NCBI GenBank assembly: GCA_003971905.1
Contig: RSEE01000021.1
Location: 372,001-436,000 of the forward strand
Origin: Moniliella sp. 'wahieum'
Taxonomy: Eukaryota
Reading direction: 5' to 3'
DNA length: 64,000 nucleotides
Shown here: in pieces, positions 1 through 64,000 of the stretch
How positions within the stretch are numbered: the first letter of the stretch is position 1
Layout of the letters: the number at the start of each line of letters is the position of its first letter
The notes under the pieces: model-generated
Seen by the model: only the letters and a program-made list of their open reading frames with translations
Told to the model about the DNA's origin: nothing
Database searches by the model: none
Made by a program: the position numbers and the translations under genes

Positions 1-1169
1 TGGTGAGCCGGTGGACTCGATGTGCTCCGTCACAAGCATCTCCCTCAATTACACTTCTTTCATGTTCCTTTGTCTTGTTGGGCTGTTAGTTACATCTCGT
101 ATCATGCGGGGATAACTGTCTTTTGCGTTTTCGTCTTCTCCTGAGAGAAGTCTCCGAGGAAAACCTGTCAGACCTGATGCAGAGATTGTGGCCCCTGCGT
201 GGTGTGTCTGCGCATTATTTTACCTGTCTGCTTCTCTTGGCTTGGCTTGTTTCTGTTGCCGCGTTACTAGTGACTCTCCGTTTTTTGAATCTCGAAGGTC
301 CCTCCCTCCAACCGTGGATCAGCAATCAGATCTTCATTGCGCCTTGATTACATTTAGTTAGTAATTGCCTACAGACATCAGAAGCCCCTGTTATTCGTCA
401 GGCTGAGAGGTCTGAAGATGTCTGTGCACCCGACAATGTACACCGATGCTCGGTCTTTGCGTTCCATTTGTAACAGCTGTGCTCACTTAGTTGGAGGTGG
501 ACGGCCCCGGTAACGGTGGATAAGGCTCCGACTGTTGAGAAATGTACTCGATATATCCCTCCTCTTCTTTGACTCTGTCGTCCCGCACCTGGAACTGGAT
601 GCGTTGTGCATGGCGTGAGGCTAGTCAATGACTAATGATGGCAAACCGATTATTCATTCAGGCCTCAGGAGTGCGTGTGGTGGTGCTTGTTGGTGGGCGG
701 GGCGGGTAATTGCATCTGGATATTGATTCCAGATGGGGTGAGCGGCGAGCGCGCTGAGCAATGATGCCGGTGATGGTGGACCCAGGGAGCAGGGCGGCAG
801 AGATGGCAGAGAGGGGGTCATGCATGTCAATATTCAATCGATGACGTTGGATCAGATCTCAGATGCGGCCACAATCTGAAAGGTGCACATCCCCCAGACT
901 GGCGCAGTGCGGGGCGGGGCGGGGGCTAGGGTTGGCGTGCTGCGCATGCTGATGGGCATCGAGGAGTGCGGCTGCGTTGATGGCATCGATAGCTGAGATC
1001 AGAGATCTGATAACCGATCCCCGGCAGCTCTGCTCCACGATGCGGCCATCCAATGCCCATCCTCCGCCCGTGCCGGCCTCTTTGCCCGCCGCGTCGGCTG
1101 CGCCTTTGTCCGTCTCGCGTCGCCTCGCCTCCTTTCTCCTCCCCGCCGCCATCTTCCCCCCCCGACGCC

Positions 1170-2879
1170 ATGGCCCATCCCGCCCTCATGACCTGGGCGC
1201 CCCCCGCCGCTCCCGCCCCTGTGGCGTATGCGCCCCCGCCCCCATCCGCCGTCTCTGCCCCGCCCCCGCGCCGAGGACGCCCCCGCGGTCGGCATCAACA
1301 GCGGCCAAGACGACGACACGAGCCAAGCGCAAGCCCGCTTCGTCCCGCACCCCCCAAGCCACGGGCCTGCCCGCCCCCTTTCCCCCCGTGCCCATGCCTG
1401 TGGGCGAGGTACTGAATGCGTTGGCTGGCGCGGTCGCCATGACCGCATCCGTACTCACCGTGCCCCCCCAGCTGCGCCAGTTGTCTCCCCTCTGACCGAA
1501 CTCGATGAGGCGGGGGCGGAGGAGCTGACCCGCTCCAAGCCTGGCCGCAAACCACTGAACGATGTACCGGCTACCCGACGCACCGCACAGAATCGTGCTT
1601 CGCAGCGCGCCTTTCGTGAACGCCGCCAAGCGCATCTTGCCGATCTAGAGGGGAAGGTGAAGCGGTACGAAGCGGAACGTGGAGCGATTGCTTCGCAGCT
1701 TTCCATCCTAGCTCAGCGCGTGAGGGAGGAAACTCCACGGGTGTATGCGTTGGAAACGGCCCTTGTGGCTCGCGACCAAGAAATTTCGCATTGGCAAGCT
1801 CGGTGCACCGACTTGAGTCGGGCCTTGGATGCGGTTCAGGCGGCGGTACGCAACTCGATGCCAGACAAGCCCCCGGTCGCCTCCAGCGAAACCCAGGCCA
1901 GTCTCTCGGCCCTCGGCACCTCCGCGCCGCTCCCTCGAGACGGTCACCACCCCCACGGCTTCATCCACCACCCTGTCCCCCTCGCCGCCTGGGCCGAAGC
2001 GACGGGAGACGGCGAGTGCAATCATGCCAACGGCACTTACCATGCCCAATGGTGGGGTTGGTGTGTGGACCAGCTTGCCTCCGTTGGACGCGCCTGGCGC
2101 CACCGAGGACGGCAAGTGGTGTGGTGGGTGCGTCAAAGGCGGGGAATGTGCTTCGCGGGGATGGGATCATCGACTTTGATGCGGGTGCGCCAGTAGCCGT
2201 CGCCACTGGAACCGATGCCGTGCCACTTCGTCAGAAGCGCAGCAAGGCTTCCGACACAAAACTGTGGTTGGTGCAGCCGTGCAGCGAAGAGGCAACCGTC
2301 GCCCCTGCGAGCGAGGTCCCCCAGTGCTCGGGCGATCCCCGCACCTGTGGTGCCTGTGGTACCGACCCGGGTCTGGCTGCGTTCTGCGAGGCGGTGAATG
2401 AGGAGGAACGAGGTGGAGATGTGCCCGTGGCAGCCCGCCTTGCCCGCCCGCCTAGCCCTTCGGGCGTGGAGGAAGGCGAGCAGGAAGCGTCGGTACCCGA
2501 GGCGTGGCGGCAGCTCCGCTCCCACCCCCACTTTGCCTCCTTTACGCATGACGACCGCGCGGGGCTCAACTTGCTTGCCGACGTGGTGGCTGGCCGGCAT
2601 GCGCTTCTTACCGTCCCAGACGCAGGAAGTGCGCGTGCGAGCTCGTCGGAGCCACTGGCGCGTCGCAAGCGACGCCGGGTCCATGTGGATCGCGATGGAA
2701 TCCGAAATGCGTTGGCGCTCTTGGACAGTGGCGCCTGGCCTGCAAGCCGAGCCACGACACCCCCTTCCCCTACTGCTGCCTCGACCAAGTCGCTGTTGAA
2801 AGCGAATGGACACGGAAGAACGATGTGGATGCTACTCTCTTGCTCCACTACTACTACTGCCACACTGGACACTGCGTGA
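1170..2879 (+). CDS. HapX-like bZIP transcription factor with Cys-rich regions (frameshifted in this assembly)
   Basis: Basic region KPGRKP...RRTAQNRASQRAFRERRQAHLADLE in ORF 1228..2196. Cys clusters WCGGCVKGGEC and CSGDPRTCGACGTDPGLAAFC, and the C-terminal AWRQLRSHPHF (ORF 1791..2879), match the HapX layout. Start at ATG 1170 is inferred. Confidence 0.75.
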
Positions 2880-4675
2880 AGACTTAAGTATTATGTCTAC
2901 AAAAATCTTGTTTATCGATCTATCCGGAGCCCCTCCGGCCCTCATTCTGCTTCGACCAGCTGTGGTTGGTCCCTGCAGAAGAGACAGGAAGCAGTGCACA
3001 GACAGGAAGAGTCGGATAGTACATAGATAGAGCCTTGGAGGCCTTGTTAGGTGGTGGATTAAACCACAGAGTCCCCTCGCCGGCTCCCATCAGACACGAA
3101 GCATTCTCAGCTGTGGTTCGGGCTGCCGTCGTCAATCCGATGGTCTACGAGTGGCGCCAGGCCTCCCCATCTGCCCCAACCCGAGATCACGCTCTCCACC
3201 AGAACAGCTATCAGCAAGGAATTCGTGAATTTGTCCTGGCCCACTTGGGCGCCAAACGCACACTTCTTCCCCGCCCATTCCGTCCACTGGAGAGGGCCGA
3301 GGCGGGATTCCGATGTGCCATAGGAGGCTGGCTCGGGCGCGGGTATACGAGGCAACACGACGACAGGCAAGGGGGGTCGAGCCTGCGCCAGCTGTGCCTG
3401 ACCCACGTGTACGGGCCCAACCCGCCTGCGACCGGCTTCTGTGCGCTCTGCCCAATCCCATCCGCCTGCACCCGTACCAGGAGTTGAGGAGCATCGCGTC
3501 GAAGAGAGAGCCGGATTGGCCGGCACGCGCTCGGTACGAAGGACACCAAAACGGGGATGGGAGCAACGAGGGTTCCGGCGCGGGAGGATGGGGCCGCAGT
3601 CGGGGCCGAGGCAGGTTCAGCGCGTTGGACGATACTGCGCAGAGGAGAGAGGGCTTTGGGCCTGCACGAACCGCAGCTTCATACGCTACTAGAGGCGGTC
3701 ACCGTGCTAGATTGTCTCCACGTTGCTTGCTTTCGGTGTGGGCGCACCACAGGCCAGGGAGGATACGTTGAATAAGAACGTGACAGTGGGCATGGGCGTG
3801 GGCATGGCGTGGGCGTGTGCGTGGCGCACTGCCCAGGCCCAAGTCAGTAACAACGGGTCAGCACGGGGTCCTTACCCGGGGTGCCGACCCTTCCCTCTGG
3901 CGCGGACTTACCGCCAGTCGAGTCAGGGACAGACGAGGCCTCTGTTCGTCGCGTACGTGCGGGCACTCAAGAAGTGGGTGTGCGCTGCGGTCCGGATGAG
4001 GGTCGGGATCGAGGGCGGTGGGGCACAGGACCGGAGCAGGCGCCAGCCCAGTCCCGTCCCTCTTGCTCTCAGCCTGGAGCTTGGCCTTGGCTCCACGCGA
4101 CGCGGGGGGACGAGCTAATGCGTCGGCGGGCGGTGCGGAAACGTCGATCTGCAACGTGACCCACCAGGATACGACGACATCCCCTAGCGAGCAAGGTCTA
4201 GTCTAGCATGCCCTGATCAACGTCAATCCCCCTCCCGGCAACCGCGCCCCCGACCACGCATGTGACGGGGACGAGGCTGCCACGGGCAAAAGCACCAAGG
4301 CACGGTCCTGGTGCGAGGCACAGCCGCCTGCTCGCCCTGTCGCCGCCACGGTTTGTCTCAAATTGCACGGCGGGTGTGGCCTGATGGGCCGTTCGCGTTC
4401 GTGCAGCCTCTGGACCCGTGGGCCCAGAGCAGTCAAGGCGGATGATGTGTGAATAAGTAATACGATGGGGGGGTTCATGAGATTCCGGCCGGCGGAGGGA
4501 GAACGAATGAAGATGGAAAACTGACTGAGTGGGGACAAAGCAGGAAGGAGTGAGGAATGGGGAATGGGGAGTGGGGAATGGGGAATGGGGAATGGGGGGG
4601 AAGGGGAGATACTGGGAGCGCGCGGGGGGGAAGGTGTGCAAAGATGGGGGGTGAATTGGTAAAAAAAAAGGGAGC

Positions 4676-7600
4676 TCAATGCAAAGCGAGGGGAAGAGGG
4701 GTGGGTACTTTGGTTGGATGCGGGGGGGGGGGGCAGCCGACAAGACGAGGCGAGGGGACGAGCGTCGGACTGAGGCTCAGGGTCCCGAAACTGCGTGCTG
4801 GGTGACGAGAGGCTATCGTCCGTTGCGCCCGAGGTGGGGTAGGAACTGGGGTGGAGAGGGGCGTCAGCGTGCTGAGCACGCCCTCGAGGTGAAAGCCGAT
4901 ATGGACAACAAAGAGCGTGGCATGCGGCAACGGATTCAGATAGGCATCGTACAAGGGCAGGTGATGGATCCTCGGCCAAGGAACCAACGCTGGCCATGTG
5001 TGCTGCGGCCAAGACTCGTCCGGCCTCGCCGTCCTCGGACGAGGACCGGTGCCGGAGCGGGGAGAGCAGCTTGGATTTCCGCAGCTCTTCTTCCGCATGG
5101 GACCAGACTTGGAACCGGACAAAGGCGAGATCGAGCAGGCCGCCCGTCAAACTCCCGATGCTCCGATCCCCGGCCAGCGCCATGCCAGGTGCAAGCGGCA
5201 CGTCCAACGGTACCGACAACTCTTCGTCCCAGCGCGGGTTGAAGCCGTTGCGGTGCACGACCTGCGTACTTTCTTTCTCGGCTCCCTCGCCACTTTCGCG
5301 CCGCATCAGCTTGGGCAGCCGGGCGGGCGAGAGCGAACGTTGTTCGCCCCATTGGGGCGGGGTATGCAACGCAAGCGACACGGACGGCGACAACAGCTCT
5401 TCCTCCACCCGGGGTAAAAGTTGGGCCGAGATGACATGAACCACGAGGCGAATGCGTACCTTGGCCGCACTCTCGTACGGATCGCGCAGCGCACGAGGCT
5501 TGAGCACGTACCCAGCCGCCGCGTTGCGCGCAAAGAGCGCATGGGACAGCTCCAAGCCCAAGTCGCTCGTTTGCCAATTGAGCGCCACCTGCTGACACCC
5601 GGCCATCCAGAACGCCAGCGGATCTGGGTTGGCCGACGTGTGTTTGCCCCGGGCTACATTGCTCATGAGCGACGGGTAGATGCGCACGAGGTGAGTCCGA
5701 GCGTGGCCCAAGAGCTGGGGCAAATGTTTGCGCGCCCCAGCTTCGGAGAAACTGATCATCTGTTCCGGCGCCGGGGCAAAGCCACGAAACTTGACGCCGA
5801 CCGTGTAGACCAAGAGCTCGGCAAGCCGCGGCGACAGGGCGCGTTTGGTCGAGCGCAATTTTCGTCCGAGACGTCGCAAGCTGTCGTCCGATGTGGACGC
5901 ATCGTCCGACACACTGCATCCTTCGCTCGACGAGGTCAGCACCGGAGCCAGCGGCAACTCTTCCTCCCCGGCCGTCAAGGGCGAGGGACAAGGGGAGAGG
6001 GTGAACGAGGGCGAAGGCGATACGGTGCTGGGCGCATGCACAGAATGGGCTTGCACGTTCTTGGCCTTGATCAGAATCCGCCCTTGCAGTTCCCGCGGCG
6101 AGGGGAGATTAGGCGCATGGGCCGAGTACGGTAGACGCTGGGTGAGCAGGGCGGGGCCCAACTCGGCGCGCAGGATGGAAGCAAGGCTGTCCTGTTGTTG
6201 CAGCGTGTTGTGCACCTCGAGGCAGAGGATGAGAGGCCAAGGCGAAGCAGCAAACGCATAGCGTGCCACGGCCCGGAGCGCATCCCGGATTCCCAATCGC
6301 GTCGTCAACGTTCGGCCGTGAGTAACCAGGGGTTCTCCATGAGGCCCATCCCAACAATCAATCTCGATCGATCGGGCGCCGGCCTGGAGCGCACGCACCA
6401 AGCCCTGGACCTCGCTTCCTCCGACCAATTGACCGGACACGAGGTAGGTGTTGTGGCTGGCCGCAATAAAGTACTCGTTCAGGGGACGGTCCATATCATG
6501 GGCACAGGCATCCGCATGAACCGCCCGTTTGGAAGGGTCGGGGCAGCGAGGGCCAAGAGCGCCTCGGGGGTATGCGCAGACAGTCGTTGAGCATCCAGAT
6601 GGGACTGAGCTTGGATGCTCGGCAACGCCCAAGGTGCGTACCGATCGGCAATGGCACAATTGTCTGCGCTCAGCAAAAAGTTGGTAAACCCGTCCAGTGT
6701 CAACAAGCCAGTTTCTGCATCAGCGAACCGGCGGAACAGCATGGACAGGGCATCGTCTTTCAAGACCATCTGAGGGCAAGAAGGGTCAGTCAACCTCGTT
6801 TGGGGCAACATACGCCTATACATAGGTCGAACCGGGAGGAAGGAAAACACACCTTTTGTTCTTGCGCCAGAAAACACCCAAATTCATGCTGGTTCATCCC
6901 AGTGTTCGAACCAGACCAAGCACCATAGATGGCGTCGACCTCAGGTCGGTACGTTAGCAGGCGGACAAAGACTTGGAACTGGGCAAAGTCAAGTGTGCCA
7001 GCCGCATTGGTGTCGGCCTTGGCGAAGAGGGCAGCGAGGGTAGACTGGGGAGCATGGATGCCGAGTTGGCGACAGAGGCGCGCAGTGGCTGCCAGGCCTA
7101 AGCGCTCGCCGGGGGCAGGGGGAGGGGCGAGGAGCGCGGCATGAGGCGGGACGGCTGCCTTGGGCAGACGCAAGAGCGCAGGGGGGAGAGGGAGGTGGGC
7201 GCAGTCAGGGGCGGAGCTGGAGTAGAGCCGAGGAGAGCGTGCTTGGCGAGCAGGAGGAGCTGGAGCGCACGTCGCCAGCAGGCAAAGCTCTCGTCCGACA
7301 AGGCAATGAGGTGGAGCTGCTTGTCGGCGGGCGGGTCGCCCGGCCGAGCAAAGGCGCGATACGAGACGGTAATCCACCTGGGTTCATGGGCAGCCGAGAT
7401 ACTGAGGGCCTCGCGGTCTGCCGCCGCCGCAGCGCCGGCACGAACAGACACGAGAGAGGCGAGGGTGACGCGGTTGGACTTTTTGCTGGCCCACGTCATC
7501 TCGCCAGCGACAGCGTCAAGCCGAAAGCGGAAAAAACGTTGGCGGACCTTGCGCGTAGTGACTTTGAGCAGCATCCCCACTCTTGGGGGGGAGGGCGGCA

Positions 7601-8113
7601 GAGCGGGCGGTGTGAGAGGATGGGGCAGGGGCGGAGCGGAAGCTGGCAATGCGAGCATCCGAGGAGCGACGGCGGGCTAGTGGGATGAGCGGCGGGACGG
7701 CGCAGAGCCCGGGGGGGGAGGAGGTGGCGGGGGTGAAGGCGACGGGCGAGGGACATGGGGCTGTCGATGTCAGGTAGCGTCGCTGCTCGGGCAGGGAAGT
7801 GGAGCCGGGGAGGGGGTTGAGGATGAGGATGGGAATGAGACGGAGGCTGAGGGGGAAGGTGCGGAGGAGGATGCGAAGGGGACGGAGAAGGCGAATGGGA
7901 TGAAGGGATGGGGCAGGCGTCGGCGTCGGCGTCGGGAGGAGGCGGGCGACGCGGAGGGCGCGGCAGAGACGGCTGGGTGGAGGACATGGGCGCGGGGCCA
8001 AGGCTGGGCTCGGACTGCGGCGGAGGATGGACGAAGACATGGCGAGGGACAAGGCGGCGCGAGTGCGGGGGGTGGAGGTCATGTGCGCCGGGTGGGGGGG
8101 CGGGGGGGGACAT
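4676..8113 (-). CDS. PLC1: Phosphoinositide-specific phospholipase C (PH, EF-hand, X/Y and C2 domains)
   Basis: PH-like MLLKVTTRKVRQRFFRFRLD; EF-hand LFAKADTNAAGTLDFAQF; X box SHNTYL, EIDCWDG, HGRTLT; Y box HLVRIYP, GCQQVALNWQT; C2 NGFNPRWDEE. Intron 6770..6852; several frameshifts. Confidence 0.92.
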
Positions 8114-10476
8114 GGGGGGGGGGGAGAGGTGGTGGGAGAGGTGGTGGGAAATGGGGGTGGAAGAGGGGGTGGGAGAGAGATGGCAGGAGAGAGGTGGCGG
8201 AGTGATAGCAGAGAGTGGCAAAAAAAGGCAGGCGGGCGGCGCAGAGGAGAAGCAGCGATGGAGGCGGCTGGGCTGGGGGTGGGGGTGGGAGTGCCGGTGC
8301 GGTGTCCTACGGCGACTGGAGACGGAGCGGCGAGTCCGGAGTGGGGCTACGGAGAGCAGCACCGAGTGAGCAGACAGGATGAAAAGAGGAAACGGGCAAT
8401 GATGATCGATGAATGACGCAACCGCGTCTCCAACCCAGCGCCTGCCGCCGAGAAGAGCGCTGCGCAACTCACAGAGTGCAGCCCAACGCTGGGCCGCAAC
8501 CCTCCAGGCGCAGGACCGCACACGAGCCTAAGCGCCGCGGCGCCAATACGCGGCGCCCAGGCGCTGCTGCTCTCCAGCAGACGCCCCAGCGGCTCTGGGC
8601 TGCTTCTGGGTTGTGAGTCAGATTCTGATTCGGATCTTCCAGCTCGCTTTTGTTTTTTCTCTTTCAAAAGCCGCGGGCACGCCGAGGCCCTGGGCACTCC
8701 ACGGGGGATACGTGGAGTAGTGACTACTGACTACGGCGCTCCGCCCGCACTGGCACCCTGTGGGCCTCAGCCTCAGCGCTCAGCGCTCAGCTCAGCGCCC
8801 CCAGCGCCTCAGCCATGTTAGCGTTCCCGTTGCCAGATACGCCGGCCCCGGCACCGCGCCACACCGCACGCGTCACCCGTCCGTCGCTGGCCGCGTCAAC
8901 GACGCGAACTTTTAACGTTCCCCTGCCCAGCCCTCTGCGTCATACATCGCGGCCCGCCTCCACACTCCACCTGACACTGCCCCCCGCCGCCTGCTTCCCA
9001 GCTCCGAAGCTCCTCTGCCGTGCCAGCCAACGCGCAGCGAAGGCGGCAAACGCCTATGCCGAAAGCCCATGGTATGTGGCCCAATGCATAAGGCCCACGC
9101 CTAACGCCTATAAGACCTACGGCCTAAGGCCGACTAGTAATCGAGTATCAAAGCGCCTAAGATCTAAGACCAAAGGCCGATACAGGCAAGGCAAGGCCAG
9201 GCACATAGGCGGGGCAAGCACACGTAAGCGTGCGAGCCGACTGGCCTGTCGTCTCGCTCCTCTCCCAACCGCCACAGCAGCCCAAGTCGGGCCGGACCAG
9301 CCCGAGGTGATGTGTGAGCGTAGAAAGGCGTGGACACTGGCCGCCTGCCTTCCCTCGCTTTTGATCATCAACATAATATCATCATCACACTGTCATGCAT
9401 CTGCATCAGCGGTCGCATGTTACATCAGACCAAAGCCTACGTATCGTATCGACAGGCAATACAAAGACCCCATTCGCGTGCGATCAGTCGCTGATCAGGG
9501 CGCTCAGCCCCAGAGCGCCTCAGCGCCTCTGCCTTCTCCACAAAGCAGTCGCTCCAATCGTAAATCATGAATCAACAAGCAACGAGCCAATCAACAATCC
9601 TTAATCACCAAGCTTATCCACCGCCCACAGCCCATCCGACTCCGCCTCAGTCACCAGTGACATGTGGCGCCAGTGACATTCACCGGCACTCCCCTCCTCT
9701 CCGGCTCTTCCCCTCCCCTGCGCCGCACGCCGCTGGCCAATTCGTCTTATCGGTTAGCAAGATGGCCCGCTCTCCCTTGTCTTTTTGTCTGTCCCCCGCC
9801 GCGCGCACACCACAGCCCAACCCCACGCAACACAGCGCATGGACAGAGTCGCAACCTCCGCGCTGCAGCTCAGCGCCTCTCCTGCCCCCCTCCCCCACGG
9901 AGCCCCTCGGATCTCACAATCGCACCGTGCATTCGATCACGCTCCTCTGGCGTCAATGCAATCAATATATGTCCCTGGTCTTCATCCGTCCCTCTCATTC
10001 ATCGGTTTAACGTTTACGTTTGCACCATGTGCCCACACACCATCTATCGTGTCGTGAACGTCGATGACGCGACGCAGTATAGACTGATGCACCGTAGCAC
10101 CATCAGTTGCATCAGCGGCCACTGGTCAGCTCAGACAGTCAAAACGACAACCGGGAAAGTCTGCTTGCCAGTAGTTCCCAAGCTCGGTCAGTCACGAGGT
10201 GGACAGGCAGGAGAAGGGGAAGAGGAGAAGTGACGCGAGAGGAGGGAAAAGAGTTTGTGGTGCTATTACTCACTGCAGCGTCAGTGGTACCTTCTAGGTC
10301 TGGGCCTATGCCTAGTACTGTGCCTGTGTCATTGTACCGTGCCTAGTATTATATGGAACTAGCATGCCACGTTGGACGAGCCCTGTGTTGATGTTGAGGC
10401 ACTGTCGCCAGCCGGATTGGCACGCTGGCACACCACACCCAATTAGTTGTACAACTCGCTCCTAGCCGTGGTGAGC

Positions 10477-12602
10477 TCAGACGCACGGACCCACCTCACT
10501 GTCTCCAGCGGCCGTTCGTGAGGTGGTGGCGTAGTTGCATGCGACGGACCAACGCCTCAAGAATGCTTGTGGCTTGCCCCTTGGACACCAGCGGCCGTGT
10601 CCAGGGATAGCGAGTAAATTCGTCGACCGTGACAGGCGCATCGACGTGCCCCTCCCCGCTTGGGCAGGGGATGTCGACCTCCGCGAGGTGGAGGAGAGAG
10701 AAAGTGCGACAGGTCCGCCCTCGGCCGGCCGTCGCTGGTTGGGGGGCGCAGTGACTCGAGATAAGGCACAGGAAGCACAACCCCATGACGACCGTACCAG
10801 GCCAACGTCGCCAAGCGTGACGCGTTCCTCCCCTGGCTCGTCCGACATGAGTACTGAGTGTGCGAAGTTGATTGGGCGATGCATGGTGCCACAGCGCGTG
10901 TGCGCATTCCACACCTTGACCAGGGCTGCATCGATCGTAGTGGGGTAGATGACTCTGGGGGTGGTGCGGGTAGGTGCGAGTGGGCGAGGAAGGGAATAAG
11001 TGGTGTAGTGTCTCCGCAGCGAGACGCTTGGGTTCGCTGCTCTTCGTCTGAGGAAGACAGCTTGGCCGCCGGGAGTGATCCAGCTGCGGATGCCGGCAAC
11101 CGAAAGATGACCTGGTCTGAGGAAATTTGTGGATGACGGGGGACAGTAGAAGCTGTCTTCAGTTAGGAGGATGTGGATAGGGGGTTCGGTTTGCGTGGGG
11201 ACATAACAAAAGACGGTTGCCAGTGCTCTCAGTGTACGTGACTGCCAGTTTGCCACCCGCGACAGGCGCGCGGTGAGGACGAAGATGGATAAACGCACTT
11301 TGGTTGTTATTGAATACAGATGGCTGGACGCCTGCTGAATCGTGTCGCGCAATAGGCTGGTTTACTGGACGGGCACCCCGTCTCGTTCGGAATGATCGCT
11401 GCGGGGTGCAGAGGTGGTAGGTATCGCAGCTACGGCCTGTGCCGACTAAGGGCATGTGACCCGACTGAACCGACGGCGACAGGAGCTGCCGCGACAAGGG
11501 CCAAGCCCGCACTGCCCGCGATGGGCTCCGTTTCCGCTCGTTGAGATGCGCACCGTGGTTATGGAGGGAGCAACAGTCGGGGGGGGCGGACGTCGGCGCT
11601 GCCGTGGCTCGATCGCCACAGGTAGCATTATCGAGCTTGCTTACAGCCTTGCATAGAGATCGCTTTAGCCATTCCTGGTCTGTGACCCCCCCCACTCAGC
11701 ATATGGGCGCCAGCGGAGCTTTGTCCAGCTTGATCGTCGAGGTTAGCTCGAATTGGGACAGCTGTGGTAAACTCGTTTATAGGTATTGCCGACCGGGTTG
11801 GCACCCATTGAGGTGAATCACCTTGCTTAACAGATTATGCAGCTCCCGGTCAGAGGCGGTGCCATACAAGTCACGCAGTGCGTGAGAGTATGCCGAGCCA
11901 AGAGCCGGGTGTCGGCCTGAATGTGGCCTGCGTAATAACCTCATTGTCCATCGACGGGAGCAAGATGTTGGCCAGATGAGCGTCCAGGCTTGTTGTATCC
12001 ATTCAGGGCTCTACCTTGCTCTAGATGTTCACGCGCTCGTGGGATGATCCTAAGCCGGGGAACGAAAAGTGTAGTTCATATATGGAAAACGAACCATGAA
12101 CATGCAGTTGCTCGTGGTAGGGAAAACCACAGGACGAATGGCTTCGCGGATGAGCTCAGTGTCAGGGTTATGGTCCCAAAGGGTTCTTGTAGTGGCTTCA
12201 AGTTGGCCTCGAGGGACAGACGGCAGCCTCGCCAGCACGTCGAGTCGATGGAAACCCCGTGTGAGAGGTAACAAGCGGTTGCTGGAATTGCTCCAGGGTG
12301 AAATGCGAATACTGGAAAGGGGAAACGGGGCGAAGGACAAAACTTGGCAATGTCGAAGATGTCGGCCAGGACCCCGCCCGGTCCCTGGGAAGCTGATTGC
12401 AACTTCGGGATGGTTATCCGCGATGTGTGCGTGATGGCGACGACTTGTGCGGAGCGCTTGTCGGGGGCGGGAGTGATTGAGGGGTAGGTATGGAGAAGTC
12501 AAGGCTTTCTGGTGAGTGTGAAGGCACACGGATTTCGATTGTAATTTTTGTTAGACAGAAGAAGTCAAGGTATTGGAGAGAAACCTCTGGAGAAGTAGAC
12601 AA
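10477..12602 (-). CDS. Possible hypothetical protein in fragmented ORFs
   Basis: Chain of overlapping minus-strand ORFs (12414..12602, 12076..12402, 12050..12529, 11159..11695, 10477..11352) with protein-like composition but no recognised motif. Confidence 0.3.
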
Positions 12603-13200
12603 TGCAACGCGGCGATGGTGGTAGGTTGAAGTTGAGGTCTAAGGCTAAGGCTAAGACCCTCATGCAACACCGTGAAGAGACAAGGAATTGAATATGCCGG
12701 GAGATACGTGTAGGTTTCTGGGAAGCGAAGTTAAGAAGGGGCAAAAGGGGGATAATCGATAAGGCGCCAAGCGTGGTCTGCGTACGCCACCGTAACAGCT
12801 TTCGACGGCATCAACACCTGGGCTGTGATCTGTAACTGGCATTGTTTCCCCCGGCGAGAGCCACCTGTCGCACTAGTAGGCTCCTACGTTCCAACCTCAA
12901 GCCATTCCTAACCGTTTGGGAGTGCTGCCCTTTATTACTCTTGTGTTGCGCTTGCCCACTTCCCTCCCTCGAGAGTAGTTATCAATCGACCTAGAATGAG
13001 TGCGAGAAGGGAGAGCCGAATCAGATGCGTGAAACAAGAAACAGGCACAAGCAGGCGCTGACATGCGGAGCGCCAGCATCAACAACCGCGTTGACCGAGA
13101 GGACAATAGCGACATAGCTCTCTGACACAAAGGCATATCTTCGGCCGCTCCATCCTACCTGGTTACAGCACCTTAGCCTTTATGCTCGCTTTGCACCTCC

Positions 13201-14780
13201 TTACGACGAACGTGCACCAACGTCAGGTGCGACGGCCGACAGTGGGGCTTGGTACAGCTCGACCGAGGTGTGCTCATGCACCCGGTTGCCCATACGCCGG
13301 TGGAGGTATGCATGATACGACTCGGGCCACGGCCCGGCATTGGCCACCGTGCACCAGCCGCCAGGCACGGCCGGGGGGCGTGTGCCAGCTTGCTGGAGCG
13401 GTGTGGTAGGTTGGGTGCCCGAGGAGGACAAAGCTGGTGCCGAGGCGGTCGTTGCAACAGAAGCGGTCGACTCGAGCGGAGGGCGTCGAGGTGCTGGTCC
13501 AGCACGGCGGCACTTGCTGCCTTCTGCAGCTGAGGTCGGTCAGACGGGGACGGTACACTGTTCCCGCCTGTCTGGCTGTCCCCCGCTGGCGAGCCGCCGA
13601 GCCGGGCCGTCGGCGCATGGTCGGCGCACGTGCACGTTCCCCCCAAGTGAACCGGCAAGTTTTCAGCGGGAATGTATTCGAGCAAGATGGATTTGTAGTC
13701 GCCCGCCTCGAATGTCAATCTTCTCCCGTGTTCCAGCTGGAAGCCATGCCTTGATGTAACCAAACATGGTGGCAAACACCCAAGGAGCATTGATGATCTG
13801 CACGCGACCCGACAGTTCGGGGAAGTTGTTGTCGAGAATACCAAGCAAGGCTTGGAGCTGCGCTTTCATGGCCCAAAACGTGCCGAGCCCCAAGCCCTGG
13901 ATATTGACAATCATCAAGTTGTCCGCGACCGGCCGCACCTGCGTTGATGCGCACGCATACTGGTACCGGATGGCCGATTCGAGCGCGACGGAGAACTTGG
14001 TCACAATGTCAGCTGGGGTCACTTTGTTAAAGATGGCGGTTGTGTTGATACCAGCCAAGTCTTGGATAAACACGGGGCGACCCAGCTTGTCGGTCTTGTG
14101 AAAGTACATTCGCCAACCCAACTCACTCACCGCCCCCTCCTCAGGCCAGGACCAGCCCGAGGCCAACTTGTCCTCCAGCGCAAGTGGTGGCACGCCAGCG
14201 TACGACGCTTGTCCAACGCCGCCTGTGCCGCCGCCCGCTCCGGACCCGACGCTGGCACCACCGGCGGCGCATCGTACTTCCACTGATGGGCGCGCACGTA
14301 CATATCCACCGCCCGCCCCACATTCCACTCCGCGCCCGTAGCCATCGCAGGAGGTGGACACGTTGCTGCACTACCACCGGCTGCGATCCGCCCCGAGCCT
14401 CCACCTCGGGGGCAGGAGGACCCTCATGGGGGGCCCGGGAAGCTGGCCATTCACCAGGCCAGGCAAGGTCGTGGTCACCGCAGCTTGGCGCACCACGGCA
14501 GCGGGCACAACCGGATCATAGGGTGTGGGGAAGGCACGGAGCTGTTTCTTGTCGTACAGCGCCATAACAAACTGGCCAAGAGGGATTCTTGCCGTGGGGT
14601 CAGGTTGCCCACGTGGCCCGAGGGGATGGTGAAGGCTTTGACATGGGGGTCGTTGGCGTACGGGTCAGGGGGGGGAAGAGAGAAGGAGCTAGGTGCCGGC
14701 GAGGACTTGGACGAAGTGGCACTGGATCCAGTTGTCAATGAAGATTTGGGAGACGGAAGAGTAGACAGTAGACAGTCTGA
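13201..14780 (-). CDS. Sec14/CRAL-TRIO lipid transfer protein
   Basis: GHVGNLTPRQE N-terminus; YFHKTDKLGRPVFIQDL; NNFPELSGRVQIINAPWVF; IPAENLPVHLGGTCTC; C-terminal AGPW. Start codon not resolved. Confidence 0.88.
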
Positions 14781-15827
14781 TGGGATGAGAGGGCGTGCGA
14801 GGGGGCGGCGCGGCTGGGGCGAGAGGGAGGAGAGGAGAGATGAATCAAGAAGGCAAAAAGATGAGGGGGAATGAAAGACCCGAGAGGAGAGGCGATGAAG
14901 ATGAAATGAGGTGCGAAGGGGATGGAGAGTGAATAGCGGGACGAGGGCGACTGGGCGAGTGAGCTGCAGGGGTGAGGAGAAGGAGGGAAGGGGAAAAGCA
15001 GAAGGCAGGGGGGATGAAGACAACCAAGAGGGGGTCCTCTCCGTCAAGAGAAGAAAAGCGAACTGCAGCCATGCCGTATCGATTATGGACGGTCGATTAT
15101 CGATCAAGTGTGTGGTGTGACATGTGACATGTGGCATGTCAAACGGAGGATGGGCGGTGTCGATGGTCGATGATCTCTTGCGCGGCCCAGAGCGCCACAG
15201 AGCCCACCCCGAGCGTCCGCGGATCCTCCATCATCGGTTGGTACTCAGTACTCCCGAACGGGACCGAGTCAGTCCAGGTCGGAGCACGGAGTGTCAGTCT
15301 CAGTCTGGGAACTCAGCCTGCCCATGGGAGTCCGAATACAGAGACTCTGTGCTCGGTTGCCCAGCACCGGCAGGCTGTGTGGGGACTGCCCCCGTGGCTG
15401 CGCTGCCTGCGCTCGCACTTCGCATCTGTGTCTGGGCCATCGATGACATGTGACACATGATGCATGACGCGGCTTACACTGCCGCACCGCTGCTGTGCGA
15501 CGAGGGACAGCGTGCTTACGGCATGCGCCTGGTCGTATGAGGACAGAGTTGCGTGGCCATCTGTATTCAATCACCTGAGCCTGTAGCCAGCTGGCTCCTC
15601 CAGACCCACCGTGCTGAATCGTCCCACTATCCCCGCCACAGGCAACCACCCTCCCACCCTCCCACCCCCTGGCCAATCCGCCCTCGCGCATTCGCCCGCC
15701 ATCACTTGATTGCTACGCGGCTAGTCCCTCCTTCCCGCCGTATCACCTCACACCGAGCAGAGTAGCCTACAGCGCCTGGGGTTCATTTCGATAGAGTCAG
15801 GCCAGCGCCGGGCAGCACCGCTCGCGC

Positions 15828-17548
15828 TTACTTGGCCAGGAAGCCCGCCACGTGCTCCTGGACGACCGCCTTGATCTGCGCGTCGAGCTCCTTGGTCATC
15901 GTGCCCTTGGCAATCTCGGCCAGCAGTTCCGGCTTGGTGGTAAGGAACTCACGGAAGTTCTCCTCCCACGCCACAATCTGGTCGACGGGCACCGTGTCGA
16001 GGAGACCGTTGACCAGCGTAAATGATCGGCACCTGGATCTCCACACCGAGAGGGTGGAACAGGCCCTGCTTCAGCAGCTCCGTCAAGCGCGCACCACGCT
16101 CCAGCGTGTAGCGCGTGCCAGCGTCCAAGTCCGAGCCGAACTGGGCAAACGCAGCCAACTCACGGTACTGGGCCAAGTACAGCTTAAGCGAACCGGCAAC
16201 CGCCTTGTACACCTTGGTCTGAGCCGCCGAACCGACACGCGACACGGACAGACCGACGTTGACGGCGGGACGGACACCCTTGTAGAACAGCTCGGCCTCA
16301 AGGAAGATCTGGCCGTCGGTGATGGAAATGACGTTGGTCGGAATGAAAGCCGACACATCACCACCCTGGGTTTCAATGACGGGAAGCGCAGTAAGCGAAC
16401 CGCCGCCAAGCGAGTCGTTCATCTTGGCCGCACGCTCGAGGAGCGAGTGAAGTGTAGAAGACGTCACCGGGGTAAGCCTCACGACCGGGGGGACGACGCA
16501 GCAGCAGCGACATCTGACGGTAAGCCACAGCCTGCTTCGACAGGTCATCGTACACAATCAGCGCATTGCCGTTGTCACGGAACCACTCGCCAATAGCGCA
16601 GCCCGAGAAGGGAGCCAGGTACTGAAGCGGGGCAGCCTCCGAGGCGGTAGCGGCGACGACAATCGAGTACTTCATCGCGTCACGCTGCTCAAGCACCTTG
16701 ACGAATTGAGCAACCGTCGAACGCTTCTGGCCCACAGCAACGTAGACACAGTACAGCTTCTTCTTCTCCTCGTCCCCATCGTTCCACCGCTTCTGGTTGA
16801 GGATGGTGTCGAGCGCAACCGACGTCTTGCCAGTCTGACGGTCACCAATGATCAGCTCACGCTGGCCACGGCCAATGGGCACCATGGCGTCGATGGGCTT
16901 AATACCAGTGGCCATGGGCTCGTTGACCGAGCGACGGGGCAGAATACCAGGGGCCTTGAGCGAAATACGGCGACGGGTCGTGGCGTTGATAGGGCCCTTG
17001 CCGTCAATAGGGGTACCCAGAGCGTCCACCACACGGCCCAGCAGCTCGGGACCGACAGGCACGTCCACAATCTGGCCGGTACGCTTGACCGAGTCGCCCT
17101 CCTTGATGCTACGGTCGTTACCGAAGATGGTCACACCGACATTGTCGGCCTCCAAGTTGAGGCACATGCCACGCACGCCCGACTGGAACTCAACCATCTC
17201 CTCGGCCTGCACGTTCCGCAAGCCGTACACACGGGCAATACCGTCACCAATCGCTGGCGAGGGAGAGCACAATCAAGGTTAGTGGTCGAACATGGGGCCA
17301 TCCGAAGGGCACTCACTCAGCACACGGCCCGTCTCCTGCACATCAAAGCCGCTCTCGGCGCCAGCAATGCGCTGCTCGAGGATCGAGGACACCTCGGAGG
17401 CAGCGGCCTTGGCGGCGTAACCGCGGGCCATGGCAGGCGCCGCCGACAGAACGGCGGTACGGAGGGCGGCGGCCGGGGCGGCGCGCAGGGCAGCGCGGGG
17501 CGCAGCGCGGACAGCAAGACCAGCAAGACCGGCGTGGCGAGCAAGCAT
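15828..17548 (-). CDS. ATP1: Mitochondrial F1 ATP synthase alpha subunit
   Basis: Arg/Ala-rich presequence, [11 protein letters not shown], Walker [31 protein letters not shown]. Intron 17254..17316 (GTGAGT..CAG). Confidence 0.98.
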
Positions 17549-17727
17549 GGTTGTCAGAGCCAGGCTGGTGGGGGGGTGGTTCGTAGCCAAGAAAGCCGTG
17601 GCGGCCAATGACGAGAAGAACGGCGCACGGCCGGGCGGCGGCGCACTGCCCGTCTGCCAGCGATGAGGCCGGCCGCGCGCAGAACTGGCCCCCCGCGGCG
17701 GTGGAGGCGGCCCCGTGCGGGCAGTGC

Positions 17728-17762
17728 GGCAGGTGCTGGCAGGTGCTGGCAGGTGCTGGCAG
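17728..17762. repeat. 10-bp tandem repeat (GGCAGGTGCT) x3.5 upstream of ATP1
   Basis: Read directly: ggc aggtgctggc aggtgctggc aggtgctggc ag. Confidence 0.85.
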
Positions 17763-18174
17763 CCGCCGCCAGCCACTCGCAGCGGCGCAGCACCACACTG
17801 CCCCCCTGCTGCCCCGGCGTGCGCCTTACGTGAGCAGCCTGGCTTAGAAATGGGCCGCAGGCACAGCGACGACGCCAGGGGCAAGCAACCCTACTGTGTG
17901 TCAGCAGCTGCGCCCTCTGTTCGGTGCACTGTCCGGCGCTCGCCCCCAGTAGTGCAGCCTGGTCGTCGCACGTCGCGGGAGGAGACGCTTGCCGGGCTGC
18001 GATCGATCAACAATCTGATCCAGCGCGTCCTGCTGGCAGCCCGTCTGCTTCTGGCATTCTACAATGGCAGCAGACATGTGGGAGGCATCGTAACGCGTAA
18101 ACGCTTTTCTTCTTTTCTTTGTGGGGATGCTGGCTGCCGGGGGAAGCTGAAGCCAGACCAGACCAGATACATAC

Positions 18175-19598
18175 TCAGCCCATCAGATCGCCAACGCATT
18201 CATCTCGGCCCCCCCGATTCGCGCAAGCCCATCTCAAAGTACGAGTAGATCGTTGTCACAGCCATCAGGATGCCTGTGCCCGACCCAAACGCCAATCAGG
18301 TCGGCCGCGACCGAGAGCGCACGATGGTCGCCCCGCCCCAAGCAGCAGCAGTAGGGATGATTTTCTTCAGCTCCTTGTACATCGATCCATCCCGGTGGCC
18401 GGCCATGACCATGCCATTGTCCTTCAACTGCTTGGCCACGTCCGCGGGCCCGAGCCCGACACGTCAATCCACGCCTTGGAGATCAGAGACGCACATGACC
18501 AGGGTAAACGCGACATTGACCAGGGTGTGGATCGGATCCTTGGCCGCCTCAGAGAGAGACGTCGGGGGGGAGAGGTAGTAGGACAGGCCACCAACCGCAT
18601 GGAGTGGGCGAGTCGTCCAGCGGCTCCCATACGCCGAGCAGACGCACCAGCAGATGCGAGAGGGGAAGCGGGAGGCGAGCATTTGCGAAATGATAAACAC
18701 ATTGCTCGGAGAGTGCTGGTAAGCATAATGGGCATGTTGGATGTGTAGAAGAGCTTGACGGGATAGCGACCTGTTGGCCGCGGAAGCGGACCGACTTGAT
18801 CGGAATCTCAACCCGGAAACCTTGGAGGTAAATGACAGCAAGGAAGACAACGAGCGTAGCCAGTAGGTTCATCACATTGGGCAGGCGTTCACGGAAAAAG
18901 GCCTCTTTAGCGCTCGCGTCTTGTCGTTCCAAGTAAAGAGCAGATGCACCAAGGCCACCAAGGCACCTTCAAACTCGGGTCCGCGGCCTGTGTTCACTGT
19001 GGTGGGGCTGAATGCCTTCCAGACAATGCTTCGCAAATGTTGGTGGCAATGAACAGACTGATGCCGGAGCCCAGACCATAGCCTTTGACCAGGAGCTCGT
19101 CCAGCAGGATCACAATCAGTCCAGCCACAACAAGCTGGAGGATGAGTAGGAGCACACGCCCGCCCCAAGCTGCGAGGGGGGGCCATACAGACCCGACAGG
19201 ACATACACCGTAGCCTGACCAAGCGAGATGAGAATGGCGAAGAGTTTCTGGGCACCGCCAAACAGGGCGCGGTCCTCCTTGAGGCTAAAGTCGACTTCGA
19301 TCAGGTTGGCGCCGGCGAGCTGCATGATCATGCCCGAGGTAATAATCGGACTGATGCCCAGTTCCATCAAGGTTCCGCGGTTGGAAGCGAGAATGACACG
19401 CATCCAGTAGAGGGGGTCGGAGCTGTCGGAGGACATGATGCCGTAGAGCGGGATCTGGGACGAAACGAGAAAGATGCCCAGCACAATCGCGGTCCACAGC
19501 ACACGACTTTGGAAGGGGACCTTGCGTTCAGGGGCGGCCACCTCGGGTAGGACACCCATAAAAGGACGCACGAGCGCCAAGAAGCGAAACGAACTCAT
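18175..19598 (-). CDS. SEC61: Protein translocon subunit Sec61 alpha
   Basis: [69 protein letters not shown]. Multiple frameshifts. Confidence 0.97.
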
Positions 19599-20435
19599 CC
19601 TCTCCCCACGTTGAAATCAGAGGCCAGAGGTGGCGGAGATATGGGCAGGTGGTGGTGGTAGTCCAGTGACTAGACTTGTCTTCGCCATCCTCCTCGGGGC
19701 GGCCTTGGGCCCCCCGCGTACCACACCGCACCACGTGGCCGGTTCTGGCATTCCAGCTCCGGCCCAACCCTACTGCAGATGGCACGTGACATGTGACATG
19801 TGACCGCCACGGCACCGTTCTTGCTCTATGGACAGGCGATCAGTGACGATCACCGCTCAGGCCGGAAGAGCGGCAAAGGGGAACAAAAGCTCACGATGAA
19901 GAGGTCTGTTTTTTACCCTCGTGACCTGGTACCGGGGTTACCGGTGGCACCTCACTAACAGCTTTAAGGGCTTTCGCGGAAACGCACCTACAATATATGG
20001 GCCACACACAGTGCCTTGTGTACAGCGATGAGTTTGCAGTGTCTCTAGTAGTGAGAGTGAAGACGTGGGACGAGGAGAGATGATGCAGGGTTGTACGGAA
20101 GGCTATTATATATTCCACGAGAGGAGCCCACATATTATAGGGCGCAACAAGGACAGTGGCGGAGTCGGATAGAAACAGCGTCGAAAGTGATGTGTAATAG
20201 GATCAGGTAGCTACATGCGTGAAGGGGCTGACAAAACAACCAGCTTAACGAAACACGGGATTGGAGGGAGGCGGGATCTACAGGGGAAAAAATAAACACA
20301 GTTGCCAACCACAGAGCTAGTCACCTGCAACTCACAAATGGGCGGTAATCGCGTCGCAGGACCAAGTCTTGCCCCGCTCTTCATCCCACAGACCTTCGCT
20401 GAGAAGCAAGCCATGAACATGCTCATCCGGGTCGG

Positions 20436-21892
20436 TTAGGAGAAACCCGATGGGGAGAAGGCAGCGCGAAGGTGGCTGGTGAGTACTTCAGGGACCTCCA
20501 TGGCAGGAAAGTGGCCCCCCGTCAGCTTGCGCAGCCCAGACCAAATTGCTTCGGGCCTGGATCGAGCCCAGACTGGGTCCCCCCATTTCTCTGGGGAAGC
20601 GACTAAAACCAAGCGGTTGCTTCACATACAGTGCCGATCGTGCTAGCAGCGCAGCACTGTCGGGGTTGAGGCCGAATGGCAAAAAGCTGGTCCCGATGCA
20701 GCCGGTTTGCCAATAGAGCGTCATGGTAGACAAAAACTTGGTCAAACTCAACTGCGAGCGACGAGGATCCGGGACAGTATCGAGTGCGTCAAGGCTCGCT
20801 TGGTCCGTCAACAAGGGTTGGGTGACCGCGCTTGTGTACGACAAAAGGCCCGCAGGAGAGTCCAGCAGGGCATGCATCACCGCGCCGGTCGGTACTTTGG
20901 ATATAGTAATGCGCCCATTTTGCCTGCTTCTTCTAACCACAGAATAGGGGTCAGCAACAAGATTGGTTTTGGTCTGAGAAAGTCGTATGCTCGAGAAGGG
21001 AAACCCCCGTACCTTTTGCTTTACATTAGCCGTTGCCGTCCCTGCGTGCACCTGGAGGCGTGCTTGGCCGACGCGTTCTGGGCATGCTCAGTTCGCCTCC
21101 TGGAAACGAACTGAGATGCACAGCTTTGACCGCGGTGCCAGGCAAATTGGCAAGGACGCAGGCATGCAAGGATCCCCAGTCGGTGCCATGCACGGCATAG
21201 CCCAACCAACTGCTGCTGCTTCCGCCTTGCCCGTACCCAAGTCCATACATGAGTGCGTTGAGGATGCGTGCGTACCCAAACACGTCCCCTACGTAATGCT
21301 TGGTCGAAGGAGGAGGAGTGCTCCACACGAATCCAGGAAGAGAAGGAATGACCACATGGAACGCAGGGTCAGACGGGTCGCCTGCCCTTGCAACAGCAGT
21401 TAGTTATACGTGATCTTAGTAACGAAGCGGAAAGAGAGACGTACGTGGGTTGGTCAACGGTTCAATCAAATCCCAAAATTCAAAGAAGGACGAGGGCCAA
21501 CCATGGAGCAGAAGAAGGGGGATCGCATCCGGTCGGGAGAGCGCCGATGACAAAATGCAACTGTGAGCACCAGTCAATGTCGGCGATGTAGTGTGGGTGC
21601 TGTTGCAAGCGCGCCTGCAAGGCGTCAAAGTCGAACGAATTGGACCAGTAGGCCAACTGGGCCCGCAACTTTGTAGGATCAGGCGCTTGGCGCCGGTGTG
21701 TGGCATATCGCCCGGAAGATGGTTCCACGGTAACGTCCCTTCTGCCCGATCCAGACGAGCAATGACAGGATTGAGCCGCAAGCGCAAGTCATCGACCATG
21801 CGCGAGCTGACCCGAGGTTCAAACGGCTTCAGCTTCCGCACAGCGGGAACAGGCTCTGAGAGTGCGTTTTCAGTAGTCCACTGTTCAGCCAT
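20436..21892 (-). CDS. Microsomal-type epoxide hydrolase (EHN plus alpha/beta hydrolase)
   Basis: [27 protein letters not shown], nucleophile motif GTDWGS, C-terminal [11 protein letters not shown]. Probably contains introns near 21400-21450 and 20920-20990. Confidence 0.9.
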
Positions 21893-22898
21893 GGGTGTGA
21901 GGTGTGGGTGTAGGTGTGGTAGGGGCAATGGAAGGAGGGGTCGCAACCGTCGAGATTGGGTGGGCTGCTCTCCAATAATATGCCCAGCGCCGTTCCAGGG
22001 CGTTTGTCCTTTGCCCCACCCCTGCGCGCAATAAAGCACCCCAGTACAGCAGGCGGCTCGTTCCCTGTTGCTCGTTACGTAAATGCTTGGTACCTGGGTA
22101 GTCAGCGCCAGCCCAACAAAAAGGCCAGAGAGAGGCGTGTGGCCACCCACGCCCACCGCGGCCGCGCAAAATACCTTCCCACGAGGCTGGCCCGCGCCAT
22201 TCCGCGCACGTGGGAACCTTGCGGGAAGCGAGGGTCCCTTGGGCCCAAACTACTTCAAGCATCACCCTCAAGATTCATACTTCGCACGTGATACTGTGAT
22301 GCCATCTCTCACAGCTGTGGACCCATTCATGGCTCTGGCTTCCTCCTGGCCGTACTGAGTGTCGCCAGCGCATCCATAATTTCCTTCGCTTTACGGCTCT
22401 TGACGTTGAGAGGAAAACAAAGGCAACTGTATAACGGGATGGTACGAAAGAAGGAGTACATTTTGATAGGTGTTTTTGATGGTAGGAGTTCCTTTGAGAC
22501 CAAGGATAGAATCAAGGGTTCTAACAAGAAGCGGTCCCACCTGGCAATATTGCGGGACCAGCGCACCTGCATGGGAAGGTGGTGAGAGGCGGATGGGGTA
22601 ACCGAGGGGTAAATCGAAATGGAAGGGATAGGCAGCAGAAGGAATGTGAAAGCAGAGTTGAGAGTTGAGAACGTTGAGATGGTAGGTGTCGATCAAGTCG
22701 GAGCGAAACAGCGTACAGCCGCCATGGTCCGAGCACAATGAAGGGAAACAGTCGAGAAAAAAATCGACGATCGGGACGAATCAAGGAAGGGATTAGGGGC
22801 TCTAGACCCAAGGATCGTTTATATCCGAGCTCGGCTTCACCTCGAGCCCGTGGTGCAGTGTGGGGCATGTGTCCGCATCGGACTTCTCCAACTTGGAC

Positions 22899-24449
22899 TC
22901 ATAGGCAGTCATAACCAAGTCGGGGGCACGACGCAGAAGATTGGCACTGAGGTCCTGAGCTGCCAGCAGAGCCGCCGGCACTTCCTCGGCAGAGGGGGGG
23001 TGACGCCGGTACCGTAGCCAGTAGCCAAGGGCGACTCGGCTGAAGCCGCAGAGGAAGGAAGGGGGCTGTGTCTCCGTTTTCCCCAGCATACTCGTCTGCC
23101 AACGTACCACCTGATGAGGGTGCCGAGCCGGCAGTCGGATCGCGCGATGCGTGTGGGCTGAAGTGGAGAGAGTCAAAGTCCATGGTCATACCCGATTCTT
23201 GGGCAAGAGCAGACCACTCGGCATGCATCTCGCGCGCTTCGGCTTGGAATGCGGCAATAAAGCCAGAGGGCTCGGTGCTAAATTCAACCTCACCAAACGC
23301 GGAGAAGACGGGGGGTGGGTCGCTAAGCGCCGAACTTTCGTGGTATGCCGCAAGCCAGGGGTGCTGAAGTGCGTCTTGGGCCGAAATTCGGTCAAGCGGA
23401 TCCCACCGAAGACATTGGCGGATCAGGTCGACAGCAAGTGGGTCGCTATTAGGGAACTGGCCCTCGAGCGAAGGGGCGGGACGGGGGCCCCAGGACAGAA
23501 CTAGTCGCTGGGCCGACTTGGAAGAAGAGTGGGCGAGCAAGTCTGGGGACGGGCTGCCGATCAAGTTGTAGATCCGCGACAGTTGATCGACATAGTCCGT
23601 GCCGGGGAACAAGGGTTGCCCAAGAAGGAGCTCAGCGAGGATGCATCCAACCGCCCACATGTCCATCTCGGGGCCATAGCCTTCGCGGAACTGAAGCAGG
23701 ATCTCGGGTGAACGGTACCAGCGCGTGGCCACATGGCCTGACAACGGCTCGCCTGGATAGAAGAGGCGAGTGGGTTGGTTACTTGTGCGCACCCGCAGCT
23801 TGCCTGGGTGCCATCCGGGCGGAGGGACGGCGGAAACAGGGACCTTGTCGGGATGGCCCCGAAATTGAGAAGAAAGATGCTGTACGCTGGCGGCGTGCTG
23901 CAGCGTTGGACTCGCCTTGGGCGAAGGGGAGGAGGTGTCGGACCAAGCGCGGGCCAGGCCATAGTCGCAAATGCGCAGCGCGCAGTCAGCATTGACGAGC
24001 AGGTTGCTTGGCTTGAGATCGCGGTGAACAATGTGGGCCGCATGCATGTACCGTACCCCGCGCAACAATTGAACCGTAAAGTATTGCAGATGCGCATTGG
24101 TGAGAGATTGGCGCGAACGGATAATTTGTGACAGGTTAGCTTCCGACGGAGCCATAACCAAATAAATCTCCCCCCACTCGACAAACGTAGCGTCAAAGTC
24201 GAGTAGAACGGTAGAGTTGTCGCACATGCTCAGGTGGCGCAAGATGGCAACTTCACGCAGAGCATGGCGAGCAATGCCGCCATTGGTGAAGATACGGTTC
24301 ATCTTCTTGAGCGCAACCGTCACATCAAGGACCGAGTCGTGGGCAAGAGCGACACATCCGTAGGAGCCAACACCGAGTGCGCGCACAAAAGTATAGCGCT
24401 GGTGTACATGGAAAGGCACGCCAAGGCAGTCGAACGTGTGGTAACCCAT
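22899..24449 (-). CDS. Slt2/Mpk1-like MAP kinase, atypical (no TxY, long activation-loop insertion)
   Basis: Intact 516-aa ORF with GVGSYG, ALKK, HRDLKPSNLLVNADC, DYGLAR, VATRWYRSPE, LFPGTDYVDQL. The true C-terminus may shift frame and end at 22802. Confidence 0.88.
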   Translation of the reverse strand: MGYHTFDCLGVPFHVHQRYTFVRALGVGSYGCVALAHDSVLDVTVALKKMNRIFTNGGIARHALREVAILRHLSMCDNSTVLLDFDATFVEWGEIYLVMAPSEANLSQIIRSRQSLTNAHLQYFTVQLLRGVRYMHAAHIVHRDLKPSNLLVNADCALRICDYGLARAWSDTSSPSPKASPTLQHAASVQHLSSQFRGHPDKVPVSAVPPPGWHPGKLRVRTSNQPTRLFYPGEPLSGHVATRWYRSPEILLQFREGYGPEMDMWAVGCILAELLLGQPLFPGTDYVDQLSRIYNLIGSPSPDLLAHSSSKSAQRLVLSWGPRPAPSLEGQFPNSDPLAVDLIRQCLRWDPLDRISAQDALQHPWLAAYHESSALSDPPPVFSAFGEVEFSTEPSGFIAAFQAEAREMHAEWSALAQESGMTMDFDSLHFSPHASRDPTAGSAPSSGGTLADEYAGENGDTAPFLPLRLQPSRPWLLATVPASPPLCRGSAGGSAGSSGPQCQSSASCPRLGYDCL

Positions 24450-25089
24450 GGCTGTCAGAAGCTCAGGGGAAAATTGGGGGTCGACTGGAGAAGGGTCTGC
24501 AGCGGGCGCTTGTTTTTCGTTGGCACATGGGCTTGAGGTGGTCGGGAGAAAGGGGCAGGATCCGACAAGCCACGCGCATGGCGGGCTGGACGGACAGGGT
24601 TGGCGGGGGGGGCAGGAGACAAGGCGGTAGCGGCAGTAGCAGCGGTGGGAGCCGGAGCTGGACGTTCAGAGGGAAGGCGAGGAAGAGGAGGTGCATCGAC
24701 GGCACAAAAGGGGGCGGCGGTGCGACGGGCACAGGTGGGGGGGTGTGAACGAGGCGGCGAGTACGACGCACACGGCGCTCCCCCGAGGCAAGGGCGGAGT
24801 AGCGGCGGTGAGGAGCGGCGGTGAGAGTGGCATCGCGAGGGATGAGGTGGTGGTGGTGGTGGTCGGGGAAGGGGGCGCGCAAGGTAGAAAAGGAAGAGGT
24901 GAGGATGGGGGATGGAATGTGGTGGAGAGGGGTCGCGGGTGGCCGGCACGTGCGTTTTTTGTGCAGACAGGCAGTGCCGAGTTCGGTTTGGGGGAGCGCA
25001 GTGGTCAACCAGGGCGTGCCAGGACGCAGTGTAGCGGCAGGATGGGTGTGTTGGCTTCCTGGAGGACAACGCATTATGCGCCTATGTAG

Positions 25090-27540
25090 GTACTGAGGGT
25101 ACTCATGCGCCCACGATGCGTGATGCCGCCTGTCCATTGAACAGCATCGAAGGTATTGAACGTTGAACAAATACTAGCGTGAAGCGCGTGAAGCGTGAAG
25201 CTTGAAGCTTGAAGCTTGAAGCTTGAAGCGTGCCATGTGACGTGTGAAGCGTGAACGTGGAAATGGAACGCCGTCGGCGCAAGTGCCAAGCAAGTCACTC
25301 CCTTAATCCCTCGCCCTTTTTCAAGCTTCTAGCTTCCAGCGTCAGGTAGTCAGCAAGTCAGCGTACAGCCCCCCAGCGCGCGTTTAGCGGCTCAGCCTGA
25401 GCGCCTGTGCGCTCTGCTCCGCCGCACGTCACTAGCTTCAGCGCAGTCAATCACTACGCCGCCCCAGCGCGCAAGAGCGAGCAACGACCGAGCACGAGGT
25501 GTTGCAGTGGTGTTGCAGGCGTTGCTGCCATCATGCATCATGCATCAAGCTTCAAGCCTTGCCGGCGGGATTTAATACTGGACGAGGGCAGAGCCGGCTT
25601 CCCTGCTGTTCTAATGCCCTGCGGCCCTGCTGCCCCTCTGCCAGTAGCTCCATCCAATTTTCATCTTCATGTTGACACTTCAAGCTTCAAGACCTTCAAG
25701 CCTCCTCCCCCGTCGCGCGCCGCCCCCACCCGACCTGACATGCTGACAGGAACACTTTGAGTTCAGTTTTCAGTTTTCAATCCTTTCATGCCTCGCTCTC
25801 AGCGCCTACCGGCCCACTGCTCGCTTATGCCAACACCACCCAGGATGTATGATGCATGATGCATGATGCACCTGATGTTCTGGAAGTGCGTCGCACTAGT
25901 TCATCGATCATCGATCATCATGCATCAGCAGGATGGCCCTGGCGCTGCACTTTGTCCTTGTTACGTGCTACATGTTATCACCGACCATCGACTATCGACC
26001 GGCGACCATCGATCGTCGGCTATCATATCATCGACAGGCGCAACCACACAGCAACCCTTTGTATCGAAAAGCTAAAGCTAAAGCTTAAAGCAAAAGCAAA
26101 GCTTAAAAAACGGAGGGACTGTCAGCATGTCATTAATCATCCCGTCGATCATCGCTTCCAACCAGACCAAGCCTCGGCGCTGCTGCCTCCTGCTGCCTCT
26201 CGCGTCTCGCAAATCTTTCACATGCCATCTGCATGTCACACATGTCACACCTCCATCCTCCTCCGCCTTGCTGCACCCCCGATAATGTGCTCGCTTGCTA
26301 AGCTTGCTACTTGTTAGTTACTATGGAGACCTCCAACTCCACCGGGTACATGGGATGCCGAGTACACCAAGTACTGAGCACTTGAATGTTCACTTTCAGC
26401 GGACTCAGTACTCAATGGTTTGCCTGTCACATGTCAGGCACACGTCCCCGTCCCCGTCCCATGTCGTGTGCCACATACGTGGCATGCGTGTCGTTGCGTG
26501 TCCTGGTGTCCCCCCTCCCAGCACTTGTGCGTCCCGGTCACCTGACCCGGGCCCGCCAGTGCCCCCTCCTGCATCTGCGCCCCCATTCAGTTTCCATTCA
26601 AACGTCACGCGTCACGCATCACGTGTCACGTGCCACACCGTCACATACCCCTGGCACAATGGTGTTGTTACGTAACTTTGAGCATTGGCTGCCCGCCACC
26701 CTCTCGGGCCCTGGCCTGAGCTAGTCTAGAGCGCGCTGCGCTTCGGGTATGCACATCGTGCACAGACACCGCGCACTCCGGATGCGGCTCAGCACCAGCT
26801 CGGCGGCTCAGTGCCCTCTGGTCCAGACGCCAAACGCAGCTGCGCGGCCCGCGAAGGACCCAACAAAAAATGGGGGGACTAGCTGGGCTTGCTGGTAGGA
26901 GGTCGATGTCGATGAGGCTGCGGCCTGCTGTGGCCGCGTCATCATGTCATGCATCCAAGCCGCCATGATGCATGATGCATGAGCGCACCCGCGTCCCCAG
27001 CCACCATCGGACCGCACAGCTTCCACCACGGAAATGTTCAAATGGGTGGGCGGTAGCCGGTAGGCGCTAATAAGCTTCCTCGGGCGTCGGTGAGCATGTA
27101 GTCATTTTTAAAGTTGTCGGTTATGCCACGCTCACCTGCACCACATCTCTTATGCCCGCCACGCTCCGCCGTATCCGCTCGCGCTACAGGCGGATGGAAA
27201 CGAACGGCGGCAGCCGCAGGGTGCTGCTGGCATTGCCGACATGTGACTAGCTAGCTGGTCCTGACCTGCTCATGCCGCCCTTGTTGAACGTTGAATATTG
27301 AATGCCGTTGGGTTGAACGTTTGCTACTGTCCACAGGCTCAGTCTGCAGGCGGAGGCGCTGAATAACGTCTCAATTCCCTCAACGTACCCTCAACCTCAA
27401 CGCGAACATTGAACGTATTCAACGTTCAAAATACTCAGTTGAACTCCTCCAACCCAGGGGTGTCACATATATTCACCTGTCAGCTATCGCCCATGCAATC
27501 AAATTCACCTCAGTCTCCTGAAGCTTGAAGGTCTCAGGAT
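25090..27540. repeat. Dense cluster of 7-bp-period NNTNANN micro-arrays
   Basis: (CTTGAAG)4 25201..25228, (CATCATG)2 then CTTCAAG 25529..25556, (CATGATG) 25848..25868, (GATCATC) 25899..25919, ACTCAGT 26403..26416, GTTGAAC/ATTGAAT 27283..27303. Confidence 0.9.
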
Positions 27541-27553
27541 GAAAGAATGGAAA

Positions 27554-29448
27554 CTACCTGCTTGCCCCTGCATTCCCAAGCTTCGCTTCCCACCGGCACT
27601 CGCATATTCGGGCCCAATCATCGTCTTCCTTCATACGAATCGTACGGCTCAGGGCACACGCCCTCGCTCGCCCTCCTTTTTTCGTCATTGTGCCACGTCC
27701 CAGGGGCCTTCTGCTCTGGCCCATTATACTGCGCATGCCACCCTTGAGCGGCCTGCGCCCATGAAGAATCCAACCCAGCAGGCGGCGGTTGCTTGCTTCG
27801 CCTCCAATGACATCGAACCAGATGGGACTGCCAATCCTAGAGGCACAGGGAGCCAAGGGAAGCAGGAGGATCGGCTCCTCTCCCCCGTGGGTCGGTGGGA
27901 ATCGGCGTATAACCGACATTTCCGTAGACGACGGCTCAGGAGCACGGGCGATGGCCCCCAAAGAGGCAGTGGTACTTGGGCCGAAGTAGCCGGGACAACA
28001 TCGCACTCAACCGTGAACGAGCTTGGATCACTTTGGCGTTGAGCGTTTGCAAATCGGCAACCTGCTCTTGGTACTTGCGTATCGCTTGTTCACCCGTGCG
28101 AAAGAAGTGACCTTGACCACTTGTTCGTACACCTCTCGAAGCTCTTCGTTTGCCCCCGCGTCCGTCGCGCTCCTTGAGGCCAGACCGACATTTTGCCCTG
28201 CCTCAAACGCATCGCTGCGTTCACACAGCAGCTTCACCAGCTGGTCCACCTTGTCGGCCGCCGCAAACACTTCGGCCTCCTCGGCGGATCACGGACTTGC
28301 TCTTCAGCACTAGTCCCGCAACCACTTCCTAAGCCGCACACAAAACCAACCCAGAAACGGTCAGCAGAGAATGCATTTTTGGGGCGCACCAAAGCGGGGG
28401 AAACAGACGAACCAATGGTTTACCGGTACAATCCCATCTCCACCTCGCACTTCTGCGCGCCACCAATGCTCATACGACGTGTTGATCACCCGGATGAGAT
28501 CACCGGCACGGAGACCCAGCTCGCCTTGCTCGCTAGGAGTAAAATCGTACAACGCCCGGGCTCGGGTCACGCTCGGGACGACCACTGGCTGGGCGAGCAC
28601 CAGTGGCGGAGGCGGTGCAAGTGGGGGGGTCGGGAACGAGGGAGGCACTGTGGAAGCGACCGTGGCCGCTCCGGTTCCATTCGTTTGGCTGGGAGTGGGA
28701 GCTGTGAATCCGAAGTGGAAGGGATGGGAGAGAGTGTGCGGAGGGGGAACAGAAGAAGTAGGAGTGCTCGCAGGCATCGACTGCATCCACTGGGCGGTCC
28801 GCCTTGGTCAAGCAGCGACAGAGCAAGGGCGCGTTGTAGCTCCTCCTGCTCCTGGTCCCGCGCCGACTTGGGGGCGGTTCCTTTTTTTGGGCGGCAAAAG
28901 AATAGCCTAGTGTACAGGCGGACGGTCCATGTTAAGGATTCCATAGGTACGAGAATGAACACAAAGAGGGAGGGGACACAGGTGGTGAAAGAGCGCTTAC
29001 TGACCTTCATCCCGCTTTTGATAGGTCTCTTGCATAATAGCCCCTGCTCCATTGCCTCCAGCAGTCTTGGCGGATTGGCTCATATCGCTGGCCCAAGACT
29101 GGATGAGGCTCAGCAGGCGCTGGCGCACCACGGGGTGTACGTTAGCCCGGTCCTGCACCATGCGGAGGAGTACGGTGCAGAAGGCACGACTGCCAATTCG
29201 GGGCAGATAATGGGGCCCGGGACGTTTTTGCTCAAGGCCTCGGCAAGCGAGAGACAGAAAAGCTGGACGTTCGCACTGCGGTGCTGCAATCGATGAGCCA
29301 GGGCGTCGACGGCTTGGCGGGCCCCAGACTCACCCTGTCCGCGCACACCGTCGCAGATGTGCAAGTTCAAGTCCCACTTTTCAGACACGAGATGCTCGTC
29401 GGTTGCCTTGGCGATAAGTTCGTCATAGGGGTTGTTCGGACGGAACAT
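27554..29448 (-). CDS. HSE1: ESCRT-0 subunit Hse1/STAM (VHS, UIM, SH3, GAT)
   Basis: VHS: NPYDELIAKATDEHLVSEKWDLNLHICD; UIM: EEELQRALALSL-like; SH3: ARALYDFTPSEQGELGLRAGDLI..WWRAEVRG; then FAAADKVDQLVKLL. Introns and frameshifts present; 3' end approximate. Confidence 0.88.
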
Positions 29449-29886
29449 GAGGGTGGTGATGGTGTGGGAGGGGGTCGGTTGGGTGGTACATCCTTATACA
29501 CCCTTACACTCTATCCAGTCTGGCGTTGGCGCCTGCACCAGGAGCCTGCTATTGGCAGCAATAAGCGCTAAGCTGCCTCACAAAGTGAGGGGCAACGCGG
29601 CGCAGGCGCAGCAGGCGACGGACCGCGGTGGCGCCACCCGCCCCGGTGTTGCACCGACCGGGGCCATGCAGGTGGCTGAGCTCAGCAGGCATGCTGCCGC
29701 ATCATGCATCGTCATCACCGATCGCCCGAGGCGATGGCGGGGCGGCGAGGCATGGCAGGTGGATGAGGTCAGCAGGCTGTGGCGCAGAGCACGGCAGCGC
29801 AAAGCAAAGCCCAGCAGGCAGCAGGCTGGCGCGCGTTTGCGGCGACGCACCACGCAGCCACCGCCATCCCCAGCGGCGTCCACGCC

Positions 29887-32648
29887 ATGTCCGTCAGCGC
29901 AGCCCGCCCGCCGCGTGCCCACCCACACGCCCGGCGCCGCCCCGCCTATGCCACGCCCCCTCCGCCCCACCCGCCAGCTCGCCCACCGCCGCGCCCCACT
30001 CGGTCTCCATCAACAATCTCGGCACCAACAACTCGCCCATCACCGTTGTCACCTACCGCACCACCAGCATCAAAGCCCTCATTGATCCCACCCTCTCTGT
30101 CGCCGATGTTGTGCGCCACCTGTGTGTAAATACAATGCTGGGTTCAGGAACCCCACCAGCGTTTCGCCCTCCGCGACGAGCAAGGCGACGAGCTTGTCAC
30201 CGATGCCAATATGCGCCGTAAGATCGAAGCGGGCCGTCGGTTCAAGCTCTGCTCTTCTCCTGCCATTGAGGCAGCCGAGATGGTAGACAAGCTCTCTACC
30301 TTCCGCACCGAGGACCGTGTCCTGAATTGCCACCTACACGCTCCAACATTTGATCCGCGAAGCACCCTTTGCCGCCGAGTTTGTCGCCCGCGGCGGCCTG
30401 CGCGAGCTTCTTGCCCTCGTCATGTCCTTCCCGCTCCCCCCCAACCAGTAGTCCTCCCCGAGTACCGCGAACCCCTGCAATTGGAGTCAATACGCTGGCG
30501 TACGCACTCATTTCGCTTCAAAACCTGATGGAATGCTTTGACGATGGCTGGGAAGAGATTGATGGTGCCTTTGTTCAAAAGGTGGTCCAGATCCTGACCC
30601 GCCTCGATCGGATCAACGTCTGTCGGCCTTTGACAGCCATCCTTAAGAAATTGGTCGTGAGCGGACCAGATAACTCGAACGACGATGGGGAGAAGGAACC
30701 CTCCAGCGGCGATCGCACCCCCACTGGAAGCCGCCCGGGCTCAGGCCGGTTTGGCAACGAGAACACGGGATCGAGTGTGTTACCTGGGCGATCGATTTAT
30801 GGGTTGGACGCTCACGCAACCAGCATCAACAAGTTTGGCTTTGACATAATCTACCTTCATATTGTTGAAGAGCCTGACTTTTTGCGTACACTCGTTCATC
30901 GCCTTGGCAGTGCAGACACGACCCTGTGTCTATACAGGTATCCCTTCTGGCTTTGGCATTTTGCAACGAGTGCAAGTTCTAACCAAACACCTTTTCCATC
31001 TAGCTTCTCATTATTGAACACACTCGTTCGCCATGCCACATCCTCCTACTTTGAGCAATTGACGACCGAGTTGGACGCTTTGCACTTTGTCAATGCAGCA
31101 GTGCGATTGATGAATGCCAATCCCTCGGACGAGTTGACCATCTGCATTCTCGAGGCCCAGGCAATCAACGGCGGATCCTCAACTGGCGTATGCATACCCC
31201 CGTTGCCCCACAAAACAACGACACGTTAGCGCGCTTTCCTTCATCTGGCTCCAAGCACGCATCTCAGAGATTGCTGCCGACGAGGGCGGGCCCCGCGATC
31301 TGGCTGGGTCGGGACGACATGGACCCGCTGCCTCGACGCGGTTTGCCACTGCTGCAGCATTGAACAGTCGGTACAAGTGGCGACGACTTGGGTTTGGAAG
31401 CGAGGCGGTAGCCAAAGAGTTTGGCAAGTTGGGTTGGCTGGCGCTGCGCAACTGCGAAGCCTTTGTCCAGCCCGACCCGGAAGGATACAGCAAGATCATC
31501 ATTGATCAGCTCAACCAGCCGGTCGAGCGGCGCTGTCCCTTTGGCCGCGCCAGCATCGAGGTGACCGACATTCTTGCCGAGTTTTGGAACGTTTCCAATC
31601 CAGCTGGGGTGCCATATGCGTTCCCGGGTGCGACGCTATGGCCGTGTTCCAGCCGTACCTGCTGCACTTTGAGCGGGTCCATGGGTTGGTTCTTCGCTTC
31701 TTTTTGCGCATGTGGGCGGAGGCCAACGCGTCGTCCCAAGACTTTGCTCGCATCGCCGCCTTGACCCGCAGCCAAGTGCGGGCCACCTTTTCTGATGAGG
31801 GTCACAAAACCTGGACCGAGGTGGAGCGGTCATTCCTCGAGACGGAATACGCACGCGCGGGCGGTGCATCTCAAAACGTTGGAACAAACCGACGAGATGG
31901 CATCCAAGCCCGGCATTTGCTCTCTCCGCGACCAGCTGTACCGGGAAAGCTATGAGTTTGTACGGCAACAGCGAATCCGCTGTCTTCTGGAAGGTGCTTG
32001 GTTCCTCAACAAATCCCCCTCCGCTTCCCAGCCGGCGGGAGCAGCGATGGCCATGTGGCGCTTTTACCGCCTGTCGCCCGACAAGCGCTTCCTCCACTAC
32101 TGCGAGTCACAAGAGCGGACCCCGGTGCCTGCCGGGTTGGACACGTTGCCTGAACGGATTGATCTAACGCAAGTGACCGACATTAGCGTCTCCAACATGG
32201 CGCAACAGATCCGCTCTCATTTTGACCCCAGTCCCAGCGCAGCGACTGGTACCGGCGCGGGTGGCGCCGCACCGCAAAAGCAATCGGCCCCCGAGGCAGC
32301 GGCCAACCTAACCTTTGGCCTGATCAAGACGCCGGATACGTTGGTCGCCGAGCTGCGTGCTCTGAATCAGTCTCAGTTTTCCGAATGGGTTGATGGCCTG
32401 TCGATGATGCGCGGTGAGGGCGGTGTCATCCGGACCCGCAATACGGCCGACTACATTCAAGCTCTCACTGAGGTGGCCGTCCAAGTGCAATTGCTTGACA
32501 TTACGGGCGACAAGGTACGTTGTCTCCCTCCCCCTCCTCTTTGTTTTCACACACTCAGACTAACTGCTGGTACCAGATTGACCTTCCCTCTTTCGTTTCC
32601 GTCCCGCCTCCCCCGAATCCTGGGACTTTTACTATTCGGGAGGTCTGA
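29887..32648 (+). CDS. ELMO/CED-12 family protein with C-terminal PH domain
   Basis: ALRDEQGDELVTDANMRRKI, KWRRLGFGSE, RRCPFGRASIEVTDIL, FVRQQRIRCLLEGAWF, WRFYRLSPDKRFLHY, EWVDGLSM and a Pro-rich tail. Introns near 30938..31003 and 32514..32576. Confidence 0.9.
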
Positions 32649-34231
32649 TGCCTTGTCAACTCTTTGGCCTTCACCTCTTTTTTGGACCCCCCTACCACCC
32701 TCCTCCCGCCACATACGCATACCGCTCTCTTTGACCGAGCCCATATCACTTCGCATCTTGGGATATCGGGGGAATTGTTTGGCCTCACCTCCACCCCGCT
32801 GCGATCCGGCTATGGTTGATACAGCGTGGAACCTGTCCCGGATCCTCTCCCATCCTGTTCCGCTCTTTCTGTCTGTTGTGGCGTCCCCCCTTGCCCAACC
32901 CGGCGCCGTTCCCTTTCTGTTGTTTTGGACCTTGGAATTTGCCCTGGACGCCAGGTCCCTTCTCCCGCCCCTCCCCTCCTTTCCCTTGCTCTTTCCCGGC
33001 GAAACTTGTGAGCTTGGCGCTTTCTCCATCCCCCTTTTGGTATTGCTTCGTAGATGAGCGTGACGAGCGCCAAACGAGGGGCAATATAGCTGAAGTGTCC
33101 AATCCATCACGACACACCAGTAACAATTGTGGCGTACTTGGTCATCCCTTCTGTCTCTGTCTCTTTCTCCTTGTGGTGGGCATGGGATAGGACGTGCTTC
33201 AAACCAAAGGCAAAAGGTATTTTGTTGCCTTGGCGTTGATGTACGCTGGCGAGCCAACCCCAAGGGCCGAGAGGGAGATATAAACGAGTACAAACCAGTT
33301 GGACACCCTACATATAACTCTCAGGATGCTTAAGCTTCAAGTTCCCCCGAGGCTCGCCAGCACGGCAGTGGAGCTCAGCGCACCACAGTTGGATGTGTGA
33401 CGCGAGTGCTTGTTCGGATGATCGATGAACTGTCGGACAAAAAGGTGTCTACGCAGCGGCCAGCACCTCACTGGCTGGTTTCGCGGCCTGGGCGCAAGTC
33501 TGGCAGCTGACTGACGCGCCTCCTTCGATACGTCTCCTACCTCCTATGTCATGGCTTTCCTCCTCTCTTCTCACTAACCCTCCTCCTCTCTCTCCGTTAC
33601 TCCCTCCTTCGCTCACTAGGAAGCAATCCCTATCGATCGATCATTTGGCCTCTTGCTCTTGATTGCTGTTTTGCTCGGCACCGGGATCAGGTCATATCAG
33701 AGATCGTTGGTGCGCTTCTTTTCCCCCATCCCCTCCTTTCTGTATCCCTTTCGCTCCCTACCCTGCCCCTCCCCCACCCCACAGCAACCAACATGCCTAT
33801 CTGGGAGCCCACTGAGGATCACGTTCCCTCAGTGGCCACAATCGTGGCACCGAATTGTCAGTATCCTTTGCAACGATAACACCCCATGCCCGTTTACCTT
33901 ACCTTTCTAGTCGGATGCCCGTGCCGCAACAGCCTCTCGCCTGTTGCGCCTCGCCCCCGGTTCTTCGGCTCATCTATTGTGCGTTGTTTCGCTTTTAGTC
34001 CCTGTCTGTAACCCATGGTTCGTGGGTTTCCCCGGGTGCATTAGCGTCTTCCCCTCAAGGAAGAGTCCTTCTCCTACCCCCTCGGCAGTACCTACTGCTG
34101 CCAAAACTTGAGCAGGCATGTCACTTCCGTCACTGGTAGCAGCCCCCAAAACAAAAGGAGCTCCGTCATAGGAAGACGTTAGTGGCGAGGGCATATGAAG
34201 CCAGGAGAAGAAGCCAAACATGCTAACGTAT

Positions 34232-34325
34232 GGCATCGTGGTGTAGTTTTTATCACGTATCCTTAACAAGTGCGCTACGCGCTTGATAACGGATAAGGTC
34301 CCCGGTTTCGAGCCCGGCGAAGTCA
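34232..34325 (+). tRNA. tRNA-Val(AAC) with a 21-nt intron (34269..34289)
   Basis: Acceptor stem GGCATCG/CGAAGTC, D stem GTG/CAC, anticodon stem TATCC/GGATA with loop TT-AAC-A then intron then C, T arm with TTCGA, followed by a T6 Pol III terminator. Confidence 0.85.
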
Positions 34326-35904
34326 TTTTTTATCCAGGTTTTGGTAAGAGTCGGGCGATACGAGTGAGACCAAGGACCAAGGGAAGCAATTGATGCCCTG
34401 TGGCAAGGGAAAGAAGGATAACAGGATCGGCGAAGAGCAGTGAGAAGATTTACATGAGTAGTTAAGAGGGGCGTGAGACAGGTTCTTCCTGTATCATGCT
34501 ACTAGTATCTAAACACAACCAAAACTGTGGTCTTTGACACCCTTGGCACGCGACGGCAGATGTCCCCCCCTCGTCTCATATGGAGAGTATCATTAGTGTG
34601 TCGCATCCTGCAAAGCATTTCTTCGGGGATTTGCCAAACATATACCAGACCGATGGTGGAGACATGTATATTATGATGTGTGAAGTGACATCCACAACAA
34701 GGAGGAGGAGCTGTTATCGTCGCTATCATCACGTCTCTTTTGGTGCAAGCGAGGGGGACGAAGAGGGGAAGAGGGCAGAAGCGACGAGAGAATTCTTCAG
34801 ATGGAGCGTTTTTGGATCTGACTCTCCATAAGTAGATGTGTCCTGCAAACGACCATTTAATCAGACCTCCGACAGTACTTCAGGCGAGCATCCGTTCGTG
34901 ATCACCACCCGCCATGATGAACTCATGGGCTATTATATGTGACACAAATGTTTTGGACGTGCCTATTACTGTGAGCACGAAGAGGCCACAGCCAAAGCTT
35001 CAGCCGACGCCAACCGCTACATGAACGCTGTCCCGGAGCCCCCATCTTCGTCTTCTTTTGCCGACACATCTGGGCCGACGCCCGTCACGGAGCCTGCCAC
35101 ACCTATACCCTGTCGTCGAGCCTACCTCGAAGGCTGTTGTCACTAAAGGTGTGTATGTTACTAATATACAAGTTGTTGACGGAGAATGATCCGTCAGTCG
35201 AACAGATACAAGACAACGCTGCTGTAATCGCCCACCCGTTGATGTAAAGTTCCCTGCTGATTGGCAGATGCTCGTCTGCCCTCTATTCCGATAGTTGACA
35301 GACGAAGGATTCTCCTCAGGAAGATCTATGTGCCTTTACAATTGTCATCTGGTTGTCCCGTTTGTGGACAAAAAATACCATTTGATTCTTCATGCCACTC
35401 GTCATTGATCAACTTTCTACTGGCACGCCTATATAGACCGTCTGGATGCGCACTTGTGAGCTCTGTCGCATATACTTAGTAAAAGTAGGTAGTACAAGAG
35501 CCTCCTGTGGTAAGCAACTATTCCACTATGGAGGCTGCTGAAAGTGGTTTCCCACTGTATGATATACCAAAGGGTTTGCTTCATCCATTCATTGATCATC
35601 CATCCATTGATAAAAAGATGATTCGGTAGACATCGAAACACGATACCAAAACGATGACGGGAAAGGGGAAAAAGGAGGCCAGCAGTAAATGGAAACGGTT
35701 CGAGAAACATAGCATCCGACGGGTCGGATGCGTCCCCGGCACGGTTGGCCAGAGGGATCAAATGATTTGGTCGTTGAATGCTCCAACAATGTCGAAGACG
35801 AGTTGGTCGATAAATCCCGAGTCAGGACGAGGGAGCGATATGCTCGACCACGTTAAATCTGTCCTTCTCATCACCCGTCAGGAGAGGGGTCCAAGGCCGA
35901 AGGA

Positions 35905-37050
35905 TCAAGGGCTGTTGGGCGCTGATCCAAACAAAAGTTCAAGTAGAAGTAATCCGGACGGCAGAGTTACTGTGTAAGGTGTGAATTTGCGTGGGTAGTC
36001 CTTGCCGCGTTGGAGGTCAAAGAAGCGGTGCTGCAAGGCCTTCTCGGCCGAGATGCGCAGGCTGGGTCGGGCTCGAGAAGTTGATCGACAAACGGTCGCG
36101 GAAGCAAACGTCGTAGGTCGTGTACTTTTCTTCGTTCTGGTATACTGGTACCGAGAAAGTGGGATGGAGGGGATCGGCTTGGTGGTGCGCACCGTGCCAT
36201 CGGGGAAGAAGAGTTGCTGGCGCTTGTCGGCGGGAAGGTGGACAGCAAGCTGTTGGGTATCACACCCAGAGCGCTCTGCAGCTGCGCCAAGAGGGCGTGT
36301 CGCTAGCCTCAAAGGCCTGCTTCTTTGCCTTGTACCGGTTGTACGCCTCCTGCGTTGGCCAATCATCACGCTCGTGGGGGCCAAATGGCAACTTGCCCGT
36401 CATCAGCTGCAGCATCACACACCCAGCTGCCCACATGTCGAGGGGAGCTGACAGGCGTGGGTGCCAAGCAGCGCTCAGGTGGACGGTAGGCCTTGGGAAG
36501 CGCACTCGGCTGCCTGGCTCGCACCCGTCACATGGACCATTGGCGAGTAAAGGAACCGAATCGGCTCACCGTTCTCGGAAGGATTTGGGATGAGAGCGGA
36601 GGCGTGCTGTCCAACCGGATGTGTTCTCTCCAGTGAGGTTGCCATGGACGAAGCCCTGGTCATGAAGGGAGGCGAGAAAGAGAAGAAGTTGCTTCATGAT
36701 GGCCTGGATGTGCTCCAGCGGGAGCCCACGGCCATGGAGGTCATGCTTGACAAAGTGGGCCAGTGTGTCGGCCTTGCTGTCAAACACGATGCAAAGACGG
36801 TCATGGTTGTAGAGAAAAAACACACTTCGCGCACGTGCACCCAGCCAATGACGTCCGGCTTCATGGCTCTCACTGCATGCAGGATCCGGGCCTGGCGCAT
36901 GCTCTCGGCACGCATGTCCGTAGCGGTGTGGCTGACTTTGATCACACCTCTTGGTTGGTAACCATGTCATGGGCCAGCATTGCGTGTCCATAGGGGGGTT
37001 TGCCACGGTCACCCGCAACCGATCTGGGCCTCCCCAGACGCGTCTTTATG
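35905..37050 (-). CDS. Degenerate CMGC (CLK/SRPK-like) protein kinase, possible pseudokinase
   Basis: Across frames: GKPPYGHAMLAHD..IKV, RLCIVFD, GLPLEHIQAIMKQLLLFLASLHDQGFVHGNL, DMWAAGCVMLQLMTGKLPF, LLEPDP..RISAEKALQHRFF. Confidence 0.7.
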
Positions 37051-39677
37051 GCACACAGTGACGCCGTGGGGGCACCTGGGCAGCAGGATGCCAGCAGGGG
37101 GGGCAGTGTGGCGCTGATTACCGATGTATGGTGCGTGATGCATGGATGATAATCGATAAGTGGTCACCTTGTCAGACATGCCAGGTCTCAGATGTCAGAT
37201 GTCACCGGTCACTGCTCACCGCCCCCCCGGCCACCCGCCGGTAACATATGCAGGGAGGAGGTTTAGCTGTGTTGGGGGCAGCATAGCTTGGATGCTAGGG
37301 GCGTGCGGCCAGTGTGCTGCGACGAGGCCCACCCACCCTCTGGGCTGCACGCCTCCCACTGCCAATGGAGTACCTTCACATCAACATCACACTTTTTCTC
37401 GGAGAGCGAGGGAAATGCGCGCCGTACCAGCTCGCTCATCCGGCGTGAGCAGCGTGTTGCTCGCCGCGATTGCCATCGTGTTGGTGCTGACGCAGAGACC
37501 ACTACCGCTGTAAGCGGGTTCGTCTTTGGGAGCAGTCAAAGGGGGGCACCCAGAGCACATGTCGAAGAGAACAGCAGCCAGCGCTCTGTGGAAAAATACA
37601 ACCCCCACTCATCCTCAAGCAAGACAATATACCGCGCTTTGAAAGTTGCATCTTTGTGCCTGTTGCGGGGTTGCGACGTCCCTGGACAGTTTGTGAGGCT
37701 GACACAGTGCGCCACCACGCACTGGGCAGCGCCTGGGCATCCGGCCTTCCTAGCTAGGAACTATAGTCTGAGTCCGTATATAGGCGCTGACTATAGTCAG
37801 GAATAGCCACTGTATCTTAGTTGCTCCGCATCTGCCTTTTGCTGCGACCACCATTGCCCGCTGTTCTCGCCACCCTCATGATCTCAAGCTTCAGCACACG
37901 CACCACACTCGCCCCGTGCGATGGAGCATGTGTAAAAGGGAGTGCGGGGCGAGACATCTCTTCCCTGGCGCACCTGTCTCGGTGGCGAGGACGGCTGGGC
38001 GCGAGTGCGAATGTGCCCTTCGGTGCGCACAAACCGAGCTACACGCACGCCCTGCCGCAATCAGCACTGTGCAGCAGGACATGTGGCAACACCAGGGCAC
38101 TCTGGCTGCAAGAAAAGTATGGCCGCACAGGCCACTACGGCGACACTGTGATGGCAAAAATGCGCGATGCCGAGAGAGAGAGACGAGCGATGGCAAAGAG
38201 GACGCCGTCGATGCGACTAGAGCCCTGCCCGATATAGTACTGCGGAGTGCGCCTGTCTCATTGTTGGCCGTGCACAAGGAAGAGTACTGGCCTCGCGGAT
38301 TTGATGTGCCTCCCCGCCAACAGACGCTCTCTCTCTGAAAACACATCCAAACCCACATCCCCATTCTCTCTGCCTCACGGCCACAACACAGCGCCTGTAT
38401 TGTCCCTCTCAGTGGCTGGCAGAAGCGGATGGATGTGGCCTAGGCAGTGCAGGCCTCTTCTCTATCTCTCGTCTGCGCTAGTAAGAGGCACCAAACGGTA
38501 GAAGCTTATTGGCGCCCCCCAGCAATAATGCGCGCAAAAACTTGGCTTAGTCCATAAGCAAAAAGCGCAGCCTGACTTCCCAAATTGCCACAGAGCTAGT
38601 CGAGGTGCTCGCCCTCGGCCACCCTCCCCCCCCCACCACCTCCCTCTTCACCACCGCCACCTCCTCCTCTTCGCATCCGCCACCGCCTCCTCTTCGCCTC
38701 CGCCACCCTCCTCTTCGCATACGCCACCGATTGCCGTGATGCTTGCGCCCCCAGCCGGTACAGCGTGGGCCCGCATCGCCGCTCACGCACTGCCGACACC
38801 TTCTATCGCGTGCTTCCGCCTGTTCCTCAGCATCGCATGTACCTTAGGGTGCTTTGTGTTGCGCTTCAATCCTCTACCACCTCTGGTTTCCCGTCGGCTG
38901 GTTGGAACCTCCTTTCGCTCCTGTTGTGGACCCCCTCGCCTTCCTACTCGACGTTCTTGTTGTCCTCCGCAAGCAGGCGTGTAATAAGGGGAACACCTGC
39001 TGGAGGTCCTAGAGCACCTTACTATTTCACCCTGTTCGGTGGGCTGCTGTGGCTGATCACGAATACCAGCCAAGAAGACGCCGGACAAGATCTCTCACGC
39101 CAGATGACACGCCCCCAGGCACCCCTGGGCGCTATCCTATTGGTCAAGGTTCTTTCTTTCCCGGTATGTCCAGCTTACACCCCCCCCCCCATCTCTTGTC
39201 TCTGACCTCATCTTGCATCCTTCAGACAACGACGGTACCTCTAGGTTGTTTAGCCCTGTGTTTGGTTGGGCCGCTACGGATGGCGGGCCTTGCCTCCATC
39301 CAGGTATGCAAGCGCGTCTTCCCTCCGTCCGCGCTCAAGACTGGCCCGTGCCACAGCGCCTCCGGTGATGGAGTGCAGCATGATTCGGCTGTTGCTACCA
39401 TTCCGCTCCGTGAGCCCTCTTCGCCTAGTCCACGCAACTGGTTGGGTGTGCGCCCCGCTGCTGTGGGGGCGGATGCGAGGCTGCCACCTTCCCCGACCGA
39501 AGTGACTGGATGCATGCTCCTGTTGACGGGTACAGTACGCCGATATGGAGTCCGTCGTCTTCATCATCTCAGATTCGTTTTTTGGAAGAAGGGGGGTCGA
39601 CTTCTAAACTTTTTGACCGCTTGCATCGTCCAAGCGGCTCGACTGTACGCCCTGTCTGCAATGGACGAGAGTCAGTA

Positions 39678-42600
39678 ATGCCTCCTTCGCATACCCTAAG
39701 CCACCAGAGTTTCGACCAGGCCGCCCGTCCGACGGAGCGGATGGCTCCTGCACCTCATCAGGTCGTTCCAAGTGCGACCATTTCCCCTCTCCGGGAGGAT
39801 GCAAGTGTTTCACTTGGTTCAAATGACCCAAGTGGGTCCCTTTCTGCTCGTCCGTTGGGTGCGAGCGTGACGACCTCACCTCTCCTACCTGGCAAGAGTC
39901 TGGGAGGTACACCTCATTGGGAGCATTCGAATGTGCCAGCCACACCACGTCCCAGCGACAAGAGTGCAGCCTCCTCCCCTCGTGCCGCGAGTTCAATCAA
40001 CAAGTCTCCCGCACCTCGTCCGTATGGCCGGATCATGGCCCACTCCCCTCGTCCGTTGGATTCGAGTGTGTTTCACCTCGTTCAAACGATTGGAGTGCCG
40101 CCCTGTCCCCTCATTCGACGAGGCTGACTGAGTCTTACTTCCCTCGTCTGCATGGTCGGGCGATGGCTCCCTCCCCTTGTTCCTTGGATTCGAGTGTGTT
40201 TTCACCTCGTCCCAGCGATCGGAGTGTTGCCCTGAACCCACGTCCGGCGAGCTCGAATGATTCTCCTTCACCTCGTTCGCCTGGCCAGAGTGTGGCGTCT
40301 GCCACCCTGCCCCTGACCCCGGGGCCACCGTTGAAGTCTCGGCTTTACGATTTGCCGCAGCTAGATGAGCTCATTGTTCGACGGAACAACGACCCTCCCG
40401 GCTCTAACGTACGGCATCTATTCCCGGACCGCCGCCCCCGTCAGTCCCACCATTCTGGTACTCGGAACCGGCGGGTCGCGCGGACGGACACCAGTGGGTG
40501 CGGTCCGGGGGTCCCCACCGACGGAACGAGGTCTTCCTCGCCTGCCAACGCAGAGCCAGGGGGCATCAAGCTTCCGCTGGTGCCCAGGCGAAGGCCGAGC
40601 GCTCTTCAGATGATTACCTGGCGGATGCGAGGGAAGTTCTTGCCAGTGTGGCTTTAATCCTACGCGACCCCGTCTTCCCCCTCAAGTCAAGTATGGACCC
40701 GGACAGTGCTGCTGATGGTCCAACGGCCACAGTCGTCCCGGAGCCAGTTGTCGTCTCATCGGAGCTTGGATCAACCCCGGAGCCCAATATGGCCGCCGAG
40801 AACACTTTTGCTCAGGAGCCAGTTGTCATCTCATCGGAGCTTGGATCAACCCCGGAACACAGTGATGTGACTGTCGAGAACACTTGCATCGTTCCGGCGC
40901 CAGACGTCGGTTCATCGGAGCCGGAGCACACTGTGGCCTCAGAGAACACTTTTGTTCCGGAGCCAGTTTTGTCCTCAGATCCTGGTAGCGTTCCAAAGCC
41001 CCCGCCTTCGATGCCTTCTCTGTCCCGGTCAATCTCGAAGCCATACTGCAAAAAGCCATCACCATTGGCATCCAAGAAGGTGTCGAGGCGGGGGTCACAG
41101 CCATCAAGGGCGCCAACAACGCCGGTGTCATTGACGGCATTCAATTCGGCTACTTCCCTACTTCCGAGCTCGCCAACAACCAAGTTGCCAACATTCCCAC
41201 TGAGCCCATCTTCCCTCCGCTTCCTCCATTCCTTCCCATTGCAAGGTACGTGCCTGGCCCCAACATATATGTGTTGAACACAAGTACTAACTGATGGACT
41301 GCCTCTAGTGCCATCGAGAACCCCAATCATCCAAAGGGTTGCGTATCACTTTCAGCGGAACCAAAAACCTCAGGGGTAATTACTGGTCCGTCTCAAGATG
41401 ACCGCATGGTTGCTGCTTGTGCCAGTCATGTTCCTATCGCATTCTCTGGTCCATCCACTGAGCAGAGTCAGGTTCCGGAGGAAGCGACCGTGGCCCAGCT
41501 TGATTTGGACGAGCAATGTGACCACACCACTTCCGTTGCCGCTGGGACCGATCCGACCCAGTCTTCTTCCGTCTTTCAAGCTTCCTTAGTTCCTCCGCAG
41601 CAGCACCAGTCGCAAGATCCGTCTCTGCCTTATCCATCCGTGGGAGAATCCGAGCCAGTGAGGGTAGCCACGGTGGCCGACGTACCAGTCGCTTCGCCAT
41701 CAGGTGAGGGTCACCACGTCGTTGACACAGAGGATCAACAAGTCCCCCTGACGGGCTTGATGGCGGGTGTCGCTGATGCGAAGGAAGCAAAGGATGACCC
41801 TCTGCCGCCCCTTCCGGTCCCCAAGGCGACTCAGCTTCCTCAGACTGTTCTGGAACAACCGTCCTCGGTCCCACAGCCTTCAGCCCTGCCGAAACCCGAA
41901 CCGACCCGCAAGCCGGATCAACATCCTCTGGCAGAACTTGCGGTGGCTGCTGAACATGTGGATGCTGGAGCTGTGGCGACTGAAGCTGTGGAGGCTGAAT
42001 CCCCCAAGTCAGACGTGGCACCTCCCCAGCCTGCTCCCCGTCGCATTATTGCTCGACTTCCTCAGCGCCGCCCAACGAACCGTGGTGGAGTGCGAGCACC
42101 GCCGGCTATCGCGACGAAAGCTGTTGCCCCTGTGGCTCAAGCTCCTACTCTTTCTCTATCGGAGGGCTCAATTCCCATCAATGAAGATCAGAGTACTCAG
42201 GGCGCCACCAGTACATCAACAGCTGGACCATCTCCAGTTTTCTATTTCGGCCCAGCAGTTCTCCCTTCACAGCATGCTTCCGTCCACAACCCTCTCCCTT
42301 CTGAGACTGGGCCTGTGGAGGCTGGACCTGTGGCTACTGGGTTGGTGATGGTGGCCGAACCTGCTGAGGCCGGATCTGTGGCGGCTGAACCTGCTGAGGC
42401 CGGATCTGTGGCGGCTGCGCCTACGGCTGCTTCACCGCCCGCGCCAGAATCAGCACCTCCACAGCCTGCTCCCCGTCGTATTGAGGCTCGACTTCCTCAG
42501 CGCTGCGCAACGAATCGCGGCGGTGTGCAAGCACCTACGGCTTGCCCGACGAAAGCTGCACCTGTTGCCCAAACTCCTGTTCTTCCCCATCGGAGAGCTC

Positions 42601-42892
42601 GAGTCCAACCAAGGAGGATCAAAGTACTCAGGGGCACCGGGTGGTCAGCGACGAAGTTGCAGCTGCGATAGCCCCAAGTACCTCTGGCTCTTCAATTCCC
42701 TCTACGCCACAGCCTTCTCCAGGTCAAAACCCAGCGCTGCCTCCTAAGCGCCAACAGGCTCCCCGTCGAAACGGTCTGGTGGTTCGCTCAGCGCGCCCGA
42801 TAGAAGAAGACCATGACTCGGACGCTGAAGCGGATGAGTTGATTCGTCAACTCAAAGCCTCACACCCAGCAACAAGGCGGCGGGGACTGTAG
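39678..42892 (+). CDS. Hypothetical Ser/Pro/Ala/Glu-rich low-complexity protein with internal repeats
   Basis: Chained + strand ORFs 39510..40127, 39917..40657, 40498..41277, 41406..42671, 42542..42892. Intron-like GTACGT..CTAAC..TAG at about 41246..41308. May begin further upstream (about 38740). Confidence 0.55.
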
Positions 42893-45800
42893 GCCCCTGC
42901 CTTGTCCCTCTATTGCGGCTGCCAAGCGCACTTATTCTGCCCATAAAGGTTCGCTTTCCAGGTGCCTCGCTATGAGCTGGCATCCGAAGGTGCGACTCAA
43001 CCGTCCCAGACCTCAACGCAGACGTTGGTGGCGGGTGCCTATAGGCCTGTACTATGAGAACGGATGCCTACAGGGCTCCCCCTTCTTATTACTACCAGGC
43101 CCTTGGTCGGTGGATTGTTCGATTTCTCTCCTCCGACTATAGGGCAGCTTCTTGTTCTTATCTACCCTTTTATATTATATACTTGTGTCATTTTCACCCA
43201 ATTGTCGACCCTTCTCGCCTTTTATCCCTCGATGATGTTGATTGTTGATTGTGCCGCCAAATGTCTACTGTGTCGACCATTCTCTCTCCCGTGCACACAC
43301 GTGCCACATTTTCGTAGAGACACCTGAGTCTACTTTTCATGTATATATAGGTGATTGCTGTAGAGTACTTTCACGAGAGCTTTCCTGGATTAGTGTATAT
43401 ATTAGTGACAAGAGCTTGGCAGGACCCCCTGGTCTGCAGGCTCTCAGCAGGTTTGTGTGTACCCGTGGTAAGCGATTCTGGTTTACTGTCAGTCGGCCTT
43501 GTATTTATGGGGCTTCGCTCCAGCCTGTCCCGTGTGGATATGGCGACTGTCCACGTCCATCTTTCCGCCATCGTCTCCACCGTTCCATCGCCTATACTAT
43601 CGATATCATCCACCGTTCGCTAAACTATACTCCACAGGATATATGCTCCGGCTATTATACTCTGGCTCCTTCGTCCAATAAAATTTCCTTACACGAGGTT
43701 AAATCCATTTCCTACACTTGATTGTGATGTTCAGAGAGGGCAAAAAAGCGCCCCCCGGCGTAAGAAAATCGTCCAATAATCCCCTTCCTCGTAAAACACT
43801 TACGCGAATGCGGAACATACTGTGTAGGATCTTCTGGACTCCACCCCTCCCTAGGGCCTGCCTCGCACGAACACGGAAAAGAATCTGAGATTTGCCGCAT
43901 ATGACGGCTTAGTCGGAAGTTTGTCAAGTGCGTCACGTGCTGCTTTAACCCTGTCCTGGCCACGTGCATAATTATCTCAAAGTTGCAAGATGCATGACTA
44001 ATGAATGATTGCCGGTAGCCGGTAGCTCCGATATAGCTAGCCAACATGTCTTTCGCTGGAGGCACAGAATGCCTACAACCTAAGACTTTGAAGGAGGGGA
44101 CTTCTAACGACAGTACTGGTGTCCACCAGTTCGACGCGTATCCAACCCTCGTCCCTTGTTCGAGAAGCAAGTGTTATTAAAACAAGGGTGGGTGATCGAT
44201 AAGGTCTGTGGATGGGATCTGAGATCTGAGAAAGCCTTTTTATTTGGTTACATCAACCCCCAGGGGCCGGTGGGGCCGGTCAGGAGGGACTAGGGACTGC
44301 GCTTTGGATGGTGGAGACGCATCTAGCTGTGGCGGGTTATAGAGCGGTGGAAATATACAAACTTCTTGTATAGTTTTGTATGGGGAGAGTGGATATATAT
44401 TGTTTTCACATTTCTACATATACTACGAGACAAACGTCAACTATACAGTTACCCACCAAAGCCACTCGCACTCATTCTCTTTCTTCTTTCACGCCCCTAG
44501 GCACCTGTAGCCCTAAGAATGTGGTGCATTTAACCAGATAGTAAAAGCTGAGAGACCGAGATATACTTGCTGGCACGCATTGTACACAGAGGAGACACAG
44601 TTTATGCCCACTCTCAAAAAAGTACCCTAGGGGCCGAGACAGAAACTGTAGTCTGTGTGGTGGATGCGCTATGAAAATGAGTTAAATCAGTGGATACCAC
44701 GCGGCGAAAACTGATGGCTGCGAAGAAGAGAAAGCAAAGGGAAAAGAATATCCACAACACAGTGGATGGAGAAGAGAGGACTTTTTTCTGTCAATGAACC
44801 TCATCTTCATTATGCATATGAATCTTCATTATGCTTATGATTATCGATTCTGTGTTGCTATTAGACCACAGGTACAGGGATCAAAAGTTTGACGGATTTG
44901 GTGAAGATTCAGAAGATCGATCCCAGTGGATGTCATCTGTTCCGATGTAGTACGGTGCGCACTATCTTACCTTTCGCCCGTATTAGTGAATAAATAAGGT
45001 ACCAACACAGTTTTCTGTGCGTCGGAGACACTTTTGTGTTTGTGGTATATATAAGCAACCACAGAGTGTGGTGTGATGCATCTTAGTATATACGAGCGTC
45101 ACCGATCTACTGAGGGCCGTGTAGGGGAACCCCATCACTACCGTCCAACAGAAGCATGCGAAGGCTGCGAAGGCACTAAGAATATCATCTGATAGCACTT
45201 CCTCGTCTTAGTATATATATGGCAGCTCTTTTTGGAAGTGTGAAACGTGTGGTGTTGTGATGCTATGACGATCTGACGTGTGTGGTGCGGACACGTGCGT
45301 CTGTCAGGCCTGAGTCTTAGGCCTGACCTCATGCCTCAGGAGAGACCGGAAGGGTGACCGGTGACATCGCTCTCCGTGCGAGGACGAGCGACGCGGGCGC
45401 GACGCTGCGAGAGTTCGAAGGATAACTGCGATGAGCGTGTGAGCCGAGCGGTACTTTTTATATACAGTCGGGCGCGTTTACGATATATATGTGTGTGCTT
45501 AGGAACATTTATGATTGGCATGGTGCAACGGCCGAAAAGGTGGCAATAAGCTGGATTGGCGGAGGGCAGTCCAACGCGTCAATAAAGCAAAACTAAACAC
45601 ATTGTGTGGCTTTACACTGCTGTGGCTCTGCTATTATAGTATTTTGACCAGAGATGTTTGGTTTGCCAAAAACGATTATACACCCCCCCCAAAAAAACCT
45701 CCCAAAGAAGCCCTCGTCGAGATATATCACAAAAAAGCTGGGAGCCACTATTGCAATACATAATTCCCACACAAATCCCTGTATGCATCAAGGCCTCAAA

Positions 45801-45960
45801 ATCCTCACTTCCGTTGCAGTCGAACTATATTGTGTGTCTGCTGTAGTTGCGATGCTTCTTCATCTTATGAAGAGTTCCATTATGTTATCACGTTGGCGTC
45901 TCGGCGAAGACACGTCTCATGATAACACCGGCCAACGTTGTACGGAAGAGGCGAGAGGTA

Positions 45961-46720
45961 GGTAACCGGTAACCGGTAACCGGTAACCAGCCATCGATAG
46001 TCCTGCCACCCACAGAGTAGAGGAGGGCGTAGGCATACACTGCGTGCTGAGCCTGAGCCTCCAGGTGTCTCAGATCCCAGATCCCAGATCCCCAGATTCT
46101 GAGATCTGAGATCTCACACTCGATGCCAGGTTTTGTGCCAGTGCCTGCCTCTGACGTGAGCATGTCGGAGTCCGAACTTGTGGGAGGCATGGCACCCTGC
46201 GTGGCGAACACGGTGGGTGAATTGGATCGAGGGCAGCGTGCCGTTGCCGATTCGGTGGGTACCATCCCTTACATCCGGCATCGATGCATGATATCATGCC
46301 GATCATCCATCACACATCGCTGTGACATGTGACATGTGACACGGCCATGTGCGTCTGCGACAGGCCCTGTCCGTCCCAGCCTGCACCAGCCTGCACCCTC
46401 CCAGCGTCACGCGTCACAGCATGACGCAGCCGTTGGGCATGTGGGTACTGCCTCGATTTGTTCAGGGGCGAGGTGGAGATGCGGCGGATACTGTTGATGT
46501 TGTTGTTCGTAGGCTGAGCGCTGAACAAGCCCGTCGTCTCGGCCGAGGCGCGGGGCGGGATGCTTGGGCTGTGAACGTTGTGAACGCTACTGTTGAGGCT
46601 TAACATGTAACACCTGATGTCCTATTGGAGCTTGAAGCTTGAGCTTGACCCCCGATCGATCAATGATCGTCGATGCAGAATACCCATGGCTGCCATGCCA
46701 TGCGACGTGAGATCTGAGAT
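45961..46720. repeat. Cluster of 7-bp-period micro-arrays upstream of the FAM72-like gene
   Basis: (GGTAACC)4 45961..45988, (TGTGACA)3 46321..46341, TCTGAGA units at about 46097..46112 and 46706..46719, CTTGAAG at about 46630. Confidence 0.88.
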
Positions 46721-46882
46721 TGATAAGGCCACTGCGATCGAGGCGAAAGCAGCAAACTCTCGGCTTTGCTTTAAAAGGAGACCATTCTCTGATTCCTTAG
46801 CCTGCACCTGCCCTCCACAAAATCGAGTGCTCCCATCCTCCTCCACCACCCCTACCTCCTCCCACAGCACCCACAAGCTCCC

Positions 46883-48219
46883 ATGCCTTTCTCATCCCCT
46901 GTCCCCCCTATGCCCCTTGGCCCTGGGTGCGAGGAGGCTCCCACCCATGTCGAGGTTCCCCTCATCCACCCGCCCGCACTCCTAACAAGGTCAAACGTAT
47001 CTGATGCTGCCGCCTCAGAGCAGCCTCAATGGCCCCCCTCGGCTCACGCCGTGTCCACTCGGCTCCATCCTGGCAACTTTGACCACAATCAGTCTTTGCC
47101 TCCCCTGTCCGCACCCGTCTACTCGCCCGCCCCATCAAATCTGTCCACATTACCGGCCTCCGACCATGCTCCCGCCTCGATGCACCCTGAGTCCTCCATG
47201 TTTCAACTCGCTGACTCCTTTCCTTTCCCACCCTACCCACACCGACGCCTGCTGAGTCGACAGGACAAGGCCAATCAGCGTCAAAACGTCTACATTGTTC
47301 GCTGCATCCAGTGTGACAGTTTCTTCACCGACCGAGGAATGAAGGCAGTGCTGTTGCTCAAACCCCATGTTACACTTTACAGTACGGACGCAATACCCAA
47401 CAATTGCAGTGCGGTTTATGCCCCCGAACCCGCACTAGGTCAATCCACGTTGCATTGCGGAGCGCCTCAGGAGCGGTCGTGTCGTTGCCCTCACCCAAAC
47501 GCTCGGATGCAATGGCTGCGGGAATGTGGTAGGGTACAACGTCATCTCGCCTTGTCCCAAATGCAATAACAACATTGCCAGGCACACTCAGGGCACGAAT
47601 GGGTACGCGACTTATTCTTCCTTTCTTTTTCCACCCGTCTTCTCACACTCATCTTGCGCATCATTACAGACACCGGATCGTTTTCCATTCCTCGGAAATT
47701 CGCATCCACCCAAGACGCTATGTGCCCGGCGACCGAGGTGTAAATGCGATGGAAGTGCCAGTCCGCCTCAAAATGTTACTGCAAGAACAAGCGGACCTGA
47801 CTTCTAAGCTCCAGTACTTTCCTGCTTCATCGTTGTGCTTCGAAGGAGCCAGCGTGGAACCGTCTGAGGACGGATTCATTTCCCTTCCAGCACCATGCTG
47901 GCAGAGTCAGCCGGGAATCACTTCAGACTCTCTGCAGCAACGACTCTGGATGGTCAACCGAGTTCTGCGCCACCACTACATGTGGCTACTCAAGCAATTC
48001 CATCATGGCGCACGCATCATCTTAGCTGGTGAGCCAGTGTATTGGTCGGATATTGATTACGAAGGAGGAGACCGGACGCAGCCCTTTGACTCCGAGGAGG
48101 CCCTCCCTTTTTGCTCTCCTGACGGTTGCGGGAATCGTCTGCACTATTCTCACTGGCCCTCAGGCCTCAGCCTCCCTCCTCCCATGTTCCCTGGCCCTTT
48201 TATCAGTGGCCACACATGA
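46883..48219 (+). CDS. FAM72-family (Yippee-like zinc-binding) protein
   Basis: VYIVRCIQCDSFFTDRGMKAVLLLKPHVTLYSTDA, TLGCNGCGNVVGYNVISPCPKC, TNGHRIVFHSSEI. Intron 47603..47669. Confidence 0.85.
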
Positions 48220-50061
48220 CTGCCCGCGTTGTACATTATTTCTACATACTTCGTTCTCGAGTCTTTTGCCCCTCCGCCCATAGTATCACTGACGGTCATC
48301 GGCGAGGTTCCAGACGTGATGGATCCTTCCCCCAGCTCTGTATCTTTGTCTATTCACCATCATGCTGTATCTTTTCCTATACTGCCCACCCTGCCCCTGT
48401 TCTCTTTCATCGTCTATTCTGTTCTGTGTCCGTCGTTGATGCATCCCTTATAAGCGTTAGCGATCGTGTTTCTCGTCCTCTCTCAAGGAAATGAGCTATA
48501 TCCTTTTTCTACCGAACCATTTACAACCCCGCGTCTAGTACTATAGTATACTTCCCTCTCCCGCATTTTGTGTTGAAAGCTTGCCTGGGGACGGTTACCG
48601 GTTCTCGACCATCATAAGAGATAGGAGAGATGCGCGTGGCTGAGCGGCGCTGATCCCACTTCCATTTCGGTTCTCTGCCTCGCCCCCACCTCGCATTTTT
48701 CTTGACATGCTCTGCCTGGCTCCATGTCCTCTCTGCTTCCGCCCGTCCCCTCACCATATACAGAGGAGCGGTTGTACCGCTTTTCCCGTCCTTCACTCGA
48801 CTCGTTTTCTCTCCACTTTCTGAGCCTCAACTGTCACAAAATGGATCTACGATCACGCTGATGCCTTTCGGAGGGCAGCTTCGCTCCCTTTGAAAGAGTT
48901 TGACGAGAAACACACACAGTCCTATCTCTTGCCAGACCTACGTTTTACCCACATAATAGAAAAAGGGTATTGGGTATATAATACCCGTATAGGAGAGCAA
49001 AACAAAATGTTTCTCGTCGAAGGCAACAGAGCTCACGGTGGCTTTTTGACCCTTCTCTGTGGCCATCAGAAGTTGTCAATGTCATCTCGGATCATTCGAT
49101 CATTGTCTTGCGTCACGCGTCATTTCTCTTTCTCTCTCGGATATATTCATCTTTGTGAACAGCCACACAGAGCATCGGGTGATGCGTCTTCGACGGTTTC
49201 AACAGTGCTCAGTTTTGACCTTAGCCATGGGCTTTTCAGGCCCTTAACGCCGGCCTCATGTGCATCGGCATCTGAGACCTGAATCTGCTGTCACATGTCA
49301 AGAATCGAGAATGTGCAAGGCTATTACGCCATGGTGGAGGGGGAAGAGGGACTCTCTTCTGATCGAATCGATGGCCAACACACGATGCATAACGTTTGAT
49401 GTATGACGCGCATGACGCATGATGCGTGATGCGATGTGAATCTGAGATTGAGATCGATGGGTTGGATGAGATCTGAGATGGACGATGTCGATGAACACGC
49501 GAGACCGAATGGGCCTTTGTAATGCTTTAACATGCAGCTTGACGCTTGAGCTTGACGTGTGAGTACTGTGAGTACTGAGTAGCTTTACTACTGCAACTGT
49601 TTGGCAGCTTGAAGCTTGCCACTTGACATGTGACATGCATGTGACATGTGACATGCGACGCGTGACTGGGACCAGTGACCGAAAAGCCATGTCTGTGCCG
49701 GCACGTGCTTCGGCTTACATACGGGATCGGGTGACTTGTGTGGTCACCGGTTACCGGTCACCGATCAACTTAATCAAAGAACTTAATCAAAGACCATCGT
49801 GGTCACCGGTTAGATCTCGGATCTCTCCGAACGATCTGAGTCCTTCTGAGCCTGCCTCAGGTACAGACAGACGCTCAAGACGTTCAACGTTCAGGCGCCG
49901 ACGGCTCGCCAATAAACGTCAAAACATGCACCGAGTACTGAACTCGGAACGCGCTGGCGCTGAATGTGGTTGAACGTGTTGAACGATGAACACGTCCAAC
50001 TTTGACGTCGTTGGACGCGAGAGCTGACGGACATGAAGCGCGAAGAGGGACAGCAAAGAAT

Positions 50062-50996
50062 GATGAGACCTGGAGTCCAGATGGTCCTCGAGGGTGATGC
50101 AATCGCACTGGTGGGTGGTGGTCTAAGCCAACCAGCAACGCCTACAGAGGACATCATCCATCAAGCAGCGAGTCGCCACAGGGGCTATAAGCTGCTGAAC
50201 AAGGAAAAACAGGAGAGAAAACAGAACTTCCAGGCATGAGGAGGAACTGAAGGGACTTTGGCCAAAGCACGAGCCACCTGATGGCTCAACAAAGAAATAT
50301 ACATACTGGTGCCACAATGGGCCTAGAAAGAGGATGCCAGAGCGGAAATCCTGAAATATGAGGGCTGTGAGCGGTCGGGAGAGGCATCGTCTGGCCACGG
50401 AGTCTTCGATATATAGGGGTCCTGCTGGCGATGGTCGACAAGAAGAAAGAAGAAGAAGACATAATGTCTTGTGATGAAATTAAACAACACAGGGGATCGA
50501 TCCAGATCATGCATCATGACCCGTGTGCATGAATCCCAATGATTAATGACTACGTCGCCACTTTGATGTGCGCGCGCTCAGGCCTCAGGCCCCTCAGGGC
50601 TCTCAAGACTGAGGCTGAGCTGAGCCAGGCTGAGCTGCTGAACGCATCATCTTAGGCCGATCGCATCAATCCACCTGTAACCCAATTAACCGCGTCTGGA
50701 CAGGCGTATTCTATGGCGCGCCGGGGCACACTACGGCACGAAAGTAAGACACTTCTGATGATCGAGATGAGATCTGGAGTCGTGATGCATGATGTCCTTG
50801 AGACGGTGATGCAATCGCACTATAGTAGTGGTGGTGGTCTAAGCCACGCAAACGCCTACAGATCACAGAGGAACATCAAGCAGCCAGTCGCCGCTGGGGG
50901 CTATAGGCGGGGGAACAAGAAAACAGATGCGAGAAAGCAACAGAACTGCTAGGCCTGAGGAAGACTGAAGGGACCTCGGCTAAAACACACGAGCCA
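50062..50996 (+). repeat. Diverged direct duplication of about 220 bp (50062..50276 and 50766..50996)
   Basis: Shared collinear blocks GATGAGA.CTGGAGTC, GGTGATGCAATCGCACT, GTGGTGGTCTAAGCCA, AACGCCTACAGA, CATCAAGCAGC, GGGGCTATA, ACAGAACT, ACTGAAGGGAC, CACGAGCCA. Confidence 0.9.
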
Positions 50997-51810
50997 TCAC
51001 CGGCATCACCCACGATGCTCCCAACAACTTATTCGACAATCCCTTGAGTGTACCTCCATGGGTGAGGATACGTTCAACGGTCAACGTTTACGCTATTAAA
51101 ACGCGGCAATAATAACCGTAACGCGTAACGCCAGGCCCCATTGGCTGCTGCTGTATGGGATGGTTTGATTGTGGGGCAGAAAAAAAGGGAATGGATACCG
51201 CCTGGAAAGGGAGGTCTTCTGCATCAAAAGAGGAGGGCAAACCGGGCGGAGGCAAGACTCAGGCGGACGAGGACGGGAACGGACGAGAAAACTGGAGACG
51301 CGGTGATGGTCGTCGTCACCACCACCGAGGTTCTGGGAGCGGAGGGGGGAGGGGGGGCGGGTGCCGTCTCTGAGACGTAAGAGTTGGGAGACCCAGAGGC
51401 TGGGGGTTGGGGGCTGGGGGCTGGGAGCTGGCGCTGCGGTCGTCTGGGCGTGGAGCTGCGAAAAGCAGAGTGGGCTGTCCTTGTGGCGGAATCGCAATCA
51501 CGCAGGGGGCGCATGGCACTGCCCCTGTGCGCCCTGGCCCGTAGCCCCACTGCCGTCATTAATCATTAATCATTTACGTATGCGCGGGCGCAGCCCGCGG
51601 CTACCAAGCACGGGGCCATGTGGCCGCTTGCTCCCACTTTGGCCGCTGCGGACACCACAGGGAATCTTCCGCTTCAGCGCCTCCTCTGCCACGCCCGCCG
51701 GTCCTGCTGCTCTGCTCCTGCTCTGCTCCTGGCCCCACATCCCCCCCGTCACGGCCGCTGCTGCCCTCGCCCCCTCCACGACTGCCTTGCCGCCCCTCCG
51801 CCCATCCGCC

Positions 51811-54800
51811 ATGGCTGCCGCTGCCGTGGACACATTCGACGCTGGGGCGAGCGCGCCACCCTCGGCTCCCCCCAGTGCTCCTCCGCCCATGCCCCCTGCC
51901 CCTCCCCCCGGCTCCACCACCGCTGCTACCAGCCATGCTCTCGCTGCCCTGTCTGCTGAAGGCATCGACTCCAACACTGCGTCCGAACTCATCCGCCTTG
52001 GCATCCCCATCACCAGCCCGGCTGCCATGCGGTATTTTGCTGCTGCGCCCCACCGCCCCCAGGTCCACTTTGGCGACTACCTCCTCCTTCAGACCCTGGG
52101 CGAGGGCGAGTTTGGCAAAGTCAAGCTCGGTGTCCATCAGGTATATGGTGAGGAGGTCGCCGTAAAGCTCATCCGGCGCGACCGTGTACCTCACACGTCG
52201 GCTGCCCACGCTGCTCCTGAGGAACGTGAGTCGCAGCGCATGTCCAAGATTGACCGGGAGATTCAGGTGCTTCGCTCGGTGCGCCACCCCAACATTGTGC
52301 GCTTATACGAGGTGGTCAAATCGGATCGATACATTGGCATTGTGCTAGAGTATGCGTCAGGTAGGTCGTCGTTTTTCTTATTGGCGTGCCTGTGCGTGTG
52401 CCCTGTGACTATACATCTTCTTTGCATCTTCTCAGGTGGCGAGCTGTTCGATCACATCCTTGCACACAAATACCTCCGCGAGAAGGATGCAGCCCGACTT
52501 TTTGCTCAACTTATCAGTGGTGTCAATTACATGCATCAAAAGCATATCGTCCATCGCGATCTTAAGCTGGAGAACCTGTTGTGGACCGAAACCGCAACGT
52601 GATTATCACCGACTTTGGGTTTGCCAACAATTTTAGTGACCGCTCCGATGATTTTATGGCTACCTCATGTGGATCTCCGTGCTACGCCGCGCCGGAACTG
52701 GTCGTCCAAGATGGACTTTACAACGGCTCCGCGGTCGACATCTGGTCTTGCGGAGTGATCTTGTACGCCATGCTGGCTGGCTATCTTCCCTTTGATGATG
52801 ACCCAGACAACCCAGATTCGGACAATATCAACCAGCTCTATCACTACATCCTTGCCACGCCTCTCACGTTTCCGGATTACATTACCCAGCTACCACGGGA
52901 ACTCTTGAAAAGGATGCTTGTGCCAGATCCTGTCCATCGCGCATCCATGAAGGAAGTGATGGCCCACCCTTGCTGATCGATTACCGCCCGCTATTTTCGT
53001 TTAGCCTAGAGGATTTGGAGCATGCCGCTGTCGAGCAACAGGCACGAAAGCGTCAAATGTACCGCAAACAGATGGAGCTACAACAACAACTCCAGGAGCA
53101 ACCTACACCAGCGTCCTTGCTTGTCCCAAACGGCCACGGTGTACCCGTGCGCAGCGAGACGATTGCCGAAATTCCTCAAACATCCGGATCTGCCACCCAG
53201 CCTACATACCGTAAAACTCTGCCATGCCTACCGCTCCTACCTTGTTGCAAGAGCGATTCGAGAACACCGAGGACTCTGAAGCACGCTCTTCAGCCCAGAT
53301 CAACCGGCACACCCCTTCAGGTGGAGTATAGTGCGCCACCTAGGATGCCCACAAGCCTTCCTCCAGTCCCGTCGGCTCCTGAAGCAATTCAACAAGATCC
53401 TTCTACCAAGTCGGAGCGTATGGAATGGATGCAACTCCTCCCCTTTCCATGCACAATGGACGCAACTGGGGTGGCTTGCGAGCGTGAGCAATCCTGCTGA
53501 TTCCAACGACATAAAGGGTACGGAGGAGGCCCCCTCAACGCAACCGAATCCTGCGACGAATGATGTGCCCGCATCCACTCAAGAGGATGTGAAAATGGAG
53601 GAATTGGGTGACAATGCTGATTCGACGCCCAGCCAGCTATTGTCTCTGAGAGCGAATCAACCGAGCCAAAGGCGCAGATGGAAGCTCGGGAACACCCAGC
53701 CCTTACCTCTAAGGACCCAGTCACCGACGTCCATGATATTCCTGCGGTCAACACATCCTCTACATCGGAGAGGCCAGACCTTTTGCAGGAAGCGTTACCC
53801 CAACAGACACACCCTTCAGATATATCGGCGACATCTATTCCCGTCCCGGTCTCTTCCTCTCCTGACTTGGGCCGAACTGCGGGGCTCCCGTGGTGGCCTC
53901 TGCGCCCAACTCCACGTTAGCAATTCCCAACAAGAAACCGTTTTCTATCCCGGCTAGTCTGGATACCCGAGCAAGATCGACTTCGCTCAGTGCTTCCCTG
54001 GAGAAAGATTCACCCATGACCGCAGCCGACCATCTCTGCTTCCGTTCAGTCACCGAGAGATACGTTCCTATCCCCGGCTCATGCCTATCGCTCTGCATCG
54101 CCTCAACCTGTGGTGGAAGAATCGCGGCACCCAGTCTTCGACTCCGTCCACCCCCCCACGCACTCGGCGGCGCGGTTATACCGCCCGTCTGCTGGATGGA
54201 GAGATATAACCATCGGGACGCGACGAAAGACGATCTCCTTGATCCCTTCCCTTCGGTCCGAAAAAGACCGCAAATCAGCATCCCAACTTACGACGCCACA
54301 GGTTGCGGTCCCCGTACCCCCAGGCTCGGTAGTTAAACCCGCCCGAGGAAGTTAAGCCAACCAATCAGGGTGAACAACTCGGCAGCCTCGAAACATTCAC
54401 CACCGCCGACCACCCTCCTGCATCGGATCAAGATCCTGTTGCCTCCACTCTTGCTCCTCCAGTGCGTCTGGTATTAGCCCCCTGTTGTCCGGTACGGTTA
54501 GTACCCCGACCACCACCGCATATGAGCCTAGCGTCAAAGGTTCGACTCGAGCGGCTAAGCGCGTCATGGACTGGTTCCGTGGACGCAGCCGCCACATCTG
54601 ACTTGATCCAGCCTACCGACCCATTCGCTGCTCCTACTGCCTGCAACCCCATGCCCCCAACAAGCTGTCAATGGTGCTAAGACGGTTACGGGGGGAAGAG
54701 TCCTGTCCTGCGCCTACGCATGCGCCTACAAACCCTCTGACACGCCACAGTCCCATCGGTCGTGCCGGGAGTGGGGTTGGCAGTAGTGCTAGCCGTGATA

Positions 54801-55592
54801 TGGGCTCGACGGTACCAAGTGAGGCGTCACCGAATGGCGCTGCGACCCAGGGACATCCTTCCGGGGCGGTTGTCGCAGTTGCTGGAAACGACGCAGAAAC
54901 TTTCTCTGATACTGTTTGCGCTACCACCAAGGGCAGTGACCAGCGTGCTTTGGACGTCTGTCATCCTCCCGAGATGTTGGACCGGTGCGGCAAGCGCTGG
55001 CTGGCTTGGGAATCGGATTGACTTGGCCAGCCAGGAAGCGTTCAAGTTGGAGTGTGTGCGTCCCAAGCGCGGGGGTCGTGCGGGTCTTGGATCGTTGGGA
55101 GCCAGCTTGCGTGCTTCGGTCTTTCCTTCCACCCAGGCTGCCTTGGACCGTACCTCGCGCAACCCATCGCCACACTTAACTCGGATCGCGTGCCTGGCTC
55201 CACTTCGCCCCCTGGTCATTCGTCAGGCTTCCGTGGCTTCCGTCTGCGTGGATCGTTGCTGCCGTTACCTTCCCAGCACCCTATGAGTGAGGGGGGAACG
55301 AGCCTCGCTTCGGCGGTGTCTTCAACCTCCTCCAACCCTGCCAGTTCACCGGGGTGTCCACTCCGCCGAAGGGGCCGGAGCAGGAGGGGTGGCACCTTGT
55401 ATGGCGAACGCAGTGTTGACAATGGCCAAGAAGTTCGGTTTCAGCGTCGAGATTACCCGGCTGAAGAACTTGCCCGGGCTGTATTCGATCGACATTCGTC
55501 GGATGCGAGGCAACGTATGGGCTTACAAGTTTTGCTACACCACTTTGCTTGAGCGTTGCAGTCCGTCTGAGGCGGTAGGAACCATGGCTTAA
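51811..55592 (+). CDS. Kin4/KfsA-like Ser/Thr kinase with C-terminal KA1-like domain
   Basis: [55 protein letters not shown]-terminal [32 protein letters not shown]. Intron 52361..52435. Confidence 0.9.
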
Positions 55593-56686
55593 GATGAGCC
55601 GTGCGCTTGCTACCCCGTACACTTTTCTTCACTCCTTTTTTTGTTGTCTTCTTTCACCTCTTCAACGATATCCTCTCTCCTCACGACCCTTCCAGCTCCA
55701 GGTACACCACCACTCGAAATCGCTGATCCTTCAAAACTCGACTGTTGGCACGATCTACCCTTTTCTTTCCACTGGTTCTACCTTATCAACCATTTTGTCG
55801 GGGCACATCTCTCCTCAATTATTCCATCTGCTCGTCCCGTACTTGGTCTTGCTTCGGCCAACTCGCTTTTGTGCGGCCTTTCTTATTGGGCCCTAGCAAT
55901 TCACTGTAACCCCAACCCTGGGCCCGCTATGTGCTCCCTCGCCCTGGGTTGGGTTGAATGTCCTTGCACCATAACCCTGCCCATCTCTCCTTATTGATCG
56001 GTTTTGCCCCGCTCTCATTGTCCTGCGTTTGACTCGGGCCTGCACCCTCCTACCTTTCTGGCCCTCTCCCAGAAAGCTCTGCCCCTCTTTAAGTTCCGGT
56101 CAGTTCGGGTTGGCTAGCCGCCTTCCCCCCTACGCCACCTGTTCCCACTTGCGGACAGCCTGACATAGTCTTTGTTCGTTCCGTCTTTCCATTTCCCAAT
56201 GTCTGGGATAACTAGTAACTAGTAACTCTAGCACCGCGCTGATCGCGAGACCCAGCCCATAGTGCATGCATATGAACGGTGAACGGTGAACGTTAAACAT
56301 TAAGTGCTGTTGGAAGAAAGTTTGGGGGGGGTCACACGTCAGCCAGCAGCGGTAGCTTCCTTCCCTGGCCATTCTGTCACATGTCAACTTAAGACTAGCT
56401 GCAGCTTCAATCAATGCACATAGTTCGATAGACATCCAGCCCGTTCGTCACCGCATCCACCCAAGTAAGTTGGTTGCCCTATTGAGTTGACATCAAAGAG
56501 GAGGAAGGATGCGTGGAAGAGGGTGGCGAAGAAGCAGGGGAACGGGCCGAGGAGGCGTTCGCATATACAGACGCAGAAGCCGAGGGGAAAAGGCAGGCCA
56601 ACCCATAGGAATAGGGAAGAATGGACTAACGTCATCGGAACACCTCTGGATCCAGGCTCCGTTCCATACCAGGTGCCAAAGCCGGA

Positions 56687-57776
<1,090 letters not shown>

Positions 57777-58113
57777 GGCGGTGGTGCAGACACGGGCGAG
57801 AGGGGGGGGGGGGCAGGCTTGGCGGCGACGGCGGCGACAGGGGTGGATGGAGGGACGAGTGATGGGCCACGGCCGCGGCTGCTTCTCAGCAGCCCGCCCG
57901 CCAGCCAGCGTGCGGATGTGGCGGGTGATGGCTGATGCGTGACGGTTGGCGATGGATGCGGCCTGCGCTGCTGCGAGGGGCAGGGGGCGAGTGTGCAGCG
58001 CGGCCGAGCAGCCGCGCTGGGAGACTGGCGCGGTGCTGCCGCGGAACAGCCAGACGCCGGCGCGGAAAGCGGCGGCCGAGGGGCGCACGACGCCAGCCTA
58101 AGGCCGCATCTGC

Positions 58114-60467
58114 CTATGCGAACACGACGCTGCCTGTCGCCGTCGCACCTGTCTGTGCGGGGGCTACGATACATGAGCTGCCTGGTCTCCGGTCTCTCGT
58201 GGGGACGGGCCTACATTCCCCCATCCTTGCGCGGCAGCAGGTGAGCTGCAGTGTCATGGCATCGTTGTCCTCGCTCTCAGTGTTGGGCAAGGCGAGAGGG
58301 TCGGGTTCAGACTCGGGTTCAGGTTCAGGCCTCCTTGTTGGCTTCTGCTGCGCCCCCCCTTCCATCCGCCTCGCGTGTGGGCCGGCTGCCGTGGCCGCGG
58401 CCGCGCGCGAGTACGGTCCCAGCAGAAAATAGAAGGCTGCATACCCCGCCACACCCGTAGACCCCACCGCCAGCGCCAGCAGCACTGGCTTCCATCGATT
58501 CAGCCGATCGGCCGCCAGCGGGTCCGGCCGGTCAAAAGGAGGAATGTGGATGGGGAACTCATTCGCCCGCGCTGCAATCTCGGCGCGTGTCCCTTCTCCG
58601 TCCAGTGGCTCCACCTCTGTCGGCACAGGCGAGTAGCCATTGAGCGCGGCCAGATACTGGTCCACCCGGAACGGCGGGGCTTCGATCCCAACCGCTAGGT
58701 AGGGTACCTTGCGGAAGCGCATGTTGATCAGCACATGCCACGTAACCACCAACTGATCCACCTCCTGCTTGCTCAGCGCCACCCCGCCCACGCGGCGCGT
58801 GCTGAGCCAGTGCTGGACCAACTTTGGCACGCCTTGGAACGTCCAAAGGACTTGAGCACCAGCGGGTGCGATGCTGTCCGCGCCACCGCGTTGACGCCGC
58901 TGTAAAGGCCGCCAGGTCCACGGGGGCCACCAGATCCGCATTGCCTGGTGTCTGCAGCACCGGACCGTGCCCAGCCTTGCCTGGCTTGACCGCACACAGA
59001 CCCTTGGCAACCGCGCGCAGGTTGGTCGTCATCGGATCCAACACGATCCCCACCCCGCCCCAGCTGTCGCGCGGCATCGCGCAAGTCAATCTGTGAGCCT
59101 TGTGTTACTTCCGGCACGGTCGAGTGGCGCGGCCGATGAGCAAACAGGCCATACGGGTTGGCTCCTACCGCATGCGATGGCCGACCGGGCGCATCGGCTT
59201 GAGGAGAAACGTTGGCACGGCCCGAGATGAGGTGGGCCATGCGGCGGCCTGCATCAAACACGCCAGTCTGGAGCAGCGCGGGTTTGTTGAGAGGCAACCC
59301 ATAAATACGGGGGTCAAACATGCCGGTTGGCCAAGCCACTGAATAAGGCGCGCCAAACGGCTTGAGCATCAACCGTTCCCGACTGGCCTCTTCGGTCGCC
59401 GCGTCGCGAAAGGAGGTGGGACCAACGCCATGGGTCAGCTTCACATCCCGGAACCCTTCCGCCGACCGCTCCACCATTTGCGCCGGCAACGAGCCCAGAT
59501 AATCGTGCGACAATAGCATCGTCCACAGTCCCGGCGTCTGCGGCACTTCGCGCAGCGACTTGACCCATCGTAGCTGGACTACATTTGGCTTGAGCGGCGG
59601 GACAGAGGCTTGTGGGGGGATGGGGACAACAGTTTTGCCGAGCGCTTGCTCAATTGCCACCTTGAGCACGCGCGCTTGGTCGCGTTGTCGCAGTCCTCTT
59701 CGCTCCACCAAAACAATTTGGTGCAGGGTGTTGCCAAAAGCAGGGCTCATCGCCATGGCCAAGATGAGTTCAGCCACCAACGCACCATCTTGTGGGTTGG
59801 TCACTACCAGACGCGTTTGCATTGGAGCTGAGCGCGAGGTAGGTTGGTGCGCCAACATGGTCTTGGCCCATTCGGCCTCGACCCGTCAAGCATTCGATCA
59901 TCGTTGCTGGCATGGCGACGTTGGCGTCGGCCATGCGTCGCGCAAAGACAGGGTCCAACTCGAGCCAGGCGCGATGGAAAAAGCCAGCCAGGCCAAACCG
60001 TAGGCCTTGCGCAAAAACGGAAGCTCCATCCAATCCCGCTTACGGTACTTGGACACATCGGTCAAGTGCCGACGGAAGCCCTCTGGGCGTGAGCCATTGA
60101 CGGTGGCCATAAACTCGGGAAAGGGCATAGGACCCGAAGAGCGGACATGGGAGAGCAAACGGATGCCCATGTCCTCCCCATCTGCCACAGGCGCATCCTT
60201 GGCGCGCGCTGCACGCTTTTGGTCAAACTCCTTCTTCATCACCCGAATCGCTTCGCTCGTCGGCATCTCCCGCGTGGCAGCAGCAGGAGGCTTGCGCACT
60301 TTGACCCGGCGCACCTTGGCTGGGCCGGCGGCGGGGGGCGAGGCGGGGGTGCGCTTCGGGGGAGGGGGGGTTGGTGGGGGCGGTGGCATATCTTCGGTAC
60401 GGTGCGAGAGCAGGCACCCGCACCGGGGCAACAGGCGCCCTGGCCACGACGGCGGTGGGGGCAGCAT
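58114..60467 (-). CDS. Divergent NDUFAF7/MidA-like SAM-methyltransferase-fold protein
   Basis: Presequence-like N-terminus, VRSSGPMPFPEFM, IVLVER, LRWVKSLREVP, LLSHDYLGSLP..EGFRDV, TPGNADLVAPVDL. The order and spacing of these motifs resemble MidA, but the motifs are degenerate. Confidence 0.6.
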
Positions 60468-61362
60468 GGGGGAGAGGCAGCCAAGGGGAGGCGACGGTCC
60501 GTCTCATCCTCCAGCCTTGGCCCAGGCAGAAGCTTCTGCCGTGGGAGCTTCTGCCGGCAAGCGCCCCAAAGGACGCCGCAAGCAAAGTGAAATTGCAACG
60601 AGCGGTTGCACCGAACACGTGACTGCCCCCTCCAGGCTGCGTCGTGCTGCTGCGTCCGTGCCCCGCCTGGCCGTTCCTATGCGCCACCACCCCACAGTCC
60701 CATCCCAGTGCCATCGGCTGATGCGTATCTCCCCATACCGCCACCGGCCTAGGCCTGCTTGGGCCCAGAGGGACGAGAGGGTGGGTACCGCCAGTGGGTT
60801 GCTAGAATCCAAGATTATGGATCGAGCGATCGCTCGTCTCGCCGCGTCTGGTTTAGCCGGCGGGTTCGGATGGATGGATGATGCAATGTGCGATGAATCT
60901 GGGAGCTGGAAAGTGGAAGGTGGGAGCGGATGGCAACCCGCCGAGACGATACTGAGTATAGACGTTGATATATTGATCGTGGACGCTGAGCGCTCGCAGC
61001 CACTTCTGTCGGAGCCGCCATATACTTGCCCTGTGCCCGCAGCCAATGCCTCCCCCTGAGGCAGATGGAATAAGTATAGCCGAAGTGCGGCTGCCCGCTT
61101 CAAGCTTCGTCTTCATCGATCATCTCGATCATCGAGATCATCCGGCTGTCTCGTCCCAACACAGCCAATCTCTCCCCGAGTCTGGCCAGGGTGTGGCTGG
61201 GGGCGGCCTGCGCTGTCTGCCGGAAGGCGTCGCCGGCTGAACTGGGAGCGTCGGCTCGCGTGTCGCCTCGGCCTCTCGGCTGCCAACAAACGCCTCATCT
61301 CCTTCCCCCTGCACCATCCTCGCGTTCTCCATCCCCACCACCTCCACCACCTCCCCCCCCCA

Positions 61363-64000
61363 ATGGCCTCGCAACCACTGGGCTCCGCCCCCCCGATGAG
61401 CCCCTCGGCCCCGCAGGTGCGGCTGCTACCCTCGGCCCCGGGCCCTTTCGGCACAGCTTTAGCCTCCAGAGCTCCCAACCGTCCTTGCCGCCCTGCGTCT
61501 CTTCCACCTCTTCACCCCCCCCCATCCACCGCGCCGAAGCCCTGGTGTTCTCTCATGATCCTGACCCGCTCTTCCTGTCCGGAAACGCCATGGGGCTCGC
61601 ACCTCCGTTCGCCTTCTCCGGCGACGATCAAGTAGACGACGCCATGCCCACCACTGATGTGCACCCCAGCGAAACACTGTTGAACTCTGACGTGGACATG
61701 TCGCCTCTGTTCTCTGCTCAACACGACTCACTCCCCGCCTCGCCTGCGCTGGGTCCCTCTGTCTCTTTCTTTGATCTGCCCCTGCCTACTGGATCGTCTC
61801 AAGCCAACTTCTTTACGCCCACCCATCTCGACCTGCTCCCTTCGGCTGACGCCAGGTTTTTCTCCGGCCTCGCCTCACCCAACGTGCACTCACCCACCAC
61901 CGAATCTTTCCCCTCCCCCCTGGCCGACACAACGTCCATATACAGCGCTGGCTCTTCCGTGGAAGGCAGCGCTTCCAGTTTCAACCTCACCTCCAGCACA
62001 ACCAATCAACCCGAGCTGCCGTCCGCATTTCTTCCCTCTGTCCCGGCCCCACCGTCAACTTTTTCGATCTTCGAGCCGTTGATGGCCAGCATACGCTCCT
62101 CCCTCTGCCCATTCATTTGATGGGGAGACAGAATCTGACTCGTTGATTCAACGTCGTCGGCGTCCTCGCGGGCAAACGGACTTGGTCGGCCACGGGTCCA
62201 AGCCGACAGGACTCACAGTCAGCACACCGTCAGCTGTGGGTGTCACTCCGCCTCCGCCCGCAGCCGCATCGCCCTATTCACCCAAACGCGTGCGCCCCAC
62301 CGCCCTTCGGGACTTCGCTTCTCCTCTACTGTTCTGGACCAGACTTCGGCCCCAGCGTCGCCGTCCCGACCAGAAGAAGGCATGCATCCATCGGGCTACA
62401 ACCCACCTACTTCGGCATGAATTTTGCCTCGTTCCCTGGATCGGGATGGATCGCACCCTTCCCACCCGGTCCCGCTCCCGTCGGACCTGGGACCGATGAG
62501 TTGTCCCCGACCGTGCTGCGGCCGCTAGACTCCATGCTCGCGAACGCCTCCCTTTTTGCTGCAATGGGGAACCCATTTGATATTTCGCCCTTCCTTACGT
62601 CCGAAACTCCCTCCGCAGTCCTCCCGCAATCCCAAAGTGGCGCAGATTCTCTCTCGCTCGACCCCTTGAGCACCGCGCTCCCGGCGTCACCGCAAGCTTC
62701 CCTTCCCAGTCGGGAGGGGCAAACTCCCTTCAACTCAAAAACAGTCCCCTCATCTGCCTTGGCTCCTCCAAACCAGCCTGGCACATCTGCCCAGCCGCAT
62801 TCCCTTGCTGCTCCCGTAGTAGGCATAACCCAACACGAAGCCGAGACAGTTGATTCTGCTTCTGCTAAGACTGCTGCTCTCACCGCCGGATCCTCAAGTG
62901 CGAAAACGGGATCGATTGCTTTCCCCTCATGCACGGATTCCGGAGAGAATGTGCCGCACATCCTCCCTCTATCTCATCTGACTCGCCTAGTCCAGGCCTA
63001 CCTTGCCGCACCGGCGGGCTCGCGCAATGGCGACCGCATGATTCGGTCTCTGACACCCAAAGTGGTTCAAAAGTCGTATGGACCAGTGGAGAAACGGTTT
63101 ATGTGTCCGCCTCCGATGCTGCTCTTGAGGCAGCAACTGGGTCACTCCGCTCGCCTCTCCCGCAGCTCAGGCGAAGGAGATGGGTGTGGGTGCGGGCGGA
63201 CTGGTGAGCTCATCCTTGTCGACCGGGATGGGGTCCACGCAGGCCGCGCGGGAGCCCAGGATGGCGCCAACCGTTCAGCCACGCCAATTGATGGTTGGGT
63301 GCAAAATGTCATACGAATCGACGGCGGAGTTCCGAATACCCTTGCGCTGGTGGAACACGGCGGGCCAAATGGTCGACATCCACCCTCCAAACTCGGTGTG
63401 CCAACCAGAAGAGGCATGGAAGACAATGATCCTGGCCAAATCAACGTTTAAGCAGATGGCTGTATCCGAGATAGCACAAGTGGCTGCAGCCGCCCGGCCT
63501 GGGACCAGCAGCGAGAAGGACGCAGCGGCGTTGCAGCGCGACGTTCACGCCGAGTTTGTCCTCACAGCCCCTTCCAGTGCGTACCCAGGCCAGCACAAGC
63601 TTCTCGGTACCTTTCCCTCGAGTCCGGTCCGCCGAATCATCTCCAAGCCGTCCAAGAAACGGCAGTCGATTCGGGGGTCGGAAAGTGAGTACTCCCATTC
63701 AGAGCAACTGCGCACACACCTACTAACAAGAGGTCTTTTTTTCTTTTTCTCTTCCTCTGACAGTGCTCATCACCCATGGTTCGTAGTCTCCCTTTTCCAT
63801 CGTCAGCGCGCCCAAGCCTCCTCGACCAAGCACCTCTGTGTAGCCCGCAGCGACCTCGAGGCCCGCTTCAAGACAGACGATGGGATCGCGCCGGACGAGT
63901 TGAGCAAGTTGCCGGGCAACTCGTTTGTTGCTGCCGATAATTACTGGGATCCTTTCGTCATCTACCTCGTTGATCCGGCCAAGCCAACTGGGAGCGAGTC
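61363..64000 (+). CDS. Fungal CSL (CBF1/RBP-J/Su(H)/LAG-1) transcription factor, 3'-truncated by the window
   Basis: Long Ser/Pro-rich N-terminus, KVVQKSYGPVEKRFMCPPP, IISKPSKKRQS, SLFHRQRAQASSTKHL, WDPFVIYLVDP. Intron 63685..63763. Confidence 0.9.

What the first reader, a model, noticed from the sequence alone, without database searches (positions are those of the whole stretch)
825..61140. Window-wide sequence-independent +7 bp palindromic footprint rule at TNA sites in intergenic DNA
SEEN: intergenic regions carry many short arrays of period 7 whose sequences differ but share one rule, abTNAxy -> abTNAxy-y'x'TNAxy (or its mirror), giving an A-NNNN-T palindrome at each junction. Examples: AATATT 825..838, AGATCT 850..863, AGCGCT 8771..8791, ACATGT 15116..15136, AACGTT 25155..25168, AAGCTT 25194..25228, ATGCAT 25848..25868, ATCGAT 25899..25919, AGTACT 26403..26416, ACCGGT 45961..45988, AGGCCT 50576..50589, ACGCGT 51117..51130, ATTAAT 51554..51574, ACTAGT 56207..56227. 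That is 14 of the 16 possible hexamers. The outer flank often does not fit the palindrome (gaTAACT-AGTAACT, cgTCATT-AATCATT), so two bases at the junction are new and are the reverse complement of the adjacent bases. Simple slippage does not explain that. I noticed none inside conserved CDS, where +7 would frameshift. KNOWN: hAT/Transib transposases and RAG leave hairpins on flanking DNA, and hairpin opening adds palindromic (P) nucleotides; P-superfamily elements such as Galileo make 7-bp target duplications. INFERENCE: these are cumulative scars of a recurrent nuclease or transposon insertion-excision cycle (7-bp stagger centred on TNA, hairpin or fold-back repair) that acts in open promoter DNA. 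No single transcription-factor motif explains the diversity. I do not know of a description of this pattern, and no responsible enzyme is visible in the window.
Basis: partly seen in the sequence, partly recalled or inferred. Interest (0 to 1): 0.88.

Follow-up and report, generated by a model that had tools for sequence, protein, structure and literature searches.

The report
Seven-base palindromic scars at TNA sites
The DNA between genes of this smut-related fungus is peppered with one repeated kind of small insertion (7 extra bases at T-any-A sites, with a 2-base mirror-image junction), which looks like the healed wounds left by a jumping gene or a related DNA-cutting enzyme that has not been identified.

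Summary
The 12-base rule TNAxy-y'x'-TNAxy, or its mirror, occurs 96 times on the two strands. Dinucleotide shuffles give 0.2-0.3, and every other core gives 9 or fewer. The hits fall at 56 loci and represent at least 73 events at 58 TNA sites. Fourteen of the 16 A-NNNN-T palindromes are used. Only period 7 is enriched. The scars avoid coding DNA.

About 20 loci are bare 12-mers, which slippage cannot make. Compound arrays can be derived by applying the rule repeatedly to one original TNA.

I found two further classes. One is a +9 class: the full 7-mer abTNAxy, 2 palindromic bases, then the full 7-mer again (11 of 12 TNA-centred cases). The other is a single +11 case with both palindromic dinucleotides. 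Together these show a 7-bp duplication centred on N plus 2 P-nucleotides.

This is what hairpin-capped flanks opened 2 nt from the tip and then end-joined would give. The best reading is excision scars of a cut-and-paste element with a 7-bp target duplication, or of a transposase-like nuclease. No element or transposase lies in the window. No genome or reads were available. Seven literature searches found no description of the pattern.

The parts
658..669 (.). +7 scar, bare 12-mer, junction palindrome AGGCCT
8401..8412 (.). +7 scar, mirror form, ATCGAT; upstream of the first Met (8113) of the minus-strand frame
8772..8791 (.). +7 array (2 events), AGCGCT
9157..9169 (.). +7 scar at a TAA site, AGATCT
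10005..10016 (.). +7 scar, mirror form, at a TTA site, AACGTT
10848..10859 (.). +7 scar, AGTACT
12751..12762 (.). +7 scar, mirror form, at a TAA site, ATCGAT
15116..15133 (.). +7 array, ACATGT; starts just after a Met (15137) of uncertain status in an unconfirmed minus-strand frame
15444..15467 (.). Two adjacent TGA sites, each with one +7 scar (ACATGT and ATGCAT)
18089..18100 (.). +7 scar, mirror form, at a TAA site, ACGCGT
19786..19804 (.). +7 array, ACATGT, upstream of the Sec61-like gene
22654..22679 (.). Perfect 7-bp duplication of a TGA-centred 7-mer, followed by a +9 scar (spacer = reverse complement of the left dinucleotide)
25156..25168 (.). +7 scar, AACGTT
25178..25193 (.). +9 scar (full 7-mer, 2 palindromic nt, full 7-mer) beside the AAGCTT array
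25196..25229 (.). Longest +7 array: 4 events at one TGA, AAGCTT
25529..25557 (.). Compound array from one TCA: two mirror events that use the left flank (ATGCAT) and one event that uses the right flank (AAGCTT)
25678..25691 (.). +7 scar, AAGCTT
25849..25870 (.). +7 array (2 events), ATGCAT
25901..25927 (.). Two adjacent TCA sites: two events with ATCGAT and one mirror event with ATGCAT
26079..26091 (.). +7 scar at a TAA site, AAGCTT
26234..26249 (.). +9 scar
26403..26414 (.). +7 scar, mirror form, AGTACT
26425..26436 (.). +7 scar, mirror form, ACATGT
26603..26632 (.). +7 array with ACGCGT; later copies differ by CG-to-CA and CG-to-TG changes (decayed units)
26964..26982 (.). +7 array (2 events), ATGCAT
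27283..27303 (.). Compound array from one TGA: one mirror event (AACGTT) and one right-flank event (AATATT)
27519..27530 (.). +7 scar, AAGCTT
29562..29573 (.). +7 scar at a TAA site, AGCGCT, between the VHS/SH3 gene (minus strand) and the ELMO gene (plus strand)
33417..33428 (.). +7 scar, mirror form, ATCGAT
37148..37159 (.). +7 scar, mirror form, at a TAA site, ATCGAT
44216..44231 (.). +7 scar, AGATCT
45353..45365 (.). +7 scar, mirror form, ACCGGT
45961..45988 (.). +7 array (3 events) at a TAA site, ACCGGT
46098..46114 (.). +7 scar, AGATCT; directly downstream of a (CAGATCC)x3 variant array at 46071-46092
46321..46341 (.). +7 array (2 events), ACATGT
46404..46417 (.). +7 scar, ACGCGT
46513..46524 (.). 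+7 scar, mirror form, AGCGCT
46570..46585 (.). +9 scar (spacer = reverse complement of the right dinucleotide)
46601..46612 (.). +7 scar at a TAA site, ACATGT
46629..46642 (.). +7 scar, AAGCTT
46708..46720 (.). +7 scar, AGATCT
48158..48170 (.). +7 scar, mirror form, AGGCCT; near the 3' end of an unconfirmed open frame
49110..49122 (.). +7 scar, mirror form, ACGCGT
49289..49300 (.). +7 scar, mirror form, ACATGT
49467..49479 (.). +7 scar, AGATCT
49558..49581 (.). +9 scar (49558-49573) overlapping a +7 scar (49569-49581), AGTACT
49624..49655 (.). Two ACATGT +7 scars joined by the only +11 scar (49629-49646), in which both 2-nt palindromic additions are kept in series
49880..49893 (.). +7 scar, AACGTT
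49969..49984 (.). +9 scar
50506..50518 (.). +7 scar, ATGCAT
50538..50549 (.). +7 scar, mirror form, ATTAAT
50577..50598 (.). +7 scar with AGGCCT (50577-50591) followed by a +9 scar (50583-50598) on the same TCA site
50783..50794 (.). +7 scar, ATGCAT
50995..51010 (.). +9 scar
51117..51131 (.). +7 scar at a TAA site, ACGCGT
51556..51574 (.). +7 array (2 events), ATTAAT; 6 nt upstream of the first Met (51580) of the kinase frame
56209..56227 (.). +7 array (2 events) at a TAA site, ACTAGT
56375..56386 (.). +7 scar, mirror form, ACATGT
61113..61142 (.). Three events on one TCA site: one +7 scar (ATCGAT), then two +9 scars that use the left and the right dinucleotide respectively; upstream of the first Met (61590) of the frame

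Best explanation
Each scar records one event at a site abTNAxy.

Inferred steps:
1. The site received a 7-bp staggered cut centred on N, and the 7 bp were duplicated. This is what happens when a cut-and-paste element integrates.
2. The intervening DNA later left, and the two flanks were sealed as perfect hairpins.
3. A host nuclease nicked each hairpin 2 nt to the 3' side of its tip. This gave a 4-nt self-complementary 3' overhang on each end: xyy'x' on the left and b'a'ab on the right.
4. End joining then aligned the two overhangs on top of each other. One is kept and the other is lost, either by trimming and fill-in or by replication of the 4-nt heteroduplex.

The product is abTNAxy-y'x'-TNAxy or its mirror abTNA-b'a'-abTNAxy. 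The length change is always +7, because (7-2)+4+(7-2)=14. Less often both duplicated 7-mers survive with one palindromic dinucleotide (+9) or with both (+11).

A new scar duplicates the TNA, so later hits lengthen the array.

Shown by the sequence: the 7-bp duplication, the 2 templated palindromic bases, the TNA requirement, the restriction to non-coding DNA, and repeated hits.

Inferred only: hairpins, the host nick at +2, and a mobile element as the source of the cut.
For: - Strength of the rule: 96 hits against 0.2-0.3 in shuffles. Only core TNA and only period 7 are enriched.
- Bare 12-mers share only 5 repeated bases and have unrelated flanks, so the two junction bases are new and are templated from the neighbouring dinucleotide. 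The spacer is exactly y'x' in 50 of 67 TNAxy..TNAxy pairs on the plus strand and 46 of 62 on the minus strand.
- The two mirror forms are equally common, 50 and 46, as a symmetric two-ended process predicts.
- +9 class: of 12 repeats of a TNA-centred 7-mer separated by 2 nt, 6 have a spacer equal to the reverse complement of xy, 5 have the reverse complement of ab, and 1 has another spacer. Spacers of 1, 3 or 4 palindromic nt give 1, 0 and 0 cases. Among 56 non-TNA-centred 7+2+7 repeats, 7 look palindromic, and 3 of those are rotations of one TNA event.
- +11 class: one case with both dinucleotide palindromes in series.
- Compound arrays at 25529, 27283, 25901 and 61113 are derived exactly by applying the rule to one original TNA with its own left and right flanks.
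- Collapsing the scars gives 73 events at 58 sites: 47 hit once, 8 twice, 2 three times and 1 four times. These 58 are among 825 TNA sites lying within 300 bp of a scar. No consensus extends beyond T.A.
- Decayed copies with one mismatch occur at every pattern position, 4-16 per position against at most 2 in shuffles. They include CpG-type transitions. The scars are therefore old and real.
- Published chemistry: hAT, Transib, RAG1 and a MULE leave hairpins on the flanking DNA, and these are opened by host enzymes and joined by NHEJ (PMC5499845, passages). Ac/Ds footprints in yeasts carry P-nucleotide palindromes (PMC5873905, passages). hAT7 and Kyakuja elements of basidiomycetes make 7-bp TSDs (PMC12730594, passages).
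Against: - No element with terminal inverted repeats flanked by a 7-bp nnTNAnn duplication lies in the window (0 found). No long inverted-repeat pair looks like a transposon.
- No transposase Pfam domain was found in 232 ORF submissions. These covered 227 of the 242 ORFs of at least 110 aa. The other 15 overlap the PLC, MAPK and ELMO genes and were not scanned.
- About 1.1 events per kb of window is very dense for excision scars in what looks like a compact, repeat-poor genome.
- Experimental hAT footprints are heterogeneous: 28 types among 128 excisions in PMC5873905. Here one outcome dominates. My searches cannot see deletion-type outcomes.
- Perfect 7-bp duplications of TNA-centred 7-mers are rare, at about 4 candidates. 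This requires that hairpins are almost never opened at the tip.
- One of the 11 +9 cases (57561) lies in the conserved ELKLLK kinase motif of a Hog1-like gene and is a coincidence.
- That the scars are insertions rather than some other change has not been verified against an outgroup or reads. None was available.
Confidence: 0.6

Rival explanations
1. A host-encoded nuclease produces the scars, with no mobile DNA ever residing at the site. It could be a domesticated transposase or another enzyme that cuts with a 7-nt stagger at TNA. It would act repeatedly in accessible intergenic DNA. The 7 bp are duplicated by fill-in. The 2 palindromic bases come from hairpin formation or from turn-around synthesis at the filled ends.
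For: No element and no transposase were found in 64 kb. The density is very high and long-lasting: 7% of nearby TNA sites are hit, and decayed copies exist. The outcome is stereotyped.
Against: I know of no nuclease with a 7-nt stagger, hairpins and TNA specificity outside transposases (recall only). Filling a staggered cut predicts perfect 7-bp duplications as the main product, and these are rare, at about 4. The sequence cannot distinguish this from a transposon that has since been lost.
Confidence: 0.2
2. Template switching or fold-back synthesis produces the scars during repair of a TNA-specific nick or break. There is no transposase-type hairpin. The polymerase copies 2 nt of the opposite strand and returns 5 nt upstream.
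For: The palindromic dinucleotide is templated from adjacent bases. Such switches are known to create palindromes (recall).
Against: Template-switch products vary in length, yet here only period 7 is enriched, with a minor +9 and +11. The +9 class needs the full 7-mer twice, which a 2-nt switch does not explain. There is no pre-existing complementarity at the bare sites.
Confidence: 0.08
3. The arrays are selected clusters of transcription-factor binding sites, or ordinary 7-bp microsatellites that grow by replication slippage.
For: The arrays sit in long upstream regions. Some units recur: the ACATGT type gives 16 of the 96 hits. The (CAGATCC)x3 array at 46071 shows that a unit lacking the T can also be iterated.
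Against: Fourteen different palindromes occur, and there is no consensus beyond T.A. Bare 12-mers with only 5 repeated bases cannot arise by slippage. Compound arrays switch palindrome exactly as the flank rule predicts. Non-TNA period-7 tandems are no more over-represented than period-6 or period-8 tandems. A metagenome control selected for a (TGACATG)x3 array shows no TNA excess.
Confidence: 0.05
4. Assembly or sequencing artefact.
For: No reads could be laid on the window, so this has not been excluded directly.
Against: The scars avoid coding DNA. They exist in decayed forms, including CpG-type transitions. They show site-specific histories. I know of no artefact that adds a flank-templated palindrome only at TNA.
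Confidence: 0.03

Closest known systems
Ac/Ds (hAT) excision footprints explained by the flank-hairpin model
   Same: Both copies of the target duplication are retained. Short palindromic (P-nucleotide) additions are templated from the flank, and the ends are joined by host end joining (PMC5873905 passages; PMC5499845 passages).
   Different: Ac/Ds duplicates 8 bp, and its palindromes are centred on the complement of the base next to the element. Here the duplication is 7 bp and the palindrome is even-centred with no flipped base. Ac/Ds footprints are heterogeneous, whereas here one +7 product dominates. No element is known for this case.
P nucleotides at V(D)J coding joints (RAG) and Transib transposons
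   Same: Perfect hairpins form on flanking DNA (PMC5499845). By my recall, they are opened a couple of bases off the tip, which gives even-centred palindromic additions of about 2 nt.
   Different: The RAG/Transib target duplication is 5 bp (recall), against 7 bp here. This is a fungus, and no RAG- or Transib-like gene was seen in the window.
hAT7 elements of rust fungi and Kyakuja elements of Laccaria
   Same: Both are cut-and-paste elements of Basidiomycota that make 7-bp target duplications (PMC12730594, passages).
   Different: They are reported from Pucciniomycotina and Agaricomycotina, not Ustilaginomycotina. Their target consensus and footprints are not given in the passages or in the one supplement file I searched. 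No such element or transposase lies in the window.
   Same: A 7-bp target duplication (recalled; not checked in any call).
   Different: By my recall, P-element excision leaves long 3' overhangs and no flank hairpins, and Galileo's target consensus has A.T, not T.A, at the centre. Neither point was tested here.
PIF/Harbinger and IS5-type elements
   Same: Insertion at T-N-A-like trinucleotides (recall). Canonical Harbinger makes 3-bp duplications (PMC12730594).
   Different: A 3-bp duplication predicts TNATNA scars, and these are not enriched: 38 against 28 for ANTANT, and 76 against 67.5 in shuffles.

Membership tests
Excision footprints of cut-and-paste transposons with flank hairpins | Both copies of the target-site duplication remain at the empty site | tested here: met
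   The +9 class holds the full 7-mer twice: 11 of 12 TNA-centred 7+2+7 repeats, one of them a coding coincidence. The +7 class keeps 5 + 7 bases of the two copies.
Excision footprints of cut-and-paste transposons with flank hairpins | Added bases are the reverse complement of the adjacent flank end (P nucleotides) | tested here: met
   The spacer equals y'x' in 96 of 129 TNAxy..TNAxy pairs at spacing 2. In the +9 class the spacer is the reverse complement of xy or of ab in 11 of 12.
Excision footprints of cut-and-paste transposons with flank hairpins | Resident element copies with terminal repeats, flanked by the same kind of duplication | tested here: not met
   Zero candidates with a 7-bp nnTNAnn duplication and at least 11 of 14 matching termini in the 64-kb window. 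No genome was available.
Excision footprints of cut-and-paste transposons with flank hairpins | A transposase gene in the genome | not testable with these tools
   None in the window. No whole genome is held.
hAT superfamily, Ac-like | 8-bp duplication with consensus nTnnnnAn (consensus recalled) | tested here: not met
   The duplication is 7 bp, with T and A at positions 3 and 5.
hAT superfamily, Ac-like | Footprint palindromes centred on the complement of the base next to the element | tested here: not met
   The palindromes are even-centred (A x y | y' x' T), with no flipped central base. The feature is as stated in PMC5873905.
hAT7 / Kyakuja (7-bp TSD elements of Basidiomycota) | 7-bp target duplication | tested here: met
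   The family feature is taken from PMC12730594.
hAT7 / Kyakuja (7-bp TSD elements of Basidiomycota) | Family-specific transposase and termini | not testable with these tools
   No element in the window and no genome.
Transib / RAG | 5-bp target duplication (recalled) | tested here: not met
   The full 7-mer is duplicated in the +9 class. A 5-bp model also predicts TNATNA by-products, and these are not enriched.
PIF/Harbinger | 3-bp target duplication | tested here: not met
   The period-3 design gives 76 against 67.5 in shuffles.
Slippage microsatellite | Whole-unit iteration of a pre-existing repeat | tested here: not met
   By my reading of the list, about 20 of 56 loci are bare 12-mers that repeat only 5 bases. 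There is also core specificity for TNA.

The most novel reading that the evidence does not exclude
The scars are not relics of a selfish element. They are the ongoing output of a host-retained, transposase-derived hairpin nuclease that cuts TNA sites in accessible intergenic DNA with a 7-bp stagger. It keeps writing new 6-bp palindromes and 7-bp arrays into promoters, acting as a built-in mutator of regulatory DNA. A related open possibility is that the TNA rule reflects the hairpin-opening nuclease rather than the cutter. In the model both nicks fall immediately 5' of a T that lies three bases from the hairpin tip.
Probability: 0.2. Interest if true: 0.9.

Novelty: new variant of a known kind. 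Interest (0 to 1): 0.78.

Why it matters
If the reading holds, this window preserves a very dense and clean natural record of hairpin-mediated DNA breakage and repair. At least 84 events in 64 kb all obey one rule.

- It gives an in vivo readout of how a basidiomycete opens DNA hairpins (2 nt off the tip) and joins incompatible overhangs.
- It defines a searchable mutational signature: nnTNAnn, +7/+9/+11, with a flank-templated palindrome. That signature could reveal past activity of an unknown 7-bp-duplicating element or nuclease in other genomes.
- It shows a mechanism that repeatedly creates new 6-bp palindromes and short arrays in upstream DNA, which is raw material for regulatory change.

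About 1% of the window's bases appear to come from this process.

Tried and rejected
**Data sources that gave nothing**
- Whole genome: none is held.
- Sequencing runs: none was listed for 44000-52000, so I made no read check and no strain comparison.
- Earlier findings of the scan: none for this genome or its relatives. A word search returned only bacterial heptamer-hairpin repeats, which are a different phenomenon.
- Metagenome fishing with a (TGACATG)x3 pattern: 120 loci, 492,501 bp. Apart from the seed arrays there are 20 other TNA+7 loci, 13 of them pure A/T, and no TNA excess over other cores. No relative showing the phenomenon was recovered, so I used the set only as a control.

**Models considered and rejected**
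- 3-bp duplication (Harbinger-like): TNATNA is not enriched.
- 5-bp duplication plus 2 P nt (Transib-like): it is asymmetric about TNA, it predicts +3 by-products, and the +9 class contradicts it.
- 8-bp hAT with a 1-nt offset nick: it predicts odd-centred A-n-T palindromes, which are not the observed form.
- 9-bp duplication with a 2-nt offset: it predicts a 2-nt non-palindromic spacer.
- Long fold-back (4 or more P nt): this would put the complement of N in the second copy. Ten-base palindromes starting with T number 10 of 64, with no excess. Only 1 such case appears among the N-mismatch variants.
- One P nt plus a 1-nt deletion: the second spacer base matches the original flank base in only 4 of 16 cases, which is chance level (my count from the list).

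**Other negative results**
- Preference for already palindromic targets: by my reading, flank extension of single scars is at about chance level.
- Seven literature searches found no description of this pattern. They covered only open-licence PubMed Central papers and bioRxiv preprints.
- The hAT7 supplement I searched gives consensus sequences but no target-site data.

Full report
**What the window is**

The window is eukaryotic, with about 58% G+C and few long open frames. Its genes include a PI-phospholipase C, several protein kinases (one Hog1-like), a bZIP factor, ATP synthase alpha, Sec61, an ELMO protein and a CSL/LAG1-type factor. For one kinase, the best named relatives are from Tilletia, Tilletiaria, Ceraceosorus and other Ustilaginomycotina, at about 52-54% identity. 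Unnamed relatives reach 77%. The source is therefore a basidiomycete of the smut lineage, probably an Exobasidiomycete without a close named genome in that collection. No whole genome is held. No sequencing run could be listed.

- Period: there are 49 perfect period-7 tandems, against 5 for period 8. Of the 49, 26 have a unit of the form TNAxyy'x'.
- Core: written as a 12-mer, TNAxy-y'x'-TNAxy or its mirror y'x'TNA-xy-y'x'TNA, the rule is met 96 times. Dinucleotide shuffles give 0.2-0.3. No other core exceeds 9, and the palindrome-compatible control cores ANT, CNG and GNC give 1, 1 and 0.
- Spacing: among TNAxy direct repeats, only spacing 2 stands out. With the palindromic spacer required, the counts for spacer lengths 0-4 are 10, 8, 96, 0 and 0.
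- Palindromes: 14 of the 16 A-NNNN-T types occur.
- Outside control: 492,501 bp of unrelated metagenome contigs, chosen only because they hold a (TGACATG)x3 array, show no TNA preference. TNA gives 21 hits, against 5-23 for the other cores.

**Where the scars lie**

The 56 loci cluster in a few long non-coding stretches: 25.1-27.6 kb, 44.2-46.8 kb and 49.1-51.6 kb. Others lie just upstream of genes.
- Four of 56 fall in crude coding segments that cover 33% of the window.
- One of 56 falls in a Pfam-supported ORF. These ORFs cover 30% of the window.
- Of those five loci, three lie upstream of the first Met. Two lie in frames whose coding status is unconfirmed.

My gene map is crude. It rests on codon usage trained on six long ORFs plus Pfam hits, so I can claim "non-coding" but not "promoter" in every case. 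The pair at 56.2-56.4 kb may lie between two gene ends.

**What the minimal event is**

By my reading of the list, about 20 loci are bare 12-mers. Five bases are repeated, the two bases between them are the reverse complement of the preceding two, and the outer flanks do not continue the period. Slippage cannot produce that.

The requirement for A is absolute in practice. There are 105 hits when the third base is A, and 1-2 for each other base. The first T is present in 96 of the 105.

Compound arrays are especially informative. At 25529 one TCA, with its own left and right dinucleotides, has produced two units built from the left flank and one built from the right flank. At 27283 one TGA has done the same. 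At 25901 two adjacent TCAs each carry their own scars. No point mutations need to be assumed, only repeated application of one rule.

Collapsing every scar removes 511 bp in 73 steps. It returns 58 TNA sites, of which 47 were hit once and 11 more than once.

**Two new classes fix the geometry**

I asked what else a two-ended hairpin process would leave, and found two more classes.
- **+9 class.** The full 7-mer abTNAxy is followed by 2 bases and then the full 7-mer again. Of 12 such repeats whose 7-mer has T.A at its centre, 6 have the reverse complement of xy as spacer, 5 have the reverse complement of ab, and 1 has something else. Palindromic spacers of 1, 3 or 4 bases give 1, 0 and 0 cases. 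One of the 11, at 57561, encodes the conserved ELKLLK kinase motif and is a coincidence. The other ten are non-coding.
- **+11 class.** At 49629 both palindromic dinucleotides are kept in series.

The duplicated unit is therefore 7 bp with N at its centre, and the added bases number 2 per end.

**Mechanism**

The simplest process that yields all three classes runs as follows.
1. A 7-bp target duplication forms.
2. Both flanks are sealed as perfect hairpins.
3. Each hairpin is nicked 2 nt to the 3' side of its tip. This leaves two 4-nt self-complementary 3' overhangs.
4. The ends are joined.

The three outcomes depend on how the overhangs are handled.
- If the two overhangs are laid over each other, the top strand reads abTNAxy-y'x'-TNAxy. 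The bottom strand, read in the same sense, gives abTNA-b'a'-abTNAxy. Trimming one overhang and filling in, or replicating the 4-nt heteroduplex, gives one or the other product. The length is always 14, a gain of 7.
- Keeping both 7-mers and one palindromic dinucleotide gives +9.
- Keeping both dinucleotides gives +11.

This accounts for several findings at once:
- the single dominant period;
- the equal numbers of the two mirror forms, 50 and 46;
- the apparent replacement of two bases;
- the lack of TNATNA excess and of long palindromes;
- the rarity of perfect duplications, at about 4 candidates.

The hairpins, the +2 nick and the manner of joining are inferred. Only the products are seen.

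Published work supports the individual steps. hAT, Transib, RAG1 and a MULE form hairpins on the flanking DNA, which host enzymes open and NHEJ joins (PMC5499845, passages). Ac/Ds footprints in Candida, budding yeast and plants carry P-nucleotide palindromes, and the Artemis-related Pso2 protein is implicated in opening them (PMC5873905, passages).

**Which enzyme**

None is visible. I found no transposase domain in the ORFs scanned. I found no inverted-repeat element with a TNA-centred 7-bp duplication, and no transposon-like repeat.

The scars differ from Ac-type hAT footprints in three ways: 7 bp rather than 8, T and A at positions 3 and 5, and palindromes that are even-centred rather than centred on a flipped base.
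- The chemistry is RAG/Transib-like (nick at the border, by my recall), but the duplication is not 5 bp.
- Basidiomycete elements with 7-bp duplications do exist. hAT7 occurs in rust fungi and Kyakuja in Laccaria (PMC12730594, passages). Their target preference was not given in what I could read.
- KDZ elements of Cryptococcus make 8-bp duplications (bioRxiv 10.1101/2024.08.15.608186, passages).

**Age and intensity**

One-mismatch versions of the 12-mer occur at every position, 4-16 per position against at most 2 in shuffles. Some array units differ by CG-to-CA or CG-to-TG changes. The ratio of one-mismatch to perfect copies suggests, by my rough calculation, scars a few per cent diverged on average. 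This points to long-running activity, not one burst.

Of the 825 TNA sites within 300 bp of a scar, 58 (7%) carry a perfect scar. There is no further sequence preference: N is G or C in 81% of scarred sites and 74% of background sites. Repeated hits can therefore explain most arrays. Slippage may add to them; see (CAGATCC)x3 at 46071.

**What remains open**

- Whether a mobile element was ever present, or a host nuclease cuts directly.
- Whether the TNA rule belongs to the cutter or to the hairpin-opening nuclease. In the model both nicks fall just 5' of a T three bases from the tip.
- Whether the process is still active.
- Whether relatives share it.

Direct proof that the scars are insertions needs an outgroup or population data, which I could not obtain.

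Seven full-text searches found no description of this pattern. Subscription journals were not covered.

**Verdict**

- The mechanism belongs to a known kind, hairpin-type excision footprints. It is a new variant in its geometry (7 bp, TNA-centred, even palindrome), its uniformity and its density. The responsible enzyme is unknown.

Noticed in passing
window 57315-58097 (minus strand), repeat at 57561-57576: This is a Hog1-type MAP kinase gene. Its conserved ELKLLK motif happens to be encoded by a 7+2+7 repeat that mimics a +9 scar. It shows that single pattern hits inside CDS can be coincidences.
   Followed up: yes
window 46071-46092: (CAGATCC)x3 lies directly upstream of a normal AGATCT scar. 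The unit looks like the scar unit with its T replaced by C, yet it is iterated three times. Either slippage acts on scar arrays, or the process tolerates C-N-A sites.
   Followed up: partly
window 26603-26632: The ACGCGT-type array has spacers that read CG, CG, CA, TG, TG. These are CpG-transition-like changes between copies, which may hint at cytosine methylation or deamination in this intergenic region.
   Followed up: no
window 25213-25244 and 49606-49637: Two distant upstream regions share an 81%-identical 32-nt arrangement, with an AAGCTT-type scar array followed by an ACATGT-type array. This is either chance convergence of scars on similar underlying promoter words or a shared regulatory module.
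   Followed up: no
window 39808-40284 and 41943-42558: There are tandem repeats of about 128-131 bp (60-77% identical copies) and a 435-bp-spaced 181-nt repeat, inside or near the long ORF 41295-42671, which has no Pfam match. This is probably a repetitive protein.
   Followed up: no
window 4547-4606 and 7700-8300: (GGAATGG)n and G/A-rich 12-mer arrays (GGGGGTGGGAGA-like) are ordinary purine-rich microsatellites. They do not follow the TNA rule.
   Followed up: no
A few of these contigs also hold one bare TNA +7 or +9 word: L064, L078, L057, L080, L049 and L066. Overall there is no TNA excess.
   Followed up: partly
window 49403-49418: A 7+2+7 repeat has a palindromic spacer, but the 7-mer is not TNA-centred (core G-N-C). 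It lies in the densest scar region and may be a rare off-rule event.
   Followed up: no

Follow-up and report, generated by a model that had tools for sequence, protein, structure and literature searches.

The closest described systems are transposons that leave hairpins on the flanking DNA when they excise, the coding joints of V(D)J recombination, and transposons with a 7-bp target-site duplication. Transib, which belongs to the first group, duplicates 5 bp of its target. Galileo, in the last group, is a member of the P superfamily, and we know of no description of flank-hairpin chemistry for P elements or for that superfamily. Target duplications are 8 bp in hAT elements and 8-10 bp in MULEs, and the flank hairpin of the MULE Muta1 measured 43 + 43 nt (PMC5499845). 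The preferred position of hairpin opening by yeast Pso2 is +2 (PMC3299998), which is also the main opening site of Artemis, where 4-nt overhangs with P nucleotides dominate (PMC2175297). Excision of Ac/Ds in Candida albicans left 28 different footprints among 128 revertants, and the palindrome of a hAT footprint is centred on the complement of the base adjoining the element (PMC5873905). A 7-bp target duplication is made by Galileo, with the consensus GTAGTAC, a 3+1+3 palindrome (PMC2775673), and by Dada elements (PMC8869645).

In the window, the whole stretch of 64,000 bases analysed here, four heptamers (CATCATG CATCATG CATCAAG CTTCAAG, 25529..25556) stand in a single 7-bp register, and the non-palindromic unit CATCAAG has two left-palindromised neighbours and one right-palindromised neighbour. 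The letters and the shared register given in the original prediction were confirmed by reading the sequence and are far beyond chance. Its description of the left neighbours as the left half of CATCAAG palindromised, and of the right neighbour as the right half palindromised, was also borne out. The TNA pairs of this array at 25531, 25538 and 25545 fell into the pair classes XB/AY, B/A and X/Y, respectively. The exact 28-mer was rebuilt from CATCAAG by three events of a hairpin (P-nucleotide) rule, in agreement with the end-hairpin model proposed earlier, but a hairpin end alone is insufficient for the product. Since abTNA is directly copied on both sides, the product also calls for a staggered duplication of 7 bp, for example the target-site duplication of a transposon.

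The array consists of a single, very regular kind of mutation stacked three times, and the mechanism behind it may be inferred from the pattern only. Three events at one and the same TNA site, as had been supposed, are not required, every event making a new TNA site. The exclusion of slippage holds for the palindromised neighbours, which unchanged copying cannot produce, but not for the second CATCATG, which could come from slippage or from a hit within a palindromic unit. The "seed" CATCAAG could itself be a mutated copy of CATCATG and not the ancestor.

The same signature was found across the window (1..64000) as 52 perfect one-sided events, about 50 with one later substitution, and 23 exact arrays of palindromic TNA heptamers. 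The window belongs to a basidiomycete, probably one of the Ustilaginomycotina, and the nearest protein relative showed 71% identity. The elementary event converts abTNAxy into abTNA·b'a'·abTNAxy, or the reverse complement of this, and is mostly seen as isolated pairs. Perfect elementary pairs, consisting of a seed and one palindromised neighbour, numbered 52 in the window, whereas 20 dinucleotide shuffles averaged 0.2. The exact 7-bp register formed by a 5-nt direct and a 2-nt inverted copy gave 141 matches (9.4 in shuffles). TNA sites were spaced 7 bp apart in 208 pairs (119.5±10.9 in shuffles), and the 4-nt spacer was a perfect palindrome in 92 of these, against 7.17±2.63 in 30 shuffles. Palindromic spacers of 2, 6, 8 and 10 nt were counted and all lay at expectation, so that only 4 nt was in excess, and TNA spacings of 6 and 8 bp showed no excess in the window. 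Among the 208 pairs, 31 + 27 were palindromised on one side, 24 were fully palindromic tandems, six were plain tandems confined to four sites, and two were double-palindromised, confined to two sites. One-sided palindromisation is therefore the dominant event in the window. The sequence rule can be read directly from these pairs, and our literature search, which took in a paper on Microstromatales telomeres, found no prior description of such a palindromised TNA-7 signature.

Exact tandem repeats of at least two copies told the same story of period, with 49 arrays of period 7, five of period 8 and 11 of period 9. Among the 49, 23 were xyTNAy'x' palindromes, while about 2% is predicted from base composition; palindromic units made up 267 of the 2470 TNA heptamers in the 64-kb window. 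The products are uniform. The inverted filler was 2 nt long in 96 cases, 0 nt in 10 and 1 nt in eight, and never 3-5 nt. Read under the model set out below, the opening offset was 2/3 in 39 rows, ambiguous (1-3) in 13, 0 at four sites and 4/5 in one row. The centre base was identical between both units in most informative pairs, so the direct copy is no shorter than 4 nt and the inverted copy no longer than 3 nt. At least two copies of the palindromised neighbour were present in eight of the 52 events. Slippage or local re-use must be added for these, because the arrays exceed the length predicted by independent hits.

Specificity for TNA was equally clear. Among the 16 XNY words, TNA had the highest 7-periodicity (1.80-fold), the runner-up reaching 1.26-fold, and T and A occupied positions 3 and 5 in 96 of the 141 matches to the rule pattern. 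No base preference was seen around the window events at a, b, x, y or farther out, and all 16 possible flank pairs were in use. A preference for C or G at the centre was ruled out, these bases being found in 43/52 events and at 1867/2470 TNA sites of the background, and no other centre base was preferred above background. Symmetry of the target about N would suit an enzyme that acts as a dimer and makes its cuts 7 bp apart. Compared with the palindromic expectation, the outer dinucleotide differed at two bases in 28/52 events and at one base in 24/52, random seeds giving 60:40. Single mismatches to a perfect dimer (n = 32) fell 24 times at outer and eight times at inner positions. The seeds are real and are not decayed perfect dimers. 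We also considered half-sites, in which T alone would suffice and the T side would always be palindromised. Single deviations were similar at every constrained position (0-11 each), and the T-only cases are therefore decayed full-site events.

Only two of 2202 non-palindromic TNA heptamers had palindromised neighbours on both sides, namely the array at 25529-25556 and GTTGAAC GTTGAAT ATTGAAT (27283..27303), which contains two rule events from GTTGAAT. Independence of left and right events would give 0.31 such composites for the whole window, or 0.64 when calculated by 2-kb bins. Any excess of two-sided composites over independent stacking in a hot region is therefore mild at most, and the expectation that composites would stand out against chance was not supported, the class being not clearly above chance stacking. 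Two stretches were rich in events, 24-28 kb with 14 and 44-52 kb with 18, and the density was about 1-2 per kb of non-coding DNA.

The signature is real and old, with a spread of ages and exclusion from coding DNA. Only one of the 52 events lay inside an ORF supported by Pfam, though such ORFs cover 15,264 of the 64,000 bases (24%). Derivatives with one substitution numbered 62, compared with about 9.6 in shuffles, and their substitutions were spread across all constrained positions.

Like roughly 100 sites of the same kind in the window, the array appears to be a scar of a single type of recurrent mutation involving hairpin-ended DNA breaks, most simply the excision of a transposon. The best explanation is that an unseen cut-and-paste element, with nnTNAnn as its 7-bp target, left these scars as footprints of its excision, and we judge this explanation about equally likely to be right or wrong. 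Such an element would insert and duplicate a 7-bp stretch centred on TNA (abTNAxy) as its target-site duplication. On excision, both flanks would be sealed as blunt, covalently closed hairpins exactly at the element boundary. A host nuclease of the Pso2/Artemis type would then open the hairpins 2 nt 3' of the tip, giving the 4-nt self-complementary 3' overhangs xyy'x' and b'a'ab. Ligation of the untrimmed ends would follow, and repair or replication would settle the 4 mismatched nucleotides. One strand would yield abTNAxy·y'x'TNAxy and the other abTNAb'a'·abTNAxy, each exceeding the empty site by exactly 7 bp. Palindromic units would simply double, so that an array would gain one unit per cycle, while non-palindromic units would acquire left and right palindromic neighbours that differ from each other, as in 25529-25556. 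The hairpin intermediate, its opening at +2, the 7-bp target duplication and the mobile element itself are thus what we infer from the rule, and the untrimmed joining of two non-complementary 4-nt overhangs is an assumption of the model.

The window scars share several properties with the footprints of flank-hairpin transposons (hAT Ac/Ds, MULE Muta1 and Transib). There the empty donor site retains the target duplication (PMC3299998, PMC5873905, PMC5499845), and short inverted copies of the flank stand at the junction, where the hairpin is opened by a Pso2/Artemis-type nuclease, as is presumed for the window. Correspondingly, a direct duplication of the putative target is kept at the junctions in the window, and the junction bases are palindromic in the manner of P nucleotides. 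However, the register of 7 bp differs from those of hAT (8 bp), MULE (8-10 bp) and Transib (5 bp) as described above. The palindrome in the window is even (xy·y'x'), unlike the centred palindrome that accompanies the 8-bp duplication in hAT footprints. The heterogeneous junctions expected of end joining were not seen, the window scars being far more uniform than experimental footprints, with essentially two reverse-complementary products instead of dozens. The window target is nnTNAnn, and no element was seen in the 64 kb. A scan for target duplications of 5, 7, 8 and 9 bp with inverted termini gave one weak match, with a 5-bp duplication. No dispersed repeat families, tRNAs or Rfam families were found in the window, and Pfam detected no transposase domain in the 150 longest of its 177 stop-to-stop ORFs of at least 130 aa.

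V(D)J coding joints are alike in that blunt hairpins are mainly opened at +2, as would be the case in the window, which yields 4-nt self-complementary 3' overhangs and allows two inverted bases to be retained (PMC2175297). In contrast to the window, these joints are mostly trimmed and diversified and most of them lose their P nucleotides, as far as this source describes them (PMC2175297). They also arise in the somatic cells of jawed vertebrates and involve no target-site duplication. Galileo of Drosophila and Dada share the 7-bp duplication, and the Galileo consensus is symmetric like the putative window target (PMC2775673, PMC8869645). However, the centre of the Galileo consensus is A.T and not T.A, both are animal elements, and genome-wide footprint arrays are not among the features given in the part of the Galileo account used here (PMC2775673). 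No superfamily is known to combine a 7-bp target duplication with blunt flank hairpins, and this weighs against excision, as do the uniformity of the scars and the lack of an element in the window.

Other geometries were tried and rejected. The hAT geometry (8-bp duplication, 1-nt offset) also gives a net gain of 7 bp, but its palindrome is odd and its filler does not match the observed pairs. An asymmetric target duplication of 5 or 4 bp with P bases from one flank only fits formally, but its target would be asymmetric whereas the T.A preference is symmetric about N. A 3-bp TNA duplication of the PIF/Harbinger or CACTA type predicts TNATNA, and a spacing of 3 was not enriched (116 vs 119.5). 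Paper derivations for a single hairpin at a TN^A break, a telomere-resolvase-like cut, staggers of the Top2 or Spo11 type and flap or template-switch models gave +3, +4, inversion or plain tandem.

The same products might also be made without an element, by a host or domesticated nuclease that cuts TNA sites genome-wide with a 7-bp stagger and hairpins, and whose repair leaves the +7 palindromised product. We consider this unlikely. The lack of an element, dispersed repeats and transposase in the window agrees with it, as does the dense occurrence of events at about 1-2 per kb of non-coding DNA, and the extreme uniformity of the products suggests a coupled, deterministic reaction over free end joining. 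However, the 7-bp direct register together with a zero-loop 4-bp palindrome could be derived only via a gap-filled target duplication followed by hairpin ends. What a nuclease might do otherwise does not lead there on paper: a staggered break with fill-in gives a plain tandem, found at four sites only, a single TN^A hairpin adds 3 bp, and a telomere-resolvase-like cut produces an inversion. In addition, no candidate enzyme was seen in the window.

Replication error, in which template switching or slippage at short hairpin-prone sequences would both make and expand the palindromic heptamers, is quite improbable as the source of the signature. Palindromic arrays can fold, the arrays are longer than independent hits predict (8/52 neighbours in at least two copies), and growth of existing arrays by slippage is indistinguishable from repeated events. 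Micro- and minisatellites produced by slippage are also short tandem arrays of variable copy number in non-coding DNA. Yet slippage leaves units unchanged, with identical direct copies and no dependence on the centre, and 58 of the 208 pairs have a palindromised, non-identical neighbour against six plain tandems. In the window the neighbours differ from the seed by rule, only period 7 and TNA centres are in excess, and most arrays are two-unit pairs. Snap-back copying would require a loop of zero or one base. There is no seed homology for a return 7 nt back either, the flanks being unbiased and a half-matching outer dinucleotide occurring in 24/52 events compared with about 21 by chance.

Multiplication of selected protein-binding sites in promoters, for instance those of dimeric transcription factors, would accord with units that are dyad-symmetric, intergenic and located beside genes, but is very unlikely. 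A transcription-factor array should show a consensus beyond two bases. Here the flank composition is flat, with all 16 flank pairs used and a, b, x and y unbiased, and a specific factor would need more than the constant T.A. The neighbour that a non-palindromic seed gains is built from half of that seed, and selection for a single motif would yield no such neighbours. One-substitution derivatives are evenly spread over positions, as neutral decay predicts. The heptamer of AP-1/Gcn4-type factors has an ANT centre, and ANT was the least frequent centre with palindromic spacers (four cases). An artefact of sequencing, library preparation or assembly, for which nothing specific speaks apart from the occasional miscalling of short tandem structures, is extremely improbable because avoidance of coding DNA (1/52 events in 24% of the window) and graded decay are unexpected of artefacts, and the strict tie to TNA also argues against it.

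If excision through hairpin ends is indeed responsible, the window offers a large natural sample of hairpin-end repair outcomes, with about 100 events per 64 kb and, by extrapolation, thousands genome-wide. It would provide an in vivo readout of hairpin opening and of the joining of incompatible overhangs in a fungus, hitherto available only from engineered Ac/Ds or V(D)J substrates. Tandem repeats would be born from unique sequence without slippage and then grow in promoters, and mutation models for genomes of this kind should not count 7-bp palindromic arrays as ordinary microsatellites. The signature would also point to an element or nuclease that combines blunt flank hairpins with a TNA-centred target of 7 bp, an unreported pairing. 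A more speculative proposal, which we hold to be improbable, is that the fungus carries an undescribed enzyme system, which could be a domesticated RAG/Transib/MULE-like transposase or else a new superfamily whose 7-bp target is nnTNAnn. It would form blunt flank hairpins and reseal them so precisely that each cycle adds exactly one 7-bp unit. Such a system would amount to a dedicated source of palindromic microsatellites in promoters, acting in a sequence-specific way, and the genome would hold a fossil record of thousands of +2 hairpin openings in vivo.

Several other arrays lie close to the four-unit array. At 25187..25232, a plain tandem pair of the non-palindromic TNA heptamer CGTGAAG is followed by its right-palindromised unit expanded fourfold (CTTGAAG) and then by CGTG. 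The array CTTCAAG CTTCAAG AC CTTCAAG (25678..25701) has a unit identical to the right end of the 25529-25556 array, 122 bp downstream of it. Seeds with two copies of a palindromised unit were found at 25848..25870, where TATGATG is followed by the right-palindromised CATGATG CATGATG, and at 26964..26984, where CATGAGC is preceded by two copies of the left-palindromised CATGATG. At 25899..25929, GTTCATC GATCATC GATCATC overlaps CATCATG CATCAGC, so that two TNA sites 3 bp apart have both been expanded in separate registers. The array at 26603..26632 (CGTCACG CGTCACG CATCACG TGTCACG TG) consists of a palindromic TNA heptamer and is partly decayed. The region of 25.2-27.4 kb is flanked by a kinase ORF and by ORFs with an SH3 domain.

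A total of 49 exact tandem repeats of period 7 with at least two copies were detected in the window, as many as of period 6 (49), together with five of period 8 and 11 of period 9. A 3+1+3 palindromic rotation existed for 24 of the 49 period-7 arrays and the form xyTNAy'x' (primes denote complementary bases) for 23, against 11% and 2% predicted by base composition. The 7-bp TNA signal is independent of the exact arrays. TNA-TNA pairs with a spacing of 7 numbered 208, compared with 119.5±10.9 in 50 dinucleotide-preserving shuffles, while the other spacings within 3-15 gave counts of 76-144. Among the 16 XNY words, TNA had the strongest 7-periodicity (1.80-fold; runner-up 1.26-fold). The 4-nt spacer between 7-spaced TNAs was a perfect palindrome in 92 of the 208 pairs versus 7.17±2.63 in 30 shuffles. 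No such excess was seen for palindromic spacers of 2 nt (22 vs 27.7), 6 nt (2 vs 2.0), 8 nt (1 vs 0.77) or 10 nt (0 vs 0.03). The spacing of 11 was depleted (76 vs 117.2±9.8), and the spacing of 9 was slightly raised (144 vs 116.6±12.2), of which the palindromic 6-nt spacers were not the cause.

All 208 pairs were written as ab-TNA-pqrs-TNA-xy and classed. Right-palindromised pairs (pq=xy, rs=y'x') accounted for 31, left-palindromised pairs (pq=b'a', rs=ab) for 27 and fully palindromic tandem pairs for 24. Six were plain tandem pairs with a non-palindromic unit, two of them phase artefacts of an AATCATT array, and two were double-palindromised. Only one half was explained in 52 pairs and neither half in 66, the latter being about the background level. 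The left- and right-palindromised classes are mutual reverse complements and therefore represent a single event, by which the seed heptamer abTNAxy becomes abTNA·b'a'·abTNAxy. Its perfect one-sided form occurred 52 times on the two strands scanned, against 0.2 in 20 shuffles. Isolated pairs predominated, with one copy of the palindromised neighbour in 44 events, two in seven and four in one. Most informative pairs had the same centre base in both units; since this base is retained, the direct copy must span 4 nt or more and the inverted copy no more than 3 nt. The inverted filler was 2 nt in 96 cases, 0 nt in 10, 1 nt in eight and never 3-5 nt. No base preference was found at a, b, x, y or the 10 flanking bases on each side, and a C or G centre (43 of 52 events) was not above its share of TNA sites overall (1867 of 2470). 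At 49742-49762 (GGTCACC GGTTACC GGTCACC) and 49801-49814 (GGTCACC GGTTAGA) neighbouring units differ in centre base (C/T), which needs a substitution on top of the simple rule.

This rule consists of a 7-bp duplicated target, blunt hairpins on both flanks opened p nt 3' of the tip, and untrimmed joining. The top strand is then TSD + rc(last p bases) + TSD[p:] and the bottom strand TSD[:7-p] + rc(first p bases) + TSD (TSD, target-site duplication; rc, reverse complement), and both equal the empty site plus exactly 7 bp. Fitted to the classified pairs with non-palindromic TNA seeds, p was 2 or 3 in 39, values that are indistinguishable because T pairs with A; 13 were ambiguous between 1 and 3, p was 0 at four sites and 4/5 in one pair, and none required p=1. 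Because spacings of 6 and 8 were not enriched, p must be equal on the two flanks, most simply as a constant p=2.

A loop-free, perfectly palindromic junction, xy·y'x', is the signature left by a covalently closed hairpin opened off-centre (P nucleotides). For Artemis:DNA-PKcs, the available text of one study gives +2 as the principal position of opening, with a predominance of 4-nt 3' overhangs composed of inverted repeats (PMC2175297). The 4-bp palindromes of the window would be the expected remains of two 4-nt 3' overhangs. Since abTNA stands in direct orientation on both sides of the junction, which a hairpin-ended break alone cannot give, a target-site duplication is required, probably from a transposon. 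Several alternatives were worked out on paper and rejected: a TN^A break with a hairpin, staggered cuts followed by fill-in, a reaction like that of a telomere resolvase, and flap or template-switch schemes. Their products were an inversion, a plain tandem or a gain of 3 or 4 bp.

The 28-mer at 25529-25556 reads CATCATG CATCATG CATCAAG CTTCAAG, and its original description as four units in a single 7-bp register was exact. CATCATG corresponds to CAT-C, the left half of CATCAAG, completed with the reverse complement of that half, and CTTCAAG corresponds likewise to the right half, C-AAG. With p=2, CATCAAG gives the exact 28-mer in three events. From the palindromic starts CATCATG or CTTCAAG it is unreachable unless a substitution is added; a CATCATG array whose last unit underwent a T to A substitution, followed by one further event, may also be its history. 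Among 2202 non-palindromic TNA heptamers in the window, 24 had a left-palindromised neighbour, 28 a right-palindromised one and two both. The second of these two-sided composites, GTTGAAC GTTGAAT ATTGAAT at 27283-27303, follows from GTTGAAT in two events. Two composites compare with 0.31 expected per window under independence, or 0.64 with 2-kb bins. The original prediction that composites would exceed chance juxtaposition thus finds, in this window, mild enrichment at most; elementary events within a hot region suffice and no special process is required.

The one-sided events are not perfect arrays after decay. In 28 of the 52, both bases of the seed's outer dinucleotide departed from what a palindrome requires, and in the other 24 a single base did; random seeds predict 60:40, and decayed perfect dimers a preponderance of single differences. 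Of 32 single mismatches relative to a perfect palindromic dimer, 24 fell on the four outer positions and eight on the four inner ones. Single-deviation forms of the rule numbered 62 versus about 9.6 in shuffles; they were distributed across the constrained positions (0-11 per class), corresponding to about 8% divergence per position. Asymmetric events at T-only half-sites were dropped as a candidate given this spread. Pfam-supported ORFs occupy 15,264 of the 64,000 bases, yet contain only one of the 52 events, in the 5' extension of an ORF, far upstream of its kinase domain. These are real events, both old and still occurring. Selected binding sites or an artefact have little probability as their origin. 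Clusters were seen at 24-28 kb (14 events) and 44-52 kb (18 events).

Excision footprints of a cut-and-paste transposon are an even bet as the origin. Insertion of such an element would leave a gap-filled 7-bp duplication, excision through flank hairpins would give the observed pair directly, and local re-insertion, with a new TNA target per scar, could account for clustering and array growth. Transib and RAG have a 5-bp target duplication and blunt hairpins. To our knowledge, a 7-bp TNA-centred duplication with flank hairpins is combined in no described superfamily, which counts against a transposon. As far as the accessible text of each report goes, hAT elements do not fit, having an 8-bp duplication and an odd palindrome whose centre is the complement of the element-adjacent base (PMC5873905); the MULE Muta1 has an 8-10 bp duplication and a 43 + 43 nt flank hairpin (PMC5499845); and Galileo (P superfamily) has a 7-bp duplication with the 3+1+3 palindromic consensus GTAGTAC (PMC2775673). 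Ac/Ds excision in C. albicans gave 28 kinds of footprint among 128 revertants in the part of the report available (PMC5873905), and the far greater uniformity of the window scars also argues against a transposon. So does a scan of the window for target duplications with inverted termini, which returned one weak match only. The repeat search of the window found no dispersed family, and the 150 longest of its 177 ORFs held no transposase domain; absence from the window is weak evidence against a low-copy element. Array length counts against a transposon as well: two or more copies in eight of the 52 palindromised neighbours exceed the prediction for independent hits, so that slippage or strong re-use of sites is also needed.

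A nuclease with the same end chemistry and no element would accommodate the lack of an element in the window and the palindromic junctions; the direct abTNA copies make it a rather doubtful alternative to transposon excision. Replication-based origins are more improbable still, as the flap and template-switch products differ from the observed pair. In a full-text literature search, largely confined to journals free of subscription, no account of 7-bp TNA-centred palindromised duplications or of comparable genome-wide footprint arrays was found. What appears to be new is the geometry, target and regularity; hairpin/P-nucleotide footprints were already known.

The two unit families of the 28-mer recur in separate arrays across about 2.5 kb (25100-27600): CATNATG at 25529, 25536, 25855, 25862, 25916, 26940, 26964 and 26971, and CTTNAAG at 25201-25222, 25550, 25678-25694, 26084 and 27524. 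All 16 families are present window-wide, and the half-site composition of this stretch shows only a mild skew, itself partly circular. The chain GATGACA TGTGACA CATGATG CATGACG (15442-15469), which supplies one double-palindromised pair of the two, is most readily explained by neighbouring TNA sites 7 bp apart, two in number, with one event each. At 25899-25929, GTTCATC GATCATC GATCATC is followed by CATCATG CATCAGC in two registers 3 bp apart, consistent with an ancestor GATCATCAGC with two overlapping TNA sites. About six copies of GGAATGG (4547-4597; also scored as period 21) form a non-palindromic heptamer array not of TNA type within the long minus-strand PI-PLC ORF. Internally repeated ORFs lacking Pfam matches (39827-42668) probably encode a repetitive protein; they contain repeat pairs of 71, 57 and 47 nt (40003-40977) and 181 nt (41943-42558) and 15/30-bp repeats (42303-42417). 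G-rich tandem repeats (including a GGGGGTGGGAGA unit, about five copies) and a 23/44-bp C-rich repeat, at 8090-8293 and 38633-38729, bear no relation to the TNA signature.

The window DNA is eukaryotic and fungal, with Pfam domains of PI-PLC, several protein kinases, ELMO, CSL/LAG1, bZIP, mitochondrial ATP synthase alpha, Sec61, SH3, CRAL-TRIO and epoxide hydrolase. For the PI-PLC ORF, the top-ranking named homologues came from Tilletiaria, Parajaminaea, Jaminaea, Ceraceosorus and Meira (40-47% identity); for ATP synthase alpha they came from Parajaminaea (90%), Jaminaea pallidilutea (89%) and Moesziomyces (89%); no close named relative was among the homologues listed for the two proteins. These homologues point to a basidiomycete, probably of the Ustilaginomycotina. 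No tRNA genes or Rfam families were found in the 64-kb window. The 28-mer lies in about 2.2 kb without Pfam-supported ORFs, bounded by a kinase ORF (22902-24665, minus strand) and by ORFs near 27.4-28.8 kb. Immediately upstream of it, at 25498-25528, GGTGTTGCAGT GGTGTTGCAGG CGTTGCTGC form a direct repeat of another type, with an 11-bp unit.
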